Below are positions 1-48,943 of a stretch of DNA of 48,943 nt, piece by piece. Positions within the stretch are counted from its first letter, which is position 1. Every line of letters begins with the position of its first letter. A model generated the notes under the pieces. That model was given only the letters and a program-made list of their open reading frames with translations, had not been told where the DNA came from and searched no databases. Source of the stretch: Thermoanaerobaculia bacterium (lineage in GTDB: Bacteria > Acidobacteriota > Thermoanaerobaculia > Gp7-AA8); contig JAXDIO010000291.1 in assembly GCA_034663965.1 (NCBI GenBank), forward strand, positions 1-48,943. Reading direction: 5' to 3'. Both the position numbers and the translations under genes were made by a program.

Positions 1-30
1 AAGGCCGCGAAAAAGATCTGATGATTCCAA

Positions 31-55
31 GTTGCCGGACGCTCTGTCCGGCAAC
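31..55 (+). terminator. Perfect 10-bp stem / 5-nt loop hairpin (gttgccggac-gctct-gtccggcaac) after an in-frame TGA at 19-21. Possibly the terminator of a gene ending just upstream of the window.
   Basis: Read directly from the sequence. No T-tract follows (ttcccc), so intrinsic-terminator function is unproven. Confidence 0.35.
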
Positions 56-72
56 TTCCCCGTTCGCCTGCG

Positions 73-2076
73 ATGACTACTCGACGCGCAACCGCGCTGT
101 TCGGCGGCCTCTCGCTGCTCGCAGTCATTGCGCGATTGTTCCAACTGCAGGGGCTCCATCCGCTGGTCTGGGATGAGATCGAATTCTTCCGCGCCACCGA
201 CTGGGTGCGCCGCGGGCTCGTTCCGTATCGCGATTTCTGGGAGCACCACACGCCGTTGCAGTGGTTCCTCTTCGCGCCGGTCACCGCGTTGACGAACAGC
301 ACCGGCGTGAGCGCGATCCTGCTGATGCGCTGGGCGCAGCTGCCACTCTGGATCCTTACGTTCATCCTTCTGCGCGGCTGGATGCGCCGCGCGGGCATCT
401 CGGCGTTCGCGGCATGGACGGCGATCACGCTCGTGCTCTGCAGCACGCTCTTCATGCTGCCCGCGGTCGAGTACCGCGTGGACGTCCTCGGATGCGCGAT
501 CTATATCGCGGCGCTCTTTTTTCTCCAGCGCATCGGAGATTCGGGGGTCGGGGGTCGGGGGTCGGAGCGCTCATTGGCATCGGCAATTGCTCCGACACCC
601 GACACCCGACACCCGACTCCCAGCGGTCCAAAGTTCGCTTTCCTCGGCGGCGCGATCCTTTGCATGGCCGGCCTCGCCAATCTGCGACTCGGTCCGCTGG
701 CCGTGCTCACGCTCCTGCTCGTTCGCGTCGTGCGCACGCGCGACCGCGCCTGGGGCGGCAACGCCCGCGCGAACTGGTGTTTCGCCGGCGCCGCGGCGGC
801 GTTCGGCGCTGCATGCGTTTACTTTGCGGCAACGCATTCCGCGCGCATGGCCTGGCAGCGGCTGTGGAGCGACAACTTCCTCGCCGACCGATTCGCGCAA
901 GCGCCGGTCGACTGGATGTTCGCGCACCGTTTCGCCGTCGCGTTCGGAGTCCGCCTCGTAGACTCCGCGCCGAATTTTCAACTCTCGGCCGTCGATCCGG
1001 GCGGCATCGCCATTCTCGTGATCGGCGGCATCGGCGTCGTGCGCGCGTTGCGCCGCGGCTTCCGCGCGCCCAGCGATGACTTCTTCCTCGCGTTTCTGCA
1101 GGTCGCGAATCTCCTCTTCATCGCGGCGATGAAGTACGTCTTCAACTACCACCTCGAGATCGCCGTGCTGCTGACGGCGCCGCTCGTCGCGATCGAGATC
1201 GATCGCTTTGCGACTTCCGACTCACGCCGCCGCGCGCTGATCGCGCTCGTAGTTATCGCCGCAACGGTCAACATCGCCGCCGCCGTTTTCCGCGGCAAGG
1301 AGAGCGACACCGTCTACGAAGACTTCGTCATGCGCGAAGCCGACCGCCGCACGCCGCCCGGCGCGAAGGTCTTCGACAGCGTCGGCTGGCCGCTGCATCG
1401 CGATCCCGCCTACCGCTACTGGTTCCTGCGCGCGAACGTCTTCGTGATGGAGGAGCACAAACTCTTCGAGCCGTACACGATCGCGGACGTTCTGCGCGAT
1501 CCGCCCGCGGCCGTCATCGCTGACTACGACGTCCGCAAGTGGCTGGCCGCGCATCGTCCATTCGGCGAATTCATCGTCACGCACTACCTCCCGCTCTGGC
1601 GCGAGATCTGGCTGCCGGGGATGTCCGCCCGCGTCACGCCGCTCGCACCGGCAGCAAGATGGATGGTGCTTGCGGACGGCACGTACGACGTCTACGCGTC
1701 GACGAATCTCGCCTCCCATCCGTGGTACCGCCAGCCTCTCGATTTCGAACGTCCGCTCTGGCGCGGCGTCGGTCCGCCAACGCCAGCCGACCGCGGCGCG
1801 CACATCGACTGGTTCATCGACGGCGCTCCGATTTCCGCGACGACTACGCTCACGCTCCGACGCGGACAACGGCTCGACGCGATCTCGCACGAGTCGCTGC
1901 CGGTTGGCATCATGCTCATCGACGCACCCAACGACGCCGCCTTCTGTCAGCCGCCGCGCGGCACCACGCTCGAAGCCTCCGATCCGCCGCGCTGGCACAT
2001 CCCCGACCTCGGCGCGCTGCTCCAACTCGCCCGCGGCACGGACGCGGTCGTGCCGCGTACTCCGTGTCGGCGCTGA
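73..2076 (+). CDS. Integral membrane glycosyltransferase, GT-C fold (GT39/ArnT/PMT_2-like), with a large C-terminal soluble domain
   Basis: 667-aa ORF with ATG start and many hydrophobic helices. The first-loop motif HPLVWDEIEFF...PYRDFWEHHTP is typical of polyprenyl-phosphate-sugar dependent GT-C enzymes. Overlapping ORFs in other frames are Arg/Pro-rich high-GC artefacts. Confidence 0.7.
   Translation: MTTRRATALFGGLSLLAVIARLFQLQGLHPLVWDEIEFFRATDWVRRGLVPYRDFWEHHTPLQWFLFAPVTALTNSTGVSAILLMRWAQLPLWILTFILLRGWMRRAGISAFAAWTAITLVLCSTLFMLPAVEYRVDVLGCAIYIAALFFLQRIGDSGVGGRGSERSLASAIAPTPDTRHPTPSGPKFAFLGGAILCMAGLANLRLGPLAVLTLLLVRVVRTRDRAWGGNARANWCFAGAAAAFGAACVYFAATHSARMAWQRLWSDNFLADRFAQAPVDWMFAHRFAVAFGVRLVDSAPNFQLSAVDPGGIAILVIGGIGVVRALRRGFRAPSDDFFLAFLQVANLLFIAAMKYVFNYHLEIAVLLTAPLVAIEIDRFATSDSRRRALIALVVIAATVNIAAAVFRGKESDTVYEDFVMREADRRTPPGAKVFDSVGWPLHRDPAYRYWFLRANVFVMEEHKLFEPYTIADVLRDPPAAVIADYDVRKWLAAHRPFGEFIVTHYLPLWREIWLPGMSARVTPLAPAARWMVLADGTYDVYASTNLASHPWYRQPLDFERPLWRGVGPPTPADRGAHIDWFIDGAPISATTTLTLRRGQRLDAISHESLPVGIMLIDAPNDAAFCQPPRGTTLEASDPPRWHIPDLGALLQLARGTDAVVPRTPCRR
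541..620. repeat. Heptad-armed palindrome: (TCGGGGG)x3-TCGGAGC / 20-nt spacer / GCTCCGA-(CACCCGA)x3. Lies inside the CDS 73..2076.
   Basis: Arms read directly from the sequence. There is one G-opposite-A mismatch per heptad, always at heptad position 6. Translated in frame as SGVGGRGSERSLASAIAPTPDTRHPTPSG. Confidence 0.85.
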
Positions 2077-2098
2077 GGCGATCTCTTGCTCAGGCACT

Positions 2099-2223
2099 GC
2101 ATCTTGCCAAAGCACAGACAAGAGTGTCTGTGCCACACCGGCTCGTGCATGCACAAGCAATCCTGCAAGTACGGCAGGGTTCATGTGGCATAGACACTCT
2201 TGTCTGTGCTGGTGAGGCTCGCG
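2099..2223. repeat. Composite element made of two inverted GCACAGACA-N4-TGTCTGTGC mini-hairpins (2112-2133 and 2188-2209) with characteristic tails (gcatcttgccaa / ctggtgaggctcgcg)
   Basis: The same hairpin core and tails recur at 5840-5961 and 9713-9836. Confidence 0.85.
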
Positions 2224-2274
2224 ACGCTTGAGAAGATCAACGCCGCCGCGCCGCGAATACAATACGCGGCCCTT

Positions 2275-3582
2275 ATGACTCATCGCTCCATCGGCATTCT
2301 CGGCGGCGGCATCTCCGGAGTCGCACTCGCCTCCTTCCTCGGCGACGACGTTGAGGTTGTCGAGCGGCGCCACAGCATCGGCGGCCTGTGCGGAACCATC
2401 GTCGAAGACGGCTTCACCTTCGACGCCGCCGGACCGCACATCATGTTCAGCAAAAACAAAGAGGTGCTGAACCTGATGGTCGAGACGCTCGGCGACAACG
2501 TCCATCAGCGCCGCCGCGAGAACAAGATCTGGTTCAAGGGCCGTTTCGTGAAGTACCCGTTCGAGAACGATCTGGCCGCGCTGCCGCCCGAGGACAACTT
2601 CGACTGCATCTACGAATACATCGTCAATCCGCGCGCGGACGACACGCCGGCGAACCTCGCGGAGTGGTCGTACAAAACGTTCGGCGCCGGAATCTCGGAG
2701 AAGTACTTCATCCCGTACAACGAGAAGATCTGGAACTATCCGGCCACGAAGCTCGGCCTCGAATTCGTCGAGCGCATTCCGAAGCCGCCGATGGAGGATG
2801 TGCTCAAGTCATCGATCGGCATTTCGACCGAGGGGTATCTGCACCAGTTGCACTTCTACTATCCGGTCGAGGGCGGATACGAATCGCTCGTGCACGCCTT
2901 CGCGAAGAACGTTCGCGGCGACATTCGCACGAACTGGCGCGTCGCCTCCGTCGCGCGCGACGGCAACCGCTGGCGCGTGGCCTCGGCTGACGGTGAGGAG
3001 CGCACGTACGACACGCTCGTCTCCACACTGCCGATTCACGAATTGCTGAAAGTCTGGACGGACGCGCCCGACGACGTGCACAAGCTCGCCGCCACGCTCC
3101 GCTACAACTCGCTGATCAATGTCCTCATCGGATGCAACGAAGATCGTGGCTATCCCTACACCGCGCTCTACGTCCCCGATCCGAGTCTCCTCTTTCACCG
3201 TCTCTCGTTCCCGAAAGCGTTCAGCGAGCATTGCGTGCCGGCGGGATCGTCATCGGTCATGGCGGAGATCACCACGAACGAAGGCGGCGACGGCGTGTGG
3301 GAGATGTCGGACGAGGCAATCATCGACCGCACCATCCGTGAACTGGAGATGACCGGCCTCGTCGATCCGAGCACCATCGTCTACCGCAAAGCGATCCGCT
3401 TCCTCTACGGCTATCCGGTTTACGACCTCGACTATCGCGCCAACGTTACCGCGATGCGCACCGCCGTCGCCGCCACCGGCCTGCACCTGCTCGGGCGATT
3501 TGCGCAGTTCGACTACATCAATAGCGATGTGTGCATCGAACGCGCTCTTGCGCTTTCGAAGCTGTTAGCTGTTAGCTCTTAG
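2275..3582 (+). CDS. FAD-dependent oxidoreductase (amine-oxidase / UDP-galactopyranose-mutase-like fold)
   Basis: N-terminal dinucleotide-binding motif IGILGGGISGVALA...VVERRHSIGG, followed by GPHIMFSKNKEV. I prefer the ATG at 2275 because the TTG at 2200 lies inside the upstream repeat. The last residues (LLAVSS) and the TAG stop are encoded by the repeat at 3561-3657. Confidence 0.7.
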   Translation: MTHRSIGILGGGISGVALASFLGDDVEVVERRHSIGGLCGTIVEDGFTFDAAGPHIMFSKNKEVLNLMVETLGDNVHQRRRENKIWFKGRFVKYPFENDLAALPPEDNFDCIYEYIVNPRADDTPANLAEWSYKTFGAGISEKYFIPYNEKIWNYPATKLGLEFVERIPKPPMEDVLKSSIGISTEGYLHQLHFYYPVEGGYESLVHAFAKNVRGDIRTNWRVASVARDGNRWRVASADGEERTYDTLVSTLPIHELLKVWTDAPDDVHKLAATLRYNSLINVLIGCNEDRGYPYTALYVPDPSLLFHRLSFPKAFSEHCVPAGSSSVMAEITTNEGGDGVWEMSDEAIIDRTIRELEMTGLVDPSTIVYRKAIRFLYGYPVYDLDYRANVTAMRTAVAATGLHLLGRFAQFDYINSDVCIERALALSKLLAVSS

Positions 3583-3657
3583 CTATCAGGGGAACGGAAC
3601 AGCCGTGCGATCTGACCTCGTTCCCCTGAGAGCTAACAGCTAAGAGCCAAGAGCTAA
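3561..3657. repeat. Heptad-armed palindrome, unit GTTAGCT (tgttagc tgttagc tcttagc tatcagg ggaacg / spacer / complement)
   Basis: Arms read directly. The element fills the whole gap between the stop at 3580-3582 and the ATG at 3658. Confidence 0.85.
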
Positions 3658-4395
3658 ATGTACGAATCGTCGAACTACCAATACTTCGAAGACGTCAACT
3701 GGGGCTTGCTCCGTCTCTGGGGCGGCCGCAAAAACCTCGACATCCTCGACGTCGGCTGCGGATTTGCAACGACCTCGCAACACATCGAGAAGCGCGGCAA
3801 CCGCGTCACCGGAATCGAGTCGAGCGCGGAAGCGGTCGCGGTCGCGCGCACGCGTGTGAGCGAAGTCATTCACGCCGATCTGCAAAACCATCCGCTGGCC
3901 GGCCGTCGCTTCGACGTCATCATCTTCGCGGACGTTCTCGAACATCTCGCCTGGCCCATCGGCGTCCTTCGCAGCTATCTCGATCTGCTCAAGGACGGCG
4001 GCAGCGTCATCGTCTCGCTTCCGAACGTCGGACTCTGGTCCGTGCGCCTCAACCTGCTGCTCGGCCGTTTCCGCTACGAGGAAACCGGCGTCCTCGATCG
4101 CACGCATCTCCGCTTCTTCACGCGCCGCACCGCGCGCGAGATGATCGAATCGACAGGACTCGAAATCATTCGGCGCACATACAATCCCGGCCTCGTGCGT
4201 CCGTTCGTTCCACTCGCGAAAAAACTCCTCGGCGGAGGCGGCGCGACCGACTCGCACGATCCGTCGTCGCTGCTCGAGTCGCGCCCGTACAAGCTCTACC
4301 TGAAAACGATTTATCCGATCGAACGCGTCGTTGCCTCCGCGTGGCCCGGCGCGCTCGCGTTCCAGATGATTTTCGAAGCTCGCAGGAAACCATGA
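3658..4395 (+). CDS. Class I SAM-dependent methyltransferase
   Basis: Motif I ILDVGCGFATT, followed by FDVIIFADVLEHL and GGSVIVSLPN (Methyltransf_11/23-like). Confidence 0.85.
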   Translation: MYESSNYQYFEDVNWGLLRLWGGRKNLDILDVGCGFATTSQHIEKRGNRVTGIESSAEAVAVARTRVSEVIHADLQNHPLAGRRFDVIIFADVLEHLAWPIGVLRSYLDLLKDGGSVIVSLPNVGLWSVRLNLLLGRFRYEETGVLDRTHLRFFTRRTAREMIESTGLEIIRRTYNPGLVRPFVPLAKKLLGGGGATDSHDPSSLLESRPYKLYLKTIYPIERVVASAWPGALAFQMIFEARRKP

Positions 4396-5060
4396 AACTC
4401 ACCATCTCCATGATCACGCTCAACGAGGAGCGCGCGGTCGCGAAGGTCGTCGGCGACATTCGCGGCGTCGTGCCGGATGCGGAGATCTTCCTCGTCGATT
4501 CGAGCAAGGACCGCACCGCGGAAATCGCCACGGATCTCGGCTGCCGCGTCTTCAAGCAATTCCCGCCGAAGGGCTACGGACCAGCGATGGATCGCGCCGT
4601 CCGCGACGCCGCGGGCGACATCGTCATCACGCTCGACTGCGACGACACGTATCCTGTCGAAACGATCCCGACGATGGTTGCGCTGATCGACGAAGGCTAC
4701 GACCTCGTCAACGCCACGCGTCTGGCGAAGCGGCCGAAGGCGATGCCATTCGCGAACTACCTCGCCAACCGCATCTTCGCCTGGACCGCGCGGCTGTTTC
4801 ACGGCATCCGCACCACCGACGTGCACAGCGGCATGCGCGCGTATCGCAAGTCGATGCTGGAAAAGGTGACGTGGGATCCGAACGGCCCGGCCTTGCCGGT
4901 GGACATGCTCGTGATTCCGTACCGCATGGGTTACCGCGTCGCCGAGATCCCGATCGAATACCGCGACCGCATCGGCGCGTCGACGCTGCAGCGGTGGAAC
5001 TCGACGGTGTGGACATTCAAACGCTTGTGGCGCGCGCGAAACGTAAAGCGACGGGGATAA
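4392..5060 (+). CDS. GT2 family glycosyltransferase (polyprenyl/dolichyl-phosphate sugar synthase-like)
   Basis: MKLTISMITLNEE... with DSSKDRT and TLDCDDTYP (DxD-type) motifs. The ATG at 4392 overlaps the upstream stop (ATGA), so I prefer it to the 4341 start. Confidence 0.85.
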   Translation: MKLTISMITLNEERAVAKVVGDIRGVVPDAEIFLVDSSKDRTAEIATDLGCRVFKQFPPKGYGPAMDRAVRDAAGDIVITLDCDDTYPVETIPTMVALIDEGYDLVNATRLAKRPKAMPFANYLANRIFAWTARLFHGIRTTDVHSGMRAYRKSMLEKVTWDPNGPALPVDMLVIPYRMGYRVAEIPIEYRDRIGASTLQRWNSTVWTFKRLWRARNVKRRG

Positions 5061-5068
5061 AAGCAAAT

Positions 5069-5170
5069 GTTGAATGTTGAATGTTCAATGTTGAATGTTG
5101 AATGGAAGCGGAGTCGGTCGTGACCCCTCCATTCAACATTGAACATTTAACATTCAACATTCAACATTCG
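5069..5170. repeat. Heptad-armed palindrome, unit GTTGAAT (5 units + gg / 23-nt spacer / complement)
   Basis: Read directly. The left arm ends in the ATG at 5102. The right arm is translated as PFNIEHLTFNIQHS. Confidence 0.9.
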
Positions 5171-5839
5171 TCTCCTCCGAAAATAGCGATCCTCGCCGGC
5201 GGCTTCGGCACCCGCCTCGGTGATCTAACCCGCGGCCTTCCCAAGCCGATGATCCCGATCAACGGACGCCCGTACCTCGAACGAGTCATCGACTCCTTCG
5301 CCCGCCGCGGATTGCGCGACATCGTCCTGCTGACGGGATATCGCGCCGAGGTCATCGAAGAGCATTTTGGGGATGGCGAGAAGTTCGGCGTGACCATCAC
5401 CTACAGCCGCGAAACGCAGCCCCTCGGCACCGGCGGCGCGATCCGCGAGGCGCGCGCGCTTCTCGGCGAAAACTTTGTGATGACCTACGGCGATGTGCTG
5501 CGCTATTTCGACTACGACCGCTTCGTGACCGCGCATGACGAACCGTGCGTGGCCGTCTACCCGCGCCGGACGATCGGCAACGTGGACGTCGATGGCGATC
5601 GCGTCATCCGCTTTGATAAACATGTGCCTGAACTGCCATACATCGACGCCGGCTTTTCGCTGATGCCGTCCAGCATCATCGACCTGCTGCCGCCGTCCGG
5701 ACCGTGTTCGTTCGAAGAGTCGATCTTCCCACTGCTCGCTGCTGAGCGCCGGCTCGCGTGCGAAATCGTCGATCACAATTTCTTCGACATCGGGACGCCG
5801 GAGGAGCTCGCGCGAACGACTAGTGGATTAGTCGATTAG
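5102..5839 (+). CDS. Sugar-1-phosphate nucleotidyltransferase (NTP_transferase family)
   Basis: KIAILAGGFGTRLG...LPKPMIPINGRPYLE...TGGAIREA motifs. The only in-frame starts upstream of the G-loop are ATG 5102 and GTG 5120, both inside the repeat. Confidence 0.8.
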   Translation: MEAESVVTPPFNIEHLTFNIQHSSPPKIAILAGGFGTRLGDLTRGLPKPMIPINGRPYLERVIDSFARRGLRDIVLLTGYRAEVIEEHFGDGEKFGVTITYSRETQPLGTGGAIREARALLGENFVMTYGDVLRYFDYDRFVTAHDEPCVAVYPRRTIGNVDVDGDRVIRFDKHVPELPYIDAGFSLMPSSIIDLLPPSGPCSFEESIFPLLAAERRLACEIVDHNFFDIGTPEELARTTSGLVD

Positions 5840-5961
5840 GTGTGGCACAGACACTCTTGTCTGTGCTGGTGAGGCTCGCGAAAATGGTGAAAGAAAATCC
5901 GCTTCAGAAGGTTCCGCCAGCATATCTTGCCAAAGCACAGACAAGAGTGTCTGTGCCACAC
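5840..5961. repeat. Composite of two GCACAGACA-N4-TGTCTGTGC mini-hairpins (5845-5866, 5935-5956), with the tails facing inward
   Basis: Same core as 2099-2223, but the two halves are in swapped order. Confidence 0.85.
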
Positions 5962-6002
5962 TAATCCTCTCGCTAACTTCATCCACTAATCTACTAACCC
6001 AC

Positions 6003-6965
6003 ATGCGAATCGTCGTTACCGGCGCGGCCGGATTCATTGCCACCAATCTTCTCGAACGTCTTCTCGCCGAAGGGCATGAGGTTCACGGCATCGACAACTT
6101 TTTTCTCGGCAAGCGCGAGTACGTCGCGCGGTCGCTGGAGAAGCCGGGCTTCACGTTTCACGAATTCGATCTGCTCGATCGCGATCGCGTCGTCGCGCTG
6201 TTTCAGCGGCTGCGGCCGGAACTGGTGTGGCATCTCGCCGCGAACAGCGACATCAGCTACGGCACCAGCTACACCGATTTCGATCTCAAGGGCGGCACGC
6301 TGGTCACGTACAACCTGCTCGAGGCGATGCGCGTTTCGAATACGAAGCAGCTCATCTTCTCCAGCAGCGGCGCGATCTACGGCGAGCCGACCATTCTGCC
6401 GACGCCGGAAAATTACGGACCGCTGTTTCCGATCTCGTTTTACGCGGCCAGCAAGATCGCCTGCGAGACTCTGATCACTGCGTTCGCGGCGGGATACCAG
6501 ATGAAGTGCTGGATCTTCCGATTCGGCAACATCGTCGGTGGTTATCCGACCCACGGCGTCATCCACGATTTCGTCCTCAAGCTCCAGCGCGATCCGACCC
6601 GCCTCGAAATCCTCGGCGACGGCACGCAGTCGAAGCCGTACGTGCACGTCGAGGATTGTCTCGACGGGATGATGTTCGGCCACGCCACCGCGAAGGACCT
6701 CGTTAACTGCTACAACCTCGCCGTCCCCGACTGGACCTCGGTCAACCAAATCGCGGAGTGGACGATCGAGGCGATGGGCCTCGATCCCGCGAAGGTCGCG
6801 ATCACGCGAACCGGCGGTTCGCGCGGCTGGCCCGGCGACGTACCCAAAGTCCGCCTCGACACCGCGCGCATGACCGCGCTCGGCTGGACTCCGAAGATGG
6901 GCAGCAACGAAGCGGTGCGCCGCTCGATTCGCGAGACCGTCGCGCAGTTTGTCGGAGCGACGTAG
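6003..6965 (+). CDS. NAD-dependent epimerase/dehydratase (extended SDR, UDP-glucose 4-epimerase-like)
   Basis: MRIVVTGAAGFIATNL Rossmann motif; catalytic YAASK. Confidence 0.9.
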   Translation: MRIVVTGAAGFIATNLLERLLAEGHEVHGIDNFFLGKREYVARSLEKPGFTFHEFDLLDRDRVVALFQRLRPELVWHLAANSDISYGTSYTDFDLKGGTLVTYNLLEAMRVSNTKQLIFSSSGAIYGEPTILPTPENYGPLFPISFYAASKIACETLITAFAAGYQMKCWIFRFGNIVGGYPTHGVIHDFVLKLQRDPTRLEILGDGTQSKPYVHVEDCLDGMMFGHATAKDLVNCYNLAVPDWTSVNQIAEWTIEAMGLDPAKVAITRTGGSRGWPGDVPKVRLDTARMTALGWTPKMGSNEAVRRSIRETVAQFVGAT

Positions 6966-7064
6966 CGCCGTCGGCCCGACGGCTGGACCGCCGCCGGCTC
7001 GGCGGCAAGAGTCAAAGCGCCAGCGAGCCGCTGGCGGTACAGCCGACGAGCCGTCGGCGCTACG
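6961..7064. repeat. GC-rich compound palindrome: a chain of four short hairpins closed by the outer inverted repeat cgtagcgcc...ggcgctacg
   Basis: Read directly. It occupies the convergent gap and contains the TAG stop of the epimerase gene. Confidence 0.75.
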
Positions 7065-7072
7065 AACGACCG

Positions 7073-9010
7073 CTACTGCGCCGCCTGCGCGATGAACGCG
7101 TCGAGGTTTCGCGGGTTCACCGGCATGTGCAGGGCGTTGGTCAGGAAATCGTTCGCGTCCGTCGGCGAGATTGCTTTTGCGGCGCGGAGCTCGGCGACGC
7201 CCTCCGAGCGCTTGTTTGCCTGGAGCAGGCCGAGCCCGAGGTAGATGTGCGGTTCGACGGATTGCGGAAAGATTTCGACGGCAAGGCGGTACTGGCTCAC
7301 CGCCTCCTCGTAGTGGCCGTCCTGCGAGAGCTTGGTGCCGTCGTCGAGATACTTGTCGTATTCGTCCTGCCGCGGATTGCGCGGCACCATCTGCGTGGCG
7401 ACGGCGATGTTGTTCTTCGCGTGCGGCGTCGTCGGATCGAGTGACAGCGCGTAGCGGTTGTTGTTAATCGCGCCGCGGAGCAGCGCCGTTCGCACTGCCG
7501 AGTCAGGCATCGCGCGCGCTTTCACCACCAGCGCGGTCCCCAGGGCCACGTACGCCTGCGGAAACCAATCCGGCGCTTTCGCGCCCTGGACTTCCATTGC
7601 CGGGACCGTCAGGTCGATGGCGCGCTGCAGGTGAGGCATGGCCTCGTCTGGTTTCGTGGCCTGCAGGGTTTGCCCGAGGAGATATTCGGCGACGGAATTA
7701 TCCCGGGTGACATCGAGCGCGTGCGCGAAGAGAGTCTCCGAATCCTTCCAGTAGCGGAGCTGATGGCTGGCCACGATCGCGCAGCCGGTGACCACAACTG
7801 CGGCGATTGCGGCCAGCGCCTGCGATGGAATCCGAAAACGTGCGGCGAGATCGAGCGCGCCGAAGGTCAGCGCGATGAAGAGGCCGATGTAGGCAAAGTA
7901 CGTGTAGCGGTCCGCCATCGATTGCGTTCCGATCGCGACGATGCCTATGACCGGAATGAGCGTGCCGAGGAACCAGAGCCAGCCGGTGAGGAGGTAGGGC
8001 GCGGTGCGGCGGGCGGCGTAGACGGCGATCGTGATGGCCGCGATGAAAAGCAGCGGGAGGATCGCGGCGGCGAGCGAAACGCGGACGAGCGGATAGGGGA
8101 GAGCCATATCGATCGGGACGAAGAGTTTCCCGACGTAGGTGGCGTATGCGAGCAGCGCGTTCGCGATGCGATCGCCGATCGAGAGAGAGGCTTGAATCGC
8201 ATTCAGACTGCGTTGGCCGATCACAGCGGCGGCGGCTCCCACGATCGTGAGCAGGAACAGCGGCCACTTTTCGATTGCCCGCTGCCGGAGATCGTCCAAC
8301 GTGCGCAGACGACTCAGCGGCCAGACGTCGATCAGGAGAAAGACGAACGGCAGCGTGATGTACATCTGCTTCGCCATCAGCGAAAGCGCCATCGCGATCG
8401 AGACGCCGGCCATCCGCCGCGGCGCGCGGGCGTAAAGCCAGAGCGCGAGCATGGCGAAGACGGTCGAGAGCGTGTCTTTCCGTTCCGAGACCCAGGCCAC
8501 CGACTCCACGTGCATCGGATGAATCGCGAAGAGCGCTGCGATGAATGCGGACGGCCACGGCGCTCGCGTTAGTTGGCGCAGGGCGAGAAAGAGAAGCAAG
8601 GTGCTGAGCGCGTGCAGAAAGACGCTAGTGAGCAGATGCATCCCGGCGCGCTGGCCCCAGATCGTCACGTCGAGCATGTGCGAGAGCCACGTCAGCGGAT
8701 ACCAGCCGATGTCGGCGGACGTCAGCGCCCACGACACGTCGCGATTGAGGACGTGCTGATTTTCGTAGACGAACTGGCCGTCATCGAGATTCAGAAACGC
8801 ATGCGTGGTGACCTGGCCGAAGACGATGAACGTGAGCGCGATGAGAATCGCGACGATCGTCCAATCGCGCGCACGCCAGTCGACCGGCGCGGGAGTCGCT
8901 TCCAAAACGGCTGCGACAACCGGCTCGGGAGTGGTGCGGATCTGTTTCTGGCGTGCTTTTCGGCCCATATGAAAAACGCCGGCGGTGGCCGGCGCGTCGA
9001 TCGTCATCAT
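7073..9010 (-). CDS. Membrane O-glycosyl/mannosyltransferase-like protein (PMT_2/DUF1736-like N-terminal half) with C-terminal TPR repeats
   Basis: Multi-pass N-terminal half with AIHPMHVESVAWVSERKD. The C-terminal ~200 aa have TPR-like AxxYLGxxL periodicity. The start is uncertain (9010, 9007 or 8968), because 9010 is also the last base of the tRNA-Val. Confidence 0.7.
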   Translation of the reverse strand: MMTIDAPATAGVFHMGRKARQKQIRTTPEPVVAAVLEATPAPVDWRARDWTIVAILIALTFIVFGQVTTHAFLNLDDGQFVYENQHVLNRDVSWALTSADIGWYPLTWLSHMLDVTIWGQRAGMHLLTSVFLHALSTLLLFLALRQLTRAPWPSAFIAALFAIHPMHVESVAWVSERKDTLSTVFAMLALWLYARAPRRMAGVSIAMALSLMAKQMYITLPFVFLLIDVWPLSRLRTLDDLRQRAIEKWPLFLLTIVGAAAAVIGQRSLNAIQASLSIGDRIANALLAYATYVGKLFVPIDMALPYPLVRVSLAAAILPLLFIAAITIAVYAARRTAPYLLTGWLWFLGTLIPVIGIVAIGTQSMADRYTYFAYIGLFIALTFGALDLAARFRIPSQALAAIAAVVVTGCAIVASHQLRYWKDSETLFAHALDVTRDNSVAEYLLGQTLQATKPDEAMPHLQRAIDLTVPAMEVQGAKAPDWFPQAYVALGTALVVKARAMPDSAVRTALLRGAINNNRYALSLDPTTPHAKNNIAVATQMVPRNPRQDEYDKYLDDGTKLSQDGHYEEAVSQYRLAVEIFPQSVEPHIYLGLGLLQANKRSEGVAELRAAKAISPTDANDFLTNALHMPVNPRNLDAFIAQAAQ

Positions 9011-9085
9011 GGTAGGCCCTAGCGGACTCGAACCGCTGACCTCTACCGTGTCAAGGTAGCGCTCTAACCAACTGAGCTAAGGGCC
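9010..9085 (-). tRNA. tRNA-Val (anticodon GAC), CCA encoded
   Basis: Reverse complement is GGCCCTTAGCTCAGTTGGTTAGAGCGCTACCTTGACACGGTAGAGGTCAGCGGTTCGAGTCCGCTAGGGCCTACCA. It folds as a cloverleaf by hand, with anticodon loop TTGACAC. Confidence 0.9.
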
Positions 9086-9222
9086 TGAACACTAGACCGG
9101 CACGAACAGAAGCGGGTTTCGATGCTATTCCCCTGCGGCCGGCCCGGGTCCGCGGAGGATATTCGAAGCACGGGATTCGCGGCAAGCAACGAAACGGCAC
9201 GCTCCACGCAGGTGTCCGCGCC

Positions 9223-9699
9223 ATGAACATTTCCTCGGTTCTGCTCTGGGGATTCGCCGCGACGGTGCTGCTCACCAGCCTCACCATCGCGGCGCAGTCA
9301 CTCGGTCTGACGCGGATCGACATCCCGTTCATCATCGGCACGATGTTCACGCCCGATCGCGACCGCGCGAAAGTGATTGGGCTCGCGCTTCACCTCATCA
9401 ACGGTTGGGGCTTCGCGGTCGTGTACGGCCTCTTCTTCGAACATACCCACGCCGCCACCTGGTGGTACGGCGCAATCCTCGGCGGATTGCAGGGGATGTT
9501 CATCGTGGCCGTGCTGCTGCCGATCCTGCCCGGCATCCACCCGCGAATGGTGTCGGACTTTCGCGGCCCCGAGCCGACCCGGTTGCTCGAACCGCCGGGA
9601 TTTTTCGTCACGAACTACGGGGGCAAAACGCCGCTGGTGTTGATCGTCGTGCATGTGCTTTACGGCACGACGATTGGGGCGTTTTACAGCGTGGTTTGA
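9223..9699 (+). CDS. Small integral membrane protein (about 4 TM), function unknown
   Basis: 158-aa ORF with hydrophobic segments and sensible codon usage. I recognise no motif. Confidence 0.55.
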   Translation: MNISSVLLWGFAATVLLTSLTIAAQSLGLTRIDIPFIIGTMFTPDRDRAKVIGLALHLINGWGFAVVYGLFFEHTHAATWWYGAILGGLQGMFIVAVLLPILPGIHPRMVSDFRGPEPTRLLEPPGFFVTNYGGKTPLVLIVVHVLYGTTIGAFYSVV

Positions 9700-9712
9700 T
9701 TTCCCCAGGCAT

Positions 9713-9836
9713 CCCGAGCATCAGCAGCACAGACACTCTTGTCTGTGCCACATTCGCTCTCTCAAGTACCAGCATTTGCGCGATGCCGCACGGTTGGTGT
9801 GGCACAGACACTCTTGTCTGTGCTCTTGCAAGATGC
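9713..9836. repeat. Composite of two GCACAGACA-N4-TGTCTGTGC mini-hairpins (9727-9748, 9802-9823)
   Basis: Same cores and tails as 2099-2223, in reverse orientation. Both loops read CTCT on the + strand (see findings). Confidence 0.85.
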
Positions 9837-9857
9837 AGCGGCTGATCCTGCAACCCG

Positions 9858-11690
9858 TCACGCGCTCGCGCGCGGCTCCGCCTTCCCCTGCTCCTCGGCT
9901 TGCGCCAAGCACAGCGCCGCGGTGAGCAGCGCGATGTGAGTGAGCGCTTGCGGAAAGTTCCCCAGCATCTCGCCGCTGCGCACGTCGATCTCCTCGGAAA
10001 ACAGGCCAACATCGTTGCCGCGCCGGGCGAGGTCGTCGAAGAGTGTGCGCGCTTCGCCGACACGTCCGGCAAGGGCCAGCGCTTCCACGAGCCAGAAACT
10101 GCAGGCGAGGAAGGCGCCTTCGCCGGACGGCAGGCCGTCGTCGGTTTCGCGCGTGTCGTAGCGGTAGATCAGCCCGAAGTGGCCGAGTTCGGCGCGGATC
10201 GCGTCGATCGTTCCGAGCATGCGCGGGTCGGCGGGATCGATGAAGCCGACGCGGGCGATGAAGAGAAGGCTGGCGTCGACCTCCTCGTCGTCGAAGATGC
10301 CGGTGAAGCTGTTGCGACGCGTACTGAAGCCGTGCGCCAGGACCTCGTCCTTGATCGCGGCTTTTGCGTTTGCAATCCGCGCGTAGTCGATCTTCACGTG
10401 GCAACGCTTGGCGATGCGTTGCGCGCTGTCGAGCGCGGACCAGGCCATGACCTTGCCGTGCACGTGTTGGCGCAGGCCGCCACGTTTTTCCCAGATCCCG
10501 GCATCGGGCTCCTGCCAGCGTTCGCAGACGATTTCCGTCAGGCGGCGGATGAGATGTTGGACGTCGCGATCGAGCTCTTCACCGCGCCGCGTTGCCTCTT
10601 CGATCGCGCCGAGAACTTCGCCGTAGACGTCGAGTTGAAATTGTCCGTGAGCGTCATTGCCAATGCGAACAGGACGCGAGCCGCGATAGCCGGCCAGATG
10701 ATCGAGTGTTTTCTCCGCCACACGCGACTCGCCGAAAACGTCGTAGAGCATCTGCAGGTGCGGCTGGGTGAGACGCGTGGAGTAGAGCAGCCAGTCGAGA
10801 AACGCCGCGCCTTCGATCGAGAAGCCGCAGTCGTAAAGCGCGGTCACCGTCCACGATGCGTCGCGCAGCCAGCAGTAGCGATAGTCCCAGTTGCGGACGC
10901 TGCCGATCGACTCGGGGAGCGACGTGGTCGGCGCGGCGACGATGGCGCCGGTCGGTGCGTACGTCAGCAACTTCAGCACGAGCGCCGAACGCAGGACGAG
11001 CGCGCGATGCGGGCCGTCGTAGGTGAGTTGCGACGACCAGTCGCGCCAGAACTTCTCGGTGCGTTCGATGGCGTTGTCGGTGATCGACGGGAGAACGGCG
11101 GGCGTGTGATCGTCGAAGCCGAGGGCGAAGGTGCGCGATTCGCCGGCTTTGAGCGTGAATCGCGCGATTGCTGTGCCGTCGCCGATGTCGAACTTCGCAT
11201 CGCTGCGAAGGTTGAGCACGCGCGCTCCCCATCCGCAGTGGATGGAGTCGCCGCGAGACGCAAGCCGAGGAGTGATGCGGGCGTAGTCGGGGCGCGGGGC
11301 GTAGAGGACTTCGATCGGCAGCTCGCCGTCGATCACCTCGATGCGGCGCAGCAGTTGCCGGAACGGTGTCAGCGAGGTCCGTTTCTCGTCTTCGGTCATG
11401 ACCGGCATCAGATCGAGGAGGCGCGCCGTGCCGGAGCTGGCGGTGAAGGTCGTTTCGATGACGTTGGTGCCGTCGAGATAGCGTCGCTGCGATTCATGCT
11501 CGATCGTCGGATGAATGGCGAAGAAGCCGCCTTTGTCGACATCGAGAAGGCGTCCGAAGATCGATGGCGAATCGAAACGCGGCCAGCACAGCCAGTCGAT
11601 CGAGCCGCCGCGCGACACGAGCGCCACCGAGCGCGTGCAGCCGATGGCGGCGTAGTCGGCGATGGGAACGGATTCGGGCACGCGGCGCAA
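9858..11690 (-). CDS. Glycoside hydrolase family 15 (glucoamylase/trehalase-like)
   Basis: ADYAAIGCTRSVALVSRGGSIDWLCWPRFDSPSIF N-terminal signature and a WDYRYCWLRDA catalytic-domain motif. The 5' extension to 11837 runs through the CACAAAG repeat, so I place the start at TTG 11690 or GTG 11681. Confidence 0.8.
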   Translation of the reverse strand: MRRVPESVPIADYAAIGCTRSVALVSRGGSIDWLCWPRFDSPSIFGRLLDVDKGGFFAIHPTIEHESQRRYLDGTNVIETTFTASSGTARLLDLMPVMTEDEKRTSLTPFRQLLRRIEVIDGELPIEVLYAPRPDYARITPRLASRGDSIHCGWGARVLNLRSDAKFDIGDGTAIARFTLKAGESRTFALGFDDHTPAVLPSITDNAIERTEKFWRDWSSQLTYDGPHRALVLRSALVLKLLTYAPTGAIVAAPTTSLPESIGSVRNWDYRYCWLRDASWTVTALYDCGFSIEGAAFLDWLLYSTRLTQPHLQMLYDVFGESRVAEKTLDHLAGYRGSRPVRIGNDAHGQFQLDVYGEVLGAIEEATRRGEELDRDVQHLIRRLTEIVCERWQEPDAGIWEKRGGLRQHVHGKVMAWSALDSAQRIAKRCHVKIDYARIANAKAAIKDEVLAHGFSTRRNSFTGIFDDEEVDASLLFIARVGFIDPADPRMLGTIDAIRAELGHFGLIYRYDTRETDDGLPSGEGAFLACSFWLVEALALAGRVGEARTLFDDLARRGNDVGLFSEEIDVRSGEMLGNFPQALTHIALLTAALCLAQAEEQGKAEPRASA

Positions 11691-11704
11691 TTGTAAGGAT
11701 CGCG

Positions 11705-11786
11705 AAAGGCTTCTCACCACAAAGACACAAAGAGCACAAAGAGAGCTTTCTTTGTGTCCTTTGTGTCTTTGTGGTGAAAAGCCTTT
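11705..11786. repeat. CACAAAG-armed palindrome (ccacaaag acacaaag agcacaaag / loop / complement)
   Basis: Read directly. A second copy lies at 23979-24058. Confidence 0.85.
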
Positions 11787-11805
11787 CAGAGCATGATTCG
11801 CGGCG

Positions 11806-12441
11806 ATGCTTCGCGTCACCGAAATCTTCCACAGCATTCAGGGCGAGTCGACGCATGCCGGGCGGCCGTGCGTCTTCGTGCGGCTGGCCGGCTGCAATCT
11901 GCGCTGCCGCTGGTGCGACTCGGAATACACCTTCACCGGCGGCGAGAAGATGTCGATCGATGACGTGATCGAGCGCGTGAAGCGCTACGGCTGCGAACTC
12001 GTCGAAGTCACGGGAGGCGAGCCGCTGGCGCAGAAGGAAGCGTTCGATCTGATCGCGCGGCTTTGCGATGACGGGTTCGAGGTGCTCATCGAAACCTCCG
12101 GATCGATCGACATCGAGCCGGTGGACCGCCGCGCGAAGATCATTCTCGACGTGAAATGTCCAGGTTCCGGTGAAGCGGAAAAGAACTACTGGCCGAATCT
12201 CCACAAGCTTCGTCCGCACGACGAGATCAAGTTCGTCATCGCCGATCGAGGCGATTACGAATGGGCGCGCGGCGTCATCGCGGAGCGCAACTTGACGGGG
12301 CGCACGATCCTCTTTTCGCCGGTGTGGGGCGAGATCGATCTCAAGCCGTTGGCAGAATGGATGCTCGCTGACCGGGTCCCGGCGCGGCTGCAGACGCAAT
12401 TGCACAAACACATCTGGGGCGCGGACGTGAAGGGAGTCTGA
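11806..12441 (+). CDS. queE: 7-carboxy-7-deazaguanine synthase (radical SAM)
   Basis: EIFHSIQGESTHAGRPCVFVRLAGCNLRCRWCDSEYTF is the QueE signature, including the CxxxCxxC-like cluster. Confidence 0.9.
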   Translation: MLRVTEIFHSIQGESTHAGRPCVFVRLAGCNLRCRWCDSEYTFTGGEKMSIDDVIERVKRYGCELVEVTGGEPLAQKEAFDLIARLCDDGFEVLIETSGSIDIEPVDRRAKIILDVKCPGSGEAEKNYWPNLHKLRPHDEIKFVIADRGDYEWARGVIAERNLTGRTILFSPVWGEIDLKPLAEWMLADRVPARLQTQLHKHIWGADVKGV

Positions 12442-12839
12442 TGAACAAACCGACGCTTGACCACATCGGCATCGCCGTGAAGTCGCTCGATGCCTCCAAA
12501 ATTTACGAAGCGCTCGGACTGACGATCGATCACGTCGAAACCGTGGCGACGCAGGGCGTGCGAACGGCGTTTTTGTCCGCCGGCGATCCGGACATCGAGC
12601 TGCTCGAACCGGCCGGTCCCGAATCAACAATCGCGAAGTTCATCGAGAAACGCGGCGAAGGAATCCATCACATCTGCTTTCGCGTGGACGACATCGAAGC
12701 CTATCTCGCGCATCTCAAATCACTCGGCTACCGCCTCATCAACGAGGCTCCGGTGCCGGGCGCGCACGGCTGCCGCGTGGCCTTTCTCCATCCGGCCGCG
12801 GGCAACGGCGTGCTGATCGAACTGAGCGAGAAATCATGA
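12441..12839 (+). CDS. mce: Methylmalonyl-CoA epimerase (VOC/glyoxalase fold)
   Basis: LDHIGIAV...IELLEP...IAKFIEKRGEGIHHICFRVDDI...GVLIEL. The start overlaps the queE stop by 1 nt. Confidence 0.85.
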   Translation: MNKPTLDHIGIAVKSLDASKIYEALGLTIDHVETVATQGVRTAFLSAGDPDIELLEPAGPESTIAKFIEKRGEGIHHICFRVDDIEAYLAHLKSLGYRLINEAPVPGAHGCRVAFLHPAAGNGVLIELSEKS

Positions 12840-13168
12840 TCGAAGGCTTTGCGCCGTTCGCGCTGATCATCCTTAATCTCGTCAATCCGAAGGAGAAGTT
12901 CTTCGGCGTGCTGACCGCGCTTTCGCCGGCCGGCGTGACGATGCGCGGCATCAACCTCGACTCGTTCGAAGACTGGATCCACCAGATCGCGCGCAACGAG
13001 GAGCCCGACCTCGACCTGATCACGATGTTCGTCCCGCTCTTCCGCGTCGAACGGATCTTCCTCGACGAGCCCTCGGGTGCGATCAAGTCGTACGGACAAC
13101 GCTTCGAGCAGGTGGCCGGCGTTCCGCTCCGCACGTTCCTCGGCATGGACAACGACGCAGAGCATTAG
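12836..13168 (+). CDS. Hypothetical protein (110 aa), translationally coupled to mce
   Basis: ATGA start/stop overlap and non-biased composition. No motif recognised. Confidence 0.55.
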   Translation: MIEGFAPFALIILNLVNPKEKFFGVLTALSPAGVTMRGINLDSFEDWIHQIARNEEPDLDLITMFVPLFRVERIFLDEPSGAIKSYGQRFEQVAGVPLRTFLGMDNDAEH

Positions 13169-13174
13169 CCAACG

Positions 13175-13319
13175 CGACGGAACGCTGGCGTCCCGCCGGC
13201 TGGCGTGGCGGCGTCTCGCCGCCACGTGAACGCGGATGCAAGTTGCCTCCGCGCCGGCGTCGCAGAACGCAGGCGCGGGACGCCTGCGGGCCAGCCGGCG
13301 AGACGCCAGCGTTCCGTCG
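13175..13319. repeat. GC-rich compound palindrome with terminal inverted repeat cgacggaacgctggcgtc...gacgccagcgttccgtcg
   Basis: Read directly. Related copies at 17906-18059 and 20847-20976. Confidence 0.8.
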
Positions 13320-13344
13320 TGGCCCGCGCTACCATCCCCGTGGT

Positions 13345-15588
13345 TTGAATCCCACCTTCATCTACGTCGGTGCCATCTACGCGATTGCGGTTGCGCTCGC
13401 GCGGCGCGGCGGCAACCCGCTGCCGAAGCGGATCGCGGTTTTGTTTTACGCGTTGGTGCTCGTCTTCTTGTTCAAGGCAATGACGGGGCCGTATGTCTGC
13501 ATCGCCACCGACATCCCGAAACTCATCGCGCCGTGGTCGGCGTCCGCGCCGGGGATGACGAAGTACACGGTGATGAACGGGGAGACGCAGGACGTGGTGA
13601 TGCAGCTCGTGCCGTGGGCGCATCAGGTGCGTAACGCATGGCTGAGCGGGCACGCGCCGCTGTGGAACGCGTTGGCCGGTTGCGGCTATCCGCTCCTCGC
13701 CAACGCGCAGAGCGCCGCATTTTCGCCGCTGCGGATTCTCGCGTTGCCGCTGCCGCTTGGCTATGCGATGACGTTCGAGGCGGCGATGAAGATGCTCGTT
13801 GCGCTGACGTTTACGTTTCTCTATTGCCGGCGGCGATACGGCGTGCTGCCGAGCAGCATCGCCGCGATCGCGTATGGATTCGGTCCGTTCGTGGTGGCGT
13901 GGCTGCACTTCGCGCAAAGCACAGCGGCCTGTTTTCTGCCCGCAGTGCTGTACCAGATCGATGTGATCGTCGAACGGCGGACGTACGCGCGCTTCGTCAT
14001 GACGGCGGCGGTCGGAGCCACCGTCGTTTTTTGCGGGCATCCGGAGACGGCGGTGCACATCCTCTTCTTCGCCATCGCGTACGTGCTGTGGATCGTGATC
14101 GTGGAGAAGCAGCGCGCGTTTCTGCCGGCGCTGGCCGGCGCGGGCGCGGTGGCCTTTCTGCTCGCTCTGCCGATGATCATTCCGTTCGCGGAGAACGTCC
14201 GAAACTCGACACGGTTCGAGGACATGAAGAAAGCGGACGCCGTGATGCCGTTTTCCGATGCGACCTCGCTCGCGCTGCTCGTGCAACCGCGGCTGTACGG
14301 AACGCGGCCCGGCAATCCGTGGGGTCCGGCCGGCGCCGAGGCGGTGACGGGATTTGCCGGAATCCTGGGGATCGCGTCGATCATCGCTATTGCCATCGAT
14401 GCGATTGCGCGGCGGCGTTTCCGCGAGCGCGAAGTCTTCTTCGTCATCGCCGCGATCGCGATCTTCATCCTCCTCGCGAATGTGAAACCGCTGGTGGTAG
14501 CGATGCACGCGATCATCGGACTGGCCGCCAATGCGCGGCTCCGTTTTCTCTTCGCGTGGATCCTGGCAGTGCTGATCGCCGCGGCGTTGAATCGAATACG
14601 CACGATTCCGTTCGCGATCGGATTGGTATCGGCGGCATCGCTGATCGCCATCATCGTGATGAGGACGCCGTTCCCGAGCGCCGTTGCGCGTCACGACGGA
14701 CTCGTCTCGATCATCCCGAGCGCGATCGTGCTCGTCATCGCTGCGATTGCACTCGTGCCGAGGATGCGAACGGTCGCGTCGGTGCTGCTGGTTGCCGCGG
14801 TCATCGCGGAGATCTGGCCGCTGACGATCGGCTGGAACTCAGCGTTTTCTATCGAAACCTTCTATCCGCGCACGCCGCTCATCGATGCCGTTCTGCGCTA
14901 CCACCGCCCCGGTTTCGATCGTGTGGCCGGTATCGGCGGCGTTCTTTTTCCGAACACCAACGCGATGTTCGGCATCGAAGACGCGCGTATTCACGATCCA
15001 ATGGAGCCGGCCCCGTACGTTCGTTTCATCGGCGACTGGATCTCGCACGACTACTACAAAAAATGGAACGACGAAGCGACGCCCATGCTCGACCGCTTGA
15101 ACGTGCGCTGGCTGATGACCGAGCCCAATCGCGAACTGAGAGACACTGCGCGCTACGTCCTTCGCTACGCCGGTCCCGACGGACGCCTCTACGAAAATCT
15201 GCACGTGAAGCCGCGCTTCTTTGCGGACGGTGCGCGCGTCACGATCACCCGCGCGCAGGGCGACGAGTACACGCTAGAGATTGATGCCGCGAAGGACGCC
15301 CTCATTCAAAGCAGCGTCGGCTGGTCGCGGTCGTGGAGAGTCTCTGGCGCCGAAAAAAGAATGGACCTCCCGTTCCTCGCCTTCGCAGTTCCCGCCGGCC
15401 ACACGCGCGTTCGCATTCGCTATGTCGACGACCCTTTCCGCATCGCGTCGATCATCGCCCTGCTGACCGCCGCCGCGCTCCTCTGCTTTATGATCCGCGC
15501 CCGTGTTCAACGCCACCTGGATTTACACCGGCGTGCTTTACGCGATCGTGATCGCATGCGCCCGGCGGTGGATTCCGGCGGTCCGTGA
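13345..15588 (+). CDS. YfhO-like integral membrane glycosyltransferase (GT-C), paralog 1
   Basis: Collinear with the next gene (e.g. QLVPWAHQVRNAWLSGHAPLWNALAGCGYPLLANAQSAAFSPLRILALPLPLGYAMTFEAAMK). I chose the TTG start at 13345 by alignment with the paralog N-terminus (MNPTFIYVG versus MFNATWIYTG); the upstream part of the ORF lies in the repeat. Confidence 0.7.
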   Translation: MNPTFIYVGAIYAIAVALARRGGNPLPKRIAVLFYALVLVFLFKAMTGPYVCIATDIPKLIAPWSASAPGMTKYTVMNGETQDVVMQLVPWAHQVRNAWLSGHAPLWNALAGCGYPLLANAQSAAFSPLRILALPLPLGYAMTFEAAMKMLVALTFTFLYCRRRYGVLPSSIAAIAYGFGPFVVAWLHFAQSTAACFLPAVLYQIDVIVERRTYARFVMTAAVGATVVFCGHPETAVHILFFAIAYVLWIVIVEKQRAFLPALAGAGAVAFLLALPMIIPFAENVRNSTRFEDMKKADAVMPFSDATSLALLVQPRLYGTRPGNPWGPAGAEAVTGFAGILGIASIIAIAIDAIARRRFREREVFFVIAAIAIFILLANVKPLVVAMHAIIGLAANARLRFLFAWILAVLIAAALNRIRTIPFAIGLVSAASLIAIIVMRTPFPSAVARHDGLVSIIPSAIVLVIAAIALVPRMRTVASVLLVAAVIAEIWPLTIGWNSAFSIETFYPRTPLIDAVLRYHRPGFDRVAGIGGVLFPNTNAMFGIEDARIHDPMEPAPYVRFIGDWISHDYYKKWNDEATPMLDRLNVRWLMTEPNRELRDTARYVLRYAGPDGRLYENLHVKPRFFADGARVTITRAQGDEYTLEIDAAKDALIQSSVGWSRSWRVSGAEKRMDLPFLAFAVPAGHTRVRIRYVDDPFRIASIIALLTAAALLCFMIRARVQRHLDLHRRALRDRDRMRPAVDSGGP

Positions 15589-17905
15589 CGCGCTGCCGTG
15601 GCGCGTGGCCGCGTTCTTCTACGCGCTCGTTTTGATCTACCTCTTCCGACCGATGACGGGGCGCTATGTCAACGTCCCGGTCGACTTCATCAACATCCTG
15701 CCGCCGTGGGGAAACTGGAACCGGCTGCGGGCGCTGTCGAATCCGGAGATGAACGATCTGGCCATGCAGATCGTGCCGTGGGCGCACCAGGCGCGCGAGG
15801 CGTGGCGCTCGCTGCACTTTCCGCTCTGGAACGCGCTGGCCGGCTGCGGCTATCCGCTGCTCGCCAATGGACAAAGTTCGGCGATGTCGCCGCTGCGCAT
15901 CCTCGCGCTTCCGCTGCCGCTCGGCTACGCGATGACCGCCGAAGCGGCGATGAAATTGTTGATCGCGCTGACGGGGATGTATTTGTTCTGCAGGCGGCGC
16001 TACGACGAATTGCCGTCCGCGATCGGCGCGATCGCGTTTGCGTTCTGCAGCTTCGGCATCACGTGGCTGCACTTTCCGATCGTCACGGTCGCGGTGTGGC
16101 TTCCGTTCGCGTTTCTGGCGATCGAGCTGTTGATCGAGCAGCGTACGTACCGCCGATTCCTCTTCGCGGTCATCGTCTGGACGGTGATGCTCTACGGCGG
16201 TCATCCGGAAACGGTCACGCACGTCTCGTTTTTCGGAGGACTCTTCGCGCTCTGGGTTGCATTCGTCGAGCGCGCGGCGCCGCGGCGCGACGCGATCCGC
16301 TCGCTCACTCTGACCGCGTTCGCGATCTTCGTAGCCGCGATGCTGGCGTCGCCGTTCATCGCCACGTTCGCGGAGACGGTGAAGAAGTCGCAGCGGTTTC
16401 AGGAGCTGCAGGTTCACGCGAACGACGAGCCGCCATTCTCCGATTTCCCATCGGCCATCGGCACCTTCCAGCCGAATTTCTACGGCCATGCGCCGCGCGA
16501 AAAACCGTGGGGGCCTGCCACCGCCGAGTCCATCACTGGCTTTGCCGGCATTCTCTGCATCGCCTCCTGGTTCGCGCTCCTCTTTCGCGCGATCGCACAG
16601 CGCCGGTTTCGCACGCGCGAATTTTTCCTGGTCATCCTCGCGCTCGTCGCCGCCGGCATCGTTTTCAACTGGCCCGTGATCAGCGCGGTCTTCCACTTCG
16701 TCTTCCGCCTTGCGGCGAATGCGCGGCTTCGCCTCTTCCTCTGCTGGATCGGCGCGGCGTTGACCGCGGCGGCGATCGACAGCGCGCGCCGCGAGCGTTC
16801 CATTCACTTCCTTGCCGGCGTACTGACCACGGCCGCGATCCTGCTCTGGCTCATGCTGACGCGATCGTTCCCATCGCCGGCGGCGAAAGACGCGGCGATG
16901 ATCGCCATCCTGCCGAGCGTGCTCGCGCTCGTTCTGTCGACGCTCTTCGTACTGCAGGCGCGCGGACGTCACATCGCGGCGATGCTCGTAAGCGTCGCGC
17001 TCCTCGCGGAGCTTTGGACGGCGACGGACGGGTGGAATCCGGTGTTGCCGTCCGAGGCGATGTATCCGAAGACGCCGCTGATCGAGAAGTTGCAGCGGCT
17101 GCAGAACGCGACGCCCCGCAATGCGCCGTTCCGCATCGTCGGCATCGGCGCGGCACTCTTTCCGAACGCGCAGGCGATGTACGGCTTCGCCGACATCCGC
17201 ACCCATGACCCGATGGCCTTCGGCCGCTACCTCGGCCTGCTCCGGCTGCTCACGAACTACGAAACGCCTGAATACTTCGCCAAATGGTCGAACGCGAAAA
17301 CGCCGCTCCTGAACTATCTCAATGTGCGCTATCTCGTCGGCGATCGCGGCCTCGATCCCGGCGATCCTCTCCGCTATCAGCTGGTGTACGACGGCCGCGA
17401 CGGACGCATTTTCGAAAACCGCGAGGTGAAGCCGCGCTTCTTCGCCGCGCACGACATCGTCCTCGAGTTTCAACACGATCGCTTCGCGCAGACGCTGACC
17501 GAACACGATTTCTCCAAGCAGACCGTCGTCAACATCCTCCCGGTCGATAGCGACCGCATGCGCAACGACCTGCTGGCGCCGAAGAGCGATCCAACCGTAC
17601 AGATCGTCGACGCCGCGGACACGAGCTTCCGTCTGCACATTCGCTCGCCGCGGCACGCGCTCATCGTCAGCAGTCAGCCGTGGTGGCCGGGCTGGCGCGT
17701 TTCCCGGAACGGCCAGAGCATCACGCCGCAACTCGTCAACGGCGCGTTCCTCGGCTTCACGATTCCGCCCGGCGATTGGGACATCCGTATCGACTACTTC
17801 CCCGCGTCGTTCTACGGCGGACTGGCGGGAGCGATCGTCACAGCGCTGCTGCTGATCGCCTGGCCGGTACTCAACCAGCGGCGAAGCCGCGCGCGAGAGC
17901 CCTGA
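15503..17905 (+). CDS. YfhO-like integral membrane glycosyltransferase (GT-C), paralog 2
   Basis: 800-aa multi-pass protein with a GTG start. It shares the same conserved blocks as paralog 1 and overlaps it by 86 nt. Confidence 0.75.
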   Translation: MFNATWIYTGVLYAIVIACARRWIPAVRDALPWRVAAFFYALVLIYLFRPMTGRYVNVPVDFINILPPWGNWNRLRALSNPEMNDLAMQIVPWAHQAREAWRSLHFPLWNALAGCGYPLLANGQSSAMSPLRILALPLPLGYAMTAEAAMKLLIALTGMYLFCRRRYDELPSAIGAIAFAFCSFGITWLHFPIVTVAVWLPFAFLAIELLIEQRTYRRFLFAVIVWTVMLYGGHPETVTHVSFFGGLFALWVAFVERAAPRRDAIRSLTLTAFAIFVAAMLASPFIATFAETVKKSQRFQELQVHANDEPPFSDFPSAIGTFQPNFYGHAPREKPWGPATAESITGFAGILCIASWFALLFRAIAQRRFRTREFFLVILALVAAGIVFNWPVISAVFHFVFRLAANARLRLFLCWIGAALTAAAIDSARRERSIHFLAGVLTTAAILLWLMLTRSFPSPAAKDAAMIAILPSVLALVLSTLFVLQARGRHIAAMLVSVALLAELWTATDGWNPVLPSEAMYPKTPLIEKLQRLQNATPRNAPFRIVGIGAALFPNAQAMYGFADIRTHDPMAFGRYLGLLRLLTNYETPEYFAKWSNAKTPLLNYLNVRYLVGDRGLDPGDPLRYQLVYDGRDGRIFENREVKPRFFAAHDIVLEFQHDRFAQTLTEHDFSKQTVVNILPVDSDRMRNDLLAPKSDPTVQIVDAADTSFRLHIRSPRHALIVSSQPWWPGWRVSRNGQSITPQLVNGAFLGFTIPPGDWDIRIDYFPASFYGGLAGAIVTALLLIAWPVLNQRRSRAREP

Positions 17906-18059
17906 CCGGAGCGCTGGCGTCACGCCGGCTGGCCCGGCGGCGTCCTCGCCGCCGAATGTGAGGCTTGCGCAGACGTTGTGTTACCAGCGAAATTTGAGGG
18001 TTTGGCGGTTCGGCGGCGAGACGCGCGCCGAGCCAGCCGGCGTGACGCCAGCGCTCCGG
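17906..18059. repeat. GC-rich compound palindrome with a perfect 27-bp terminal inverted repeat ccggagcgctggcgtcacgccggctgg
   Basis: Read directly. Each arm also contains a local hairpin (ggcggcg-tcct-cgccgcc). The element fills the convergent gap. Confidence 0.85.
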
Positions 18060-18068
18060 CTGTTCGCG

Positions 18069-19640
18069 TTAGCCCGCTGTAATCCGTGTGGAACGCAGAA
18101 TCAGAATCGTTCCGCCGAGGATGATGATCGCGATCGGGATCAACGAGCGCGCGTCGCCCGGACCGGTGGCCAGCTCACCGATATTGAAGCTGGCCCACTC
18201 GGATGCCGCATCGTCCGGCGTGTGACGGGCGAAGACGATCGCTTCATCGAGCGTCATGCGATTGACCGATGTGTGACCGGTGAATGTAGCCGCCGACCAT
18301 GGAGGCGTGATCGGTACGGCTGGTGAAAAGTGTCCGTGCAAAAGCAGCGGGACGATGTACTGCGTCAATGGGCGAGGGATCGTCGCGGATGGCTGCGGAT
18401 CGACGGCGACAGCGGCGAAGTTGATCGCGAACGAGATCGCCGCGGCGAGATAGACGATCGTTCGCACGCGAACGTGCAGCAGCGCGATCGCGAAGAGCGG
18501 AATCAGCGGCACGAGGTAGCGGCCACCGATTCCGAAACCGCCTTCCCATCCGTTGAAACTGATGTTGAACGCGAAGAACGCGGCGATCACGAGCAGCGAC
18601 GCCGCGCAAACGGTTCGTTCCGCACGCCACCACGCGCGAAATCCGAACAGCGCCACGAGGAGAACCGGCGCGAAGAAGAACAGGCCGCGATACGGCGAGA
18701 GCGTGACGGCGTACATGACGCCGGGCATTGGCAATTGGAAGACACCCATCGCCGCACCGGGCGTTAGAAAACGCGAGTCTTCGTGCGCGATGCTGATGGC
18801 GAAGATGCTGCCGAAGCAGAGGTACTGATACGCCGCAAGCGCGGCGAGCGGTGCGATCGACCCTGCTGCGTACCGCCCGAGGGCGCGGCGATCGATGAAT
18901 GCGAAGACGATAAGCGCCGGAGCGCAGAGGTAGTTCATGGCCGTCGCCAATGCCGCGGCGAAACCGGCTCGCCCTCGGTGTGGCGTCGTCAACGCGTAGA
19001 GAAGCAACGCCGCGCTCGGGACGTGCAGCATGAACATCGTCGCGTACGGCAAGACCTGCGTCGCCAGCACCGAGGACATCGCTACGATCACCGCCCAGCG
19101 TGCGTGAATGCCGCGCCGTCGGGCGTAGAGGAAAATCATTGGCGGGATCAGTGACGCGGGCAACGCCACGCAAAGAAGACTACAGATCCAGGCGTTGATC
19201 GTCAGCAGCGTGGCATCGCCCGGATCCGCGCCGCGCGCGCTCTCGATCGAGTGCAGCGCCGCGTATGGAATCGCCGCCAGCCACGATAGCGCTGGCGACT
19301 TATTCGAGTAGATATGGCCGTTCGCAACGGCGACGTCGCCGGTGTTACGCGCCAGCGAATCGATCGCGAACGTGTGCCGCTCGACAATGGCGCGCGTCAG
19401 ATCGAACTGCGAGTTCTGGTTCCATCCGCCCCCGGCGAAAAAGTAGCCGCACGCGACGAAAGTAAGAATCGCGAGCCACTCGGCGATTCGCTTGTCGCTC
19501 TTCGAAATGTTGAGTGTTGAATGTTGAATGTTGAATGTTAATTGGTTCGCGGACTTAACCCCCAGCTTCTCTACGCTTCGGTCGCGCCGATCACGCCTCC
19601 CATCACTGGAAGCACGATTCCCGTGATGTAGCTCGCGCAA
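18069..19640 (-). CDS. Integral membrane protein, putative GT-C-type glycosyltransferase; start codon unresolved
   Basis: Multi-pass ORF open up to 19769. It has a conserved-looking first loop (NQNSQFDLTRAIVERHTFAIDS...HIYSNKSPALSW). No ATG, GTG or TTG lies between the SDR stop (19571) and the first TM. Candidate starts are TTG 19640, ATG 19769 and CTG 19565. Confidence 0.55.
   Translation of the reverse strand: MRELHHGNRASSDGRRDRRDRSVEKLGVKSANQLTFNIQHSTLNISKSDKRIAEWLAILTFVACGYFFAGGGWNQNSQFDLTRAIVERHTFAIDSLARNTGDVAVANGHIYSNKSPALSWLAAIPYAALHSIESARGADPGDATLLTINAWICSLLCVALPASLIPPMIFLYARRRGIHARWAVIVAMSSVLATQVLPYATMFMLHVPSAALLLYALTTPHRGRAGFAAALATAMNYLCAPALIVFAFIDRRALGRYAAGSIAPLAALAAYQYLCFGSIFAISIAHEDSRFLTPGAAMGVFQLPMPGVMYAVTLSPYRGLFFFAPVLLVALFGFRAWWRAERTVCAASLLVIAAFFAFNISFNGWEGGFGIGGRYLVPLIPLFAIALLHVRVRTIVYLAAAISFAINFAAVAVDPQPSATIPRPLTQYIVPLLLHGHFSPAVPITPPWSAATFTGHTSVNRMTLDEAIVFARHTPDDAASEWASFNIGELATGPGDARSLIPIAIIILGGTILILRSTRITAG
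19509..19543. repeat. Solo GTTGAAT heptad array (gttgagt gttgaat gttgaat gttgaat gttaatt) with no partner arm
   Basis: Read directly. No complementary array lies within 300 nt. Confidence 0.8.
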
Positions 19641-20569
19641 ACAGGCGAGGCGAGGAAGACATAGGCCGGCGCGATCTCTTCCGGTTGCGCGGGACGCTTC
19701 ATCGACGTGCCGTGGCCGAAGTCGGAGATCTTCGTGGCCGGCTGGTCGGCCGGATTCAGCGGCGTCCACACCGGACCGGGAGCGACGGCGTTCACGCGAA
19801 TCCCTTTCGGCGCGAGATTCGTGGCCAGCGATTTCGTGAAGGCGTGGATCGCGCCTTTGGTCGCCGAATAGTCGAGCAGGATCGGCTGCCCGAAGATGCC
19901 GGTCTCCGAGCCGCTGTTGATGATCGAGCTTCCTTCGCCGAGGTGGGGGAGTGCCGCTTTGACGAAATGAAAGTAGCCGTAGATGTTCGTGCGGAACGTG
20001 AGATCGAGATGCTCCTCGGTGATCTGATCGATCGATTCGGCGTGCTCCTGAAACGCGGCGTTGTTGACGAGGATATCGAGCCCGCCGAATTCGGCGACGG
20101 TCCGCTCGACCGCATCGATCGCGAACTGCGGATCCTTCACATCACCCGGCAGCAGCAGACAGCGCCGTTTCTCATCCCGTTCGATGACGCGCTTCGTTTC
20201 CTCGGCATCAACCTGTTCGACATCGAGGTAGACGATGGCCACGTCCGCTCCTTCGCGCGCGAAGAGCACGGCCACGGCGCGGCCGATGCCTGAATCGCCG
20301 CCGGTGATCAGCGCGACCTTCCCGTCGAGCTTTCCGCTGCCGCGATACTCCGGATTGCGAAACTGCGGCCGCGGCTTGAGCTTCGCCTCGATGCCCGGCT
20401 TGACCTGATGCTGCTTCGGCATCGGGTTCTCGTGATGCTTGGTTGCGCCGGCCTGAATGGCTTTGTCGGACTTTTTTTTCGAGGACGACTTTTTCTTATC
20501 CGCCGCGTCGATCTCGCGCTGAACCTTCCGCTGCCTGGCAACGGTCGCCGCTGTTTTCTTGCTTGCCAT
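19571..20569 (-). CDS. SDR family oxidoreductase (YhdF/YghA general-stress-protein-39-like) with a Lys-rich N-terminal extension
   Basis: GKVALITGGDSGIGRAVAVLFAREGADV, NNAA, and the region around SATKGAIHAFTKSLA. Confidence 0.85.
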   Translation of the reverse strand: MASKKTAATVARQRKVQREIDAADKKKSSSKKKSDKAIQAGATKHHENPMPKQHQVKPGIEAKLKPRPQFRNPEYRGSGKLDGKVALITGGDSGIGRAVAVLFAREGADVAIVYLDVEQVDAEETKRVIERDEKRRCLLLPGDVKDPQFAIDAVERTVAEFGGLDILVNNAAFQEHAESIDQITEEHLDLTFRTNIYGYFHFVKAALPHLGEGSSIINSGSETGIFGQPILLDYSATKGAIHAFTKSLATNLAPKGIRVNAVAPGPVWTPLNPADQPATKISDFGHGTSMKRPAQPEEIAPAYVFLASPVCASYITGIVLPVMGGVIGATEA

Positions 20570-20645
20570 GAGCTTCCTCCGAGGTGACTCGGAATGCTCG
20601 GGACGTGCCGGGACGGCGCCAGCGGCTCGCTGGCGGATGACGAGG

Positions 20646-20824
20646 CTACTCGTCTAGCAACGCATCAGCGCCGAACGTCTCGATGTGACACCGAATGGCT
20701 GAGCGAACATCGGCCAATGCTTCGTCGTAGGTATCGCCTCACCGACCACGACGCCACGCATTCCTATCGGATAGCCGACGTATCCGTCGTCATGCTTCTC
20801 GACGATGATTTTGATGGGCCTCAC
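20646..20824 (-). pseudogene. HicB-like (UPF0150/HicB_lk_antitox) antitoxin-fold gene with an apparent 1-nt frameshift
   Basis: Frame A from GTG 20824 reads MRPIKIIVEKHDDGYVGYPIGMRGVVVGE. After ggtgag|gcgatacc the family-typical continuation GDTYDEALADVRSAIRCHIETFGADALLDE* sits in another frame. Restoring one G gives a 59-aa protein. Confidence 0.55.
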
Positions 20825-20846
20825 GTATGCCAGTATCGCACGCACA

Positions 20847-20976
20847 ACGGAGCGCTGCCGTCTCGGCGGCTGGCCCGGCGGCGTCTCGCCGCCGACCCGG
20901 CAAGCACCAAACATTTGCTAGTAACCCGGCGGCGGGACGCACGCCGAGCCAGCCGGCGGGGACGCCAGCGTTCCGT
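20847..20976. repeat. GC-rich compound palindrome, same family as 13175-13319 and 17906-18059
   Basis: Shared arm strings ggctggcccggcggcgtctcgccgcc and gccagccggcgg.gacgccagcg. Confidence 0.75.
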
Positions 20977-20985
20977 CGCAAAAAG

Positions 20986-22158
20986 CTACGGCCGCATCAC
21001 CACCTTGATGCATTCATCTTCCTTGTCGCGGAACGTCCGGTACATCGCCGGCGCATCGTCCAGCCGAACGCGGTGTGTGATCAGGAACGACGGATCGATC
21101 TCGTCGCGTTCGATGCGGGCCAGGAGGGCGCGCACGTACTTTTGCACGTGGGCCTGTCCCATTTTCAGCGTCAGGCCTTTGCCGAAGGCGGCGCCGAAGG
21201 GGATCTTGTCGATGAAGCCGCCGTAGACGCCGGGGATCGAGACGGTGCCGCCTTTGCGGCAACAGTGCAGCGCCTGGCGGAGTGCGTGGGCGCGGTCGAA
21301 CTCGATGCGCATCACCTGCTTCACGCGGTCGTAGAGCGCGTCGGCGGTGTGGCCGTGCGCCTCCATGCCGACGGCGTCGATGCAGCAGTCGGGACCGCGG
21401 CCGCCGGTCATCTCTTTCAGCACGTCGTAGACATCGTCTACTTCTTCGAAATCGACGACTTCCGCGTTGCACGCTTCGCGGGCGAGGCGCATCCGTTCGG
21501 GGACGCGATCGATGGCGATCACGCGCGACGCACCGAACATCCACGCGCTCTTCATCGCGAAGAGGCCGACCGGACCGCAGCCCCAGACCGCGACAACATC
21601 GCCGGGCTTGATGTCGCAGTTGTCGGCGGCGAAGTAGCCGGTCGGGAAGATGTCGGTCAGGAAGAGCACCTTCTCGTCGGGCAGACCGTTGGGGATCTTG
21701 ACGGGATTGATGTCGGCAAACGGCACGCGCACGTACTCGGCCTGACCGCCGGCGTAGCCGCCGTACATGTGCGAGTAACCGTAGAGAGCCGCGCCGCCGA
21801 AGCCGTACATCGCCTCGACCATCCACGCGTTCGGATTGGTGTTGTCGCACAGCGACCATTGACCGTTCTTGCAGAACCAGCAGCGTCCGCAGCAGATCGG
21901 AAACGGCACGATGACGCGGTCGCCCACTTTCAGATTCTTTACCTCGGCGCCAACCTCGACGACCTCGCCCATGAACTCGTGGCCGAGGATGTCGCCTTTC
22001 ATCATTGTGGGAATGTAGCCGTCGTAGATGTGGAGATCGGAGCCGCAGATGGCGGTGAGGGTCACGCGCACGATGGCGTCGTGCGGATTGATGATCTTCG
22101 GATCGGGGACGTTCTCCACGCGAACGTCGGTCTTTCCGAACCAGCAGACTGCTTTCAT
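20986..22158 (-). CDS. Zinc-dependent alcohol dehydrogenase family protein (glutathione-independent formaldehyde dehydrogenase-like)
   Basis: MKAVCWFGK...[10 protein letters not shown]...[12 protein letters not shown] and GCGPVGL Rossmann motifs. Confidence 0.9.
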
Positions 22159-22949
22159 CGCATCACCTCCGCCAGGCGTTCGCGAAGTTTTGCGCGATGC
22201 GGGAGGCCGTTCGGCTGGCCGGTGGTCGAGGCGATCTCGCCGGTCTCGAGCAGCATCTTCAACGCGCGCAAGTCTTCTTTGACCTGATGCGCGGGATCTT
22301 CGCCGAGGAGCTTCGCGGTCATCGCGCCGAGGAGACCGCCGGGCGGGTCGTAGCGGAGGATGACTTTGACGTCAGTGCCGCGATCGGCCGGGTTTTGTTT
22401 GAAGTGAACCGAGCCGGCGTTGTCGACCTGCGAGCCTTCGATCGAGCGCCAGCCAATCAGCTCATTCGGGATCTCATTGATGATCTCGGCGTCCCATTCC
22501 GCATCGCTGCCAGCGGGGCCTTTCGTCATCCAGTGCGAGCGTTTGGCATCGATCACCGTCACCGATTTCAGGTGCGACATGAACCGCGGCAGGTTCTCGA
22601 AATTGCGGAAGAACGTGTAGATCTCTCCGGGCGGCAGTCCGATGGTGACCGTCTGTTCGACGCGCACGCCGCGTCCGTACGGGACGCTGACTTTGGATGT
22701 GTCGTGATCGGATTCCGGAACGGTGGTGAGGCCGAGGGCATCGTAGACGGCGCAATAGCCACTGGCGCCGCGCCACACCAGTCCGGCGCCGGCGGCGGCG
22801 ACGGTGATGCCGGCGATGGAGCGGCGCGAGAGTCCGTACGCGGCCACGGCGCTGCCGATGACCACCGACAGCCAGCGCTCGCGGCTGTTCACGTTTTGCG
22901 ATGAGTGAGAGTTTTGCGATGCGGGAGAAAGGATTTCTGCGCTTTGCAT
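22155..22949 (-). CDS. DUF2892-like membrane anchor fused to an SRPBCC (polyketide cyclase/dehydrase-like) ligand-binding domain
   Basis: [16 protein letters not shown]...[10 protein letters not shown] (YgaP-like TM hairpin), then [18 protein letters not shown]...[15 protein letters not shown]. The stop overlaps the ADH start by 4 nt. The start is uncertain (22949, 22976 or 23051). Confidence 0.65.
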
Positions 22950-23016
22950 GACGCGCAACGAAAGAGCATGAGACATGCCTGCCGCCGCTCGAAGGAGGCG
23001 AATTACAATCCGCGCC

Positions 23017-23979
23017 ATGCCGACCGCCGCACCGCCTGTCCGACCCGTCACGCTCGATGAGATTTACGCCGCACGCGAACGAATTCGCGGCGTCATCACG
23101 CGCACGCCGCTCATCAAGTTCCGGCATGGAACCCCGGCGCCGGAGATCTGGCTCAAGCTCGACAATCTGCAGCCGATCAACGCGTTCAAAATCCGCGGCG
23201 CTGCGAATGCCGTGGCGATGCTCACACCCGAGGAGCGCGCGAAGGGTGTGTGGACCATCAGCGCGGGAAATGCGGGGCAGGGCGTCGCGTTCGCAGCCGG
23301 CGAATACGGGATTCCGTGTACGGTCGTTGCGATCGAAACCGCGCCTGAAACGAAAATCGAGCGCATGCGCAACCTCGGCGCGCGCATTGTCAAAGTGCCG
23401 TTCGACGTGGCGTGGCGCGCGATGGACGAGCGCGCGGTCGAAGGTGTCGAAGGGACGTTCATTCATCCGTTCGACGATCACAATTTCATTGCCGGCAATG
23501 CCTCGCTCGGATTGGAAATCCTCGAAGACCTGCCGTCGGTGCGGACCGTCATCGCCGCGATCGGCGGCGGTGGACTCGTCTCCGGCATCGGCAGCTCCAT
23601 CCGCCAGCTCGCGCCGCACGTGAAGATCCTCGGCGCGGAGCCGGAGACCGCTGCGCCGGGCGCGCGCTCATTCGAGAAAGGGTCGGCGCAAGCGTTCGAA
23701 GAGTTTCAGCCGTCATTCGTCGACGGCGCCGGCGGCAAGAGCGTCTTCCCGCGCATGTGGGAGCGGATGCAGGGCATCGTCGATGGCTCGATCGTAGTGA
23801 CGCTCGACGAAACGAAACGCGCCATGCGCATGGTGGCCGAAAAAGTGCGCGTCATCGCGGAAGGGGCGGGCGCGTTGTCGGTCGCGGCGGCGTTGAGGGG
23901 AAAGGCCGAGGGACCGATTGTCGCAGTGATCTCCGGCGGGAACATCGATTTGAAGAAGTTCGCGGAGTTGGTGACCTAA
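23017..23979 (+). CDS. PLP-dependent threonine/serine dehydratase family enzyme (PALP fold)
   Basis: LKLDNLQPINAFKIRGAAN (PLP lysine), GNAGQGVA and a GGGGL glycine loop. I prefer the ATG at 23017 to 22975. Confidence 0.85.
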   Translation: MPTAAPPVRPVTLDEIYAARERIRGVITRTPLIKFRHGTPAPEIWLKLDNLQPINAFKIRGAANAVAMLTPEERAKGVWTISAGNAGQGVAFAAGEYGIPCTVVAIETAPETKIERMRNLGARIVKVPFDVAWRAMDERAVEGVEGTFIHPFDDHNFIAGNASLGLEILEDLPSVRTVIAAIGGGGLVSGIGSSIRQLAPHVKILGAEPETAAPGARSFEKGSAQAFEEFQPSFVDGAGGKSVFPRMWERMQGIVDGSIVVTLDETKRAMRMVAEKVRVIAEGAGALSVAAALRGKAEGPIVAVISGGNIDLKKFAELVT

Positions 23980-24058
23980 AAGGCCTTTTCACCACAAAGG
24001 CACAAAGGACACAAAGAAATCTTCGTGACCTTTGTGTCGTTGTGGTTCATTCGCCTTT
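23979..24058. repeat. CACAAAG-armed palindrome (second copy)
   Basis: ccacaaag gcacaaag gacacaaag / loop / cctttgtgtcgttgtgg. It spans the convergent gap and overlaps the stop at 24047-24049. Confidence 0.8.
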
Positions 24059-24529
24059 CTTCCCCCGAGCCTTCCGCCGATCTTTCTTGAAATTGTGCCG
24101 CGCCTCGGCTTCCTCGACCGAGTGCGACTCCGTGATTTTCGTATCGCGCTTCGCCATCTCGGCCAATCGCTTGTAGTGGATGCGAAGCACCTTCAGCTCT
24201 TCCTCGGAAAGGTCCTCGATCGAAATCAGCCGGTTGCTCGCGCCTTCCATCGCTGCCACGATCTCGTCGAGCTTGAGCTGCACGGCCAGCGCGTCTTTGT
24301 TCTGCGATCGCTGGATCAGGAAGACCATCAGGAACGTGACGATCGTCGTGCCAGTGTTGATCACCAGCTGCCACGTGTCGGAGTAGTGGAAGAGCGGGCC
24401 GGTGATCCCCCAGACGACGATGATGAGAACCGCGATGACGAAGGCGGACGTCGAGCCGGTCCACGCCGTCGCGGCGCTCGCGAAGCGCGACAGGACGTTG
24501 CGATTGTCGGACTGCCGGCGATCTTCCAT
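24047..24529 (-). CDS. Low-affinity iron permease family protein (Fet4-like, PF04120-type)
   Basis: FASAATAWTGSTSAFVIAVLIIVVWGITGPLFHYSDTWQLVINTGTTIVTFLMVFLIQRSQNKD matches the family hallmark. Confidence 0.8.
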   Translation of the reverse strand: MEDRRQSDNRNVLSRFASAATAWTGSTSAFVIAVLIIVVWGITGPLFHYSDTWQLVINTGTTIVTFLMVFLIQRSQNKDALAVQLKLDEIVAAMEGASNRLISIEDLSEEELKVLRIHYKRLAEMAKRDTKITESHSVEEAEARHNFKKDRRKARGKKGE

Positions 24530-24562
24530 GACGCGCCTCCCGGTTGAGCCTGTTCACGCCGG

Positions 24563-25168
24563 GTGCCAGCGCGTCTAGAATGCCCCGCCGTGGTCCGTCA
24601 CATCGTCCGCGCCGTCCTCCTGCTACTGCTCTCTTCATCCGCATTCGCCGGCGATTTCAACATCTACGTCGGCAACGCGACGAGCGAGACCAACCGCCAC
24701 GGCCAGTCGCGTTTCCGCACGATCAGTTTCGAATTGACCGGCAAACCGCGGCTGCTGCACTACATCGAACGCTATCTCTCCGATGCCCGCGCCGGCGTCG
24801 ACATCGACTACGCCGACGTCCGCCAGCCGCGAAGCTGGTTCGGCTACACCTACGGCGATCCCGACGATTCCGTGCGCGCCGAATGGGCGCATTTCTTCGT
24901 TCGCAACTACTGGCGCACGTCGTCGAACATGCTGCGGCCGTACGTCGATATCGGCACCGGCCCGATGTGGTCGAACCGTCGCATTCCGGCGGCGACGTCA
25001 AAGCTGAATTTCAATTCGCAGCTCGGACTGGGCGTCGTGATTTTCCCGAACGCGCGGATGCCGCTCTCCGTTGGCTACCGCTTCTTCCACATCTCGAACG
25101 GCGGTCTGACCGGACGTAACCCCGGACTGAACGTGAACGGATTCTTCGTCGGAACGCGGCTGCGCTGA
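24563..25168 (+). CDS. Acyloxyacyl hydrolase / lipid A 3-O-deacylase (PagL-like) outer-membrane protein
   Basis: Signal peptide, then the C-terminal motif YRFFHISNGGLTGRNPGLNVNGFFVGTRL. The GTG at 24590 is an alternative start. Confidence 0.65.
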   Translation: MPARLECPAVVRHIVRAVLLLLLSSSAFAGDFNIYVGNATSETNRHGQSRFRTISFELTGKPRLLHYIERYLSDARAGVDIDYADVRQPRSWFGYTYGDPDDSVRAEWAHFFVRNYWRTSSNMLRPYVDIGTGPMWSNRRIPAATSKLNFNSQLGLGVVIFPNARMPLSVGYRFFHISNGGLTGRNPGLNVNGFFVGTRLR

Positions 25169-25207
25169 CGCTGCGGATGCTATCGTCCGCCTTCTTCTCG
25201 CATGCGA

Positions 25208-25305
25208 GGAGGCGAATGGGGTCTGGTGGCTCCCGCGGTCTTCAAAACCGTTGTTTCGGCGCGGAAGCGTCGAAAGGTTGGTTCGATTCCGACGCGCCTC
25301 CGCCA
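25208..25305 (+). tRNA. selC: tRNA-Sec (anticodon UCA), CCA encoded
   Basis: 98 nt. Hand fold gives an acceptor stem of 7 bp plus an A-G pair, a 5-bp T stem with TTCGATT loop, a 6-position D stem and an anticodon loop CTTCAAA. The variable arm is a 9-bp stem (TTTCGGCGC-GGAA-GCGTCGAAA). Confidence 0.85.
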
Positions 25306-25397
25306 GGCCGGCACGGCCGGCGGCGTTGGTTGCCCAAGGCTCGGCTGCCGTCGGTGTGATCGTCCACTGCTGCGACCGGGCTAGACTCTTCGGCTGA

Positions 25398-27080
25398 ATG
25401 GCTCGCGGTTCGTGGTCGATTCGGTGGTGGCTCAGCATCCTCGCTGCGGCGCTGGCGATTCCGCTGTTGAGTCTTCTGGCGTGGCTTTATTTTTCGCAGG
25501 TCCAGCGCGAAGAGCAGGAAGCGCGCGCTACGGCCTTGCGTATCGCGCGCGCCACTGCGGCGCGGTTGCAGGCGATGCACGAAGACGGATTGTCGCTGCT
25601 GCAGCGGATCGCCGCGAGACAGATCGACGCGGGTTCGTGCGCATCCCTGATGCCCGTCGTCGACTTCGACGTGCGCGACGAGAACCTTTTTCTCTTCGAC
25701 GCTGATGGACATTTTCTTTGTGCCGGCGAGTCGGAAGTCTCGCGCGATACCACGCTTGCGGAGAGCTGGATCGGGCACGAGCTGCAGTCGCATCAGCTCC
25801 GGCCGCGAGTCCCGGCGATGGGCATGCTCAATGGCCGCTGGGCTTCGATCCTTTCGCTCCCCGTGAATCGCGCCACGCTCGTCCTGTTGCAGTATCCCGA
25901 CACGTCAAACGACGTGCTTGCTCCGGACGCGACAGTCACGATCATCGATCGCGACGGCACGATCGTTTCTCGCTGGCCGAAGTCCGGCTCGTGGCCGGGC
26001 CGCAAGGCGCGCGGGACGGATCTGCTCAACATTTCCAGGCGGCAACGCGAAGGGATTGCCGAGGCAGTCGGATTGGATGGCGTGTCGCGGCAGTACGGCT
26101 TCACGATGTTGCCGGCGCTGGGGTGGTACATCTATGCCGGCATCCCCACTTCGTCCGTCATGGAAGAAGTGAGGCAGACCTTCATGCGCGGCATTGCCGG
26201 CGGCATCATCATTCTGATCGTGATCATCATCGTCGCTACGATGCTTTCGCGTACGATCGAGCGGCCGGTGGCTGCGCTCTCGCGCGCGGCCGAGGGAGCC
26301 GCGGCCGGCGCGTACTCGCAGGTGGCGGAGGAAGGGCCGCGCGAGATCGCGCAACTCGCGAACAGCTTCAACACCATGCTTCGTCGCCGGCTCGAATCCG
26401 AAAAAAGACTCCTCGAAGACGAACGCGAGTTGAAGGCGCTTTCGGAACGTATGCTGCTGGTTCAGGAGGAGGAGCGCACCCGGATCGCGCGCGAGCTTCA
26501 CGACGACCTCGGGCAGGCGCTGACCGCGCTGAAGATGGATGTCGGCGGACTGCTGGCGATGACGCCGCCGTCCGTATCCGACGAGCCGTTGCGCACGCGC
26601 ATCATGAACACGCTCGACGAGACGGTGACGGCAGTGCAGCGGATTTCCTCCGAGTTGCGGCCGAGCACTCTCGACGACCTTGGACTAGCCGCCGCTATCG
26701 AAGCCGAAGCCTCGCGATTCGAGCAACGCACAGGAATCGAGTGCGAGCTTTCGCTGCCGGATGACCCTTCGCTGCAAGTCGAAGGCGCGGCTGCCACCGC
26801 CATCTATCGCATCGTGCAGGAAGCGCTGACGAATGTTTCGCGCCACGCCAATGCGTCGCGCGTGGAGCTACGGCTCCGCTTGCGTCCCGAAGAATTGCTG
26901 CTGGAGATTCGCGACGATGGCCGCGGCATCACCACCGCACAGCTTGACGATCCCTTTTCTCTCGGCTTGATCGGAATCCGCGAGCGGGCCGGCCTGGCGG
27001 GCGGCACCGTGCGCATCGAAGGCATTGCAGGCCGCGGTACGATCGTTTCCGTGCGCATCCCGCAGGCGGCTTCCGTATGA
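25398..27080 (+). CDS. Sensor histidine kinase, NarX/LiaS class (2 TM, periplasmic sensor domain, HAMP, HisKA_3, HATPase_c)
   Basis: RIARELHDDLGQALTALK (H-box of HisKA_3), IVQEALTNVSRHA (N-box), DDGRGI (G1). Confidence 0.85.
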   Translation: MARGSWSIRWWLSILAAALAIPLLSLLAWLYFSQVQREEQEARATALRIARATAARLQAMHEDGLSLLQRIAARQIDAGSCASLMPVVDFDVRDENLFLFDADGHFLCAGESEVSRDTTLAESWIGHELQSHQLRPRVPAMGMLNGRWASILSLPVNRATLVLLQYPDTSNDVLAPDATVTIIDRDGTIVSRWPKSGSWPGRKARGTDLLNISRRQREGIAEAVGLDGVSRQYGFTMLPALGWYIYAGIPTSSVMEEVRQTFMRGIAGGIIILIVIIIVATMLSRTIERPVAALSRAAEGAAAGAYSQVAEEGPREIAQLANSFNTMLRRRLESEKRLLEDERELKALSERMLLVQEEERTRIARELHDDLGQALTALKMDVGGLLAMTPPSVSDEPLRTRIMNTLDETVTAVQRISSELRPSTLDDLGLAAAIEAEASRFEQRTGIECELSLPDDPSLQVEGAAATAIYRIVQEALTNVSRHANASRVELRLRLRPEELLLEIRDDGRGITTAQLDDPFSLGLIGIRERAGLAGGTVRIEGIAGRGTIVSVRIPQAASV

Positions 27081-27712
27081 TCCGAGTGCTCATTGCCGAC
27101 GATCACGACATCGTCCGCGAAGGTGTGAAGCAGATCGTTTCCGAGACGAGCGACATCGTTGTCGGCGGCGAAGCTCGCACCGGCGCCGAGGCGCTCGACC
27201 GGGCGCGGCAGGGCGGATGGGACGTGGTCATCCTCGATCTCAATCTTCCCGACCGCTCCGGCCTCGACGTTCTTGCGCAGTTGCGCGCGGTGGCTGCCGA
27301 CACTCCGGTACTGATCCTCAGCATGCACGGCGAAGCGTCGTACGCGGCTCGGGCGCTGAAAGCTGGCGCAGCGGGCTACGTGAGCAAGAGCACTGCGCGC
27401 GAGCACCTCGTCACCGCGATCCGCAAACTTGCGAACGGCGAACGGTTTCTGACTCCGGAGCTGGCGGAAAGCCTTGCCTTCGGAATGATGGGCGCCAAAA
27501 CCAGCGGCCATCAGTCGCTGTCGGATCGCGAGTTTCAGGTGCTCTGCCTCATCGCCGCGGGGCGTCCGCCGCGCGAAATCGCCGCAGAATTGAATGTCAG
27601 CGTGAAGACGGTGGCCACGCATCGCGCGCGGCTGCTGCAGAAGATGGGATTGAGAAACAACGCGGAGCTGGTCCGCTACGCGATCGATCATCAGCTCCTG
27701 CCGGCTAGGTAA
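27077..27712 (+). CDS. NarL/FixJ-family response regulator (REC + LuxR-type HTH)
   Basis: MIRVLIADDHDIVREG...VVILDLNLPDRSG, and the C-terminal LSDREFQVLCLIAAGRPPREIAAELNVSVKTVATHRARLLQKMG. ATGA-type overlap with the kinase gene. Confidence 0.9.
   Translation: MIRVLIADDHDIVREGVKQIVSETSDIVVGGEARTGAEALDRARQGGWDVVILDLNLPDRSGLDVLAQLRAVAADTPVLILSMHGEASYAARALKAGAAGYVSKSTAREHLVTAIRKLANGERFLTPELAESLAFGMMGAKTSGHQSLSDREFQVLCLIAAGRPPREIAAELNVSVKTVATHRARLLQKMGLRNNAELVRYAIDHQLLPAR
27674..27712 (+). repeat. Direct repeat copy 1 (39 nt, cgctacgcgatcgatcatcagctcctgccggctaggtaa). This is the last 12 codons plus stop of the response-regulator gene.
   Basis: Identical 39-mer at 33331-33369. Confidence 0.9.
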
Positions 27713-27834
27713 GAGACGTCGTTACGATTATTGGCACTTCCGCAATGCCGCAGCGCCGGGGTTTAGTGTAGGATCTCAATGCGTATTGCCTCCGCCGAAT
27801 CGTGGTGTTCGATCGTTCACAGTTTGGGGTGCTT

Positions 27835-30800
27835 ATGAAAATCGCTCGATACCTGCTCGTGGTCTTTAGTTTTACGTTGTTAGTGGCTACGAACCTGATC
27901 GCACAATCCGACCCCGAACCTCCCTGCACGGCTTCGATGACATTTGAGCTGACCAGCACGGGTGTTCTGATACATTTTGAAGGCACTGTACCGGGGCCGG
28001 AATATGCACCTAACGGTGTGCACCTCGCCATCATCGAAGTGTTTCCGGGTCGATTGCAACGGGTGGTGGGGGGCGGCACCTGCGACTTCCCCGCCTCAAC
28101 CTGTTCTACCACCCTTTTTGTTGACGGCTGCGTAAGCGCGCCCCGGTACGGAGGGGACGTGGCACCTTGCCATACTACGCAGGGAACAACCGTCATCAAT
28201 CCTGTCATAGACCGTCAGCCGACAATCAACAAATTCGACGCCAGAGCTTCGAGTGCAAAGATTGATGTGACATTCCCGCATCAGGGTTTTTCTGGCATTC
28301 TTCCTCGAGTCCGTCTGAATTGGGCGCCGTCGAATGAAATCGCTGCTTCTGGCTTTGGCTCCGGTTCTCCGAGCTTCGACGCGAATGGAAACCGTATTCA
28401 GCCTTACGATCCTTCGTTCCCGGCGCCTCCAGGAACGATTGGTGTCTTCGCGACGGCCTTCTCTTGTGATAGTGGACTGGTAGATTTCGCCTTCGCCCCG
28501 TTGCCGGACAAAGACACTGGTTGCGATGGCTCCGCCGCCGCTAATTGTAACGGATGCGAGAAGGGCTGCGTCGGTGATCCAATCCGCACTAGCAACGGTA
28601 ACGTTCGATACACGGAGACCGATCCCCTGCCTTCGAACCGCGCGTTCAAGCTGGTCCGTATCTACGACAGCAAGTCGCCTTCTGCCGGTGTTTTTGGCAC
28701 GCATTGGACATCGCCGTTTGATGCGCATGCGTACACGATCAATCTTGGCTCAGGCTCGCTGGACGATTCCCACCGCGCTGTTTTCCTGCAGACGGAGCGA
28801 AGCCAGAGTGTCGCCTTTGTGCGGCCAACGTCCTCCCAGCCGTACCGCCAGGTCTGGCCTCGCAACCAGGCAGCGCAAGGGAAGCTCACATTCGATGGAA
28901 CGTCCTACATTTATCAGGCGGACGGCGATGGAATCGTCCGTACGTATAACGCTGCAACAGGCTTGATCACCGGCTATCGTTTCGTTGCCGATGACCAGGG
29001 CGTCGCAATTTCCTGGCAAGGCGCTTTCCCAACCACTGTTACGGACAATCGCGGCAACTGGACGCTGAATATCACCAACGACGGGACGCTGATTACGAGC
29101 GTGGGGGTCAGCGGGCAGGCCTCTCTGTTATGGTCGTATATCCATGCAGCTGGGATGCTGATCAACGTAAGCGACGCTGGCGCCAACCTCTGGCGGACGT
29201 ATGTGTATGACAGCAACGCCTTGCTCGATCAGGTACTGGACGCCCGCGGCGCAACGATCGAAAGCCACCAGTACGATGCCGCGGGCAATGGAATTACATC
29301 GAGCGGTCCAAGTGGCGAAGTAACAAGCGTCGTCTACAACCCATCTGACAGGACGCCGCGGACGCCTGACGAAACGATCACCAGCGTCACGTACGGGAGC
29401 AACTATCGCGCAGACTACTACATGCGTCCGATTGCGGGCCGGCTGCGCGTGGTCACCATCAACGGCCCTTGTACTTCCTGTGACATGAACGATGTGGTCG
29501 ATACCTACGATGACCATGGCAACGTCCTGCGCGAGCAGGACGGGCGTGGTTACATCACGTTGTTCACGTACGATCAGAGTGGAAGCACTCTCGTGACTAC
29601 TTCCGGACCGTGGAATCCCGCATCCTGCGATCCGGCCACCGACTCGTTGCAGTGTCGGTTGACGCCGGACGATCTCACGAATGTTGCACTGACAGCGACG
29701 ACCGCGACGAAGAGTGCCAGCTATGCCTATGTAGACGCGAATTGGCCGTCGCGCGCCACGCACATCGCTTCACCCAGTCTCCTGCAGCCCGGTGGAATCA
29801 GGCAGGTGACCACCACGTACGACGCGCTCTCAGGCGAGGCGCTCGTGAGTACCGTCGCTGGCTACACCGGTCAGGACTTCCATCCCGAGGCACATGCGAC
29901 CACTGTTTCTCTGTATGACGGAATTGAAGGCGCGGTGTTCAGTCCGGGGGGGAGCTTTGATCCGACATGGGAGACCAAGCCGCAGCCGCGGGCGTCCCGG
30001 AAGTCAATCGACGGACCTCGAACGGATGCTTCGGACCTCACGAAATACGTCTACTACCCGGTCGATCCAGCGGTCCCGGCCATCCTTCGTGGACGGCTTG
30101 CCGCTGTGCGAAATGCGGTTGGTCACATCGTACGCATGGAGAACTACGATGTCTTCGGCCATGCCACGAGGGTGGTCGACGCAAACGGTGTGGCAACTGA
30201 AACCACCTATGACGCTCTCGGCCGGCTGCGGACTTCTACGTTGAAAGGGGTCGCGGGCTGCGATACGGCCGCAGACCCGCTCTGCGGCACCGATCTGACC
30301 AGCACGAACACATTCGTTCCGCCGAGCGGCCCGCTCACGACTTCGGTCCGGCCGAGCGGTGTGCTGTCCGTTTATTCGTACGACAATCGAGGCCGGGTCG
30401 CCTCGCTCGCTCGGGGTGCTACGGCAGTCAGCCTCTCGGAGCGAATCGAATACGACTACAACCCCGCGAACGACCTCAAGAGCCAGGAGCGGTATGTTGA
30501 TGTCGCGGCCGGAAATGCGGTTAGACGACGGGAGTCGTACAGTTACGACGCCTCGAACCGTCTCGCGTTGCTCACACACGACGACACGACCACCGTTGGC
30601 TATTCGTATGACGGTTCAGGACACCTCATCACAGTCAAGGACGAACGGCATGTCTCACCGAACACGACGAACAGCTACGATGCCGCGGGGCGCCTTTTGA
30701 AAGTGACCCAAGTTCTCTCGGCCGCAGTCGGTGGAACGATCTCGACCCAGTACGGCTACGACATCAATGACAACCTGACCTCGGTCACGGATCCGAACGG

Positions 30801-32919
30801 CAACATTACTACGTACCTGTACGACGATTTCGGTCGGATGCTCAAGCAGGTCAGTCCTGTCACCGGCACGTCGACGTACGCGTACGATGCAGCTGGCAAC
30901 ATCGCCTCCAGTATCGATGCGAATGGAGCAACAACAGTACGGACCTACGACGCGGCGAATCGCGCGCTGACGGCTGTCTCGACATGCCAGACGTCGGAGA
31001 ATACCGACCCGTCTGAGACCGTGAGCTGGACTTACGACGATTCCATGGCGGGCCGGTTCGGCATCGGCCGTCTTGCGGCGATGACCGACCCCTCCGGTTC
31101 CACGAATTACGCCTATGACCGCAGAGGCTCGCTCCGGAGCGAGGACCGCCTGATCGGCACTTGGTCGTCCTCCACGGCCTATCAGTACGATGCGGACGGG
31201 AATCGCACGAAGCTGGGCGACCTCGAATATGCCTACGACCATGCCGGCCGTCCGCTGGCCGTCTCCCGGCGCACCTGTTCGGGCTGCACTCCGACGCCCT
31301 TGATTTCGTCAGCGTCCTACCTTCCGTTTGGACCGGAAACGGATCTCTTCTTCGGCAATGGCACGCGGCAAACCAAGACGTACGACACGCGCTATCGGAT
31401 CACGGAGAACAGGCTCACTGGACCAGGAGCGCTGACGCTCGCGGATTTCGCCTACGTGACGGACGCCGGCGGCAATATCACCACAATTCAGGATTCGGTC
31501 GACGCCGCGTACAACCGGACGTTCGGTTATGACGACATCAACCGCCTGATCACCGCGAACACCGGTTCATCGCTGTGGAGCATCGGGACCTATTCATACG
31601 ATCGGATGGGGAACATGCTGTCCTCACAGATCGGTGACCGTACGGAGGCGTTCACCTATACGGGCACGACACCGCTCATCGCGGCGCAAACCGAGCAAGG
31701 GACGGCATTCGGTATGACCTACGATGCCTCCGGGAACGAGCTGTTCGCCCATTATGTGGCGCCCTCCGCTCATGGCGGCGATGGCGATGGCGATGGCGAA
31801 AGCGGAGGCGGACCAATCCCGCCAAGCAATGGCATCTACGTCAGTCGCACGTACTCCTGCCGTAACCTCATGGCCGCGGAATTCACGTCCAATCAGTACA
31901 GGTGCAGCCACCCGCCATGCCATCCTGGTTTGCCAGGAAACATCTACTTGTACACGTATGACGGCCGAGGCGTGCGGGTGCGGGTCACGGCGAACGGCGG
32001 CGGCCAGGAAAACGAATACGTGTACACGCCGGAGCTACAGTTGCTGCAGCGCAGGAACGCGATTTCCGCCGCGGTCGACGAATTCGTCTGGTTCAACGGC
32101 CACGCCGTGGCCCAACTCTCCTCCCAGACGTCCACTCCCGTCTTTACGTTCACCGACCACCTCGGAACGCCGGTTGCCCAAACAGACGCCGCAGCGAATC
32201 TAGTCTGGTTCGCCGACTACGAGCCGTATGGCCGTATCTATCAAACGCGCCTGTCAAACGTGGACCAGCCTCTCCGTCTGCCCGGGCAGGATGTAGCCTT
32301 CCCGGGTGAAGTGGACGAAAACTACAACATCTTCAGATGGTACCGGAGCGCGTGGGGTCGGTACACTCAGGCGGATCCGATCCGTTCGATAGAATCACCT
32401 TTCGCTTACGCCGATGATCGTCCGCTTATGCTTATTGATCCGACGGGACTCTCGACTGTAAATTTCGGTCCCGTTCAAAAGCATGCCGTCGGTATTGGCG
32501 ACGCGCACCGCGAATGCGCTTCTGCTGCTTTTGGACTAAAGGGATGTGCACGACTCACGGGCTTTAGGTTCGACTGTAAGTGCCAATGCGCTGGAGGAGC
32601 CTTCACGCGAAGCATATCGGTGACGTCGGCCGCAATCGATGTGTTCGCCGCGACGAACGCGCCGACGGACGAATTTATCCAAAAAGGCCTAGTTCCTGTG
32701 GAGGACATTTTTACAGAAGAGATGAAACATGTTAGGGATTTTCAGGCATTTGCGGCTTCTATTAAGGACAGCCTAGATTATCTCGAAGAGACGCCCTACA
32801 CGAGCTCGAGGCAATGCAAGGCAGGCTGCCGGGCCGCTCAGGATTGGTTTATTGCATTGATTAGGCATCATATCGCCGTAGTTGACGCGTCGCATCCGCC
32901 AGGTTACTATGCACCTTGA
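27835..32919 (+). CDS. RHS/YD-repeat polymorphic toxin with Sec signal peptide, Cys-rich N-terminal domain, RHS shell, DPxGL cleavage motif and a variable C-terminal domain
   Basis: MKIARYLLVVFSFTLLVATNLIAQS signal peptide. Dozens of YD repeats (YxYDxxGNL, YDALGRL etc.), then RWYRSAWGRYTQADP and the core-closing LIDPTGL at 32437-32451. Confidence 0.9.
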   Translation: MKIARYLLVVFSFTLLVATNLIAQSDPEPPCTASMTFELTSTGVLIHFEGTVPGPEYAPNGVHLAIIEVFPGRLQRVVGGGTCDFPASTCSTTLFVDGCVSAPRYGGDVAPCHTTQGTTVINPVIDRQPTINKFDARASSAKIDVTFPHQGFSGILPRVRLNWAPSNEIAASGFGSGSPSFDANGNRIQPYDPSFPAPPGTIGVFATAFSCDSGLVDFAFAPLPDKDTGCDGSAAANCNGCEKGCVGDPIRTSNGNVRYTETDPLPSNRAFKLVRIYDSKSPSAGVFGTHWTSPFDAHAYTINLGSGSLDDSHRAVFLQTERSQSVAFVRPTSSQPYRQVWPRNQAAQGKLTFDGTSYIYQADGDGIVRTYNAATGLITGYRFVADDQGVAISWQGAFPTTVTDNRGNWTLNITNDGTLITSVGVSGQASLLWSYIHAAGMLINVSDAGANLWRTYVYDSNALLDQVLDARGATIESHQYDAAGNGITSSGPSGEVTSVVYNPSDRTPRTPDETITSVTYGSNYRADYYMRPIAGRLRVVTINGPCTSCDMNDVVDTYDDHGNVLREQDGRGYITLFTYDQSGSTLVTTSGPWNPASCDPATDSLQCRLTPDDLTNVALTATTATKSASYAYVDANWPSRATHIASPSLLQPGGIRQVTTTYDALSGEALVSTVAGYTGQDFHPEAHATTVSLYDGIEGAVFSPGGSFDPTWETKPQPRASRKSIDGPRTDASDLTKYVYYPVDPAVPAILRGRLAAVRNAVGHIVRMENYDVFGHATRVVDANGVATETTYDALGRLRTSTLKGVAGCDTAADPLCGTDLTSTNTFVPPSGPLTTSVRPSGVLSVYSYDNRGRVASLARGATAVSLSERIEYDYNPANDLKSQERYVDVAAGNAVRRRESYSYDASNRLALLTHDDTTTVGYSYDGSGHLITVKDERHVSPNTTNSYDAAGRLLKVTQVLSAAVGGTISTQYGYDINDNLTSVTDPNGNITTYLYDDFGRMLKQVSPVTGTSTYAYDAAGNIASSIDANGATTVRTYDAANRALTAVSTCQTSENTDPSETVSWTYDDSMAGRFGIGRLAAMTDPSGSTNYAYDRRGSLRSEDRLIGTWSSSTAYQYDADGNRTKLGDLEYAYDHAGRPLAVSRRTCSGCTPTPLISSASYLPFGPETDLFFGNGTRQTKTYDTRYRITENRLTGPGALTLADFAYVTDAGGNITTIQDSVDAAYNRTFGYDDINRLITANTGSSLWSIGTYSYDRMGNMLSSQIGDRTEAFTYTGTTPLIAAQTEQGTAFGMTYDASGNELFAHYVAPSAHGGDGDGDGESGGGPIPPSNGIYVSRTYSCRNLMAAEFTSNQYRCSHPPCHPGLPGNIYLYTYDGRGVRVRVTANGGGQENEYVYTPELQLLQRRNAISAAVDEFVWFNGHAVAQLSSQTSTPVFTFTDHLGTPVAQTDAAANLVWFADYEPYGRIYQTRLSNVDQPLRLPGQDVAFPGEVDENYNIFRWYRSAWGRYTQADPIRSIESPFAYADDRPLMLIDPTGLSTVNFGPVQKHAVGIGDAHRECASAAFGLKGCARLTGFRFDCKCQCAGGAFTRSISVTSAAIDVFAATNAPTDEFIQKGLVPVEDIFTEEMKHVRDFQAFAASIKDSLDYLEETPYTSSRQCKAGCRAAQDWFIALIRHHIAVVDASHPPGYYAP
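32452..32916 (+). other. RHS C-terminal tip (155 aa), unassigned Cys-rich putative toxin domain
   Basis: Begins directly after DPTGL. It has 7 Cys (ECASA, KGCAR, DCKCQCAGG, QCKAGC). It is visibly more AT-rich than the RHS core. I recognise no motif. Confidence 0.5.
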
Positions 32920-33262
32920 TCCTTTGCGTTCCTATTTCGTTGCCTGCATTCTCTTGTTGGTGGCTGGTTGCCGGCGAGCACAGTCTCCGGTTAGGAGGCC
33001 CGTGAACAGCGAACAGTTGGCCACGATCACCCAAAATATGACAGCAACGGAAGTCAGGACTAGAATTGGGGCACCGTCCTTCGAGTGGCCGGTTCGTGTC
33101 TTTTCAAAGCAGGGGTATCCGTTCGACAAATCTTGCGATCAAAAGCCCCTTGCTACAATGTGGGTTTACTACGATGACAGAGGCAGTTCGGCGTGTATTT
33201 ATTTCGACTCCAGCGCACGTGTGATTTGTGCCGAAAGCAACGTAATTGTAATTGCAAATTAG
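32909..33262 (+). CDS. Small lipoprotein, putative cognate immunity protein (possible BamE/SmpA_OmlA-like fold)
   Basis: Overlaps the RHS stop by 11 nt. Lipobox LLVAGC, MTATEVRTRIGAPS segment, and lower GC like the toxin tip. Confidence 0.55.
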   Translation: MHLDPLRSYFVACILLLVAGCRRAQSPVRRPVNSEQLATITQNMTATEVRTRIGAPSFEWPVRVFSKQGYPFDKSCDQKPLATMWVYYDDRGSSACIYFDSSARVICAESNVIVIAN

Positions 33263-33279
33263 CACCACAACGGCTCGCA

Positions 33280-33369
33280 ATTGAGCACCAGTTGCGGAAA
33301 AACGGGTTGAAAAGACAAGGCGAACTGGCGCGCTACGCGATCGATCATCAGCTCCTGCCGGCTAGGTAA
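33280..33369 (+). pseudogene. Remnant 3' end (about 30 codons) of a NarL-type response-regulator gene
   Basis: Translates as IEHQLRKNGLKRQGELARYAIDHQLLPAR*, versus THRARLLQKMGLRNNAELVRYAIDHQLLPAR* in the intact gene. There is no upstream REC or HTH coding sequence. Confidence 0.7.
33331..33369 (+). repeat. Direct repeat copy 2 (39 nt), identical to 27674-27712
   Basis: Base-by-base comparison. Identity stops exactly after the TAA, and drops to partial similarity upstream of the 39-mer. Confidence 0.9.
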
Positions 33370-33477
33370 TTCACCTACACGGTGTCGGTGAACAAACCCA
33401 CTAAGATCGGCTCATTGCCGATTCACGCCGGCGATGCGCGCGCCCATGATGTGCCATCGGTTCCCTTTCCCCAATTC

Positions 33478-33870
33478 ATGAGCGCCAGCACTCCTTCCTT
33501 TGGACGGCAGAAGATTCTGCTCATCGACGATGATGAACTCATCGCCGATTCCCTGCGCCGGTACCTCTCGGTGCAAGGCTGCGACGTCGATGTCGCCCTC
33601 GAGGAAGGAGCGGCGAAGACGCTCATGGGGCAGCAACATTATGGAGTGGTCGTCGTCGATCCGTTTCTGACCGGCGGCGTTCATCTCGACGACTCCGCAT
33701 TGCTCGATTCCATTTCGCTTTTGCAGCCCGATGCGTCAGTGATCGTCGTGACCGGATACGGTTCGAACGATCTGACGCAAATGGCCAGCGCAGCAAAGAT
33801 CTCGTTGCTTTCCAAACCGCAGTCCGTCGTTGCACTCAGCGAATTCATATTCAAAGGATTGTCGACATGA
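33478..33870 (+). CDS. Stand-alone receiver (CheY-like REC) domain protein
   Basis: KILLIDDDELIADSL...VVVVDPFL...VIVVTGYG...LSKP. The ORF is open from GTG 33382, but ATG 33478 gives the usual spacing before the DD pair. The stop overlaps the next ATG (ATGA). Confidence 0.7.
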   Translation: MSASTPSFGRQKILLIDDDELIADSLRRYLSVQGCDVDVALEEGAAKTLMGQQHYGVVVVDPFLTGGVHLDDSALLDSISLLQPDASVIVVTGYGSNDLTQMASAAKISLLSKPQSVVALSEFIFKGLST

Positions 33871-36800
33871 AACGTTCCCTGGCCGCATTGCTGCTGATTC
33901 TTGCATTCACCACCACGTCTGGCGCCGCCACCACGAGGAAAAAGGCGCGCAAGGCTTCAAAGAAGACGACGACGATCGAGCAGACCGCGCAAGCCGGCGG
34001 AGCTGTCCGAGCGACGAATATCCGTCGCGAAAAGAAGCAAAGCGATTCCGAGGGGACAGTCGTGCCGAAGCCGGGGCCCATTCCTTTTGTGGCGCCGGTC
34101 GAACTGCAGTTGAAACGCGCCAGCAGCCGGCGATTCGATCTGCGGGGACTGCCCCAGACCAAGCCGATCCAACTCGAGCGCGCGGAGCTCGAGGATCCGA
34201 CGCCACACCCGGTCACTGTGCAAGGGACCGGCGCTGTGCCGGAGCCGAGCATTCCTTCCGTGCAGCCGACCGCCGCAGCTCCGGCGCCTGCGCCGATCAA
34301 CGTCTTCGAAGGTCTCGATCGTTTCAACTGGGGCGCCGGCAGCCCTCCCGATACGAACGGCGACGTCGGCCCGAACAACTACATCCAGACCGTCAACACC
34401 TCCATCGGGGTCTTCCGTAAGTCCGACGGCTTCCAACAGGCCGCCTTCACCTTCAACACCTTCATGAGCCAGGGCGCCTTCGGCAATCTGTGCGACACGA
34501 ACAACTTCGGCGATCCGGTCGTCCTCTACGACACGTTCGAGAACCGCTGGATCATCACCGATTTCGCCTTCCTGACTGACGCGAGCGGCAACGTGCTCGC
34601 TCCCGCCTTCCAATGTTTCGCCGCATCCATGACTGGTGATCCGGTTGCTGGTGGGTGGAACTTCTACTCCATCCAGATAACGGACGCCCTCAACGACTAT
34701 GAAAAGTTCGGCATCTGGCCGGACGGTCTCTACATGTCGGCGAACATGTTCACCTTCGGCGCCAACTCGGCGTTCAAGACCGCGCGCGCCTGGGCATTCA
34801 ACAAGGCCCAGATGTATGCCGGCAGCCCGACCGTAAAGGTTGTCACATTTGACATCCCCGGGGGCGACTTCGCGGTCATGCCCAGCAACGCCCGTCTGCA
34901 GACCGGCACGCCGCCTCCCGGGCGTCCGAATCTGTTCATGTCAACCTGGCAATTCACCAACGCTGTCACGATCTATAAGTTCCACGTCGACTGGAACAGC
35001 GTCGCGCTCTCCACCTTCACCGGTCCCGATACACCACTGGCCGCCACGAGCTGGCCGAACGCGAACGTAGCAAATGCCGCGCAGCCCGGTACGTCGCAGC
35101 TGCTGGACGTCCTCCAGATCCGGGCCATGGTGCAGAACCAGTACACGAACTTCGGCGGCACCGAGTCGCTCTGGATTCCTCATACGGTACGTCGAGGGAA
35201 CACGACCGGTCTGGCGGCACCGCGCTTCTATCAGGCGAACGTGACCGGCGGCACAGTGGCCGCGAATCTCGTGCAGGCTGCGACCTTTGATCCAGACGCC
35301 GCCAACGTCATCAACCGCTTCATGCCCAGTCTGGCCCTCGATCGCGCCGGCAACATGGCCATGGGCTACAGCACGTCCAATTCAACGGCGGGGACAGGGT
35401 TTCCGTCGATCAAGTACGCAGGCCGGCTGGCTGCCGACCCCGTCAACACGTTTAGCCAGACCGAACAGGTCATGTTTACCGGGACCGCCTCCCAGTTGAG
35501 CTCCACACGCTGGGGCGACTACAGCGGGATGGCGCTCGACCCCGACGGCTGCACGTTCTGGTACACGAGCGAGTACGCCACCGGGCTTGATACTCCGCCC
35601 GTTCCTCCCGCCACGACCTCGCCCGGATTCAATCAGCGCTGGAAGACGAAGTTCGGCTTGTTCGGACCATTCCCGGGATGTACGCCCGTCGGCGCCGGCG
35701 GCACCGTTTCGGGAACGGTGACTGTCAATCCCGGCGGTGCGCCGATCTCCGGCGCCACCGTCAACCTCGGTGCCGGGCGTTCGACCACTACCGACGGCTC
35801 CGGCAATTACTCCTTTACCGGCATTCCCGCGGGAACCTATCCGTCGATGACGGCAACCAAACCTGGGTTCGTCTCAGGCTCGGCATCGTCGATCGTCGTC
35901 ACGGACGGCGGAACGACCACGCAGAACTTCTCGCTCACCGCCGCGCCCCCCAGCGCCTGTCTGACCGATACGACGCAGGCCGATTTCCAGGCCGGCATTG
36001 CTTCCGCGACCATCGACATCAACACCTCTCCCGGCGACGTCACGTTGTCGAATGCCCCGGCCTCTGACCAGGCGAACACCGCCGGCACGACAACCGGAAC
36101 CGGCTTTGGTACTCCTAACTGGACCGGCCAGACCTTCATCGCCGGGGTCAGCGGTTTACTCGTGAAAGCCGACGGCCAGCTCTTCTGCAACGGTTGCGGC
36201 GCGACGCCCCCGGACCTCACGCTTTCACTCCGCGCGACCGCAGCTGGTTTGCCGACTGGCGCTGATCTCGCCACTGCCACGATCTCCGGTGCGCAGTTCG
36301 CCAGCGGCGCGACCGTCCTCTTCACCGGGACGTTCGGCACGCCGGTCTCGATCACGTCCGGAACGCAATACGCACTCATCCTGCGTCCCGTCTCCGCCCC
36401 CGCGGGCAGCGGCTATTTCTGGATTCGCTCGTCGCCGAGCACGTACGCCAACGGTTCGCGCGTCCTGTCGGCCGACAGCGGCGCTACCTGGTCCGCCGAT
36501 ACCACGCGCGATTTCAACTTCAGAACGTACGTGCAGACCGGTTACGCAGCGTCAGGCAATTTCGTCTCGTCTCCCAAGGATTCCAACCCCGCGGGCGGCA
36601 ACACGCCGATATGGTCGACCTTCTCATGGAATGCGACCGTACCGGCGAACACCACACTGCAGTTCCAGCTCGCCGGTTCGAACAACCCCAACGGACCGTT
36701 CAACTTCGTCGGACCGGACGGCACGGCAGGAACCTTCTTCACCACCTCGCCCGTGCAGCTCTCGCCGCAGTTCTACAACCTCCGATTCCTCGAATACAAA

Positions 36801-39362
36801 GCATTCTTCGCCACCACCAACAGCGCCGTCACGCCGACGCTGAACGACGCGACCGCCTGCTTCAACGATGTCAATTGCAGCAGCACCGTCGCTACCATCA
36901 CCCCGACGCCGGCGACGGTCTGCAGCAACTCGACCGGCAATACCGCTTCGGGTCCCGCCGGTATGACCACCTACGCCTGGGGCATCGCCAACGGCACCAT
37001 CACCTCGGCGACGAATACCCAGTCGATCACCTACACGGCGGGTGCGTCCGGCACGGTCACGCTGAGCCTCACCATCACCGCGCCGAACGGTTGCATCGTC
37101 TCCGGTTCCACGCCCGTAACGATCAGCGGCTTCCCGGCTACGCCGACCATCACGCCCACTCCGGCGTCGGTCTGCGCGAACTCCACCGGCAACACCGCCG
37201 CCGGTCCGGCTGGCGCGACGACCTACGCCTGGTCGATCGTCAACGGCACGATCACCTCGGCCACGAACATCCAGACCATCACCTACACCGCCGGCGCTTC
37301 CGGCACCGTTGATCTGACGCTCACCGTGACCAACGCCGCCGGCTGCGCGACGCCGAACACGGTCAACGTGCCCATCAACGCCAACCCGGCCACGCCAACG
37401 ATCACGCCGACTCCGGCGAGCGTCTGCGCCAACTCCACCGGCAATTCCGCCGCTGGTCCGGCCGGCGCGACCAGCTACGCGTGGTCGATCACCAACGGCA
37501 CGATCACCTCGGCCACGAACATCCAGACCATCACCTACACCGCCGGCGCTTCCGGCACGGTCGGCCTCACGCTCGTCGTGACCAACGCCAGCGGCTGCTC
37601 GGCGACGAACACGTCGAACGTGACCATCAACGCCAACCCGGCCACGCCGACAATCACGCCGACTCCGGCGGCCGTCTGCGCCAGCTCCACCGGCAACTCC
37701 GCAGCTGGTCCGGCCGGCGCGACGAGTTACGCGTGGTCGATCACCAACGGCACGATCACCTCGGCTACGAACATCCAGACCATCACCTACACCGCCGGCG
37801 CTTCCGGCACGGTCGGCCTGACGCTCGTCGTGACGAACGCCTCCGGCTGCTCGGCCACGAACACGTCGAACGTAACCATCAACGCCAACCCGGCCACGCC
37901 GACGATCACGCCCACTCCGGCGGCGGTCTGCGCCAGCTCCACCGGCAACTCCGCGGCGGGTCCGGCGGGCGCGACCAGCTATGCATGGTCGATCACCAAC
38001 GGCACCATCACCTCGGCCACGAACATCCAGACCATCACCTACACCGCCGGCGCTTCCGGCACGGTCGGACTGACGCTCGTAGTCACCAACGCCTCCGGCT
38101 GCTCGGCGACCAACACCGTCAACGTGACAATCAACGCGAAGCCGAACGCCACCATCACCGCTGCGTCGAGCACGCCTTCCGGCTCAACCGGTAACGTCGC
38201 ATCCGTCGCCAACGCCGGCGTCGGAGCGACCTACGCCTGGTCCGTCACCGGCGGCACTCTCACTGGCGGCAACAACACCCCGAGCATCACCTACACCGCG
38301 GGCGCGGCCGGAACGTTGACCATCAACGTCACCGTGACCAATGCAGCAGGTTGCAGCGACGCCAAGTCGGCGAACGTCACCGTTACTGCTCCCCCAGTGA
38401 CGGTTACCTCTGTCTCGCCGGTCGGCGGCACCATCGCCGGCGGTTCGGCAGTCACGATCAACGGCACCGGCTTCAACGCCGGCGCGACCGTTACCTTCGG
38501 CGGATCGGCAGCCACCAACGTGGTGGTCGTCAGCTCGATCAAGATCACAGCGCGGACGCCGGCTCATGCCGCAGGCGCCGTCAACGTGACCGTGACGAAC
38601 ACCGATACATCCAACGGCACGTTGACCAACGGCTATCTCTACAAACCGCAGCAGTTCGATCCGAACAACGACGGCACCATCTCTCCGATGGACATCATCT
38701 ACCTGATCAACTACCTCTACATGGGTGGCCCGCCGCCTGCGGGAGCCGCTGGTCTGTTGTCGGGTGATGCGAACGGCGATGGCGTGGTCAACCCGCTCGA
38801 TATCTTCTATCTCATCAACTATCTCTTCCTCGGCGGACCGCGCCCGAACTCGATCGTCGATCGGCCGGTGACGTCATTGGCAATCGGAACGGACGCGCCG
38901 CAACTCGACGGCTCGATCGCACTCGGCAAACCGGTTCTCCGCGAGGGACGCTACTTCGTACCGGTCATCATGACGGCCAATAAGGGATCGATCGCGCCGC
39001 AGGCGATGTCGCTGCGCGTTCACTTCGACGGCGAAGTGGGCAACGCCACGATCCGCAAAGCGGGAGCCGCGAAGGATCTTGCAGTCGCATTTGAGACCAA
39101 CCGTCTTGCAGGCAACGACCTGTCGTACCTCGTTTCGTACGGCAATCTCTCCCTCGGGACATCAGCTTCAGCCGTCGTCGCCGAGATCGAGATTGAGAGC
39201 AGCAACGCCACGCTCAGTATCGATCCGCAGCTGACGATGCTCAGCAATCAGGCCGGAACCATGACCGCGTCTGTTGCGAACGGCAAACTCCAGGTGACCG
39301 GCGTGAAGATCGGCAACGGGTCAGCGCCGCAGCCCCGCACACCGGACCACAAAGTGAATTAA
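33867..39362 (+). CDS. Giant secreted multidomain surface protein. Domains: signal peptide, Lys-rich linker, ~550-aa unassigned domain, CarboxypepD_reg-like, ~350-aa unassigned region, 6 tandem Ig-like repeats, IPT/TIG, dockerin-like, cohesin-like.
   Basis: 1831-aa ORF. GTVSGTVTV...TTDGSGNYSFTGIPAGTY (Cna-B/CarboxypepD_reg). Six 84-aa repeats with conserved Cys pairs. SVSPVGGTIAGGSAVTINGTGF (IPT). Two DxNxDGxxxxxD Ca-loops followed by YLINYL. Confidence 0.85.
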   Translation: MKRSLAALLLILAFTTTSGAATTRKKARKASKKTTTIEQTAQAGGAVRATNIRREKKQSDSEGTVVPKPGPIPFVAPVELQLKRASSRRFDLRGLPQTKPIQLERAELEDPTPHPVTVQGTGAVPEPSIPSVQPTAAAPAPAPINVFEGLDRFNWGAGSPPDTNGDVGPNNYIQTVNTSIGVFRKSDGFQQAAFTFNTFMSQGAFGNLCDTNNFGDPVVLYDTFENRWIITDFAFLTDASGNVLAPAFQCFAASMTGDPVAGGWNFYSIQITDALNDYEKFGIWPDGLYMSANMFTFGANSAFKTARAWAFNKAQMYAGSPTVKVVTFDIPGGDFAVMPSNARLQTGTPPPGRPNLFMSTWQFTNAVTIYKFHVDWNSVALSTFTGPDTPLAATSWPNANVANAAQPGTSQLLDVLQIRAMVQNQYTNFGGTESLWIPHTVRRGNTTGLAAPRFYQANVTGGTVAANLVQAATFDPDAANVINRFMPSLALDRAGNMAMGYSTSNSTAGTGFPSIKYAGRLAADPVNTFSQTEQVMFTGTASQLSSTRWGDYSGMALDPDGCTFWYTSEYATGLDTPPVPPATTSPGFNQRWKTKFGLFGPFPGCTPVGAGGTVSGTVTVNPGGAPISGATVNLGAGRSTTTDGSGNYSFTGIPAGTYPSMTATKPGFVSGSASSIVVTDGGTTTQNFSLTAAPPSACLTDTTQADFQAGIASATIDINTSPGDVTLSNAPASDQANTAGTTTGTGFGTPNWTGQTFIAGVSGLLVKADGQLFCNGCGATPPDLTLSLRATAAGLPTGADLATATISGAQFASGATVLFTGTFGTPVSITSGTQYALILRPVSAPAGSGYFWIRSSPSTYANGSRVLSADSGATWSADTTRDFNFRTYVQTGYAASGNFVSSPKDSNPAGGNTPIWSTFSWNATVPANTTLQFQLAGSNNPNGPFNFVGPDGTAGTFFTTSPVQLSPQFYNLRFLEYKAFFATTNSAVTPTLNDATACFNDVNCSSTVATITPTPATVCSNSTGNTASGPAGMTTYAWGIANGTITSATNTQSITYTAGASGTVTLSLTITAPNGCIVSGSTPVTISGFPATPTITPTPASVCANSTGNTAAGPAGATTYAWSIVNGTITSATNIQTITYTAGASGTVDLTLTVTNAAGCATPNTVNVPINANPATPTITPTPASVCANSTGNSAAGPAGATSYAWSITNGTITSATNIQTITYTAGASGTVGLTLVVTNASGCSATNTSNVTINANPATPTITPTPAAVCASSTGNSAAGPAGATSYAWSITNGTITSATNIQTITYTAGASGTVGLTLVVTNASGCSATNTSNVTINANPATPTITPTPAAVCASSTGNSAAGPAGATSYAWSITNGTITSATNIQTITYTAGASGTVGLTLVVTNASGCSATNTVNVTINAKPNATITAASSTPSGSTGNVASVANAGVGATYAWSVTGGTLTGGNNTPSITYTAGAAGTLTINVTVTNAAGCSDAKSANVTVTAPPVTVTSVSPVGGTIAGGSAVTINGTGFNAGATVTFGGSAATNVVVVSSIKITARTPAHAAGAVNVTVTNTDTSNGTLTNGYLYKPQQFDPNNDGTISPMDIIYLINYLYMGGPPPAGAAGLLSGDANGDGVVNPLDIFYLINYLFLGGPRPNSIVDRPVTSLAIGTDAPQLDGSIALGKPVLREGRYFVPVIMTANKGSIAPQAMSLRVHFDGEVGNATIRKAGAAKDLAVAFETNRLAGNDLSYLVSYGNLSLGTSASAVVAEIEIESSNATLSIDPQLTMLSNQAGTMTASVANGKLQVTGVKIGNGSAPQPRTPDHKVN
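36885..38396 (+). repeat. Six in-frame tandem 252-bp repeats (84-aa Ig-like/PKD-like units), with unit starts at 36885, 37137, 37389, 37641, 37893 and 38145
   Basis: Period counted directly. Units 3-5 are nearly identical in protein sequence but not in DNA. Confidence 0.9.
38658..38846 (+). other. Dockerin-like module (two EF-hand-type Ca-binding repeats)
   Basis: DPNNDGTISPMDIIYLINYLYMGGPPP ... GDANGDGVVNPLDIFYLINYLFLGGPRP. Confidence 0.7.
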
Positions 39363-39379
39363 GCGGTATAAGGAACGTT

Positions 39380-40066
39380 ATGAAATCGAAAGCAAATCAA
39401 TTGAAGACCGTCCGTGCCGCGCTGCTGATCGGTGTGATCGCCAGCTTCGTATCGACGACTGCCATCTGGGCGGGATCGATCTCCACCCCCGACGTGGTCA
39501 CGGTAGCCACGGTCACCGGTCCGCAGTTCAGCACGGTCGATGTGCCGGTCTTCATCCGCGATTCCTCCGGCACGCCGCTCGGCCTTGATCAACCGGCCGG
39601 ATTCCACATTCAGGCGTACTCCATCAAGGTGAACTACGCGCCCGCGTCGGCCGTGCAGTCGATTACGTTCACGCGTGGTGGCGTCACCACATCGCTGACG
39701 CCCGCGTCTGAAAGCAGCCCGAGCAGCGCTGGATCGATCTCTCTCATCGATTCATTCAGCGAGGCGACCAACCCGATCCCTCTAACGCTCAACGGCGCAT
39801 TGCCGGGTAATCAGGTGGCCACATTGCACGTGACGCTTGCCGCCACAGCGACACCTGGGACGATCATCACGCTCACGCTCGATCCGACGGCGCTCACACA
39901 GCTGTCGAACGCCTCGGGAACGGTGGGCGAGATGGTCAGCAACGGCACTCTGACGCTGGTCAACGGCTCGATCACCGTCGTACCCTCGGTTCCCGCGCTC
40001 GGACACATCGCACTTCTGGTGCTGGCCATCTCGCTGGCCTTCATCGCCATCCGCTCGCGCTTCTGA
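39380..40066 (+). CDS. Cohesin-like domain protein with a C-terminal IPTL/PEP-CTERM-style sorting or anchor segment
   Basis: Signal peptide. The cohesin-like pattern is VTVATVTGPQFSTVDVPVFIRD...IQAYSIKVNYAP...ITLTLDP...NGTLTLVNGSITV. The C-terminus reads VPALGHIALLVLAISLAFIAIRSRF. An aaggaa RBS lies 6 nt upstream of the ATG. Confidence 0.7.
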   Translation: MKSKANQLKTVRAALLIGVIASFVSTTAIWAGSISTPDVVTVATVTGPQFSTVDVPVFIRDSSGTPLGLDQPAGFHIQAYSIKVNYAPASAVQSITFTRGGVTTSLTPASESSPSSAGSISLIDSFSEATNPIPLTLNGALPGNQVATLHVTLAATATPGTIITLTLDPTALTQLSNASGTVGEMVSNGTLTLVNGSITVVPSVPALGHIALLVLAISLAFIAIRSRF

Positions 40067-40069
40067 TCT

Positions 40070-40107
40070 TCAGAGCCGGCCCGGTTCGCCGGGCCGGCTC
40101 TTTCTTT
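40070..40107 (+). terminator. Rho-independent terminator (agagccggcccgg-ttcg-ccgggccggctct followed by ttcttttg)
   Basis: 13-bp perfect GC-rich stem, tetraloop and T-rich tail, immediately after the stop at 40066. Confidence 0.8.
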
Positions 40108-40201
40108 TGATTCCGGTCCTCGGAATGCGTGTAAGCCGCTAACAGTTATTTCGCCTTTGCACGCGTCCATTGCGCATCACCAGCCCCGAGGATCCCATTT
40201 A

Positions 40202-42058
40202 ATGAACCCGAAGCAAACCCGCCTCGCGCCGTTCGCGGCGATTCTCCTACTGCTCCTTTTCATCCTAGCCACCGCTGCGCCGGCCTCGGCTCAGGACGCC
40301 ATTACTGTCGGCACCGTGACCGCTAGCGGTAACACTGTTGATGTTCCCGTTTACGTGCGCGATGTCGCAGGTACGCCCTTGGGAATTGATCAGCCTGTCG
40401 GTTCGAAGATTCAGGCTTTCAGCATCAAGGTCATCTATGCGCCGACGGCTGCGGTGCAGTCGGTCACGTTCGCCAAAGCCGGAATCACAGCGGGATTGAA
40501 TGGCAATGAGAACTCAGCGAATCCGTCCGGCAGTATCTCCTGGATCGCAAGCTTTCAGGAATCGACAAACCTCATCCCTTTCACACTGAACGCTCCCGCT
40601 CCGGGCGATCAGGTAGCTCATCTCGTCTTTACCCTCTCACCATCTGCTGCGCCAGGCTCCTCGATTAGTCTCACGCTCGATCCGTCGCTGACGGAGCTCA
40701 TCAATGACAGCGGGACGAAGGGCGAATTTCCGCCCGGCGCACTTACCCTGGTCAATGGCGCGATCAACATCCCCAATCTGACGCTGCAGATCGTTCCGAA
40801 CAACCGGGTGATCGAGGTGAATGAATCGACGACGTACACGGTGCAGACCAGCGCCAACGTCGGGTCGAACACGACTGTGACGCTTTCATCTTCGAATCCC
40901 GGTATCGCCACGATGCCGCCATCGGTGGACATCGCCGCCGGCTTGCATTCTGCAAATTTCACCGTCATCGGCTCCGCAGTCGGCGCAGCCACGATCACCG
41001 CCACGCTGCCGGCTGGCGCAGGCGGTGCGAATGCAACCGCGGAGTTGACCGTCAATCCGGCCACCGTTCCCTGCACGATTCCGACAGCGCCGCAGATCAG
41101 CGCTCCGGCAACCGCCAGCACCGGCACGCAGTACAGCGTCAGTTGGGCGGCGGTGAGCGATGCCACCGGCTACTCCGTCGACGAATCGACCGACGCGAAT
41201 TTCCTGACCGTGACCACCGCCAACGTGGCTACCACCTCCGCGTCGTTCACGCACGCGGCGGCGAATCGCTACTACTACCGCGTTCGCGCTCGCAATCAGA
41301 GCACCGGTTGCAACACGTTCTCGCTCAACTCGAACGTCGTCTCGGTGCTCGTCAGCGTCGCGCCGGTCGCGCAAACGCGCATCCTCCCGGTCGTCGGCTC
41401 CGTGCCCGGCAATTTCGGCGCGTACTTCAAAACCTCCGTTCAGCTCTACAACGCGAAGAGCAGCGCCGTGTCGGGGAAGATCGTCTTCCACACGCAGGCA
41501 GTGTCGGGATCGTCGAACGATCCGTCGCTCGCGTATTCGATTCCGGCAGGCAAGAGTCTCTCGTACGCCGACCTCCTCCCCGCGATGGGCATCGCCAGCG
41601 GACTCGGAAGCGCGGACGTTGTCGCCGACGCCGGCTCGCCGTTCCCGGTGCTGCTCGCGCGCGTCTTCAACGACGCCGGCGCGGCCGGAACGACCGGGCT
41701 CGCGCTCGAGCCGATGGCCACATCTGACGCGCTGCAGAACGGCGACACCGGAGTGCTGATCGCTCCGGCGGACGCGCGTTTCCGTCTCAACATCGGCGTG
41801 CGCACGCTGGAGCAGGGCGTGGCCTTCAATTTGACCGTTCGTAACAAAGACGGCGTGGCGGTGAAAACGACGGCGAAGAGTTTCGGACCGACGTTCTTCC
41901 GCCAGATCGGATCAACCGAAATTCTCGACGGCTACGCACTCGCCGGCGGCGAGACGATCACGATCCAGATCACATCCGGCAGCGCCTTCGTCTACGGGTC
42001 AACGACCGACAACACCACGCAGGATCCCAGCGTGCAGTTCGCGAAAAAGGTGGAGTAG
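40202..42058 (+). CDS. Secreted cohesin-like + Big_2-like + FN3-like protein with an unassigned ~225-aa C-terminal domain
   Basis: Signal peptide ...ATAAPASAQD. The N-terminal domain is paralogous to 39380..40066. VTLSSSNPGIATMPPSV...ATITATL (Big_2-like). YSVSWAAVSDATGYSVDEST...YYYRVRARN (FN3-like). ATG 40202 is preferred to the ORF-track start 40157, which is a non-ATG codon (ttg). Confidence 0.75.
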   Translation: MNPKQTRLAPFAAILLLLLFILATAAPASAQDAITVGTVTASGNTVDVPVYVRDVAGTPLGIDQPVGSKIQAFSIKVIYAPTAAVQSVTFAKAGITAGLNGNENSANPSGSISWIASFQESTNLIPFTLNAPAPGDQVAHLVFTLSPSAAPGSSISLTLDPSLTELINDSGTKGEFPPGALTLVNGAINIPNLTLQIVPNNRVIEVNESTTYTVQTSANVGSNTTVTLSSSNPGIATMPPSVDIAAGLHSANFTVIGSAVGAATITATLPAGAGGANATAELTVNPATVPCTIPTAPQISAPATASTGTQYSVSWAAVSDATGYSVDESTDANFLTVTTANVATTSASFTHAAANRYYYRVRARNQSTGCNTFSLNSNVVSVLVSVAPVAQTRILPVVGSVPGNFGAYFKTSVQLYNAKSSAVSGKIVFHTQAVSGSSNDPSLAYSIPAGKSLSYADLLPAMGIASGLGSADVVADAGSPFPVLLARVFNDAGAAGTTGLALEPMATSDALQNGDTGVLIAPADARFRLNIGVRTLEQGVAFNLTVRNKDGVAVKTTAKSFGPTFFRQIGSTEILDGYALAGGETITIQITSGSAFVYGSTTDNTTQDPSVQFAKKVE

Positions 42059-42181
42059 GCAATCCAAGAGCAGACGACATCGCCGGTGGATAAGCGACAG
42101 GAACGACGTCTGCCGCCGCTCCCCCTTCGCCGGGTCTCGACCAACAAATCAGCCCAAACGACACCTATTCGGATTTTCTAA

Positions 42182-42406
42182 CTAACCCCGACTCCTCGCG
42201 CTTATGAGTAAGACGACCAACGCGGCGCCGAGGACGATCGAGCCGACGACTGCCGATGACCACATCAGCGCACATCGACGGCAGTGCGCGTCCGCGTACG
42301 CAACACTCATCGATCCTGCCATCAGAAAGCCCATGAACGCGTACAAGCTTGCGGGGACCGCGATCACGATCCCGATCCATGCGTACGGTCTCAGCCGTTC
42401 GTTCAT
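42182..42406 (-). CDS. Small 2-TM membrane protein, possible orphan immunity protein
   Basis: 74-aa ORF with two hydrophobic helices, in lower-GC context directly downstream of 42414..42629. Confidence 0.4.
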   Translation of the reverse strand: MNERLRPYAWIGIVIAVPASLYAFMGFLMAGSMSVAYADAHCRRCALMWSSAVVGSIVLGAALVVLLISARSRG

Positions 42407-42413
42407 GAGGTTC

Positions 42414-42629
42414 TCAGAAGTAACGCTTGCCGTTATCGCCCGGAGGAGACGGATACTGCTTCGAGCACTTCTTCTTGCACTTGTTCAGGATATCGTTCGC
42501 CCAGCTTTGACATTGCTTCCAAGGTGCCACACGCCGTTCGTCGGTCCCCAAACCGTTGCTGTCTATCAACGTCGCATCGACAGACTTCTCGTCAACATCA
42601 CTGATCCGGAGGTGCTGATCCTTCAGCAC
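42414..42629 (-). CDS. Small Lys/Cys-rich hypothetical protein, possible orphan RHS C-terminal tip fragment
   Basis: Contains LIDSNGLG, which resembles the DPxGL junction, then 50 aa ending CKKKCSKQYPSPPGDNGKRYF. Weak call. Confidence 0.3.
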   Translation of the reverse strand: MLKDQHLRISDVDEKSVDATLIDSNGLGTDERRVAPWKQCQSWANDILNKCKKKCSKQYPSPPGDNGKRYF

Positions 42630-42685
42630 CGCTTCGAGCGTCGCATTCCTACGTTCGGCCGTCGCACTAAAGCCAACGCCAAGCC

Positions 42686-42991
42686 TTATTCAGCGGCCCA
42701 CGCCAGAAAGATGTCGAGGATCTCTGCAAGCGTGGTCACGTCACCCGCGCCGTTGAACGTGTTTTCCTCCACGTAGCAGCGCAGCCACGGCGGTTGTGGG
42801 TCGCTCGACAGATCACCGCGTTTGACTTCATCGAAGGGCTTACTTTCGAGTGTCGTTCCCCGGAGGCTGATCTTCAACCACCACCCAGGATTGTCAGTCG
42901 ACCGGACAGAGATGCCGTGATCGTGCTCCCATTCCCCGTCGCACTGCTTGGCGAACCATGCCTGCAACTGCTGCAAGGTATCCGAGCGCAT
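42686..42991 (-). CDS. Imm53-family polymorphic-toxin immunity protein
   Basis: LQAWFAKQCDGEWEHDHGISVRSTDNPGWWLKISLRGT...LAEILDIFLAW matches my recollection of the Imm53 hallmark (CDGxWEH...DNPGW). Confidence 0.7.
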   Translation of the reverse strand: MRSDTLQQLQAWFAKQCDGEWEHDHGISVRSTDNPGWWLKISLRGTTLESKPFDEVKRGDLSSDPQPPWLRCYVEENTFNGAGDVTTLAEILDIFLAWAAE

Positions 42992-45900
42992 ACGTGATCA
43001 CAAGCATCCACCGAGCACCCACGTGTACCTGCAGTATCCAGGCCATTCTTGGACGACACGGCGGACAGCGCCGATTCAGAGCGTCGTACGTCCTCGCCGT
43101 CGTCGCGTTGTTCGCGTCCGTCACGGTGCTGAGGTTGCCTGCGGCATCGTATGCGTAAGTGGTGACGCCCGTGACGGCACTTGTCTGCCTGATCATGCGG
43201 CCGAAGTCATCGTAGACGTACGACGTCAGGTTGCCGTTGGGGTCCGTTACGGACGTGAGATTGCCGAGGACATCGTAGGCGTAAGCGGTCGCGATCTGGC
43301 CTCCTGGCGCTGAGGACAGTGTTTGCATTACCGAGGCGAGGCGATTCGCAGGATCGTACGCGTAAGACGTATTTGGCGCCGTGTGCCGTTCGTCCTGAAC
43401 GCTGACGAGATTGTTGGCGCCGTCGTAGTGGTAGACGATCTTGCTGCCGTCAGGATGATCGATCTCGCGCAAACGCGCGAACGAGTCATACAGGAATGCG
43501 TCCGAGCGCGTCATTGTCCATGCGCCGGGATGTCCGCCGAGGTAGCGTTCGGCAGATTTGTGACCGGTGGCCGGGTCGTAGTCGTATTCGATCCGTTCAT
43601 AGGCGGTCGCGGATACCTGGCGCGTCGTTGCCGTCGTTCGGCCGCGGTCGTCGTACTCGAAGGTTGTAGCTCCGCCTCCAGGCGTGGTTGTCGAGGCGAT
43701 CGGACCGAGCGCGGGCTGATAGGTGCGGGAGTTGACGATGTCGGTTCCACACAGGGGATCGGCGCCCGTATCGCATCCAGACACGCCCTTCAGCGTCGAG
43801 GTGATCAGGCGCCCGATCGTGTCGTATGAGGATTCCGTCGCTATGCCATTTGGATCAACTGTGCGGCCTGCGTTGCCGAAGACGTCGTAATTTTCAAAGC
43901 GGGTGATGTGTCCCGCGGCGTTTCGTAACGCGGCGAGATGTCCGCGCCATGTTGCAGGGACGGCAGTGTCAATCGGGTAGTACACCGATGTCGTTGTGTC
44001 AGTGACGTCGGTGCGGGGACCATCGCTGACCTTCCGAAGGCCGCTGGGTTGGGAAAGGGTCAACCACGCCGCGTTGAATGCACCTCCCGGATTGAACGCC
44101 GCGGCTTCGGTGCCGTTGTACAGGCTCGTGTTCGACGTGTACTGGACTTGTTGCGCAGGGTTGCCGGTCTCTCCTGTCGTGACCTGCTGGGTGATCGCGC
44201 CCGTAGCTGGATCGAGTTGAATCGCCACGGTGCGGACCTGATTGAGATCGAGCACGCTGGCCGTCGAAGTGACGGTTGCAATATCGGGCCAGTTGGCGTC
44301 GCCGTAGGTGTAGCTCGTCGTCAATGTCGAAGATGTTGGCGTGAGATCGACCGTGAGTAACGACGTGGGCGTCTGCCTGCAGTGGCCTGCGTCGTTGGCC
44401 GGATCACAACCGGTAGGGCGGTAAGGACCGCTGAGGGTGGTGACGCGGTCGTTCGCATCAAACTCGCGCACGCTGATGTAGCCTCGGGAATCCTGCTCCC
44501 GAAGGAGATGTCCATTCAGCAGATCGTAGGCGTATACGGCGTCGTTTGTTCCGCAGGTTGCACAGTGGCCGATGATCTGCACCGTCCGCGGACGTCCGGC
44601 GATGATTCGAGTGTAGTACTCGGTAACCGCGCCAGTACCTGACGTTGTTCGGGTGAGCGTTTCGGAGGGGTCGCGTCCATCTGTGTAGTCGATCGAGGTA
44701 ATGTCGTCCTGATCTGATATCGATGACGTCGCGCGTGGTGCCAGGCCCGCGTAATCATGAGACTCCATCAGAGATCCGCGGGCGTCGTACGCTGCCGTGA
44801 GACCATTGTTGTACTCGTACCTTCGCCACGCCGCTCCCGAAGGTCCTGTCACATTCACGAGATTACCGCTGCCATCGTAAGTGTAGGTCCAGGCCAGCGA
44901 GGTACCGTCGATGGCGATGGAGTTGATCCGGTTTGCAGTATCGGGCGTGATCGTCCAGCCCCAATTGCCCCAGGAGTCGGTCACATGTGATGGAACGCCG
45001 CTGGCATCGTAAGAAATGACTACGTCGCGGCCACCGGCGGCCCGAGAATGTACGCGCAACACGCGTCCGGATCCCGCGTCAAAAATCGTCTCTGTTGCAC
45101 TGCGAGGTTCGCGCAGCGTGAATGTGCCCGCGCCCGGAATGAGGATGGCCGGCGTACTCCCCCGGGGCCACATCTGAAGCCAGCCGCCATCGACGTTCTG
45201 AAAAAGGTACTGGGAACTCGCGGCGGTTCTCACTTCGAGAAAGGTCGTGCCGAGGGTCTGCGATTGGTACGTCCGCATCTTTGCGTCGAAGAGACTCTTC
45301 CAGCCGTTTCCGAAGAATCCCCCGCCGCCCTGGCGATCGTAGGTTCGCATGAGCGGGGCGAAGTCGCTTCCCGGCAACGCATCGCGGTCGGTCATGCGCA
45401 TGTTGCCGTTGGCTAATCGGATCGGTTTTCCTGCGCAAAACGAACAGGACGAACCTGACGATGCATCTCCCGACCCTGGACATTCATTGTCGCCGCTGTT
45501 GAGGACCGTGGAAACCTTTCTATCCCCGCATGCCACGACAGTCAGCATTACCATCGTTGAGTCGGAACCGTCGGGCCAAGCGCTGAATCCCACCGTTTGG
45601 TGCCCTGTGAGGTTGTGGTCGCCGGGAAAATAGCCTGGGGATGTCGAGCTTCCGAGACGTTCGACAACTAAGCCGTTATCGGTCCATGCCGAGTCAGCGT
45701 CATATTTTACTTCGCCAAAAATCTCATATGGCGCTGGGTTAATGGCGTTTACGGCTGTGATCGAAGGAGTGTGGTCAAAGTCAAAGGTCTTTGTCTCGAT
45801 GTACGGCGGGTCATCCGGAACACCGCATTCTCCATTTTCTTCGTTTACTTTGGAGCAGGTAACGCTCATAGACCAGGAGTGGGTTCCCTGGAGGCATGAG

Positions 45901-46211
45901 TAACACAACCCACCACTGATCCCTGATTGCGAGCACGGCGAATGGGGACAAGTTATTTGAGGGACAAACGCGTTGTCGTCAAATCTTAGTGACACTTGAA
46001 CTGCGCTGTTGGGACACGCTGACGAACTCCCTGTGATAGACAGTGTGAGGCAGGACGGGTTTGCCGTCTTTGTCAACGTGAGTGACCCCGTGCACGTGGC
46101 TTGGGCAGGCGACGCGAGTAGCAGCAGAGCAGCTACGCCTACAGTGCAAATGACATATCGCACGAACGCTTGAAACGGTGCAGCAATCGTCGTAGGAATT
46201 ACTGTGCGCAC
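42894..46211 (-). CDS. RHS/YD-repeat protein, 3'-truncated. Signal peptide, Cys-rich N-terminal domain and about 800 aa of RHS repeats are present, but there is no core-closing DPxGL and no toxin tip. Homology ends near 43050.
   Basis: Collinear with the + strand RHS up to ...DANNATTARTYDALNR. A 1-nt frameshift near 43070 is followed by 7 more homologous codons (ALSAVSS). The rest of the ORF tail is read-through across the Imm53 gene in another frame. Confidence 0.75.
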   Translation of the reverse strand: MRTVIPTTIAAPFQAFVRYVICTVGVAALLLLASPAQATCTGSLTLTKTANPSCLTLSITGSSSACPNSAVQVSLRFDDNAFVPQITCPHSPCSQSGISGGLCYSCLQGTHSWSMSVTCSKVNEENGECGVPDDPPYIETKTFDFDHTPSITAVNAINPAPYEIFGEVKYDADSAWTDNGLVVERLGSSTSPGYFPGDHNLTGHQTVGFSAWPDGSDSTMVMLTVVACGDRKVSTVLNSGDNECPGSGDASSGSSCSFCAGKPIRLANGNMRMTDRDALPGSDFAPLMRTYDRQGGGGFFGNGWKSLFDAKMRTYQSQTLGTTFLEVRTAASSQYLFQNVDGGWLQMWPRGSTPAILIPGAGTFTLREPRSATETIFDAGSGRVLRVHSRAAGGRDVVISYDASGVPSHVTDSWGNWGWTITPDTANRINSIAIDGTSLAWTYTYDGSGNLVNVTGPSGAAWRRYEYNNGLTAAYDARGSLMESHDYAGLAPRATSSISDQDDITSIDYTDGRDPSETLTRTTSGTGAVTEYYTRIIAGRPRTVQIIGHCATCGTNDAVYAYDLLNGHLLREQDSRGYISVREFDANDRVTTLSGPYRPTGCDPANDAGHCRQTPTSLLTVDLTPTSSTLTTSYTYGDANWPDIATVTSTASVLDLNQVRTVAIQLDPATGAITQQVTTGETGNPAQQVQYTSNTSLYNGTEAAAFNPGGAFNAAWLTLSQPSGLRKVSDGPRTDVTDTTTSVYYPIDTAVPATWRGHLAALRNAAGHITRFENYDVFGNAGRTVDPNGIATESSYDTIGRLITSTLKGVSGCDTGADPLCGTDIVNSRTYQPALGPIASTTTPGGGATTFEYDDRGRTTATTRQVSATAYERIEYDYDPATGHKSAERYLGGHPGAWTMTRSDAFLYDSFARLREIDHPDGSKIVYHYDGANNLVSVQDERHTAPNTSYAYDPANRLASVMQTLSSAPGGQIATAYAYDVLGNLTSVTDPNGNLTSYVYDDFGRMIRQTSAVTGVTTYAYDAAGNLSTVTDANNATTARTYDALNRRCPPCRPRMAWILQVHVGARWMLVITYALGYLAAVAGMVRQAVRRGMGARSRHLCPVD

Positions 46212-46463
46212 AATGGTTATGCGGGACTCCTTAGTCAGGCTAGGGTTGCGTTTATGATGATTAAGGCGTCATTATGCCACAGCTAGTGGCTGGAGCGGCA
46301 AGGATTGGGAAGCCGTTGAGTGGTGCATTTCGGTAAGGCCATCCTGACGACTGCGCGGAGGACATTGATCGCGCCGGCTGATCTAAGAGGCATGGACGCC
46401 TCCTTGGCAGCCCCCCTTCGCGCCACGCCAAAGCCCGTCGTGCCGCATCGCGTCAACGCCGAA

Positions 46464-46526
46464 GTTGAATGTTGAATGAACGCCACGGATCACCCCCGCG
46501 CCGTTGAACATTGAAACTCAACATTG
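46464..46526. repeat. Short GTTGAAT heptad palindrome just downstream of the exbD stop
   Basis: gttgaatgttgaatg / spacer / gttgaacattgaaactcaacattg. Confidence 0.7.
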
Positions 46527-46528
46527 CC

Positions 46529-46954
46529 TTACTTCGTCGGCGGATCGGTTAGGAAGCCAACCTTCTTCGCGCCTGCCTCGTGCGCGGCGTCCATCGCTTC
46601 GATGGCGCGGTCGAAGGGCACCGTGTCGTCGGCGTTGATGAAGACGACGCGGTCGTTGACGGGGCGCGAGAGCATCTGTGGCGCGAGCGCGTCGCGGAGC
46701 GCTTTTGCGTCGCCCAGTTTCTGCGTGTTGAGATAGATCCCGTCCGTGCGGACGGTGACTACGAGCTGGTTCTGTTCCGAGGGCGGCGGCGCGCCGGTCA
46801 CCTCGACCTTCGGCGGCACCTCGACGTCGAGTCCCATCTGCAGGATCGGCGTGGCCACCATGAAGATGATGAGCAGCACCAGCACCACGTCGACCAGCGG
46901 CGTGATGTTGATTTCGGATCGAACTCCGTGGCTGGAGCCAGCGGACATGGACAT
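46529..46954 (-). CDS. exbD: Biopolymer transporter ExbD/TolR (second copy in the operon)
   Basis: EINITPLVDVVLVLLIIFMV signature, followed by a periplasmic domain. Confidence 0.9.
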   Translation of the reverse strand: MSMSAGSSHGVRSEINITPLVDVVLVLLIIFMVATPILQMGLDVEVPPKVEVTGAPPPSEQNQLVVTVRTDGIYLNTQKLGDAKALRDALAPQMLSRPVNDRVVFINADDTVPFDRAIEAMDAAHEAGAKKVGFLTDPPTK

Positions 46955-46970
46955 GTGCTTTTACCTCGCT

Positions 46971-47058
46971 GGGCGTGGGGAGTAGGGGGTGGGGGGTGGG
47001 AGAACTGCCGAACTGAATTTTCCGATCTCCCACACCCCACTCCCTACACCCCACTCCC
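46971..47058. repeat. G-rich heptad-armed palindrome (TGGGGAG TAGGGGG TGGGGGG TGGGAGA / spacer / complement) between the two exbD genes
   Basis: Read directly. Arm mismatches fall at heptad position 6. Confidence 0.85.
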
Positions 47059-47064
47059 TTCGTT

Positions 47065-47511
47065 TCACTTTCCTTGTTGCGCGATCTGTTTTCCGGCCAT
47101 CTGGTTTTCGGTCAGGAACGATACGGCTGTGAAGTCGGCATCGTTCGCGGCTTTCATCACCATACGTACCTTGCCGAAGTTGATGCGCTTGTCGGCTTTC
47201 ACCATCACGTTGCGGCCCGCGTTCTTGTCGTGCTCGGCCTTCATGTAGCGTGGCAGGTCGCGGTCGGGAATCCAGTCCTGGCCGATGAAGACCGTGCCGT
47301 CCACCTTGATCGACACGATCAGGTCGGACTCCTTGCCCGGCTTCTTCTCCGAGTGCGCGCCTTGCGGCAGCGCGACGTCGACACCTGACTGCAGCATCGG
47401 CGTGACCACCATGAAGATGATCAGGAGCACGAGACAGACGTCGACCAGCGGCGTGACGTTGATGTCTCCTTTGACTTCGTCGGGGCTTCCGCCCCCAGCG
47501 CCGAATGCCAT
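47065..47511 (-). CDS. exbD: Biopolymer transporter ExbD/TolR (first copy)
   Basis: DINVTPLVDVCLVLLIIFMV signature. Confidence 0.9.
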   Translation of the reverse strand: MAFGAGGGSPDEVKGDINVTPLVDVCLVLLIIFMVVTPMLQSGVDVALPQGAHSEKKPGKESDLIVSIKVDGTVFIGQDWIPDRDLPRYMKAEHDKNAGRNVMVKADKRINFGKVRMVMKAANDADFTAVSFLTENQMAGKQIAQQGK

Positions 47512-47520
47512 CCTCGACTC

Positions 47521-48240
47521 CTAGCGAACCGTTGCTGAGCTGGCGCGAACGCGCGCCTCGTTCTTGATGAAGTAGTCGATGAGCTGGGATGACGAGTTCG
47601 ACATCTCCACCTGAAAGCGTTCGACCTTGTTGAGGAAGTAGTTGTAGAGCCAGACCGCCGGGATGGCCACGAAGAGTCCGAACGCGGTCGTGACGAGCGC
47701 TTCGGCGATACCGGCCGAAACGGCGCCGAGTCCGCCCGACCCGCTGATGGCCATGCCCTGGAAGGCGTGGATGATGCCGGCCACGGTGCCGAACAGGCCG
47801 ACGAACGGAGCGGTCGTGGAGATCGTGGCCAGATTGCCGAGGCCTTTTTTCATCTCCGCGGTGGTCATGAGCGACTCACGTTCGATGGCGCGTTGGCCTG
47901 AGGCCACGATGTCAAAGTCGTCGGGCAGCGTCTGCGTCGACTCGTATTGAAACTCGGTCAGCCCGGCACGCAGCACGCGCGCTAGGTGCGAGTGGCGGTA
48001 GCGCTTATCGCTGGCGAGTGTGATCGCTTCCTCGAGCTTGTGCTGCTTGAGCAGCGGCGTGACGCCGAGAGCGATGCCGAGCGATTCGCGCTTCGCGCGT
48101 TGAAAACGAATCAGCCGTTCGATGGCGATGGTCAGCGACCAGATCGACATCAGCGCCAGCACGACCACGACGCCTTTCGCGACCCAGTTCATGGTCGCCC
48201 ACATTCCGAGGAGGCTGAAATTACTGTTCATCCCGTCCAT
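47521..48240 (-). CDS. exbB: MotA/TolQ/ExbB proton-channel protein
   Basis: Three TM helices; TTAPFVGLFGTVAGIIHAF...AGIAEALVTTAFGLFVAIPA. Confidence 0.9.
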   Translation of the reverse strand: MDGMNSNFSLLGMWATMNWVAKGVVVVLALMSIWSLTIAIERLIRFQRAKRESLGIALGVTPLLKQHKLEEAITLASDKRYRHSHLARVLRAGLTEFQYESTQTLPDDFDIVASGQRAIERESLMTTAEMKKGLGNLATISTTAPFVGLFGTVAGIIHAFQGMAISGSGGLGAVSAGIAEALVTTAFGLFVAIPAVWLYNYFLNKVERFQVEMSNSSSQLIDYFIKNEARVRASSATVR

Positions 48241-48256
48241 TACTTCTCTCCTTTTC

Positions 48257-48325
48257 GAGTGATAAGTGGTCAGTGGTCAGTGGTCAGGGACTTCCGCTGA
48301 CCACTGGCCACTAACCACTTATCTC
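48257..48325. repeat. Heptad-armed palindrome, unit GGTCAGT (gataagt ggtcagt ggtcagt ggtcagg / loop / complement) between tonB and exbB
   Basis: Read directly. It overlaps the tonB stop codon (48324-48326). Confidence 0.85.
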
Positions 48326-48943
48326 AGTGCAGCGTGAAATTCACCGTGAGCGTAAAAATGACCGGAACGGCTTGTCCGTTGAGCGTTCCGGGTTTGAACT
48401 TCCAGCGTTTGACGGCGTCCACCGCCGATTGATCGAGTCCGAGGGGAAGACCTTTTAGCACGCGAACATCGGTGACGTTGCCGTCGCGGTCGATGATCGT
48501 TTCGAGGATGACCATCCCTTCGATGCGCGCCTTGCGCGCTACGTCGGGGTAGATCGGATCGACCCGTTTGACGGCGACGGGCGGGTTCACGTCACCGCCG
48601 ACGCGCATCGGTTTGTCGCCGGTGCCGCCGACCTGCCCGCCGAGTTGGCCGCCGAGGGTGCCGCCCAGCGTTCCGCCGACCACGCCTCCCACGACGCCGC
48701 CGACCACCCCGCCAACCTGTCCGCCTACGACGCCGCCTTCCTGTCCGCCGGTGGTGTCGGTCGGAACGTTTTCGACCTGCGGCACTTCACGCGGAGTCTG
48801 CGTCGGCTGATGGAATGTTTGATGGGTCTGCGGCTCGACGTGCTGCACGTGCGGCGTCGATGATGCGTGCGATGCCGCGGGCGGCGGGGGAGGTGGCGGT
48901 GGTGGCGGGGCGGAGACGACGAAGGCCTGAATCGGTTTGGTGA
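48324..48943 (-). CDS. tonB: Energy transducer TonB (C-terminal domain, Gly-rich linker, Pro-rich region); 5' end lies outside the window
   Basis: C-terminal PIYPDVARKARIEGMVILETIIDRDGNVTDVRVLKG...AVDAVKRWKFKPG. The reading frame stays open through PPPPPPPPPP to the window edge. Confidence 0.8.
   Translation of the reverse strand, partial: TKPIQAFVVSAPPPPPPPPPPAASHASSTPHVQHVEPQTHQTFHQPTQTPREVPQVENVPTDTTGGQEGGVVGGQVGGVVGGVVGGVVGGTLGGTLGGQLGGQVGGTGDKPMRVGGDVNPPVAVKRVDPIYPDVARKARIEGMVILETIIDRDGNVTDVRVLKGLPLGLDQSAVDAVKRWKFKPGTLNGQAVPVIFTLTVNFTLH

Follow-up and report, generated by a model that had tools for sequence, protein, structure and literature searches.

Palindromes with tandem-unit arms

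The window, i.e. the whole stretch of 48,943 nt analysed here, comes from a soil bacterium of the Thermoanaerobaculia (Acidobacteriota) and carries a series of palindromes whose arms are tandem arrays of short units. One of them, of the GGGnGTs family, lies in frame inside ORF 73–2076 (+), which encodes a conserved membrane protein: 3.6 copies of TCGGGGG at 541–568 face the inverted array at 589–616 across a loop of 20 nt (25 of 28 arm positions paired), and the region 541–620 folds with an MFE of −53.5 kcal/mol (z −6.3). The amine oxidase and methyltransferase genes are separated by a GTTAGCT palindrome of the AGCTnTT family (3560–3596 and 3619–3655; 32/37 paired, loop 22 nt, −50.5 kcal/mol), with the amine oxidase stop codon (3580–3582) inside its left arm and the methyltransferase ATG (3658) 2 nt past the right arm. 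Between a GT2 gene (stop 5058–5060) and an NTP-transferase gene, 5.6 units of GTTGAAT (GTTnAAT family) at 5066–5106 pair with 5128–5168 (39/41 paired, loop 21 nt, −59.7 kcal/mol, z −13); the loop holds GGAG-N6-GTG (5110–5122), and ORF 5102/5120–5839, the NTP-transferase, takes its N-terminus from the right arm. The stop codon of this ORF (5837–5839) falls in the left arm of a palindrome of the 8-mer AGTnGATy, with arms at 5820–5840 and 5961–5997, a period-8 array at 5817–5839, the epimerase ATG beyond it at 6003, and a centre split by a nested REP-like inverted doublet (5841–5867 and 5934–5960).

Two palindromes of the CACAAAG family, with units of 8–9 nt, lie further along: one at 11704–11787, whose outer stem is non-periodic, between divergent GH15 (−) and radical-SAM (+) genes (−58.8 kcal/mol, z −11.4), and one at 23991–24046 between convergent PALP (stop 23977–23979) and iron-permease (stop 24047–24049) genes (−29.9 kcal/mol). 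A solo GTTGAAT array of about five units (19506–19543), for which no partner arm is present, is located 27 nt downstream of the stop codon of an SDR gene (19571–20569, −). The tonB–exb region contains three palindromes. That of GGTCAGT units (AGTGGyy family; 48261–48287 and 48297–48323, 25/27 paired, loop 9 nt, −48.4 kcal/mol, z −10.9) directly follows the tonB stop codon (48324–48326), with 20 nt left between its end and the exbB start (48240). A GGGnGTG palindrome (46971–47003 and 47026–47058, 29/33 paired, loop 22 nt, −61.2 kcal/mol) sits between exbD1 (stop 47065–47067) and exbD2 (start 46954), upstream of the exbD2 SD, and a degenerate GTTnAAT (GTTGAAT) palindrome with indels (46464–46526, −21 kcal/mol) is found 2 nt past the exbD2 stop codon, at a synteny breakpoint. 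The window also holds non-periodic REP-like doublets at 2111–2210 and 6961–7064, the latter with a GTAG head; these doublets, the two CACAAAG elements and the 8-mer element at 5820–5997 had escaped an earlier note on this DNA.

The heptad-armed palindromes which that note had listed are all present as it described them. Hairpins with arms of at least 20 bp and loops of at most 60 nt number ten in the window, compared with a mean of 0.33 (maximum 2) in 100 dinucleotide shuffles, so that the shuffled-control comparison which the note suggested for the genome reveals enrichment within the window. Most of the ten have arms with a 7-nt period, and a strict periodicity test is passed by five window hairpins and by none in any of the 100 shuffles. 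The tandem-unit palindromes are real and far beyond chance, and the same holds for the common construction rule read from them earlier (tandem short units, a non-conserved spacer, an inverted array). Repeats in metagenomes are in principle open to mis-assembly, and nothing else favours an artefact; chance or assembly artefact, to which we assign a negligible probability, is refuted by the shuffles, by identical elements in independent assemblies and by the same architecture in isolate and complete genomes (Oscillochloris, Segatella copri and Thermoanaerobaculia chromosomes).

Unit families, mismatches and polarity

A wider view of 590 kb of related DNA shows that the period is not invariably 7, as had been supposed: the periodic long hairpins comprise 45 with period 7, 17 with period 8, three with period 9 and one with period 5, the 8- and 9-nt units following the same rule, and a further 35 long hairpins are non-periodic. 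Element loops measure 4–48 nt (median 20). The idea that each locus has its own 7-mer, and that a design rather than a sequence is shared, is likewise not supported, since the units fall into sequence families recurring at many loci and in many genomes (GTTnAAT, GGGnGTs, AGTGGyy/AGTnGATy, AGCTnTT and CACAAAG). TCGGGGG and TGGGGxG, for example, are one family, GGGnGTs, and about 36 different units occur in one lineage. A handful of unit families are found side by side in Thermoanaerobaculia genomes, with an element roughly every 5 kb in the window. The CACAAAG copies align end to end at five loci (11704–11787 with four others) and share non-repeat outer stems. GTTGAAT palindromes are found in at least five phyla and in viral contigs of about 100 kb, where the element fills successive gaps between unrelated genes; in Segatella copri and the viral contigs it has a conserved 27-nt loop. 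No loop shared between non-orthologous elements was found in Thermoanaerobaculia, a weak test with at most about 15 copies per genome sampled.

Each unit consists of six conserved positions and one degenerate position, the latter mostly uncompensated (64% paired versus 93% at the other positions). The elements at 541, 3560 and 46971 fold as 6-bp helices set apart by 1×1 mismatches, and the fixed mismatch phase claimed for them stands, except that the variable base of GTTAGCT is position 1 (G) and not position 2. At 541–620 one arm is made entirely of TCGGGGG and the other entirely of TCGGGTG. In 62 of 66 elements it is the 5′ arm that is rich in purines, whereas verrucomicrobial GTTGAAT elements have the opposite polarity; in the literature that we searched, neither the polarity rule nor the one degenerate position in each unit had been described. 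Of 211 mismatches, 56 would be G–U on the sense RNA, another 56 on the antisense RNA, and 99 are transversions; they give no sign of RNA-strand-specific compensation. Direct reading bears out the earlier arithmetic of stop and ATG codons in (GTTGAAT)n and (ATTCAAC)n, and arms open in all frames have real consequences, namely the in-frame TCGGGGG element and the open (ATTCAAC)n arm, whose translation supplies the N-terminal end of the NTP-transferase.

The unit might be a recognition motif of 6–7 nt plus a spacer base, in which case the elements would be protein-binding arrays on DNA or RNA, the inverted arrays paired platforms (for nucleoid proteins such as IHF/HU or for cold-shock-type single-strand binders, each of which covers about 7 nt, for instance) and the hairpin potential incidental. 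This would suit the pattern of six conserved positions and one degenerate position, the GTTGAAT motif common to several phyla, the strong polarity and the strain comparison, in which unit sequences persist as loops drift. Both readings have been published: arrays in Geobacter metallireducens have been interpreted as IHF/HU sites (PMC2700814), and cold-shock proteins bind heptamers one per protein (PMC4679880). We nevertheless regard such arrays as distinctly unlikely, given that some 36 units in one lineage could be served only by many binders or by one of very loose specificity, that the elements are dispensable among near-identical strains and that copies occur within coding sequence. To our knowledge, no protein that binds these elements has been reported.

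The polarity could also have arisen at DNA breaks, if a reiteratively copying polymerase (telomerase-like, a primase-polymerase or a reverse transcriptase) added the same unit to both 3′ ends and the ends were joined over filler DNA, so that array, unique spacer and inverted array were made in one step. The purine- and G-rich strand would then run 5′→3′ toward the centre from both sides, and the unique loops, the lack of a consistent target duplication, the arm-specific variants of 541–620 and the one variable position per unit would be accounted for as well. De novo synthesis is, however, very improbable in our view: the loop is conserved in Bacteroidota and in viral copies, the outer stems of CACAAAG copies are held in common, the polarity is reversed in verrucomicrobial GTTGAAT elements, and young elements already have heterogeneous units. 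We saw no such enzyme in this analysis and know of none in bacteria.

Gain and loss at orthologous sites

In a comparison of about 85 orthologous loci the palindromes behave as insertion elements do: their presence and absence at matching sites shows that whole elements are gained and lost at the DNA level. Between strains, arms are better conserved than loops or flanks. The tonB/exbB and exbD1/exbD2 junctions are filled in the window and L001–L003 and empty in L122–L124, whose ExbB is 100% identical; specifically, the site at 48261 is empty in L122 and L123, and that at 46971 in L123, L124 and L126, with other families there in other strains. The presence/absence check proposed in the earlier note thus finds filled and empty sites among strains with identical ExbB. 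Within the close clade (ExbB identity of 92% or higher) the tonB/exbB junction is occupied at 13 of 31 loci and exbD1/exbD2 at 12 of 27, compared with 0/45 and 0/40 in a more distant clade. The same gene junctions hold different unit families in different strains, which suggests independent gains.

Elements occupy the short gap that separates a stop codon from the ribosome-binding site of the next gene or, when their arms are stop-free, in frame within genes. The block 544–627 in ORF 73–2076 (+) comprises 84 nt, i.e. 28 codons for the peptide GVGGRGSERSLASAIAPTPDTRHPTPSG, and homologues of 637–639 aa lack exactly these 28 residues; the site is filled in L202 and empty in L203 and L204. An element growing gradually by 7 nt at a time would throw the gene out of frame, so this in-frame block points to insertion in a single step. 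A second intragenic copy resides in a family of small membrane proteins. The junction at 3560–3655 has an orthologous copy in L203 and a different insert in L202, while the element at 5066–5168 is found in the window, L202 and L203, with the SD and GTG kept in the loop of all three. At the NTP-transferase/epimerase junction L202 carries an uninterrupted AGTnGATy element (15956–16055), and L203 has an empty site where stop overlaps start. The counterpart of 46464–46526 in L001 and L003 has a different loop, a different downstream gene and about 11 units (for L001, about 11 versus about five). Unit counts in the left and right arms of orthologous copies are 3/4 in L148, 5/5 in L149 and 4/4 in L154, L139 has two tandem elements, and L151 and L152 differ by a symmetric central deletion of 57 nt, presumably because the palindrome forms a hairpin in DNA. 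Among the insertion boundaries compared, one clean event has the 6-bp direct repeat AAGGAG on either side and the others show overlaps of 0–7 nt, with no consistent target-site duplication and no target motif.

Many of these features would also fit RNA hairpins grown in place, that is, short intercistronic or 3′-end hairpins (terminators, RNase III/stability sites or translational-coupling devices) lengthened under selection for stem stability. Hairpins could lengthen in this manner because 7–9-nt slippage in either arm leaves a repeat-built stem pairable, and quasipalindrome template switching would bring symmetry back. Stem stability is very high (−48 to −61 kcal/mol, z −6 to −13), the elements adjoin stop codons (0–11 nt) and precede an SD or start codon, the arms stay near-balanced as unit number varies, the loop of the 5066 element has its conserved SD and GTG start, and among the long simple repeats of prokaryotes those with heptanucleotide units are the most frequent (Mrazek 2007, as summarised in PMC4679880). 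We still consider growth in place unlikely. No seed hairpin was found at the empty orthologous loci compared, 7-nt steps cannot yield the intragenic copy of 84 nt, and near-identical strains are without elements; moreover, identical units turn up at unrelated loci as well as in unrelated phyla, a sense-strand G–U bias is absent (56 versus 56), the degenerate position is largely uncompensated, and the elements are not canonical intrinsic terminators, as no T tract follows them.

Probable small foldback repeats and related elements

On balance, we lean towards regarding the elements as small non-autonomous foldback repeats, REP/MITE-like, whose arms grow by unit slippage: palindromes of 60–110 nt with 3–6 tandem units of 7 nt (sometimes 8–9 nt) per arm and a spacer free to vary. 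They would spread by copying of pre-formed elements, through a putative hairpin-recognising transposase or replication template switching between copies; their arms would become longer or shorter by slippage of one or two units and may be kept similar by exchange between copies or between arms. Several points weigh against this reading. The mobilising gene was not found (no transposase gene, and no RAYT, was seen in the window), insertion boundaries share neither duplication nor motif, and simple recent copy-and-paste predicts some shared loops, of which the small Thermoanaerobaculia sample, a weak test, has none. Foldback repeats also leave the strong polarity, the single degenerate position and the recurrence of the same heptamer in distant phyla unaccounted for, and positions close to stop codons and start sites would equally fit a selected role.

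Like REP/BIME/REPIN sequences, the elements are short, multicopy, strain-variable extragenic palindromes at operon junctions and gene ends, and inverted REP doublets likewise form long hairpins; REPs, however, are defined by a conserved sequence of 20–40 nt with a GTAG-type head at its 5′ end and by a cognate RAYT, whereas here the arms are tandem arrays of many unit families without a GTAG head. MITEs and the eukaryotic foldback (FB) transposons, whose arms consist of short tandem repeats and vary in length between copies, resemble the present elements in being non-autonomous and nearly all inverted repeat, with insertion polymorphism and nesting. A MITE, however, has its parent IS and a target-site duplication of fixed kind, whereas we saw no parent element and only the one clean 6-bp duplication, and FB transposons are much larger. 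The Rickettsia palindromic elements (RPE), reportedly described by Ogata and colleagues in 2000, are said to lie in frame inside protein genes and to add a peptide without destroying the protein, which matches 544–627; they are 100–150-bp sequence families of a different lineage, without tandem-unit arms.

The earlier note knew of no description of such elements, yet earlier papers had come across the type in Xanthomonas and Geobacter, without explaining it. Aklujkar et al. (2009; PMC2700814) catalogued in G. metallireducens three classes of ‘global regulator binding sites’: octanucleotide repeats (class 1) and 8–9-nt repeats (class 2) in paired arrays on opposite strands at variable distance, and arrays of five heptanucleotide repeats (class 3) drawn strand-switching in the same way (supplementary figures S3–S5). 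Their account agrees with our observations in having several families per genome, 3–5 tandem units of 7, 8 or 8–9 nt (MTYCTGA, GTTGCTYN and TCTCCGTS[Y]), dozens of copies and a related 4× GGACCGG element inside as well as between genes; it differs in phylum and units and is an annotation catalogue, with no presence/absence, polarity or hairpin analysis in its main text. Rehm et al. (2015; PMC4692102) reported that each Xanthomonas genome has 70–75 cases in which two GGGAATC arrays form a convergent inverted pair able to fold into a stem-loop. These intergenic heptamer arrays have the same polarity, G-rich arm first, are transcribed, and vary in length by species while keeping their type (single or inverted pair); they are, however, a single unit family studied as G-quadruplex formers, and units of the window type mostly cannot form G4 (GTTGAAT, AGTGGTC, CACAAAG). 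The heptamer arrays (STRR) of cyanobacteria and Beggiatoaceae, TAACTGA (PMC4679880) and, in Nostoc, TTTTGAA (bioRxiv 10.1101/2022.06.06.494920), an AT-rich cousin of GTTGAAT, are also mostly intergenic near start codons and scattered over phyla, but mainly direct, the Maribeggiatoa genome having 169 sets in direct orientation and a single inverted repeat (PMC4679880).

In transcripts, the foldback repeats would fold into intercistronic hairpins of very high stability (−48 to −61 kcal/mol). As a by-product these would probably affect the processing or stability of mRNA or translational coupling, and they may occasionally have been co-opted.

Periodic palindromes of the window and their setting

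Every locus listed in the earlier note was recovered by direct reading and with Tandem Repeats Finder (TRF). A hairpin-first scan of the window delimits arms of 26-41 nt with a complementarity of 85-95%, which enclose loops of 20-22 nt in the elements starting at 541, 3560, 5066 and 46971, and of 9 nt in the one at 48261. Ten hairpins with arms of at least 20 bp were found, compared with an average of 0.33 and at most two per sequence in 100 dinucleotide shuffles; five hairpins pass a strict periodicity filter and none does in any of the 100 shuffles. The density of the elements is about one per 5 kb, the GC content of the window being 62%; homologues of its proteins carry the name Thermoanaerobaculia bacterium (Acidobacteriota). 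Chance or an assembly artefact as their source deserves practically no credence. Several elements had been overlooked, namely two with 8-9-nt units of the CACAAAG family (11704-11787 and 23991-24046), an 8-mer element of AGTnGATy units with a nested repeat doublet between its arms (5820-5840 and 5961-5997), and two non-periodic REP-like doublets (2111-2210 and 6961-7064). The original observation is confirmed and extended, and its interpretation is partly supported.

The arms comprise at least three units of 7-9 nt, as do the arrays of the paired-repeat class of Geobacter and Xanthomonas, and they fit the class of long simple sequence repeats, in which a unit of 5-11 nt is repeated head to tail and varies in copy number among strains. 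Predicted RNA folds of the elements range from -21 to -61 kcal/mol (z-scores -3.3 to -13.2). The elements at 541, 3560 and 46971 fold into 6-bp helices separated by a 1x1 mismatch at each seventh base, which bears out the fixed mismatch phase reported from reading alone.

According to Pfam annotation, seven of the ten periodic elements of the window are housed in tight co-directional gene junctions (amine oxidase–methyltransferase, GT2–NTP-transferase, NTP-transferase–epimerase, tonB–exbB, exbD1–exbD2, exbD2–RHS, and an SDR gene and the gene next to it); the remaining three are found at convergent genes, at divergent genes and inside a gene, respectively. An element typically starts 0-11 nt past a stop codon, or contains the stop codon, and ends just before the next Shine–Dalgarno sequence or start codon. 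The elements are not canonical intrinsic terminators, since no T tract follows them; those at 541, 3560 and 5066 were not flagged as such, only the T-rich inner stem of the CACAAAG family matches a terminator, and terminator-like sites overall number 15, with 10.2 ± 3.8 expected. Nor do they fit the REP/REPIN pattern of one conserved 20-40-nt imperfect palindrome, with a GTAG-type 5' head, common to all copies, the arms being tandem arrays of about 36 different units that lack a GTAG head. A search of Rfam assigned them to no family and returned only sub-threshold matches, on both strands, to generic hairpins resembling microRNA precursors. Pfam scans detected no transposase among the ORFs of the window.

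Other repeat families occur nearby. The palindrome at 6961-7064, between convergent epimerase and TPR genes, is non-periodic, with 41-nt arms and a 22-nt loop; its arms both open with CGTAGCGCCGTCGGCCCGACGGC, a GTAG-headed hairpin of REP type, and it therefore resembles a REP doublet (REPIN). Another family of REP-like repeats, AGCACAGACAAGAGTGTCTGTGCCACA, forms inverted doublets with spacers of 40-66 nt, both in the window (2111-2210 and 5841-5960, one copy lying within the middle of the 8-mer palindrome 5820-5997) and in comparison loci from other genomes and metagenomes, here given L-numbers (L041, 3611-3709; L128, 2319-2416; L139, 1220-1329; L202, 12042-12140). A family of MITE-like palindromes of 120-280 nt, whose ends are TGTCATCCTGAGC...GCTCAGGATGACA and whose inner palindromes vary, is represented in L122-L129 (around 2100-2450), L202 (13510-13787) and L147 (1832-1949), and its presence varies among close strains. 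The window further encodes tRNA-Sec (plus strand, 25208-25305, flanked by a PagL-like and a histidine kinase gene) and tRNA-Val(GAC) (minus strand, 9010-9086). Five tandem copies of a 252-nt unit (36897-38144, 86% matches) are coding domain repeats inside a 1831-aa PKD/TIG/dockerin surface protein (33867-39362). Two large genes contain RHS repeats (27802-32919, plus strand, and 42894-46211, minus strand), and the latter, which adjoins the exbBD operon, is strain-variable, being present in L002 and absent in L001.

Unit families, distribution and asymmetry of the arms

The idea of one design with a private unit at each locus is not supported, as the units form families recurring across loci and genomes. 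The CACAAAG copies of five loci can be aligned along their full length; TCGGGGG and TGGGGxG both vary the GGGnGTs motif, and one orthologous site has intermediate forms; and AGTGGTC (7 nt) and AGTGGATC (8 nt) differ by a single base and occupy the same sites. Neither is the period of seven conserved: among 101 distinct long hairpins in 590 kb of Thermoanaerobaculia DNA around ExbB loci, 45 have period 7, 17 period 8, three period 9 and one period 5, and 35 are non-periodic. Inverted pairs account for 43 of the 87 period-7 TRF arrays, and the same pairing test revealed no such pairs among period-6 and period-9 arrays. The second array repeats the unit of the first on the opposite strand, close by and at a variable distance (median loop 20 nt). 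The elements are multicopy and mainly intergenic, with several families per genome and occasional intragenic copies.

A scan of 185,579 species genomes for (GTTGAAT)x3 yielded at least 118 stretches. The matches listed come from Thermoanaerobaculia and other Acidobacteriota, Verrucomicrobiota, Chloroflexales, Nitrospirota, Cyanobacteria, Firmicutes and others, including, within Bacteroidota, Segatella copri, Flavobacteriia and Chitinophagaceae. At many of the listed loci the array makes up one palindrome arm, and the 8-kb flanks often harbour palindromes of other units (TAGGTCG, GTCGGGG, AGAGATC and GGGGAGT in Thermoanaerobaculia, ATTGCAG in Chloroflexales, ATTTACG in Verrucomicrobia, AAGTCAA and AGATAAG in Bacteroidota). 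IMG/VR contains 69 (GTTGAAT)x3 stretches, compared with 10-15 for three composition-matched heptamers. Many GTTGAAT palindromes reside on viral contigs of about 100 kb (GC 0.46; L206-L273), for example at 4990, 6254 and 7494 in L223 and at 7619, 8891 and 10159 in L260; two contigs have at least eight matches each. The viral copies occupy successive gaps between unrelated co-directional genes, and a conserved 27-nt loop, gcctaacggactcaagggcgctagcct, is common to elements of viral contigs and of Segatella copri. An underpowered test of recent copy-and-paste found no loops common to non-orthologous Thermoanaerobaculia copies, the sole non-orthologous loop sharing being that of the Segatella copri loci L082 and L091.

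The two arms are not equivalent. The 5' arm is the purine-rich one in 62 of 66 periodic elements, whichever strand is read, and in 32 of 36 when counted per unit family (binomial p = 2e-6), with 19 of 35 for the non-periodic palindromes. Owing to this bias, the 3' arm lacks stop codons in every frame about twice as often as the 5' arm (31/66 vs 14/66). Each unit moreover has one degenerate position, as in GTTnAAT, GGGnGTs, AGCTnTT and AGTnGATy, at which the arms pair in 64% of cases, compared with 46% expected for independent arms and 93% at the other positions. Both rules appear to be new. Palindromes of opposite polarity, with (ATTCAAC)n first and (GTTGAAT)n second, occur in Verrucomicrobiota and in one Acidobacteriota MAG, Ca. 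Sulfopaludibacter (L072), the other loci being L010, L013, L028, L030, L059, L063, L115 and L117; their inner units have often decayed to GC-rich variants. A G-quadruplex as the common denominator fits the GGGnGTs family only, and a likeness of GTTCAAT to the tRNA T-loop is too weak; both ideas were dropped.

The stable predicted folds might suggest functional RNA hairpins that grew in place. Mismatches between the arms are, however, strand-symmetric, with 56 G-U-compatible cases in the sense and 56 in the antisense orientation, besides 99 transversions; this argues against selection on the structure of a particular transcript, and an RNA family under RNA-level selection was rejected on the same counts. 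We consider an origin as functional RNA unlikely.

Gain and loss at orthologous sites

A metagenome scan based on ExbB provided 80 orthologous loci (amino-acid identity 100-84%), and the comparison of presence and absence suggested by the earlier note uncovered both filled and empty sites. The ExbB of L122-L124 is identical to that of the window, yet the tonB–exbB and exbD1–exbD2 junctions are both empty, reading gcactaaggagaagtaATG and aagtgaactgaggtaaacgcaATG, respectively, whereas the window and L001-L003 share identical elements of 63 nt and 88 nt at these places. Within the close clade, delimited by an ExbB identity of 92% or more, the two junctions contain AGTGGyy 7-mers, AGTnGATy 8-mers, GGGnGTG/GGGGGTC, remnants or nothing, and they are occupied in 13/31 and 12/27 loci, compared with 0/45 and 0/40 in the more distant clade. 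The gap 3' of the exbBD operon is filled in 16 of 22 distant-clade loci, with many unit types. At the convergent epimerase/TPR junction, the window and the syntenic loci L202 and L203 each hold a different element. L203 has no element at the NTP-transferase–epimerase junction, where L202 has an 8-mer element and the window has this 8-mer element interrupted by a different repeat family. In L139 (around 7175-7330), two tandem GGGGGTC palindromes with similar loops lie at exbD1–exbD2, which is a BIME-like local duplication of the whole element.

In an unbiased indel survey, a 94-nt element (L125 vs L128) proved to be bounded by a clean 6-bp duplication, AAGGAG, and the remaining insertion events have overlaps of 0-7 nt. 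The elements are nearly all inverted repeat, and as regards a target duplication of fixed length this 6-bp case stands beside the 0-7-nt overlaps of the others. No parent insertion sequence with matching ends was noticed in about 1.5 Mb of loci. The pattern of the right arm in L125, which could be read as a same-order unit-wise complement instead of a mirror copy, is equally well explained by slippage of one unit. L151 and L152 differ by a symmetric central deletion of 57 nt that leaves GTGGATC joined to TGATCCAC, and from this we infer that hairpins form in DNA.

Past exbD2, the window and L001/L003 have the upstream flank in common and differ in unit number (about two vs about eleven, the latter in the left arm of the L001/L003 copy), in the loop and in the entire downstream region, where an RHS gene is present in the window and L002 and a 618-aa gene in L001 and L003. 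The strains agree through exbD2 as far as the element and differ entirely beyond it, and the element (46464-46526 in the window; 10427-10591 in L001, 1201-1303 in L003) is, judging from sequence comparison, a recombination breakpoint. A de novo addition of repeats at DNA breaks is a reading that we regard as highly improbable. The idea that the loop is captured target DNA was rejected because the flanks of filled sites are intact and because loops resemble empty sites no more than shuffled loops do, the longest common substring averaging 5.27 and 4.93, respectively.

Elements have also become parts of genes. The conserved membrane protein encoded by ORF 73-2076 has 667 aa in the window and in the homologous protein P0001, and 637-639 aa in all other homologues, the residues missing from these being precisely the 28 that 544-627 encodes; the empty site is seen in L203 and L204. 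This palindromic insertion of 84 nt, in frame and absent from orthologues, behaves like an RPE, and the block cannot plausibly have grown in steps of 7 nt. A second intragenic copy, found via the peptide that this element encodes, forms the N-terminal part of a family of membrane proteins of 59-72 aa (P0121, P0124, P0126, P0129, P0130 and P0131, one of them named as Thermoanaerobaculia). Here a short GGGnGTs palindrome encodes SGVGGRGSE, a variable stretch and PTPDTRHPTP, the stretch encoded by the loop being different in every orthologue. A GTTGAAT element occupies the GT2–NTP-transferase junction of the window, L202 and L203. The only possible starts of the NTP-transferase ORF (5102-5839) lie inside this element, namely an ATG at 5102, within the final unit of the left arm, and a GTG at 5120, which lies in the loop 6 nt past GGAG; the element thus contributes about 20-27 residues to the N-terminus (start region 5102-5190). 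Since the loop keeps GGAG-N6-GTG in each of the three loci, translation probably starts in the loop, with the first residues coming from the (ATTCAAC)n arm.

Nature and significance of the elements

The earlier note knew of no description of such a design, but paired inverted arrays had already been listed for Geobacter and Xanthomonas. Aklujkar et al. (2009; PMC2700814) distinguished three repeat classes in G. metallireducens: four octanucleotide repeats GTTGCTYN (class 1) and three 8-9-nt repeats TCTCCGTS[Y] (class 2), both as opposite-strand pairs at a variable distance, and five heptanucleotide repeats MTYCTGA (class 3), drawn as strand-switching like the former two. A 4x GGACCGG element is both intragenic and intergenic in the same genome (PMC2700814). 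For Xanthomonas, Rehm et al. (2015; PMC4692102) reported 70-75 cases per genome in which two GGGAATC arrays form a convergent inverted pair. Direct heptamer arrays are known near start codons in Beggiatoaceae (PMC4679880) and Nostoc (bioRxiv 10.1101/2022.06.06.494920), and the commonest long simple repeats in prokaryotes are heptanucleotide (Mrazek 2007, as summarised in PMC4679880). The architecture is therefore of a known kind, and the elements of the window are added members of it with new comparative evidence. The three Geobacter classes were read as IHF/HU sites (PMC2700814); that the palindromes studied here are likewise protein-binding arrays seems to us quite unlikely.

At the DNA level, the palindromes are gained and lost whole, inserted in frame, nested and shortened by symmetric central deletion; orthologous copies differ in unit number, arms are conserved above loops, and there is no RNA-strand bias. 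On balance, we lean towards regarding them as foldback-type selfish repeats akin to REPs and MITEs. Such palindromes would form hairpins in DNA, their arm length would shift by slippage, and they may spread by copying of existing elements, via a hairpin-recognising transposase or template switching during replication, with slippage and exchange homogenising the arms. Effects on mRNA processing, stability or translational coupling would then be by-products, occasionally co-opted, as may be the case for the NTP-transferase start.

It is conceivable, though a long shot, that an unrecognised activity generates the palindromes instead of only copying them, and that this activity ignores sequence but is specific for period and polarity. 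This could take the form of reiterative 3'-end extension at both sides of a break followed by joining, or of a hairpin-recognising transposase reading periodic stems. If real, such an activity would explain why the purine-rich strand runs toward the centre, why each unit has one degenerate base, why the spacers are unique and why a consistent target duplication is lacking. The occurrence of GTTGAAT palindromes in at least five phyla might be explained by it or by horizontal transfer with phages.

At about one per 5 kb, the palindromes fill a large share of the short gene junctions of this lineage, where hairpins of -50 to -60 kcal/mol come to lie immediately between one gene's stop codon and the start of the next. 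They lengthen proteins by extra peptides, provide genes with start regions and mark points of recombination, and are for these reasons a real force on operon structure and strain-level variation in abundant soil Acidobacteriota, as well as a source of annotation errors such as false N-termini and read-through ORFs. In the Geobacter and Xanthomonas accounts the architecture was listed in passing and is not known to have been explained. Their behaviour as insertion elements, together with the polarity and degenerate-base rules, offers a concrete handle on a neglected repeat class that is abundant, widespread and now testable, and it may bear on the over-representation of heptanucleotide repeats in bacteria.

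Follow-up and report, generated by a model that had tools for sequence, protein, structure and literature searches.

A 5.7-kb RHS cassette inserted behind a response-regulator gene of a Thermoanaerobaculia bacterium, with a flanking repeat of two ages

How did an RHS gene come to lie between two copies of the 3' end of a neighbouring response-regulator gene? The locus that raises this question belongs to a Thermoanaerobaculia (Acidobacteriota) bacterium, and the window analysed here is the whole stretch of 48,943 nt in which it was found (assembly GCA_034663965.1, contig JAXDIO010000291.1, positions 1-48,943 of the forward strand). The host represents an uncultured soil lineage of Acidobacteriota. 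A first-pass annotation of this DNA had seen in the repeat the footprint of site-specific integration, with an att core and a displaced host 3' end. Coordinates of all features are collected in Table 1.

Table 1 Features of the cassette and its surroundings, in window coordinates
Feature	Position	Strand	Evidence
Histidine kinase (HAMP, HisKA_3, HATPase_c), native flank	25398..27080	+	Pfam; synteny in all related loci
NarL/LuxR-type response regulator, intact	27077..27712	+	Pfam Response_reg and GerE
Tract nearly identical between two strains	27449..33595	.	SNPs, window versus L002/L003
Perfect 39-nt repeat, left copy (final 12 codons of the regulator gene plus its TAA)	27674..27712	+	
Insertion relative to empty sites, 5,657 bp	27713..33369	+	Junction alignment with L004, L006, L170, L172
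Cassette leader, GC 0.54	27713..27834	+	Alignments with L012, L102, L095, L103
RHS protein, 1,694 aa	27835..32919	+	Pfam; homologues P0121-P0123 at 64-68% identity
117-aa lipoprotein, lipobox LVAGC, presumed immunity protein	32909..33262	+	Weak BamE-like Pfam match, E = 0.0011
Old decayed regulator-3'-end-like arm, right end of cassette	33284..33330	+	Best match among the regulator genes of this clade
Perfect 39-nt repeat, right copy, abutting native intergenic DNA	33331..33369	+	
Stand-alone receiver-domain gene	33382..33870	+	Pfam; synteny; directly after the regulator gene at empty sites
Giant PKD/TIG/dockerin surface protein, native operon partner	33867..39362	+	Pfam; synteny

The RHS cassette is an insertion behind the regulator stop codon

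As first described, the final 39 nt of the regulator gene, TAA included, recur perfectly downstream: the window contains exactly two copies of the 39-mer (CGCTACGCGATCGATCATCAGCTCCTGCCGGCTAGGTAA), these agree at 39 of 39 positions, and none of 100 shuffled sequences gave a match. Identity does end exactly at the stop codon, with 9 matches in the next 40 nt. The C-terminus of the regulator (...LLQKMGLRNNAELVRYAIDHQLLPAR) is native for the clade, the same end being found in orthologues at 91-99% identity.

In four related species with regulators 94-96% identical (L004, L006-L009, L170/L171 and L172/L173), the regulator TAA runs straight into TT(C/T)ACCTACACG, that is, into the sequence from window position 33370 onward. 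The intervening 5,657 bp are therefore an insertion, whose register is arbitrary within the 39-nt repeat. The empty site that the first-pass annotation had proposed looking for thus exists, and the insertion parts the kinase/regulator pair from the receiver and giant surface-protein genes, which are adjacent to it where the site is empty. These are other species, at about 87-88% nucleotide identity to the window; the species itself yielded neither an empty site nor a circular junction nor a donor, and an exact look-up of the receiver protein, with V or M as first residue, returned nothing. A same-species empty site is predicted to join ...CCGGCTAGGTAA to TTCACCTACACGG, and an excised circle would read ...GGCGAACTGGCG, the 39-mer and GAGACGTCGTTACG.

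From left to right, the insertion comprises a leader, the RHS gene, a lipoprotein gene and the arm. It was correctly noted at the outset that only the RHS gene and its partner lie between the repeat copies, as no other open reading frame (ORF) has any support, and that GC content is lower inside (0.58 for the whole insert, 0.52 for the tip, lipoprotein gene and arm together, against 0.635 in both flanks). The tetranucleotide deviation of the insert (24.2, against a mean of 16.2 and a standard deviation of 3.8) is weak evidence, as the native giant PKD gene deviates equally. Homology of the leader to related RHS cassettes starts no more than about 10 nt from the junction; 'AGAC' as a conserved left terminus was considered and dropped, two alignments having placed the homology differently.

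The RHS protein consists of an N-terminal signal-like peptide, DUF6531, RHS repeats, an RHS core bearing the DPTGL motif, and a tip, with Pfam matches to PF05593 (six stretches), PF20148 and PF03527. This is the architecture of a polymorphic toxin, in which RHS repeats and a core ending in DPxGL precede a variable C-terminal tip. The N-terminus resembles a Sec signal. The tip, of about 155 aa, is cysteine-rich and without a Pfam match. The lipoprotein gene overlaps the RHS stop codon by 11 nt, and a homologue follows the RHS gene of L012, which has a homologous tip; among 5.8 billion proteins there was one other homologue, with no contig on record. From this architecture we infer a toxin role for the RHS protein, and position, overlap and co-occurrence with a homologous tip make the lipoprotein its presumed immunity protein. 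T6SS, PAAR and VgrG genes were not seen in the window.

In agreement with the first reading, Pfam detected no integrase or transposase domain in the candidate window ORFs tested or in cassette ORFs on either strand, a result that covers the 48.9-kb window; antisense ORFs of the cassette had no Pfam match, and hence no antisense recombinase was found. The 39-mer was present at this locus only, with no further occurrence among 173 fetched loci and none in viral contigs. An exact 27-mer had no match in JGI metagenome contigs, a collection that apparently does not include the source samples, and megablast of the cassette against plasmids gave none. An Rfam scan of 27.0-34.2 kb returned merely two sub-threshold chance matches, and neither promoter and terminator scans nor folding of the repeat and leader gave anything above shuffles. 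Judged by eye, the 39-mer looks unlike a dif site, the target of Xer/dif-type integration. A diversity-generating retroelement was rejected, the window having no reverse transcriptase and the mismatches not being adenine-specific (only 4 or 6 of the 15 mismatches in the 38 nt beside the core fall at an A of either copy).

An old arm, a young core and a breakpoint within the regulator gene

Diverged homology does continue upstream of the second 39-mer, as had been reported, over a length closer to 15-16 codons than to the stated 18 or so. This arm aligns without gaps to 27627-27673 over 47 nt with 27 matches (chance P about 2e-5), and further upstream similarity drops to background (10/40). Arm and core together are identical at 66 of 86 positions with a single perfect block of 39 nt; at the protein level, IEHQLRKNGLKRQGELA followed by RYAIDHQLLPAR and stop faces ...RLLQKMGLRNNAELV followed by RYAIDHQLLPAR and stop. 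Against the regulator orthologue of L004, the arm has 30 of 47 matches.

The two parts of the repeat differ in age. With 17-20 mismatches over its 47 nt, on which the age estimate is based, the arm has a Jukes-Cantor (JC) distance of about 0.5, compared with a neutral distance to the empty-site species of K4 0.33-0.51, or 0.17-0.25 per lineage (P = 0.004 for the arm being no older than the nearest split). As its divergence exceeds that of neutral sites, the arm is old DNA travelling with the cassette that predates the split from the empty-site species, and the idea that the second copy is the host's own displaced 3' end does not hold. The core, by contrast, is young: it has no mismatch in 39 nt, for which P would be 2.5e-8 were it as old as the arm. 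At position -1 the right copy carries G, as does every empty site, and the left copy C, which fits a tract copied from another allele.

Comparison of the window with a second strain (L002/L003) revealed an abrupt change in divergence within the regulator gene. There are 151 SNPs in 21535-27448, a density of 2.55%, versus 8 in 27449-33595, or 0.13% (Poisson P 4e-55); the low-SNP tract, which differs in addition by one 73-nt indel, takes in leader, RHS gene, lipoprotein gene, arm, core and 226 nt of right flank, and its end at 33595 is the limit of the L002 contig. The left breakpoint comes directly after 27448, the site of the last SNP, and precedes the 39-mer by 225 nt or more. Because the chance of zero SNPs in 27449-27673 is 0.003, it is placed within the body of the gene rather than at the core. 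There has thus been a sweep or a transfer, in one direction or the other, between strains with a breakpoint in the body of the regulator gene, and the latest transfer accordingly used homologous recombination there and not the 39-mer.

Weighing the routes of arrival and spread

The cassette is a real islet without an integrase, made up of an RHS toxin gene and a presumed lipoprotein immunity gene, and on balance we lean towards ordinary homologous recombination as the way in which it spreads. The islet has been inserted between the regulator stop codon and the receiver and giant-protein genes, its right end carrying the old, decayed 47-nt copy of a regulator 3' end. The 39-nt block would mark where this cassette-borne arm last recombined with the live regulator end, and we infer that it is a recombination or conversion endpoint. 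For that last event, two routes can be envisaged: the cassette, in circular or looped form, may have entered the chromosome through one crossover, or an allelic fragment with regulator and receiver sequence may have supplied a conversion tract; perfect identity up to the 3' edge of the repeat is explained by a defined crossover site no less well than by a conversion tract. Either event would draw on general recombination functions of the host rather than on a cassette-encoded recombinase. Between related genomes, the cassette would pass by homologous recombination in the conserved flanking operon genes, with the regulator gene left intact and the receiver operon retaining its native upstream DNA.

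Classic site-specific integration, in which a tyrosine or serine recombinase encoded at another place would use the 39-mer as its att core and the arm would be an attP arm, appears distinctly unlikely to us. A cis-mobilisable, satellite-type island can be pictured here. A perfect core beside a diverged arm, identity that halts exactly at the stop codon and clean empty sites in relatives are what such an event would leave, and 39 nt is a usual core length for islands whose target is the 3' end of a gene. Of the features of integrative islands, direct repeats with an identical core and a single-core empty site in relatives, here of other species, are both seen. However, a recombinase is missing from cassette and window, the core is not reused at any other locus searched, homologous cassettes use other sites, other repeats or none, and the left breakpoint of the latest transfer lies away from the core, in the gene body; together, these findings speak against the att core assumed in the first-pass annotation. 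Somewhat less doubtful, if still unlikely, is an ancient insertion in place that was inherited vertically, its duplicated end having decayed and its last 39-40 nt having been overwritten by recent gene conversion; in the sister species, a deletion running exactly from repeat to repeat would then have removed the cassette. The age of the arm roughly matches or exceeds that of the clade with 91-96% regulator identity, RHS genes accompany the operon across the class, and a clade with 78-79% regulator identity has cassettes decaying at this same position within a 62-66-nt repeat, all as this account would have it. Yet it demands at least two to three independent, perfectly precise losses (L170/L172, L006, L004, L010) in place of one gain, the closest RHS relatives sit at other positions, and cassette GC is below that of the flanks. 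Moreover, the flank has diverged about 20 times more between strains than the cassette has, and the cassette therefore clearly moves horizontally.

Two further accounts are very improbable. That a paralogous regulator gene was duplicated and decayed, or that the 39-mer is a 3' end common to many regulators, might be entertained given how numerous NarL-type regulators are (6,399 matches at E <= 1e-30), but what is present amounts to the final 86 nt, the arm finds its best match in the orthologue of this very clade, and the empty sites reveal a simple insertion; a common 3' end of many paralogues is contradicted by the lack of any other locus with the 39-mer among the 173. An assembly artefact, in which a chimeric path ran through a shared k-mer, could be suspected because the contigs derive from metagenome assemblies and at position 29937, inside the RHS gene, the L003 contig ends and L002 has an indel. 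Against this, 39 nt is far shorter than the read length, and the same junctions recur in independent assemblies of different samples: the left one in JGI 3300044839 and NCBI GCA_034664195.1, and the right one, with both 39-mers, in JGI 3300044839 as well. An identical JGI contig from sample 3300044720 has the same structure and may be the window's own source.

Related cassettes and described islands

Across the class, RHS genes recur at the kinase-regulator-receiver operon, which is a hot spot for them. The RHS genes closest to that of the window (64-68% identity) lie elsewhere, and several of the homologous cassettes have local duplications of their own: of a kinase end and regulator start in L012, of an M48 peptidase end in L014 and, in L026, of a 444-nt stretch that runs up to a stop codon. 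In the clade with 78-79% regulator identity, the repeat that brackets the same-position cassettes consists of the regulator end and 47 nt of intergenic DNA, and decay can be followed from a full-length cassette (L102) through a partial one (L095) to residues (L101/L103). It had been suggested that an RHS gene at this position without any repeat in relatives would speak against integration. This is partly the case: no regulator-end repeat is detectable beside the RHS gene of L129, clearly so, and in L110 and L098 the region runs off the contig. That all RHS genes carry flanking duplications was rejected (2 of 34 testable RHS genes in GTDB representative genomes have them, as does 1 of 12 control intervals placed at shifted positions); beyond the close RHS subfamily and this operon, the pattern does not extend.

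Whether one recombinase-free subfamily of Thermoanaerobaculia RHS cassettes inserts by an undescribed duplicative route is a doubtful, tentative proposition. Its members share the leader and land at or just after gene ends, and each insertion would create a 40-450-nt duplication of local upstream sequence, here of the regulator end. Such insertion could proceed by a homology-anchored illegitimate join of the D-loop type or through a factor acting in trans, and repeated landing in the kinase-regulator-receiver operon may place the toxin under its control. In natural transformation, homology-facilitated illegitimate recombination is said to have been described in 2002 by de Vries and Wackernagel and by Prudhomme et al.; as in that process, foreign DNA here would have been gained via one homologous anchor in a conserved gene. 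By analogy it could be the origin of the duplicated gene end beside the cassette, although it usually ends in deletion of recipient DNA and not in duplication.

Some integrative islands and prophages integrate at a gene's 3' end and rebuild that gene, examples being islands in tRNA genes and phage 21 or e14 in icd. The cassette resembles them in its direct repeat from the target's 3' end, its intact target and the clean empty sites of relatives. Unlike them, it comes with no integrase, its far-end partial copy is older than the split of the host lineages instead of being a displaced host end, and the breakpoint of its latest transfer is outside the repeat. A perfect repeat at a gene 3' end, given its two ages, is thus no proof of site-specific integration.

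The closest described analogue is the microcin H47 island of E. coli, a toxin/immunity island without an integrase that is bounded by imperfect 144/148-bp repeats and recombines within their identity blocks with no need for RecA (Azpiroz et al. 2011, PMC3191183; Azpiroz & Lavina 2017, PMC5426353). Both are small chromosomal islands with a toxin gene and an immunity gene, the latter role presumed here, and both lie between long imperfect direct repeats with blocks of perfect identity. Neither encodes a recombinase, and mobility must therefore rely on host functions. They differ in size (13 kb for H47, 5.7 kb here), in repeats (144/148 bp with 76% identity and four blocks, against about 86 nt and a single 39-nt block) and in cargo, an RHS protein taking the place of a microcin; moreover, the repeat here duplicates the 3' end of a protein-coding gene. 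Excision and integration have been demonstrated experimentally for H47; the present islet is described from its sequence.

For RHS/YD polymorphic toxin loci, orphan modules are reported, as is homologous recombination that exchanges tips and immunity genes (Zhang et al. 2012, PMC3482391; Koskiniemi et al. 2014, PMC3967940). The present locus shares with them a shell and core, a variable low-GC tip, an adjacent small gene and recombination-driven exchange between strains; it departs from them in that the repeat is in the neighbouring regulator gene and not in the RHS gene, and in having neither an orphan tip array nor, as far as seen in the window, the T6SS, PAAR or VgrG genes named above.

Empty sites and strain SNPs together trace how a presumed contact-toxin cassette enters and spreads without a mobility gene of its own, riding on recombination in conserved neighbours. 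RHS genes are repeatedly linked to one two-component operon, whose control extends to a giant PKD/dockerin surface protein as well, and this recurrent linkage suggests a regulatory coupling between sensing and toxin deployment.

Insertion of an RHS cassette at the regulator's stop codon

An RHS gene and a presumed immunity gene, encoding a lipoprotein, form a foreign cassette that was clearly inserted at the stop codon of the NarL-type regulator gene, carries no recombinase of its own, and left both the regulator gene and the upstream region of the receiver operon undamaged. The first-pass annotation had proposed such an insertion, and the corresponding empty sites were indeed recovered in four related species (L004/L005; L006-L009/L090; L170/L171; L172/L173), where the regulator's TAA runs into TT(C/T)ACCTACACG..., which corresponds to position 33370 onward, followed by the genes for the receiver and the giant PKD/TIG/dockerin protein. 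These species share 94-96% regulator identity and about 87-88% nucleotide identity in the flanks with the window. Only the window's own species (L001-L003; 98-100% nucleotide identity) showed the occupied state, with an inserted segment of 5,657 bp; this Thermoanaerobaculia (Acidobacteriota) host is known solely from metagenome assemblies.

Features of the window and repeats flanking related cassettes
Feature	Position	Description
Histidine kinase gene	25398-27080 (+)	upstream of regulator; HAMP/HisKA_3 domains
Regulator gene	27077-27712 (+)	211 aa, NarL/LuxR-type (Response_reg + GerE); overlaps kinase stop
Left 39-mer	27674-27712	regulator's last 12 codons plus TAA
Leader		122 nt; first feature between the 39-mer copies
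RHS gene	27835-32919	1,694 aa; signal-like N-terminus, DUF6531, RHS repeats, RHS core with DPTGL, tip without assigned family
Lipoprotein gene	32909-33262	117 aa; overlaps RHS stop
Regulator-like arm	33284-33330	last feature between the 39-mer copies
Right 39-mer	33331-33369
Receiver gene	33382-33870 (+)
Giant-protein gene	33867-39362 (+)	PKD/TIG/dockerin
Second RHS gene	42894-46211 (-)	1,105 aa; DUF6531 and RHS repeats, without core and tip
L012 repeat (also L013/L096)	9556-9820; 15401-15665	265 nt, 96.6% identity; kinase 3' end plus regulator's first 77 nt
L014 repeat	5486-5626; 12571-12711	141 nt, 88.7%; ends at stop codon of M48 peptidase gene
L026 repeat		444 nt, 94.8%; ends at stop codon
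L018 repeat		composite
Repeat of clade with 78-79% regulator identity		62-66 nt; 15-19 nt of the regulator's 3' end and 47 nt intergenic

The repeat itself is as first described. The 39-mer CGCTACGCGATCGATCATCAGCTCCTGCCGGCTAGGTAA occurs exactly twice in the window (no match in 100 shuffles), and identity between the copies stops at the TAA, with 9/40 matches in the next 40 nt. Over the 47 nt upstream, the copies align without gaps at 27/47 positions (chance probability 2e-5, given the purine-rich composition), beyond which similarity falls to 10/40, confirming the abrupt switch from diverged to identical sequence. The ending ...LLQKMGLRNNAELVRYAIDH.LLP.. is common to all regulator orthologues of 91-99% identity, so the left copy represents the native gene end. 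The lower GC content between the copies likewise stood (0.58 for the insert and 0.52 for tip, lipoprotein gene and arm, versus 0.635 in both flanks), as did the lack of mobility genes: Pfam scans of candidate ORFs across the 48.9-kb window, including antisense ORFs of the cassette, detected no integrase, transposase or reverse transcriptase. Searches with Rfam, for promoters and terminators, and by folding returned nothing of note.

An identical JGI contig (sample 3300044720), possibly the window's own source, is built in the same way. The left junction is also present in two independent assemblies of other samples, one of which contains the right junction as well, and an assembly artefact was therefore rejected. 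Duplication of a paralogue was also rejected.

Immediately after the regulator stop (33370-33395), a motif (A)CC(C)CTACACG is kept across clades and is also present in L004, L006, L115, L170 and L172; the window copy lies within an inverted repeat, TTCACC-N11-GGTGAA. This motif could serve the receiver and giant-protein genes as an operator or promoter element.

Two ages within the repeat

The arm adjoining the right 39-mer differs from the live gene at 20 of 47 positions and from the L004 orthologue at 17 of 47, a Jukes-Cantor distance of about 0.5. Distances from the window at four-fold degenerate sites of the kinase and regulator genes were 0.08 for L002 (same species), 0.33-0.35 for L170/L172, 0.42 for L006, 0.50 for L004 and 0.72 for the more distant L010, which places the splits from the empty-site species at 0.17-0.25 per lineage. 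The arm therefore predates the nearest of these splits (P = 0.004); its greatest similarity is to regulator genes of its own clade. The 39-mer has accumulated zero differences, an outcome with a probability of 2.5e-8 were it as old as the arm. The second copy is thus neither a uniformly decaying duplicate nor the host's freshly displaced 3' end, as the first-pass annotation had supposed, but an old arm moving with the cassette and adjoining a block that was reset recently. Directly before this block, the right copy and all empty sites have G and the left copy has C, which fits a tract copied from another allele.

Recombination between strains and the origin of the 39-mer

L002 and L003, mutually identical over 6,231 nt, derive from one strain, which has 151 differences to the window within 21535-27448 (2.55%), the last of these, at 27448, lying within the regulator gene. 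From 27449 to 33595, where L002 ends, the count falls to eight, with a single 73-nt indel in addition (0.13%; Poisson P = 4e-55). The near-identical tract takes in the regulator's last 264 nt and the complete cassette with the 39-mer on either side, and runs 226 nt into the right flank; at flank density, zero SNPs in 27449-27673 would arise by chance with a probability of 0.003. The drop at 27448/27449 therefore marks the latest transfer or sweep as one by homologous recombination, whose left crossover fell within the regulator gene body, and firmly establishes that the cassette is exchanged between strains by this route. The 73 nt (29937-30010) are absent from L002, whose RHS gene is thereby broken into two ORFs, and 29937 is exactly where contig L003 stops; the gap reflects either a genuine frameshifting deletion in that strain or faulty assembly at an RHS repeat.

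The 39-mer is best read as the endpoint of the most recent recombination between the arm carried by the cassette and a live regulator 3' end, either through a single crossover of Campbell type or through a conversion tract copied from an allele lacking the cassette. Each recombination would reset the part of the arm still able to pair while the remainder went on decaying, and the switch from diverged to identical sequence would thereby be sharp. An ancient vertical insertion, followed by conversion and several precise losses, is an unlikely though conceivable alternative. A trans-acting recombinase that recognises a genuine att core, the kind of site originally proposed, appears quite improbable given that the latest transfer crossed over on the left in the regulator body rather than at the 39-mer.

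Related cassettes and their flanking duplications

RHS genes recur at the kinase-regulator-receiver-giant-protein operon across the class. In L102, L110, L129 and L098 they follow the regulator gene, as do a partial copy in L095, a remnant in L101 and residues about 1 kb long in L093/L103. In L012/L013 the RHS gene separates kinase from regulator, and in L010 and L099/L100 it precedes the kinase gene. The closest relatives of the window's RHS protein (64-68% amino acid identity) occupy other operon positions or the unrelated locus L014. The L010 regulator is 91% identical to the window's, the kinase just 62%, and the L010 kinase has a dCache_1 domain that the window's is without; the sensor part of the two-component system appears to have been swapped between lineages.

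Several of these cassettes are bracketed by their own duplications of neighbouring sequence (see table). All nine mismatches of the L012 repeat fall in its first 135 nt, the last 130 nt being perfect; its homologous RHS and lipoprotein cassette is inserted in regulator codon 26, and the two copies are about equally close to relatives. The L014 bracket also encloses, on the opposite strand, a 319-aa Y1_Tnp (IS200-like/RAYT-type) gene. In the clade with 78-79% regulator identity (L095, L101, L102, L103), the cassette occupies the same regulator-to-receiver interval as in the window and forms a decay series from full RHS gene through partial gene and 45-aa remnant to about 1 kb of residual sequence; in L093 the duplication is a different one, about 220 nt long and reaching into the receiver gene. 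At L129 and L010 a repeat was looked for and none was detectable, and at more distant RHS genes in GTDB representative genomes repeats flanked 2 of 34, versus 1 of 12 shifted control intervals. Despite different insertion points, leader homology among window, L012 and L102-type cassettes starts no more than about 10 nt from the left junction. A duplicative insertion route common to this RHS cassette subfamily, coupled to a functional link with one two-component operon, is rather doubtful; if true, it would be more interesting than the islet itself.

The window cassette belongs among integrase-less islets bounded by imperfect repeats. Its closest described analogue is the 13-kb microcin H47 island of E. 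coli, whose imperfect repeats of 144/148 bp contain four identity blocks; that island lacks an integrase and undergoes RecA-independent excision (PMC3191183, PMC5426353). New relative to known islets are the RHS cargo and the host lineage, and the case cautions that a perfect repeat at a gene 3' end is not automatically an integrase footprint.

The second RHS protein of the window matches residues 223-1043 of the first at 43% identity. Its gene sits in a 4.47-kb segment (42060-46529) for which a flanking direct repeat was looked for and not found; the segment is missing from L004, where a Big_2-domain gene and exbD are just 14 nt apart. About 60 nt upstream of their RHS starts, the leaders of L010 and L014 have a common stretch, GTGATGTACGATG...(A/T)TTTT(T/G)AGGAG, whose flanking bases, by eye, could pair around the Shine-Dalgarno-like AGGAG.

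Follow-up and report, generated by a model that had tools for sequence, protein, structure and literature searches.

Gene organization and synteny

The cluster comprises three genes, G1, G2 and G3, preceded by a gene for a receiver-only response regulator (Table 1), in a window (the whole stretch of DNA analysed) of 48,943 nucleotides. Inspection of the sequence revealed that the stop codon of the regulator overlaps the start of G1 as ATGA. The spacer between G1 and G2 measures 17 nt and includes an AAGGAA ribosome-binding site; since this gap is so short and a terminator-like hairpin is found only after G2, these two genes appear to be coupled. The open reading frame of G3 begins at 40157, the real start being the ATG at 40202, in agreement with the public gene call.

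Table 1. Genes and features of the cluster
Feature	Coordinates	Strand	Basis
Receiver-only response regulator	33382..33870	+	Pfam Response_reg, E=4.2e-10
G1, giant secreted multidomain protein, 1831 aa, dockerin-cohesin pair at end	33867..39362	+	
G1 N-terminal conserved domain, aa 133-611, candidate payload	34263..35699	+	
G1 CarboxypepD_reg-like beta-sandwich, aa 613-691	35703..35939	+	Pfam PF13620, E=5.3e-15
G1 middle domain, aa 696-1100	35952..37166	+	conserved in orthologous G1 proteins
G1 PKD-like repeat array	36897..38387	+	Pfam PKD_6, PKD_4, K319L-like_PKD
G1 IPT/TIG domain, aa 1512-1587	38400..38627	+	Pfam PF01833, E=3.1e-13
G1 type I dockerin, aa 1598-1660	38658..38846	+	Pfam PF00404
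CohB, C-terminal cohesin-fold domain of G1, aa 1676-1820	38892..39326	+	AF2, Foldseek, hhalign
G2, 228 aa, signal peptide, single cohesin (CohA), C-terminal IPTL-CTERM-like anchor	39380..40066	+	
CohA, cohesin of G2	39485-39988	+	AF2 model, Foldseek
G2 C-terminal IPTL-CTERM-like anchor	39989-40063	+	profile scores, orthologous tails
Terminator-like hairpin between G2 and G3, 13-bp stem (11 GC pairs) and T-run	40072..40111	+	
G3, 618 aa	40202..42058	+	start as in public gene call

A Pfam scan of the window located the RHS genes on both sides of the cluster and the nearby two-component genes to which a preliminary description had drawn attention. The RHS genes are absent from the orthologous loci examined, and for this reason they are incidental neighbours of the cluster.

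The gene cluster is conserved in soil Thermoanaerobaculia. Among the genomes of this class 54 G2-type genes were found, and G2 directly follows a giant dockerin-cohesin gene ending in CohB in 47 of the 47 evaluable cases, the other seven being cut by contig ends. G3 comes next after 27 of the 54. Tandem (G1-G2)n-G3 arrays also occur, the G1 proteins of which have differing N-terminal payloads and the same dockerin-cohesin tail. The response regulator is often part of the unit, its homologues immediately preceding G1 in at least 12 further loci.

Domains of G1

The canonical-looking dockerin which had been described in G1, publicly annotated as a hypothetical protein, was confirmed. Pfam Dockerin_1 (PF00404) matches residues 1598-1653 (E=1.9e-9), its score of 38.0 bits exceeding the cutoff of 22.9. 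The domain possesses two DxNxDGxxxxxD calcium loops, both intact and nearly symmetric, each followed by a YLINYL(Y/F)xGGP helix; the two 27-residue repeats are identical at 17 positions. A six-frame regular-expression search of the 49-kb window revealed only two calcium-loop sites, at 38658 and 38766. The PDB sequence matches of the G1 tail are weak (best E=0.0057) and almost all are dockerins, and in the AF2 model the dockerin region has a pLDDT of about 92-94.

Over 1,965 homologues of the N-terminal domain (about 480 aa), sharing 54-83% identity with it, are distributed over several phyla; the domain gave no match in Pfam and no PDB sequence match even by profile search. No PDB sequence match was obtained for the middle domain either, which contains an Asp-box (SADSGATW, 36468-36491). 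The PKD-like array includes a DNA tandem repeat (252 nt x 5, 36897-38144, 86% matches by TRF), and its copy number differs among G1 orthologues. The earlier statement that no glycoside hydrolase is attached stands in so far as neither a glycoside hydrolase nor a CBM was recognised in the cluster; it has to be read with the fact that the conserved N-terminal candidate payload matched no Pfam family.

Cohesin-fold domains

The N-terminal domains of G2 and G3, proposed earlier to be paralogous to one another, show 57% identity over 166 aa (E=2e-50) and contain the motifs quoted for them. CohB is homologous to the G2-type cohesin (hhalign probability 99%, E=2.4e-18), and its profile matches G2 at 1e-13 and G3 at 1e-11. 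Judged by sequence, the three domains are mutually homologous. Using Foldseek, all 50 listed PDB matches of the G2 AF2 model were cohesins (best E=3.3e-8, TM 0.72), as were the top 16 for the C-terminus of G1 (best 2xdh, E=2.2e-6); CBM2 folds are among the weaker CohB matches, from rank 17 (E=4e-4). For both proteins cohesins outrank every other fold by 2-4 orders of magnitude. These results bear out the cohesin-like character suggested for the G1 C-terminal domain and speak against an unrelated Ig-like family, which the preliminary description had named as a refutation of its interpretation. It had named a miss of the cohesin HMM as another, and this formally occurred: while Dockerin_1 matched, Pfam Cohesin (PF00963) matches none of the three domains at E<=1. 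The sequence links of the CohA/CohB family to canonical cohesins are sub-significant.

The proposed complement of one dockerin, three homologous cohesin-fold domains and one C-terminal sorting/anchor signal holds. The ratio of three cohesins to one dockerin is an unexplained stoichiometry, barring other dockerin-bearing clients in the genome.

The three domains belong to a divergent family of cohesins, a small one with about 400 clusters, whose members are publicly labelled 'hypothetical'; 658 G2 homologues were found in Thermoanaerobaculia. The family co-occurs with dockerins in hundreds of proteins, repeatedly fused or adjoining. Dockerin_1 is the commonest co-occurring Pfam domain, present in 22 of the 93 members scanned, a set that includes many fragments. 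In 21 of 26 members exceeding 1,300 aa, dockerin loops precede a C-terminal cohesin by 80-240 aa. The order is reversed in P0451 (N-terminal cohesin, C-terminal dockerin), and P0476 joins a family cohesin, a canonical dockerin and a canonical Pfam cohesin.

The lead of cohesins over other folds, and the fusion or adjacency to dockerins in both orders across the 400 clusters, make poor sense if there is no pairing at all, the cohesin-fold domains being beta-sandwich spacers or CBM-like binders of carbohydrate or ligand and the dockerin a calcium-binding stabiliser. This we regard as decidedly unlikely here, though such a stabilising role may hold for many orphan dockerins of environmental bacteria. 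The silence of PF00963 and the CBM2 matches would agree with it, as would the closely related GGP-type dockerins of many Zixibacteria and other proteins, found on fragments with no detected cohesin. The CohA loops TPLGLDQPxG and NPIPFTL, strictly conserved and modelled with low confidence, could likewise form a different ligand site.

The G2 tail and additional domains of G3

The IPTL-like anchor proposed for G2 was upheld by its orthologues, 5 of 10 tails passing the IPTL-CTERM cutoff (TIGR04174), but not by the window copy. Its tail (VPALGHIALLVLAISLAFIAIRSRF), in which the motif reads VPAL..., falls short of the IPTL-CTERM cutoffs (16.3 against 20.5; 10.7 against 20.8). One G2 homologue, P0062, is named an IPTL-CTERM protein by NCBI. 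Sub-threshold score apart, G2 resembles IPTL-CTERM proteins (TIGR04174 / PF18203) in its tripartite end, consisting of the motif, a hydrophobic transmembrane helix and a basic tail. To our knowledge, neither a passenger function nor a sorting enzyme is established for such signals, and the literature searched described no cohesin passenger. G3 has a cohesin domain and no anchor. Of its other proposed domains, Big_2 lies at the Pfam threshold (23.1 against 22.8), the FN3-like match is weak (E=0.16 to 3mpc) and the C-terminal domain received no assignment.

Methylomirabilis lanthanidiphila mela_00855, a small S-layer protein that has both a signal peptide and an IPTL-CTERM (PMC8671808), raises the question of whether G2 is an S-layer or envelope-lattice subunit, with G1 and G3 as lattice-associated accessory proteins. 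One weak PDB sequence match of the G1 tail is indeed to an 'S-layer' chain (8q1o_A, E=0.097). Comparisons by sequence and by fold, however, revealed no resemblance between G2 and S-layer proteins, and because G2 is always paired 1:1 with a dockerin-bearing gene an anchor role suits it better than that of an abundant lattice protein. We consider a lattice highly improbable.

Proposed attachment of G1

On balance, the cluster probably represents a non-cellulosomal cohesin-dockerin attachment module of diderm Acidobacteriota, in which the dockerin of G1 docks on the cohesin of G2. G1 is most likely clipped to the surface in the manner of a cellulosome component, with no cellulase involved. A signal peptide would export G1, and the type I dockerin near its C-terminus, loaded with calcium, would plug into the single cohesin of G2. 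The small G2 would be held at the envelope by its IPTL-CTERM-type C-terminal signal and G1, because it is docked on G2, would be displayed non-covalently on the cell. The cohesin of G3 may serve this dockerin as an alternative partner, which would couple G1 to the ligand of the Big_2, FN3 and C-terminal domains of G3. CohB, directly after the dockerin, may cap it in cis or recruit the dockerin of another G1. The interpretation in the preliminary description is supported, binding and surface display being what we infer. Against this reading stand the silence of PF00963 and the sub-threshold tail of the window copy.

CohB, rather than G2, could be the true partner, the dockerin packing on G1's own cohesin. 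Such packing is implied by the pTM of 0.82 (pLDDT 86.5) which AF2 gave the dockerin and CohB segment (242 aa) despite a floppy 25-aa linker, suggesting a confidently placed contact; the models are of single chains, in which cis and trans contacts are indistinguishable. Were this pairing primary, G1 might form a head-to-tail fibre, as chains or reciprocal dimers, with G2 as a membrane-proximal starter cohesin and G3 as a cap or alternative end. Throughout the family, including the CohA-subtype members L056 and L059, the dockerin comes before the cohesin and the short spacer between them is constant. The distance-matrix correlation is highest for dockerin and CohB (r 0.56, versus 0.45-0.47 for dockerin and CohA), a value confounded by the fact that dockerin and CohB share one polypeptide. 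Yet CohB is the least conserved domain (mean p-distance 0.53), while the dockerin (0.28) and the CohA domains (0.33) are the best conserved parts, and a fibre alone leaves both this very high conservation of CohA and the adjacency of G1 and G2 in all 47 cases unexplained. A fibre is judged rather unlikely.

Comparison with known systems

Cohesin-dockerin assembly outside cellulosomes is already known; what is seen here is a divergent cohesin family in an operon with an IPTL-CTERM anchor. In Ruminococcus flavefaciens the single-cohesin protein ScaE, which bears a C-terminal sortase motif, holds the dockerin-bearing adhesin CttA (PMC4266597). ScaE (partners CttA and ScaB; PDB 2zf9, 4iu2/4iu3) is like G2 a small, single-cohesin protein with a C-terminal sorting signal, and ScaE cohesins are among the Foldseek matches of G2. 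As ScaE does with CttA, a large and non-enzymatic adhesin, G2 would hold a large dockerin-bearing protein at the cell. ScaE, however, is linked by sortase through LPXTG to Gram-positive peptidoglycan and serves a cellulose-degrading system, whereas the tail of G2 is of the IPTL-CTERM type, its host is a diderm, and no CBM or GH was recognised in its cluster. Unlike the XDoc partners of ScaE, G1 shows no recognised X-module, and a cohesin of its own comes after its dockerin.

Archaeoglobus fulgidus, whose cohesin 2xdh matches G2 as well as CohB, also has proteins with cohesin and dockerin modules outside any cellulosome. Peer et al. in 2009 reportedly described cohesin and dockerin in the same archaeal proteins. 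That system differs in being archaeal, in having domains recognised by standard models, and in having no conserved anchor-cohesin operon or IPTL-CTERM. The cohesin-like modules of the Clostridium perfringens toxin complex (2jh2, 2o4e, 2vo8), among the Foldseek matches of CohB, resemble it in being non-cellulosomal and in forming part of large secreted proteins with many domains. Those proteins, however, are Gram-positive glycoside hydrolases (GH84, GH33), and the modules join secreted enzymes to one another, not to a dedicated anchor.

A cellulosome-like assembly has been proposed from MAGs of Ca. Stygibacter (Cloacimonadota), again a non-Firmicute cohesin-dockerin assembly, in which a C-terminal sorting domain would provide attachment to the surface (PMC8542988). 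Its scaffoldin includes several cohesins and CBMs, its hydrolases bear dockerins, sorting relies on a T9SS CTD, and the cohesins are recognisable by InterPro, whereas in G1-G3 each protein has a single cohesin, no enzyme was recognised, the sorting signal is an IPTL-CTERM and the cohesins are invisible to Pfam.

Gene content and domain organisation

The module consists of G1, which specifies a giant secreted protein, G2, which specifies a small cohesin protein with a putative anchor, and G3, a second cohesin gene. All three products have signal-peptide-like N-termini, as read off the translations.

Features of the cohesin-dockerin module and its surroundings (nucleotide positions in the window; aa, residues of the protein named)
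Feature	Position	Strand	Remarks
GH15 gene	9858-11837		no dockerin
YfhO-like gene, first	13243-15588	+	membrane protein
YfhO-like gene, second	15503-17905	+	membrane protein
RHS-repeat gene, upstream	27802-32919	+	RHS core domain
Small BamE-like ORF	32882-33262	+	after upstream RHS gene; sub-threshold, E 0.0013
Receiver-only response regulator	33382-33870		stop overlaps G1 start (ATGA)
G1	33867-39362	+	1831 aa
G1, domain of about 480 aa	34263-35699 (aa 133-611)
G1, CarboxypepD_reg	aa 613-691		Pfam
G1, Asp-box SADSGATW	36468-36491 (aa 868-875)		perfect; in middle domain
G1, PKD-like repeats			about six; Pfam
G1, tandem DNA repeat	36897-38144		252 nt x 5, 86% matches
G1, TIG domain	aa 1512-1587		Pfam
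G1, Dockerin_1	aa 1598-1653		Pfam, 38.0 bits, E 1.9e-9
G2	39380-40066	+	228 aa
Hairpin and T-run	40072-40111		13-bp stem, 11 GC pairs
G3	ATG 40202, end 42058	+	618 aa; GAGGA before start; agrees with public gene call
G3, C-terminal domain	41357-42055 (aa 386-618)		about 230 aa
RHS-repeat gene, downstream	42894-46211	-	no RHS core match

The 480-residue domain of G1 has more than 1,965 homologues (54-83% identity) in Acidobacteriota classes, Gammaproteobacteria (Tahibacter, Dokdonella), Paucibacter, Anaerolineae, Verrucomicrobiae and Deltaproteobacteria. Invariant D, W, R and H residues are numerous, and the domain closes with a RWGDYS...DPDGCTFWY motif. Neither a Pfam model nor, profile search included, a PDB sequence matched it, and it looks like an uncharacterised enzyme or binding domain that has spread horizontally. 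The middle domain of G1, which spans about 400 residues and holds the Asp-box, and the C-terminal domain of G3 gave no Pfam and no PDB sequence match. The latter is conserved, terminates in ...GSAF(I/V)YGSTTDNTTQDPSVQF, matches no family, and recurs in unrelated architectures, namely a 505-aa protein of locus L059 (1873-3387, minus strand) and the 1,500-aa proteins P0407 and P0496. The tandem DNA repeat corresponds to near-identical PKD-like modules, the copy number of which ranges from about 1 to 10 across orthologous G1 genes.

The dockerin of G1

Type I dockerins consist of a duplicated segment of about 22 residues and bind their cognate cohesin in a calcium-dependent manner. The preliminary description had assigned a canonical dockerin with two calcium loops to G1, and this was confirmed: the match to PF00404 exceeds the gathering threshold of 22.9 bits, and a six-frame search of the 48,943-base window recovered exactly two such loops, at 38658 and 38766, in agreement with the coordinates given in that description. 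Both are EF-hand-like (DxNxDGxxxxxD) and each is followed by a helix; in the predicted model these helices (segment residues 18-30 and 54-66) have pLDDT values above 90. The two repeats are identical at 17 of 27 residues, and almost all PDB sequences matched by the segment are dockerins.

Three cohesin-fold domains of a divergent subfamily

Cohesins bind dockerins through their 8-3-6-5 face. Three cohesin-like domains had been proposed, one in G2 and one in G3 (type CohA) and one at the C-terminus of G1 (CohB); their fold and mutual homology were borne out, but a match to the Pfam Cohesin model was not, PF00963 finding nothing in G1, G2 or G3 at E<=1. No NCBIfam cohesin model matched the three proteins either. 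The N-termini of G2 and G3 show 57% identity over 166 aa (E 2e-50). With a profile built from the C-terminal domain of G1, G2 was retrieved at 1e-13 and G3 at 1e-11, and profile-profile comparison related this domain to CohA with a probability of 99% (E 2.4e-18), two CohA-specific loops being missing from the G1 copy.

The AlphaFold2 model of G2 (38 homologues) reaches no more than moderate confidence (pLDDT 71.9); all 50 of its Foldseek matches listed from the PDB are cohesins, the best being 6kge_A (E 3.3e-8, TM 0.72). The dockerin and CohB of G1 were modelled together (34 homologues, 242 residues; pLDDT 86.5, pTM 0.82). The top 16 PDB matches to CohB are all cohesins, led by 2xdh (E 2.2e-6, TM 0.66), a non-cellulosomal cohesin of Archaeoglobus, and CBM2 folds appear only from rank 17 on (E 4e-4). 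A nine-stranded jelly-roll beta-sandwich is thereby indicated for G2 and CohB through the match of their models to solved cohesins, and for G3 through its 57% identity to G2.

Sequence ties to canonical cohesins are weak, in register and consistent. The Pfam Cohesin model gave sub-threshold matches, in register and confined to the first strands, to the relatives P0376 (E 0.073) and P0484 (E 0.038), and PDB cohesin sequences met the family profile at E 0.16-0.58. An approximate CipA cohesin query gave many weak in-register matches and served to pick candidates only. Searches of PDB sequences with G2 and the merged family profile (phmmer, hmmsearch) yielded sub-significant or irrelevant matches only. 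From the models and these comparisons it was concluded that CohA and CohB have a cohesin fold and form a divergent subfamily.

Since an exhaustive HMMER search of 1.84 billion representatives with the merged profile gave only 401 clusters at E<=1e-3, the family is small and distinct; canonical cohesins were never reached among these roughly 400 clusters. Its members bear the public name "hypothetical protein". In 93 members scanned the commonest co-occurring Pfam domain was Dockerin_1 (22), followed by TIG (13) and fn3 (12), with IPTL-CTERM in three and canonical Cohesin in two. Of the 26 members exceeding 1,300 aa, 21 have dockerin loops 80-240 aa ahead of a C-terminal family domain; in P0451 the order is reversed. 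In the metagenomic P0476 (925 aa) two family domains flank a degenerate dockerin-like segment of the GGP type and precede a canonical Dockerin_1 and a canonical Cohesin (Pfam, E 1.1e-12); the protein has a T9SS tail and may unite two parallel plug-and-socket types.

The putative C-terminal anchor of G2

G2 ends in VPAL-GHIALLVLAISLAFIAI-RSRF, that is, a motif, a transmembrane helix and a basic cluster. Against the models of the IPTL-CTERM sorting signal its tail fell short, with 16.3 (TIGR04174, cutoff 20.5) and 10.7 (Pfam PF18203, cutoff 20.8); five of ten orthologous tails exceeded the TIGR04174 cutoff with 21.2-27.3 bits (L032, L042, L053, L030 and L048). The orthologues carry VPTL, IPTL or VPAL, then a helix, then R/K residues, and one homologue is named an IPTL-CTERM protein by NCBI. 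We know of no cognate sorting enzyme for IPTL-CTERM, and a search for one in the window ORFs that were scanned gave no exosortase-like match. Orthologous tails (L048, 8954-9622; L052, 1682-2374) also matched NF033207, "midcut-by-XrtH protein", weakly (14-29 bits, cutoff 45) over its positions 25-59 or so, a hint that the IPTL-CTERM-type signal resembles an exosortase-type recognition segment. In Methylomirabilis, likewise a diderm, the signal is reported on the S-layer protein (PMC8671808). The reading of the present module as an S-layer is highly improbable.

Conservation of the operon

Homologues of G2 occur in MAGs of Thermoanaerobaculia and other Acidobacteriota. Synteny was analysed in domain maps of 60 fetched loci and the window, a G2-type gene being defined as CohA plus a C-terminal hydrophobic anchor. 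Among 54 such genes, 47 lie directly 3' of a gene ending in CohB, and the remaining seven are at contig ends; a recognisable dockerin loop is present in 43 of the 47 upstream genes. The next gene is of the G3 type in 27 cases and another G1-type gene in 10, and tandem (G1-G2)n-G3 arrays were seen in L008/L009, L011, L015, L020 and L052. Some G1 proteins of these arrays differ in their N-terminal payload and retain the dockerin-CohB tail.

In the window G1 and G2 are 17 nt apart, and G2 is separated from G3 by a strong terminator-like hairpin (40072-40101) with a T-run. Since G3 follows G2 without any gap in many orthologous loci, the hairpin may be a clade-specific attenuator lowering G3 expression. 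A receiver-only response regulator gene immediately precedes G1 here and in at least 12 other loci, and probably belongs to the unit as its fourth gene; its overlap with the G1 start predicts translational coupling of a cytoplasmic signalling domain with a secreted giant protein.

Proposed assembly

We lean towards a reading in which the dockerin of G1 would plug into the cohesin of G2, so that the giant protein would be tethered at the envelope, G3 providing the same type of socket with extra binding domains and no anchor. The closest precedent is found in R. flavefaciens, where the CttA adhesin is held through its dockerin by ScaE, a protein with one cohesin that a sortase motif at its C-terminus keeps in place (PMC4266597). 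Conservation is much stronger in the dockerin (mean p-distance 0.28) and CohA (0.33) than in CohB (0.53). Mirror-tree distance correlations, confounded by shared history, did not discriminate among candidate partners of the dockerin. The predicted binding of a dockerin by these domains has indirect support from co-occurrence, from synteny and from the pTM of the dockerin-CohB model. That cohesin and dockerin do not pair at all seems unlikely.

For two domains joined by a low-confidence linker, the pTM of 0.82 implies that the model positions the dockerin on CohB with confidence; the predicted contact could be formed in cis or between molecules. Contacts between molecules would allow a head-to-tail fibre, which we regard as a rather unlikely variant. 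Its fuller form is a distinctly speculative proposal: the dockerin-cohesin tail would be a self-complementary connector by which G1-type proteins with swappable payloads polymerise head-to-tail into non-covalent surface fibres, rooted at the envelope by G2 and terminated or cross-linked by G3. If true, diderm bacteria would have a fibre or adhesin system built on cohesins and dockerins, and a passenger function would for the first time be assigned to the IPTL-CTERM signal.

Relation to known systems

In cellulosomes a multi-cohesin scaffoldin, usually with a CBM, integrates dockerin-bearing glycoside hydrolases. The module is not a cellulosome, since each protein has a single cohesin and neither a GH nor a CBM family was detected in G1-G3 (Pfam, NCBIfam), in agreement with the earlier statement that no glycoside hydrolase is attached. 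The sole GH of the window, the GH15, is unrelated. Non-cellulosomal cohesins and dockerins are already known, among them the A. fulgidus cohesin, the cohesin-like modules of C. perfringens and a proposed Cloacimonadota system. Such pairs have long been catalogued, and to our knowledge the set of partners is defined in very few.

What is new here is a conserved operon with defined predicted partners in Acidobacteriota, a single cohesin with an IPTL-CTERM-type anchor, a fixed dockerin-cohesin tail common to giant proteins, and a cohesin subfamily missed by standard models. As PF00963 misses this subfamily, surveys based on it under-count such systems. The predicted partners can be read off the operon, which encodes one dockerin, a neighbouring anchor cohesin (in all 47 cases that could be evaluated) and another cohesin protein that is soluble. 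Its occurrence in a widespread, poorly understood soil phylum makes the module a clean and directly testable case. Tethering by G2, the reading preferred here, would give an IPTL-CTERM protein a concrete role, and the modules could supply new, orthogonal plugs and sockets for displaying proteins in Gram-negative hosts.

Genomic surroundings

The module had been described as sitting between two RHS loci. The flanking RHS genes are present, but a linkage did not hold: the orthologous loci examined contain the module without RHS genes, so that the RHS genes are incidental and both look like insertions. The downstream one may be truncated, and the BamE-like ORF is possibly an immunity gene. In L001 and L002 the module neighbours a LytTR/histidine kinase pair and exbB-exbD-tonB. 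Further upstream in the window, nucleotide-sugar genes (NTP_transferase, epimerase) and the GH15 gene precede the two adjoining YfhO-like genes; this region resembles an envelope-glycan locus and seems to have no relation to the cohesin-dockerin module.
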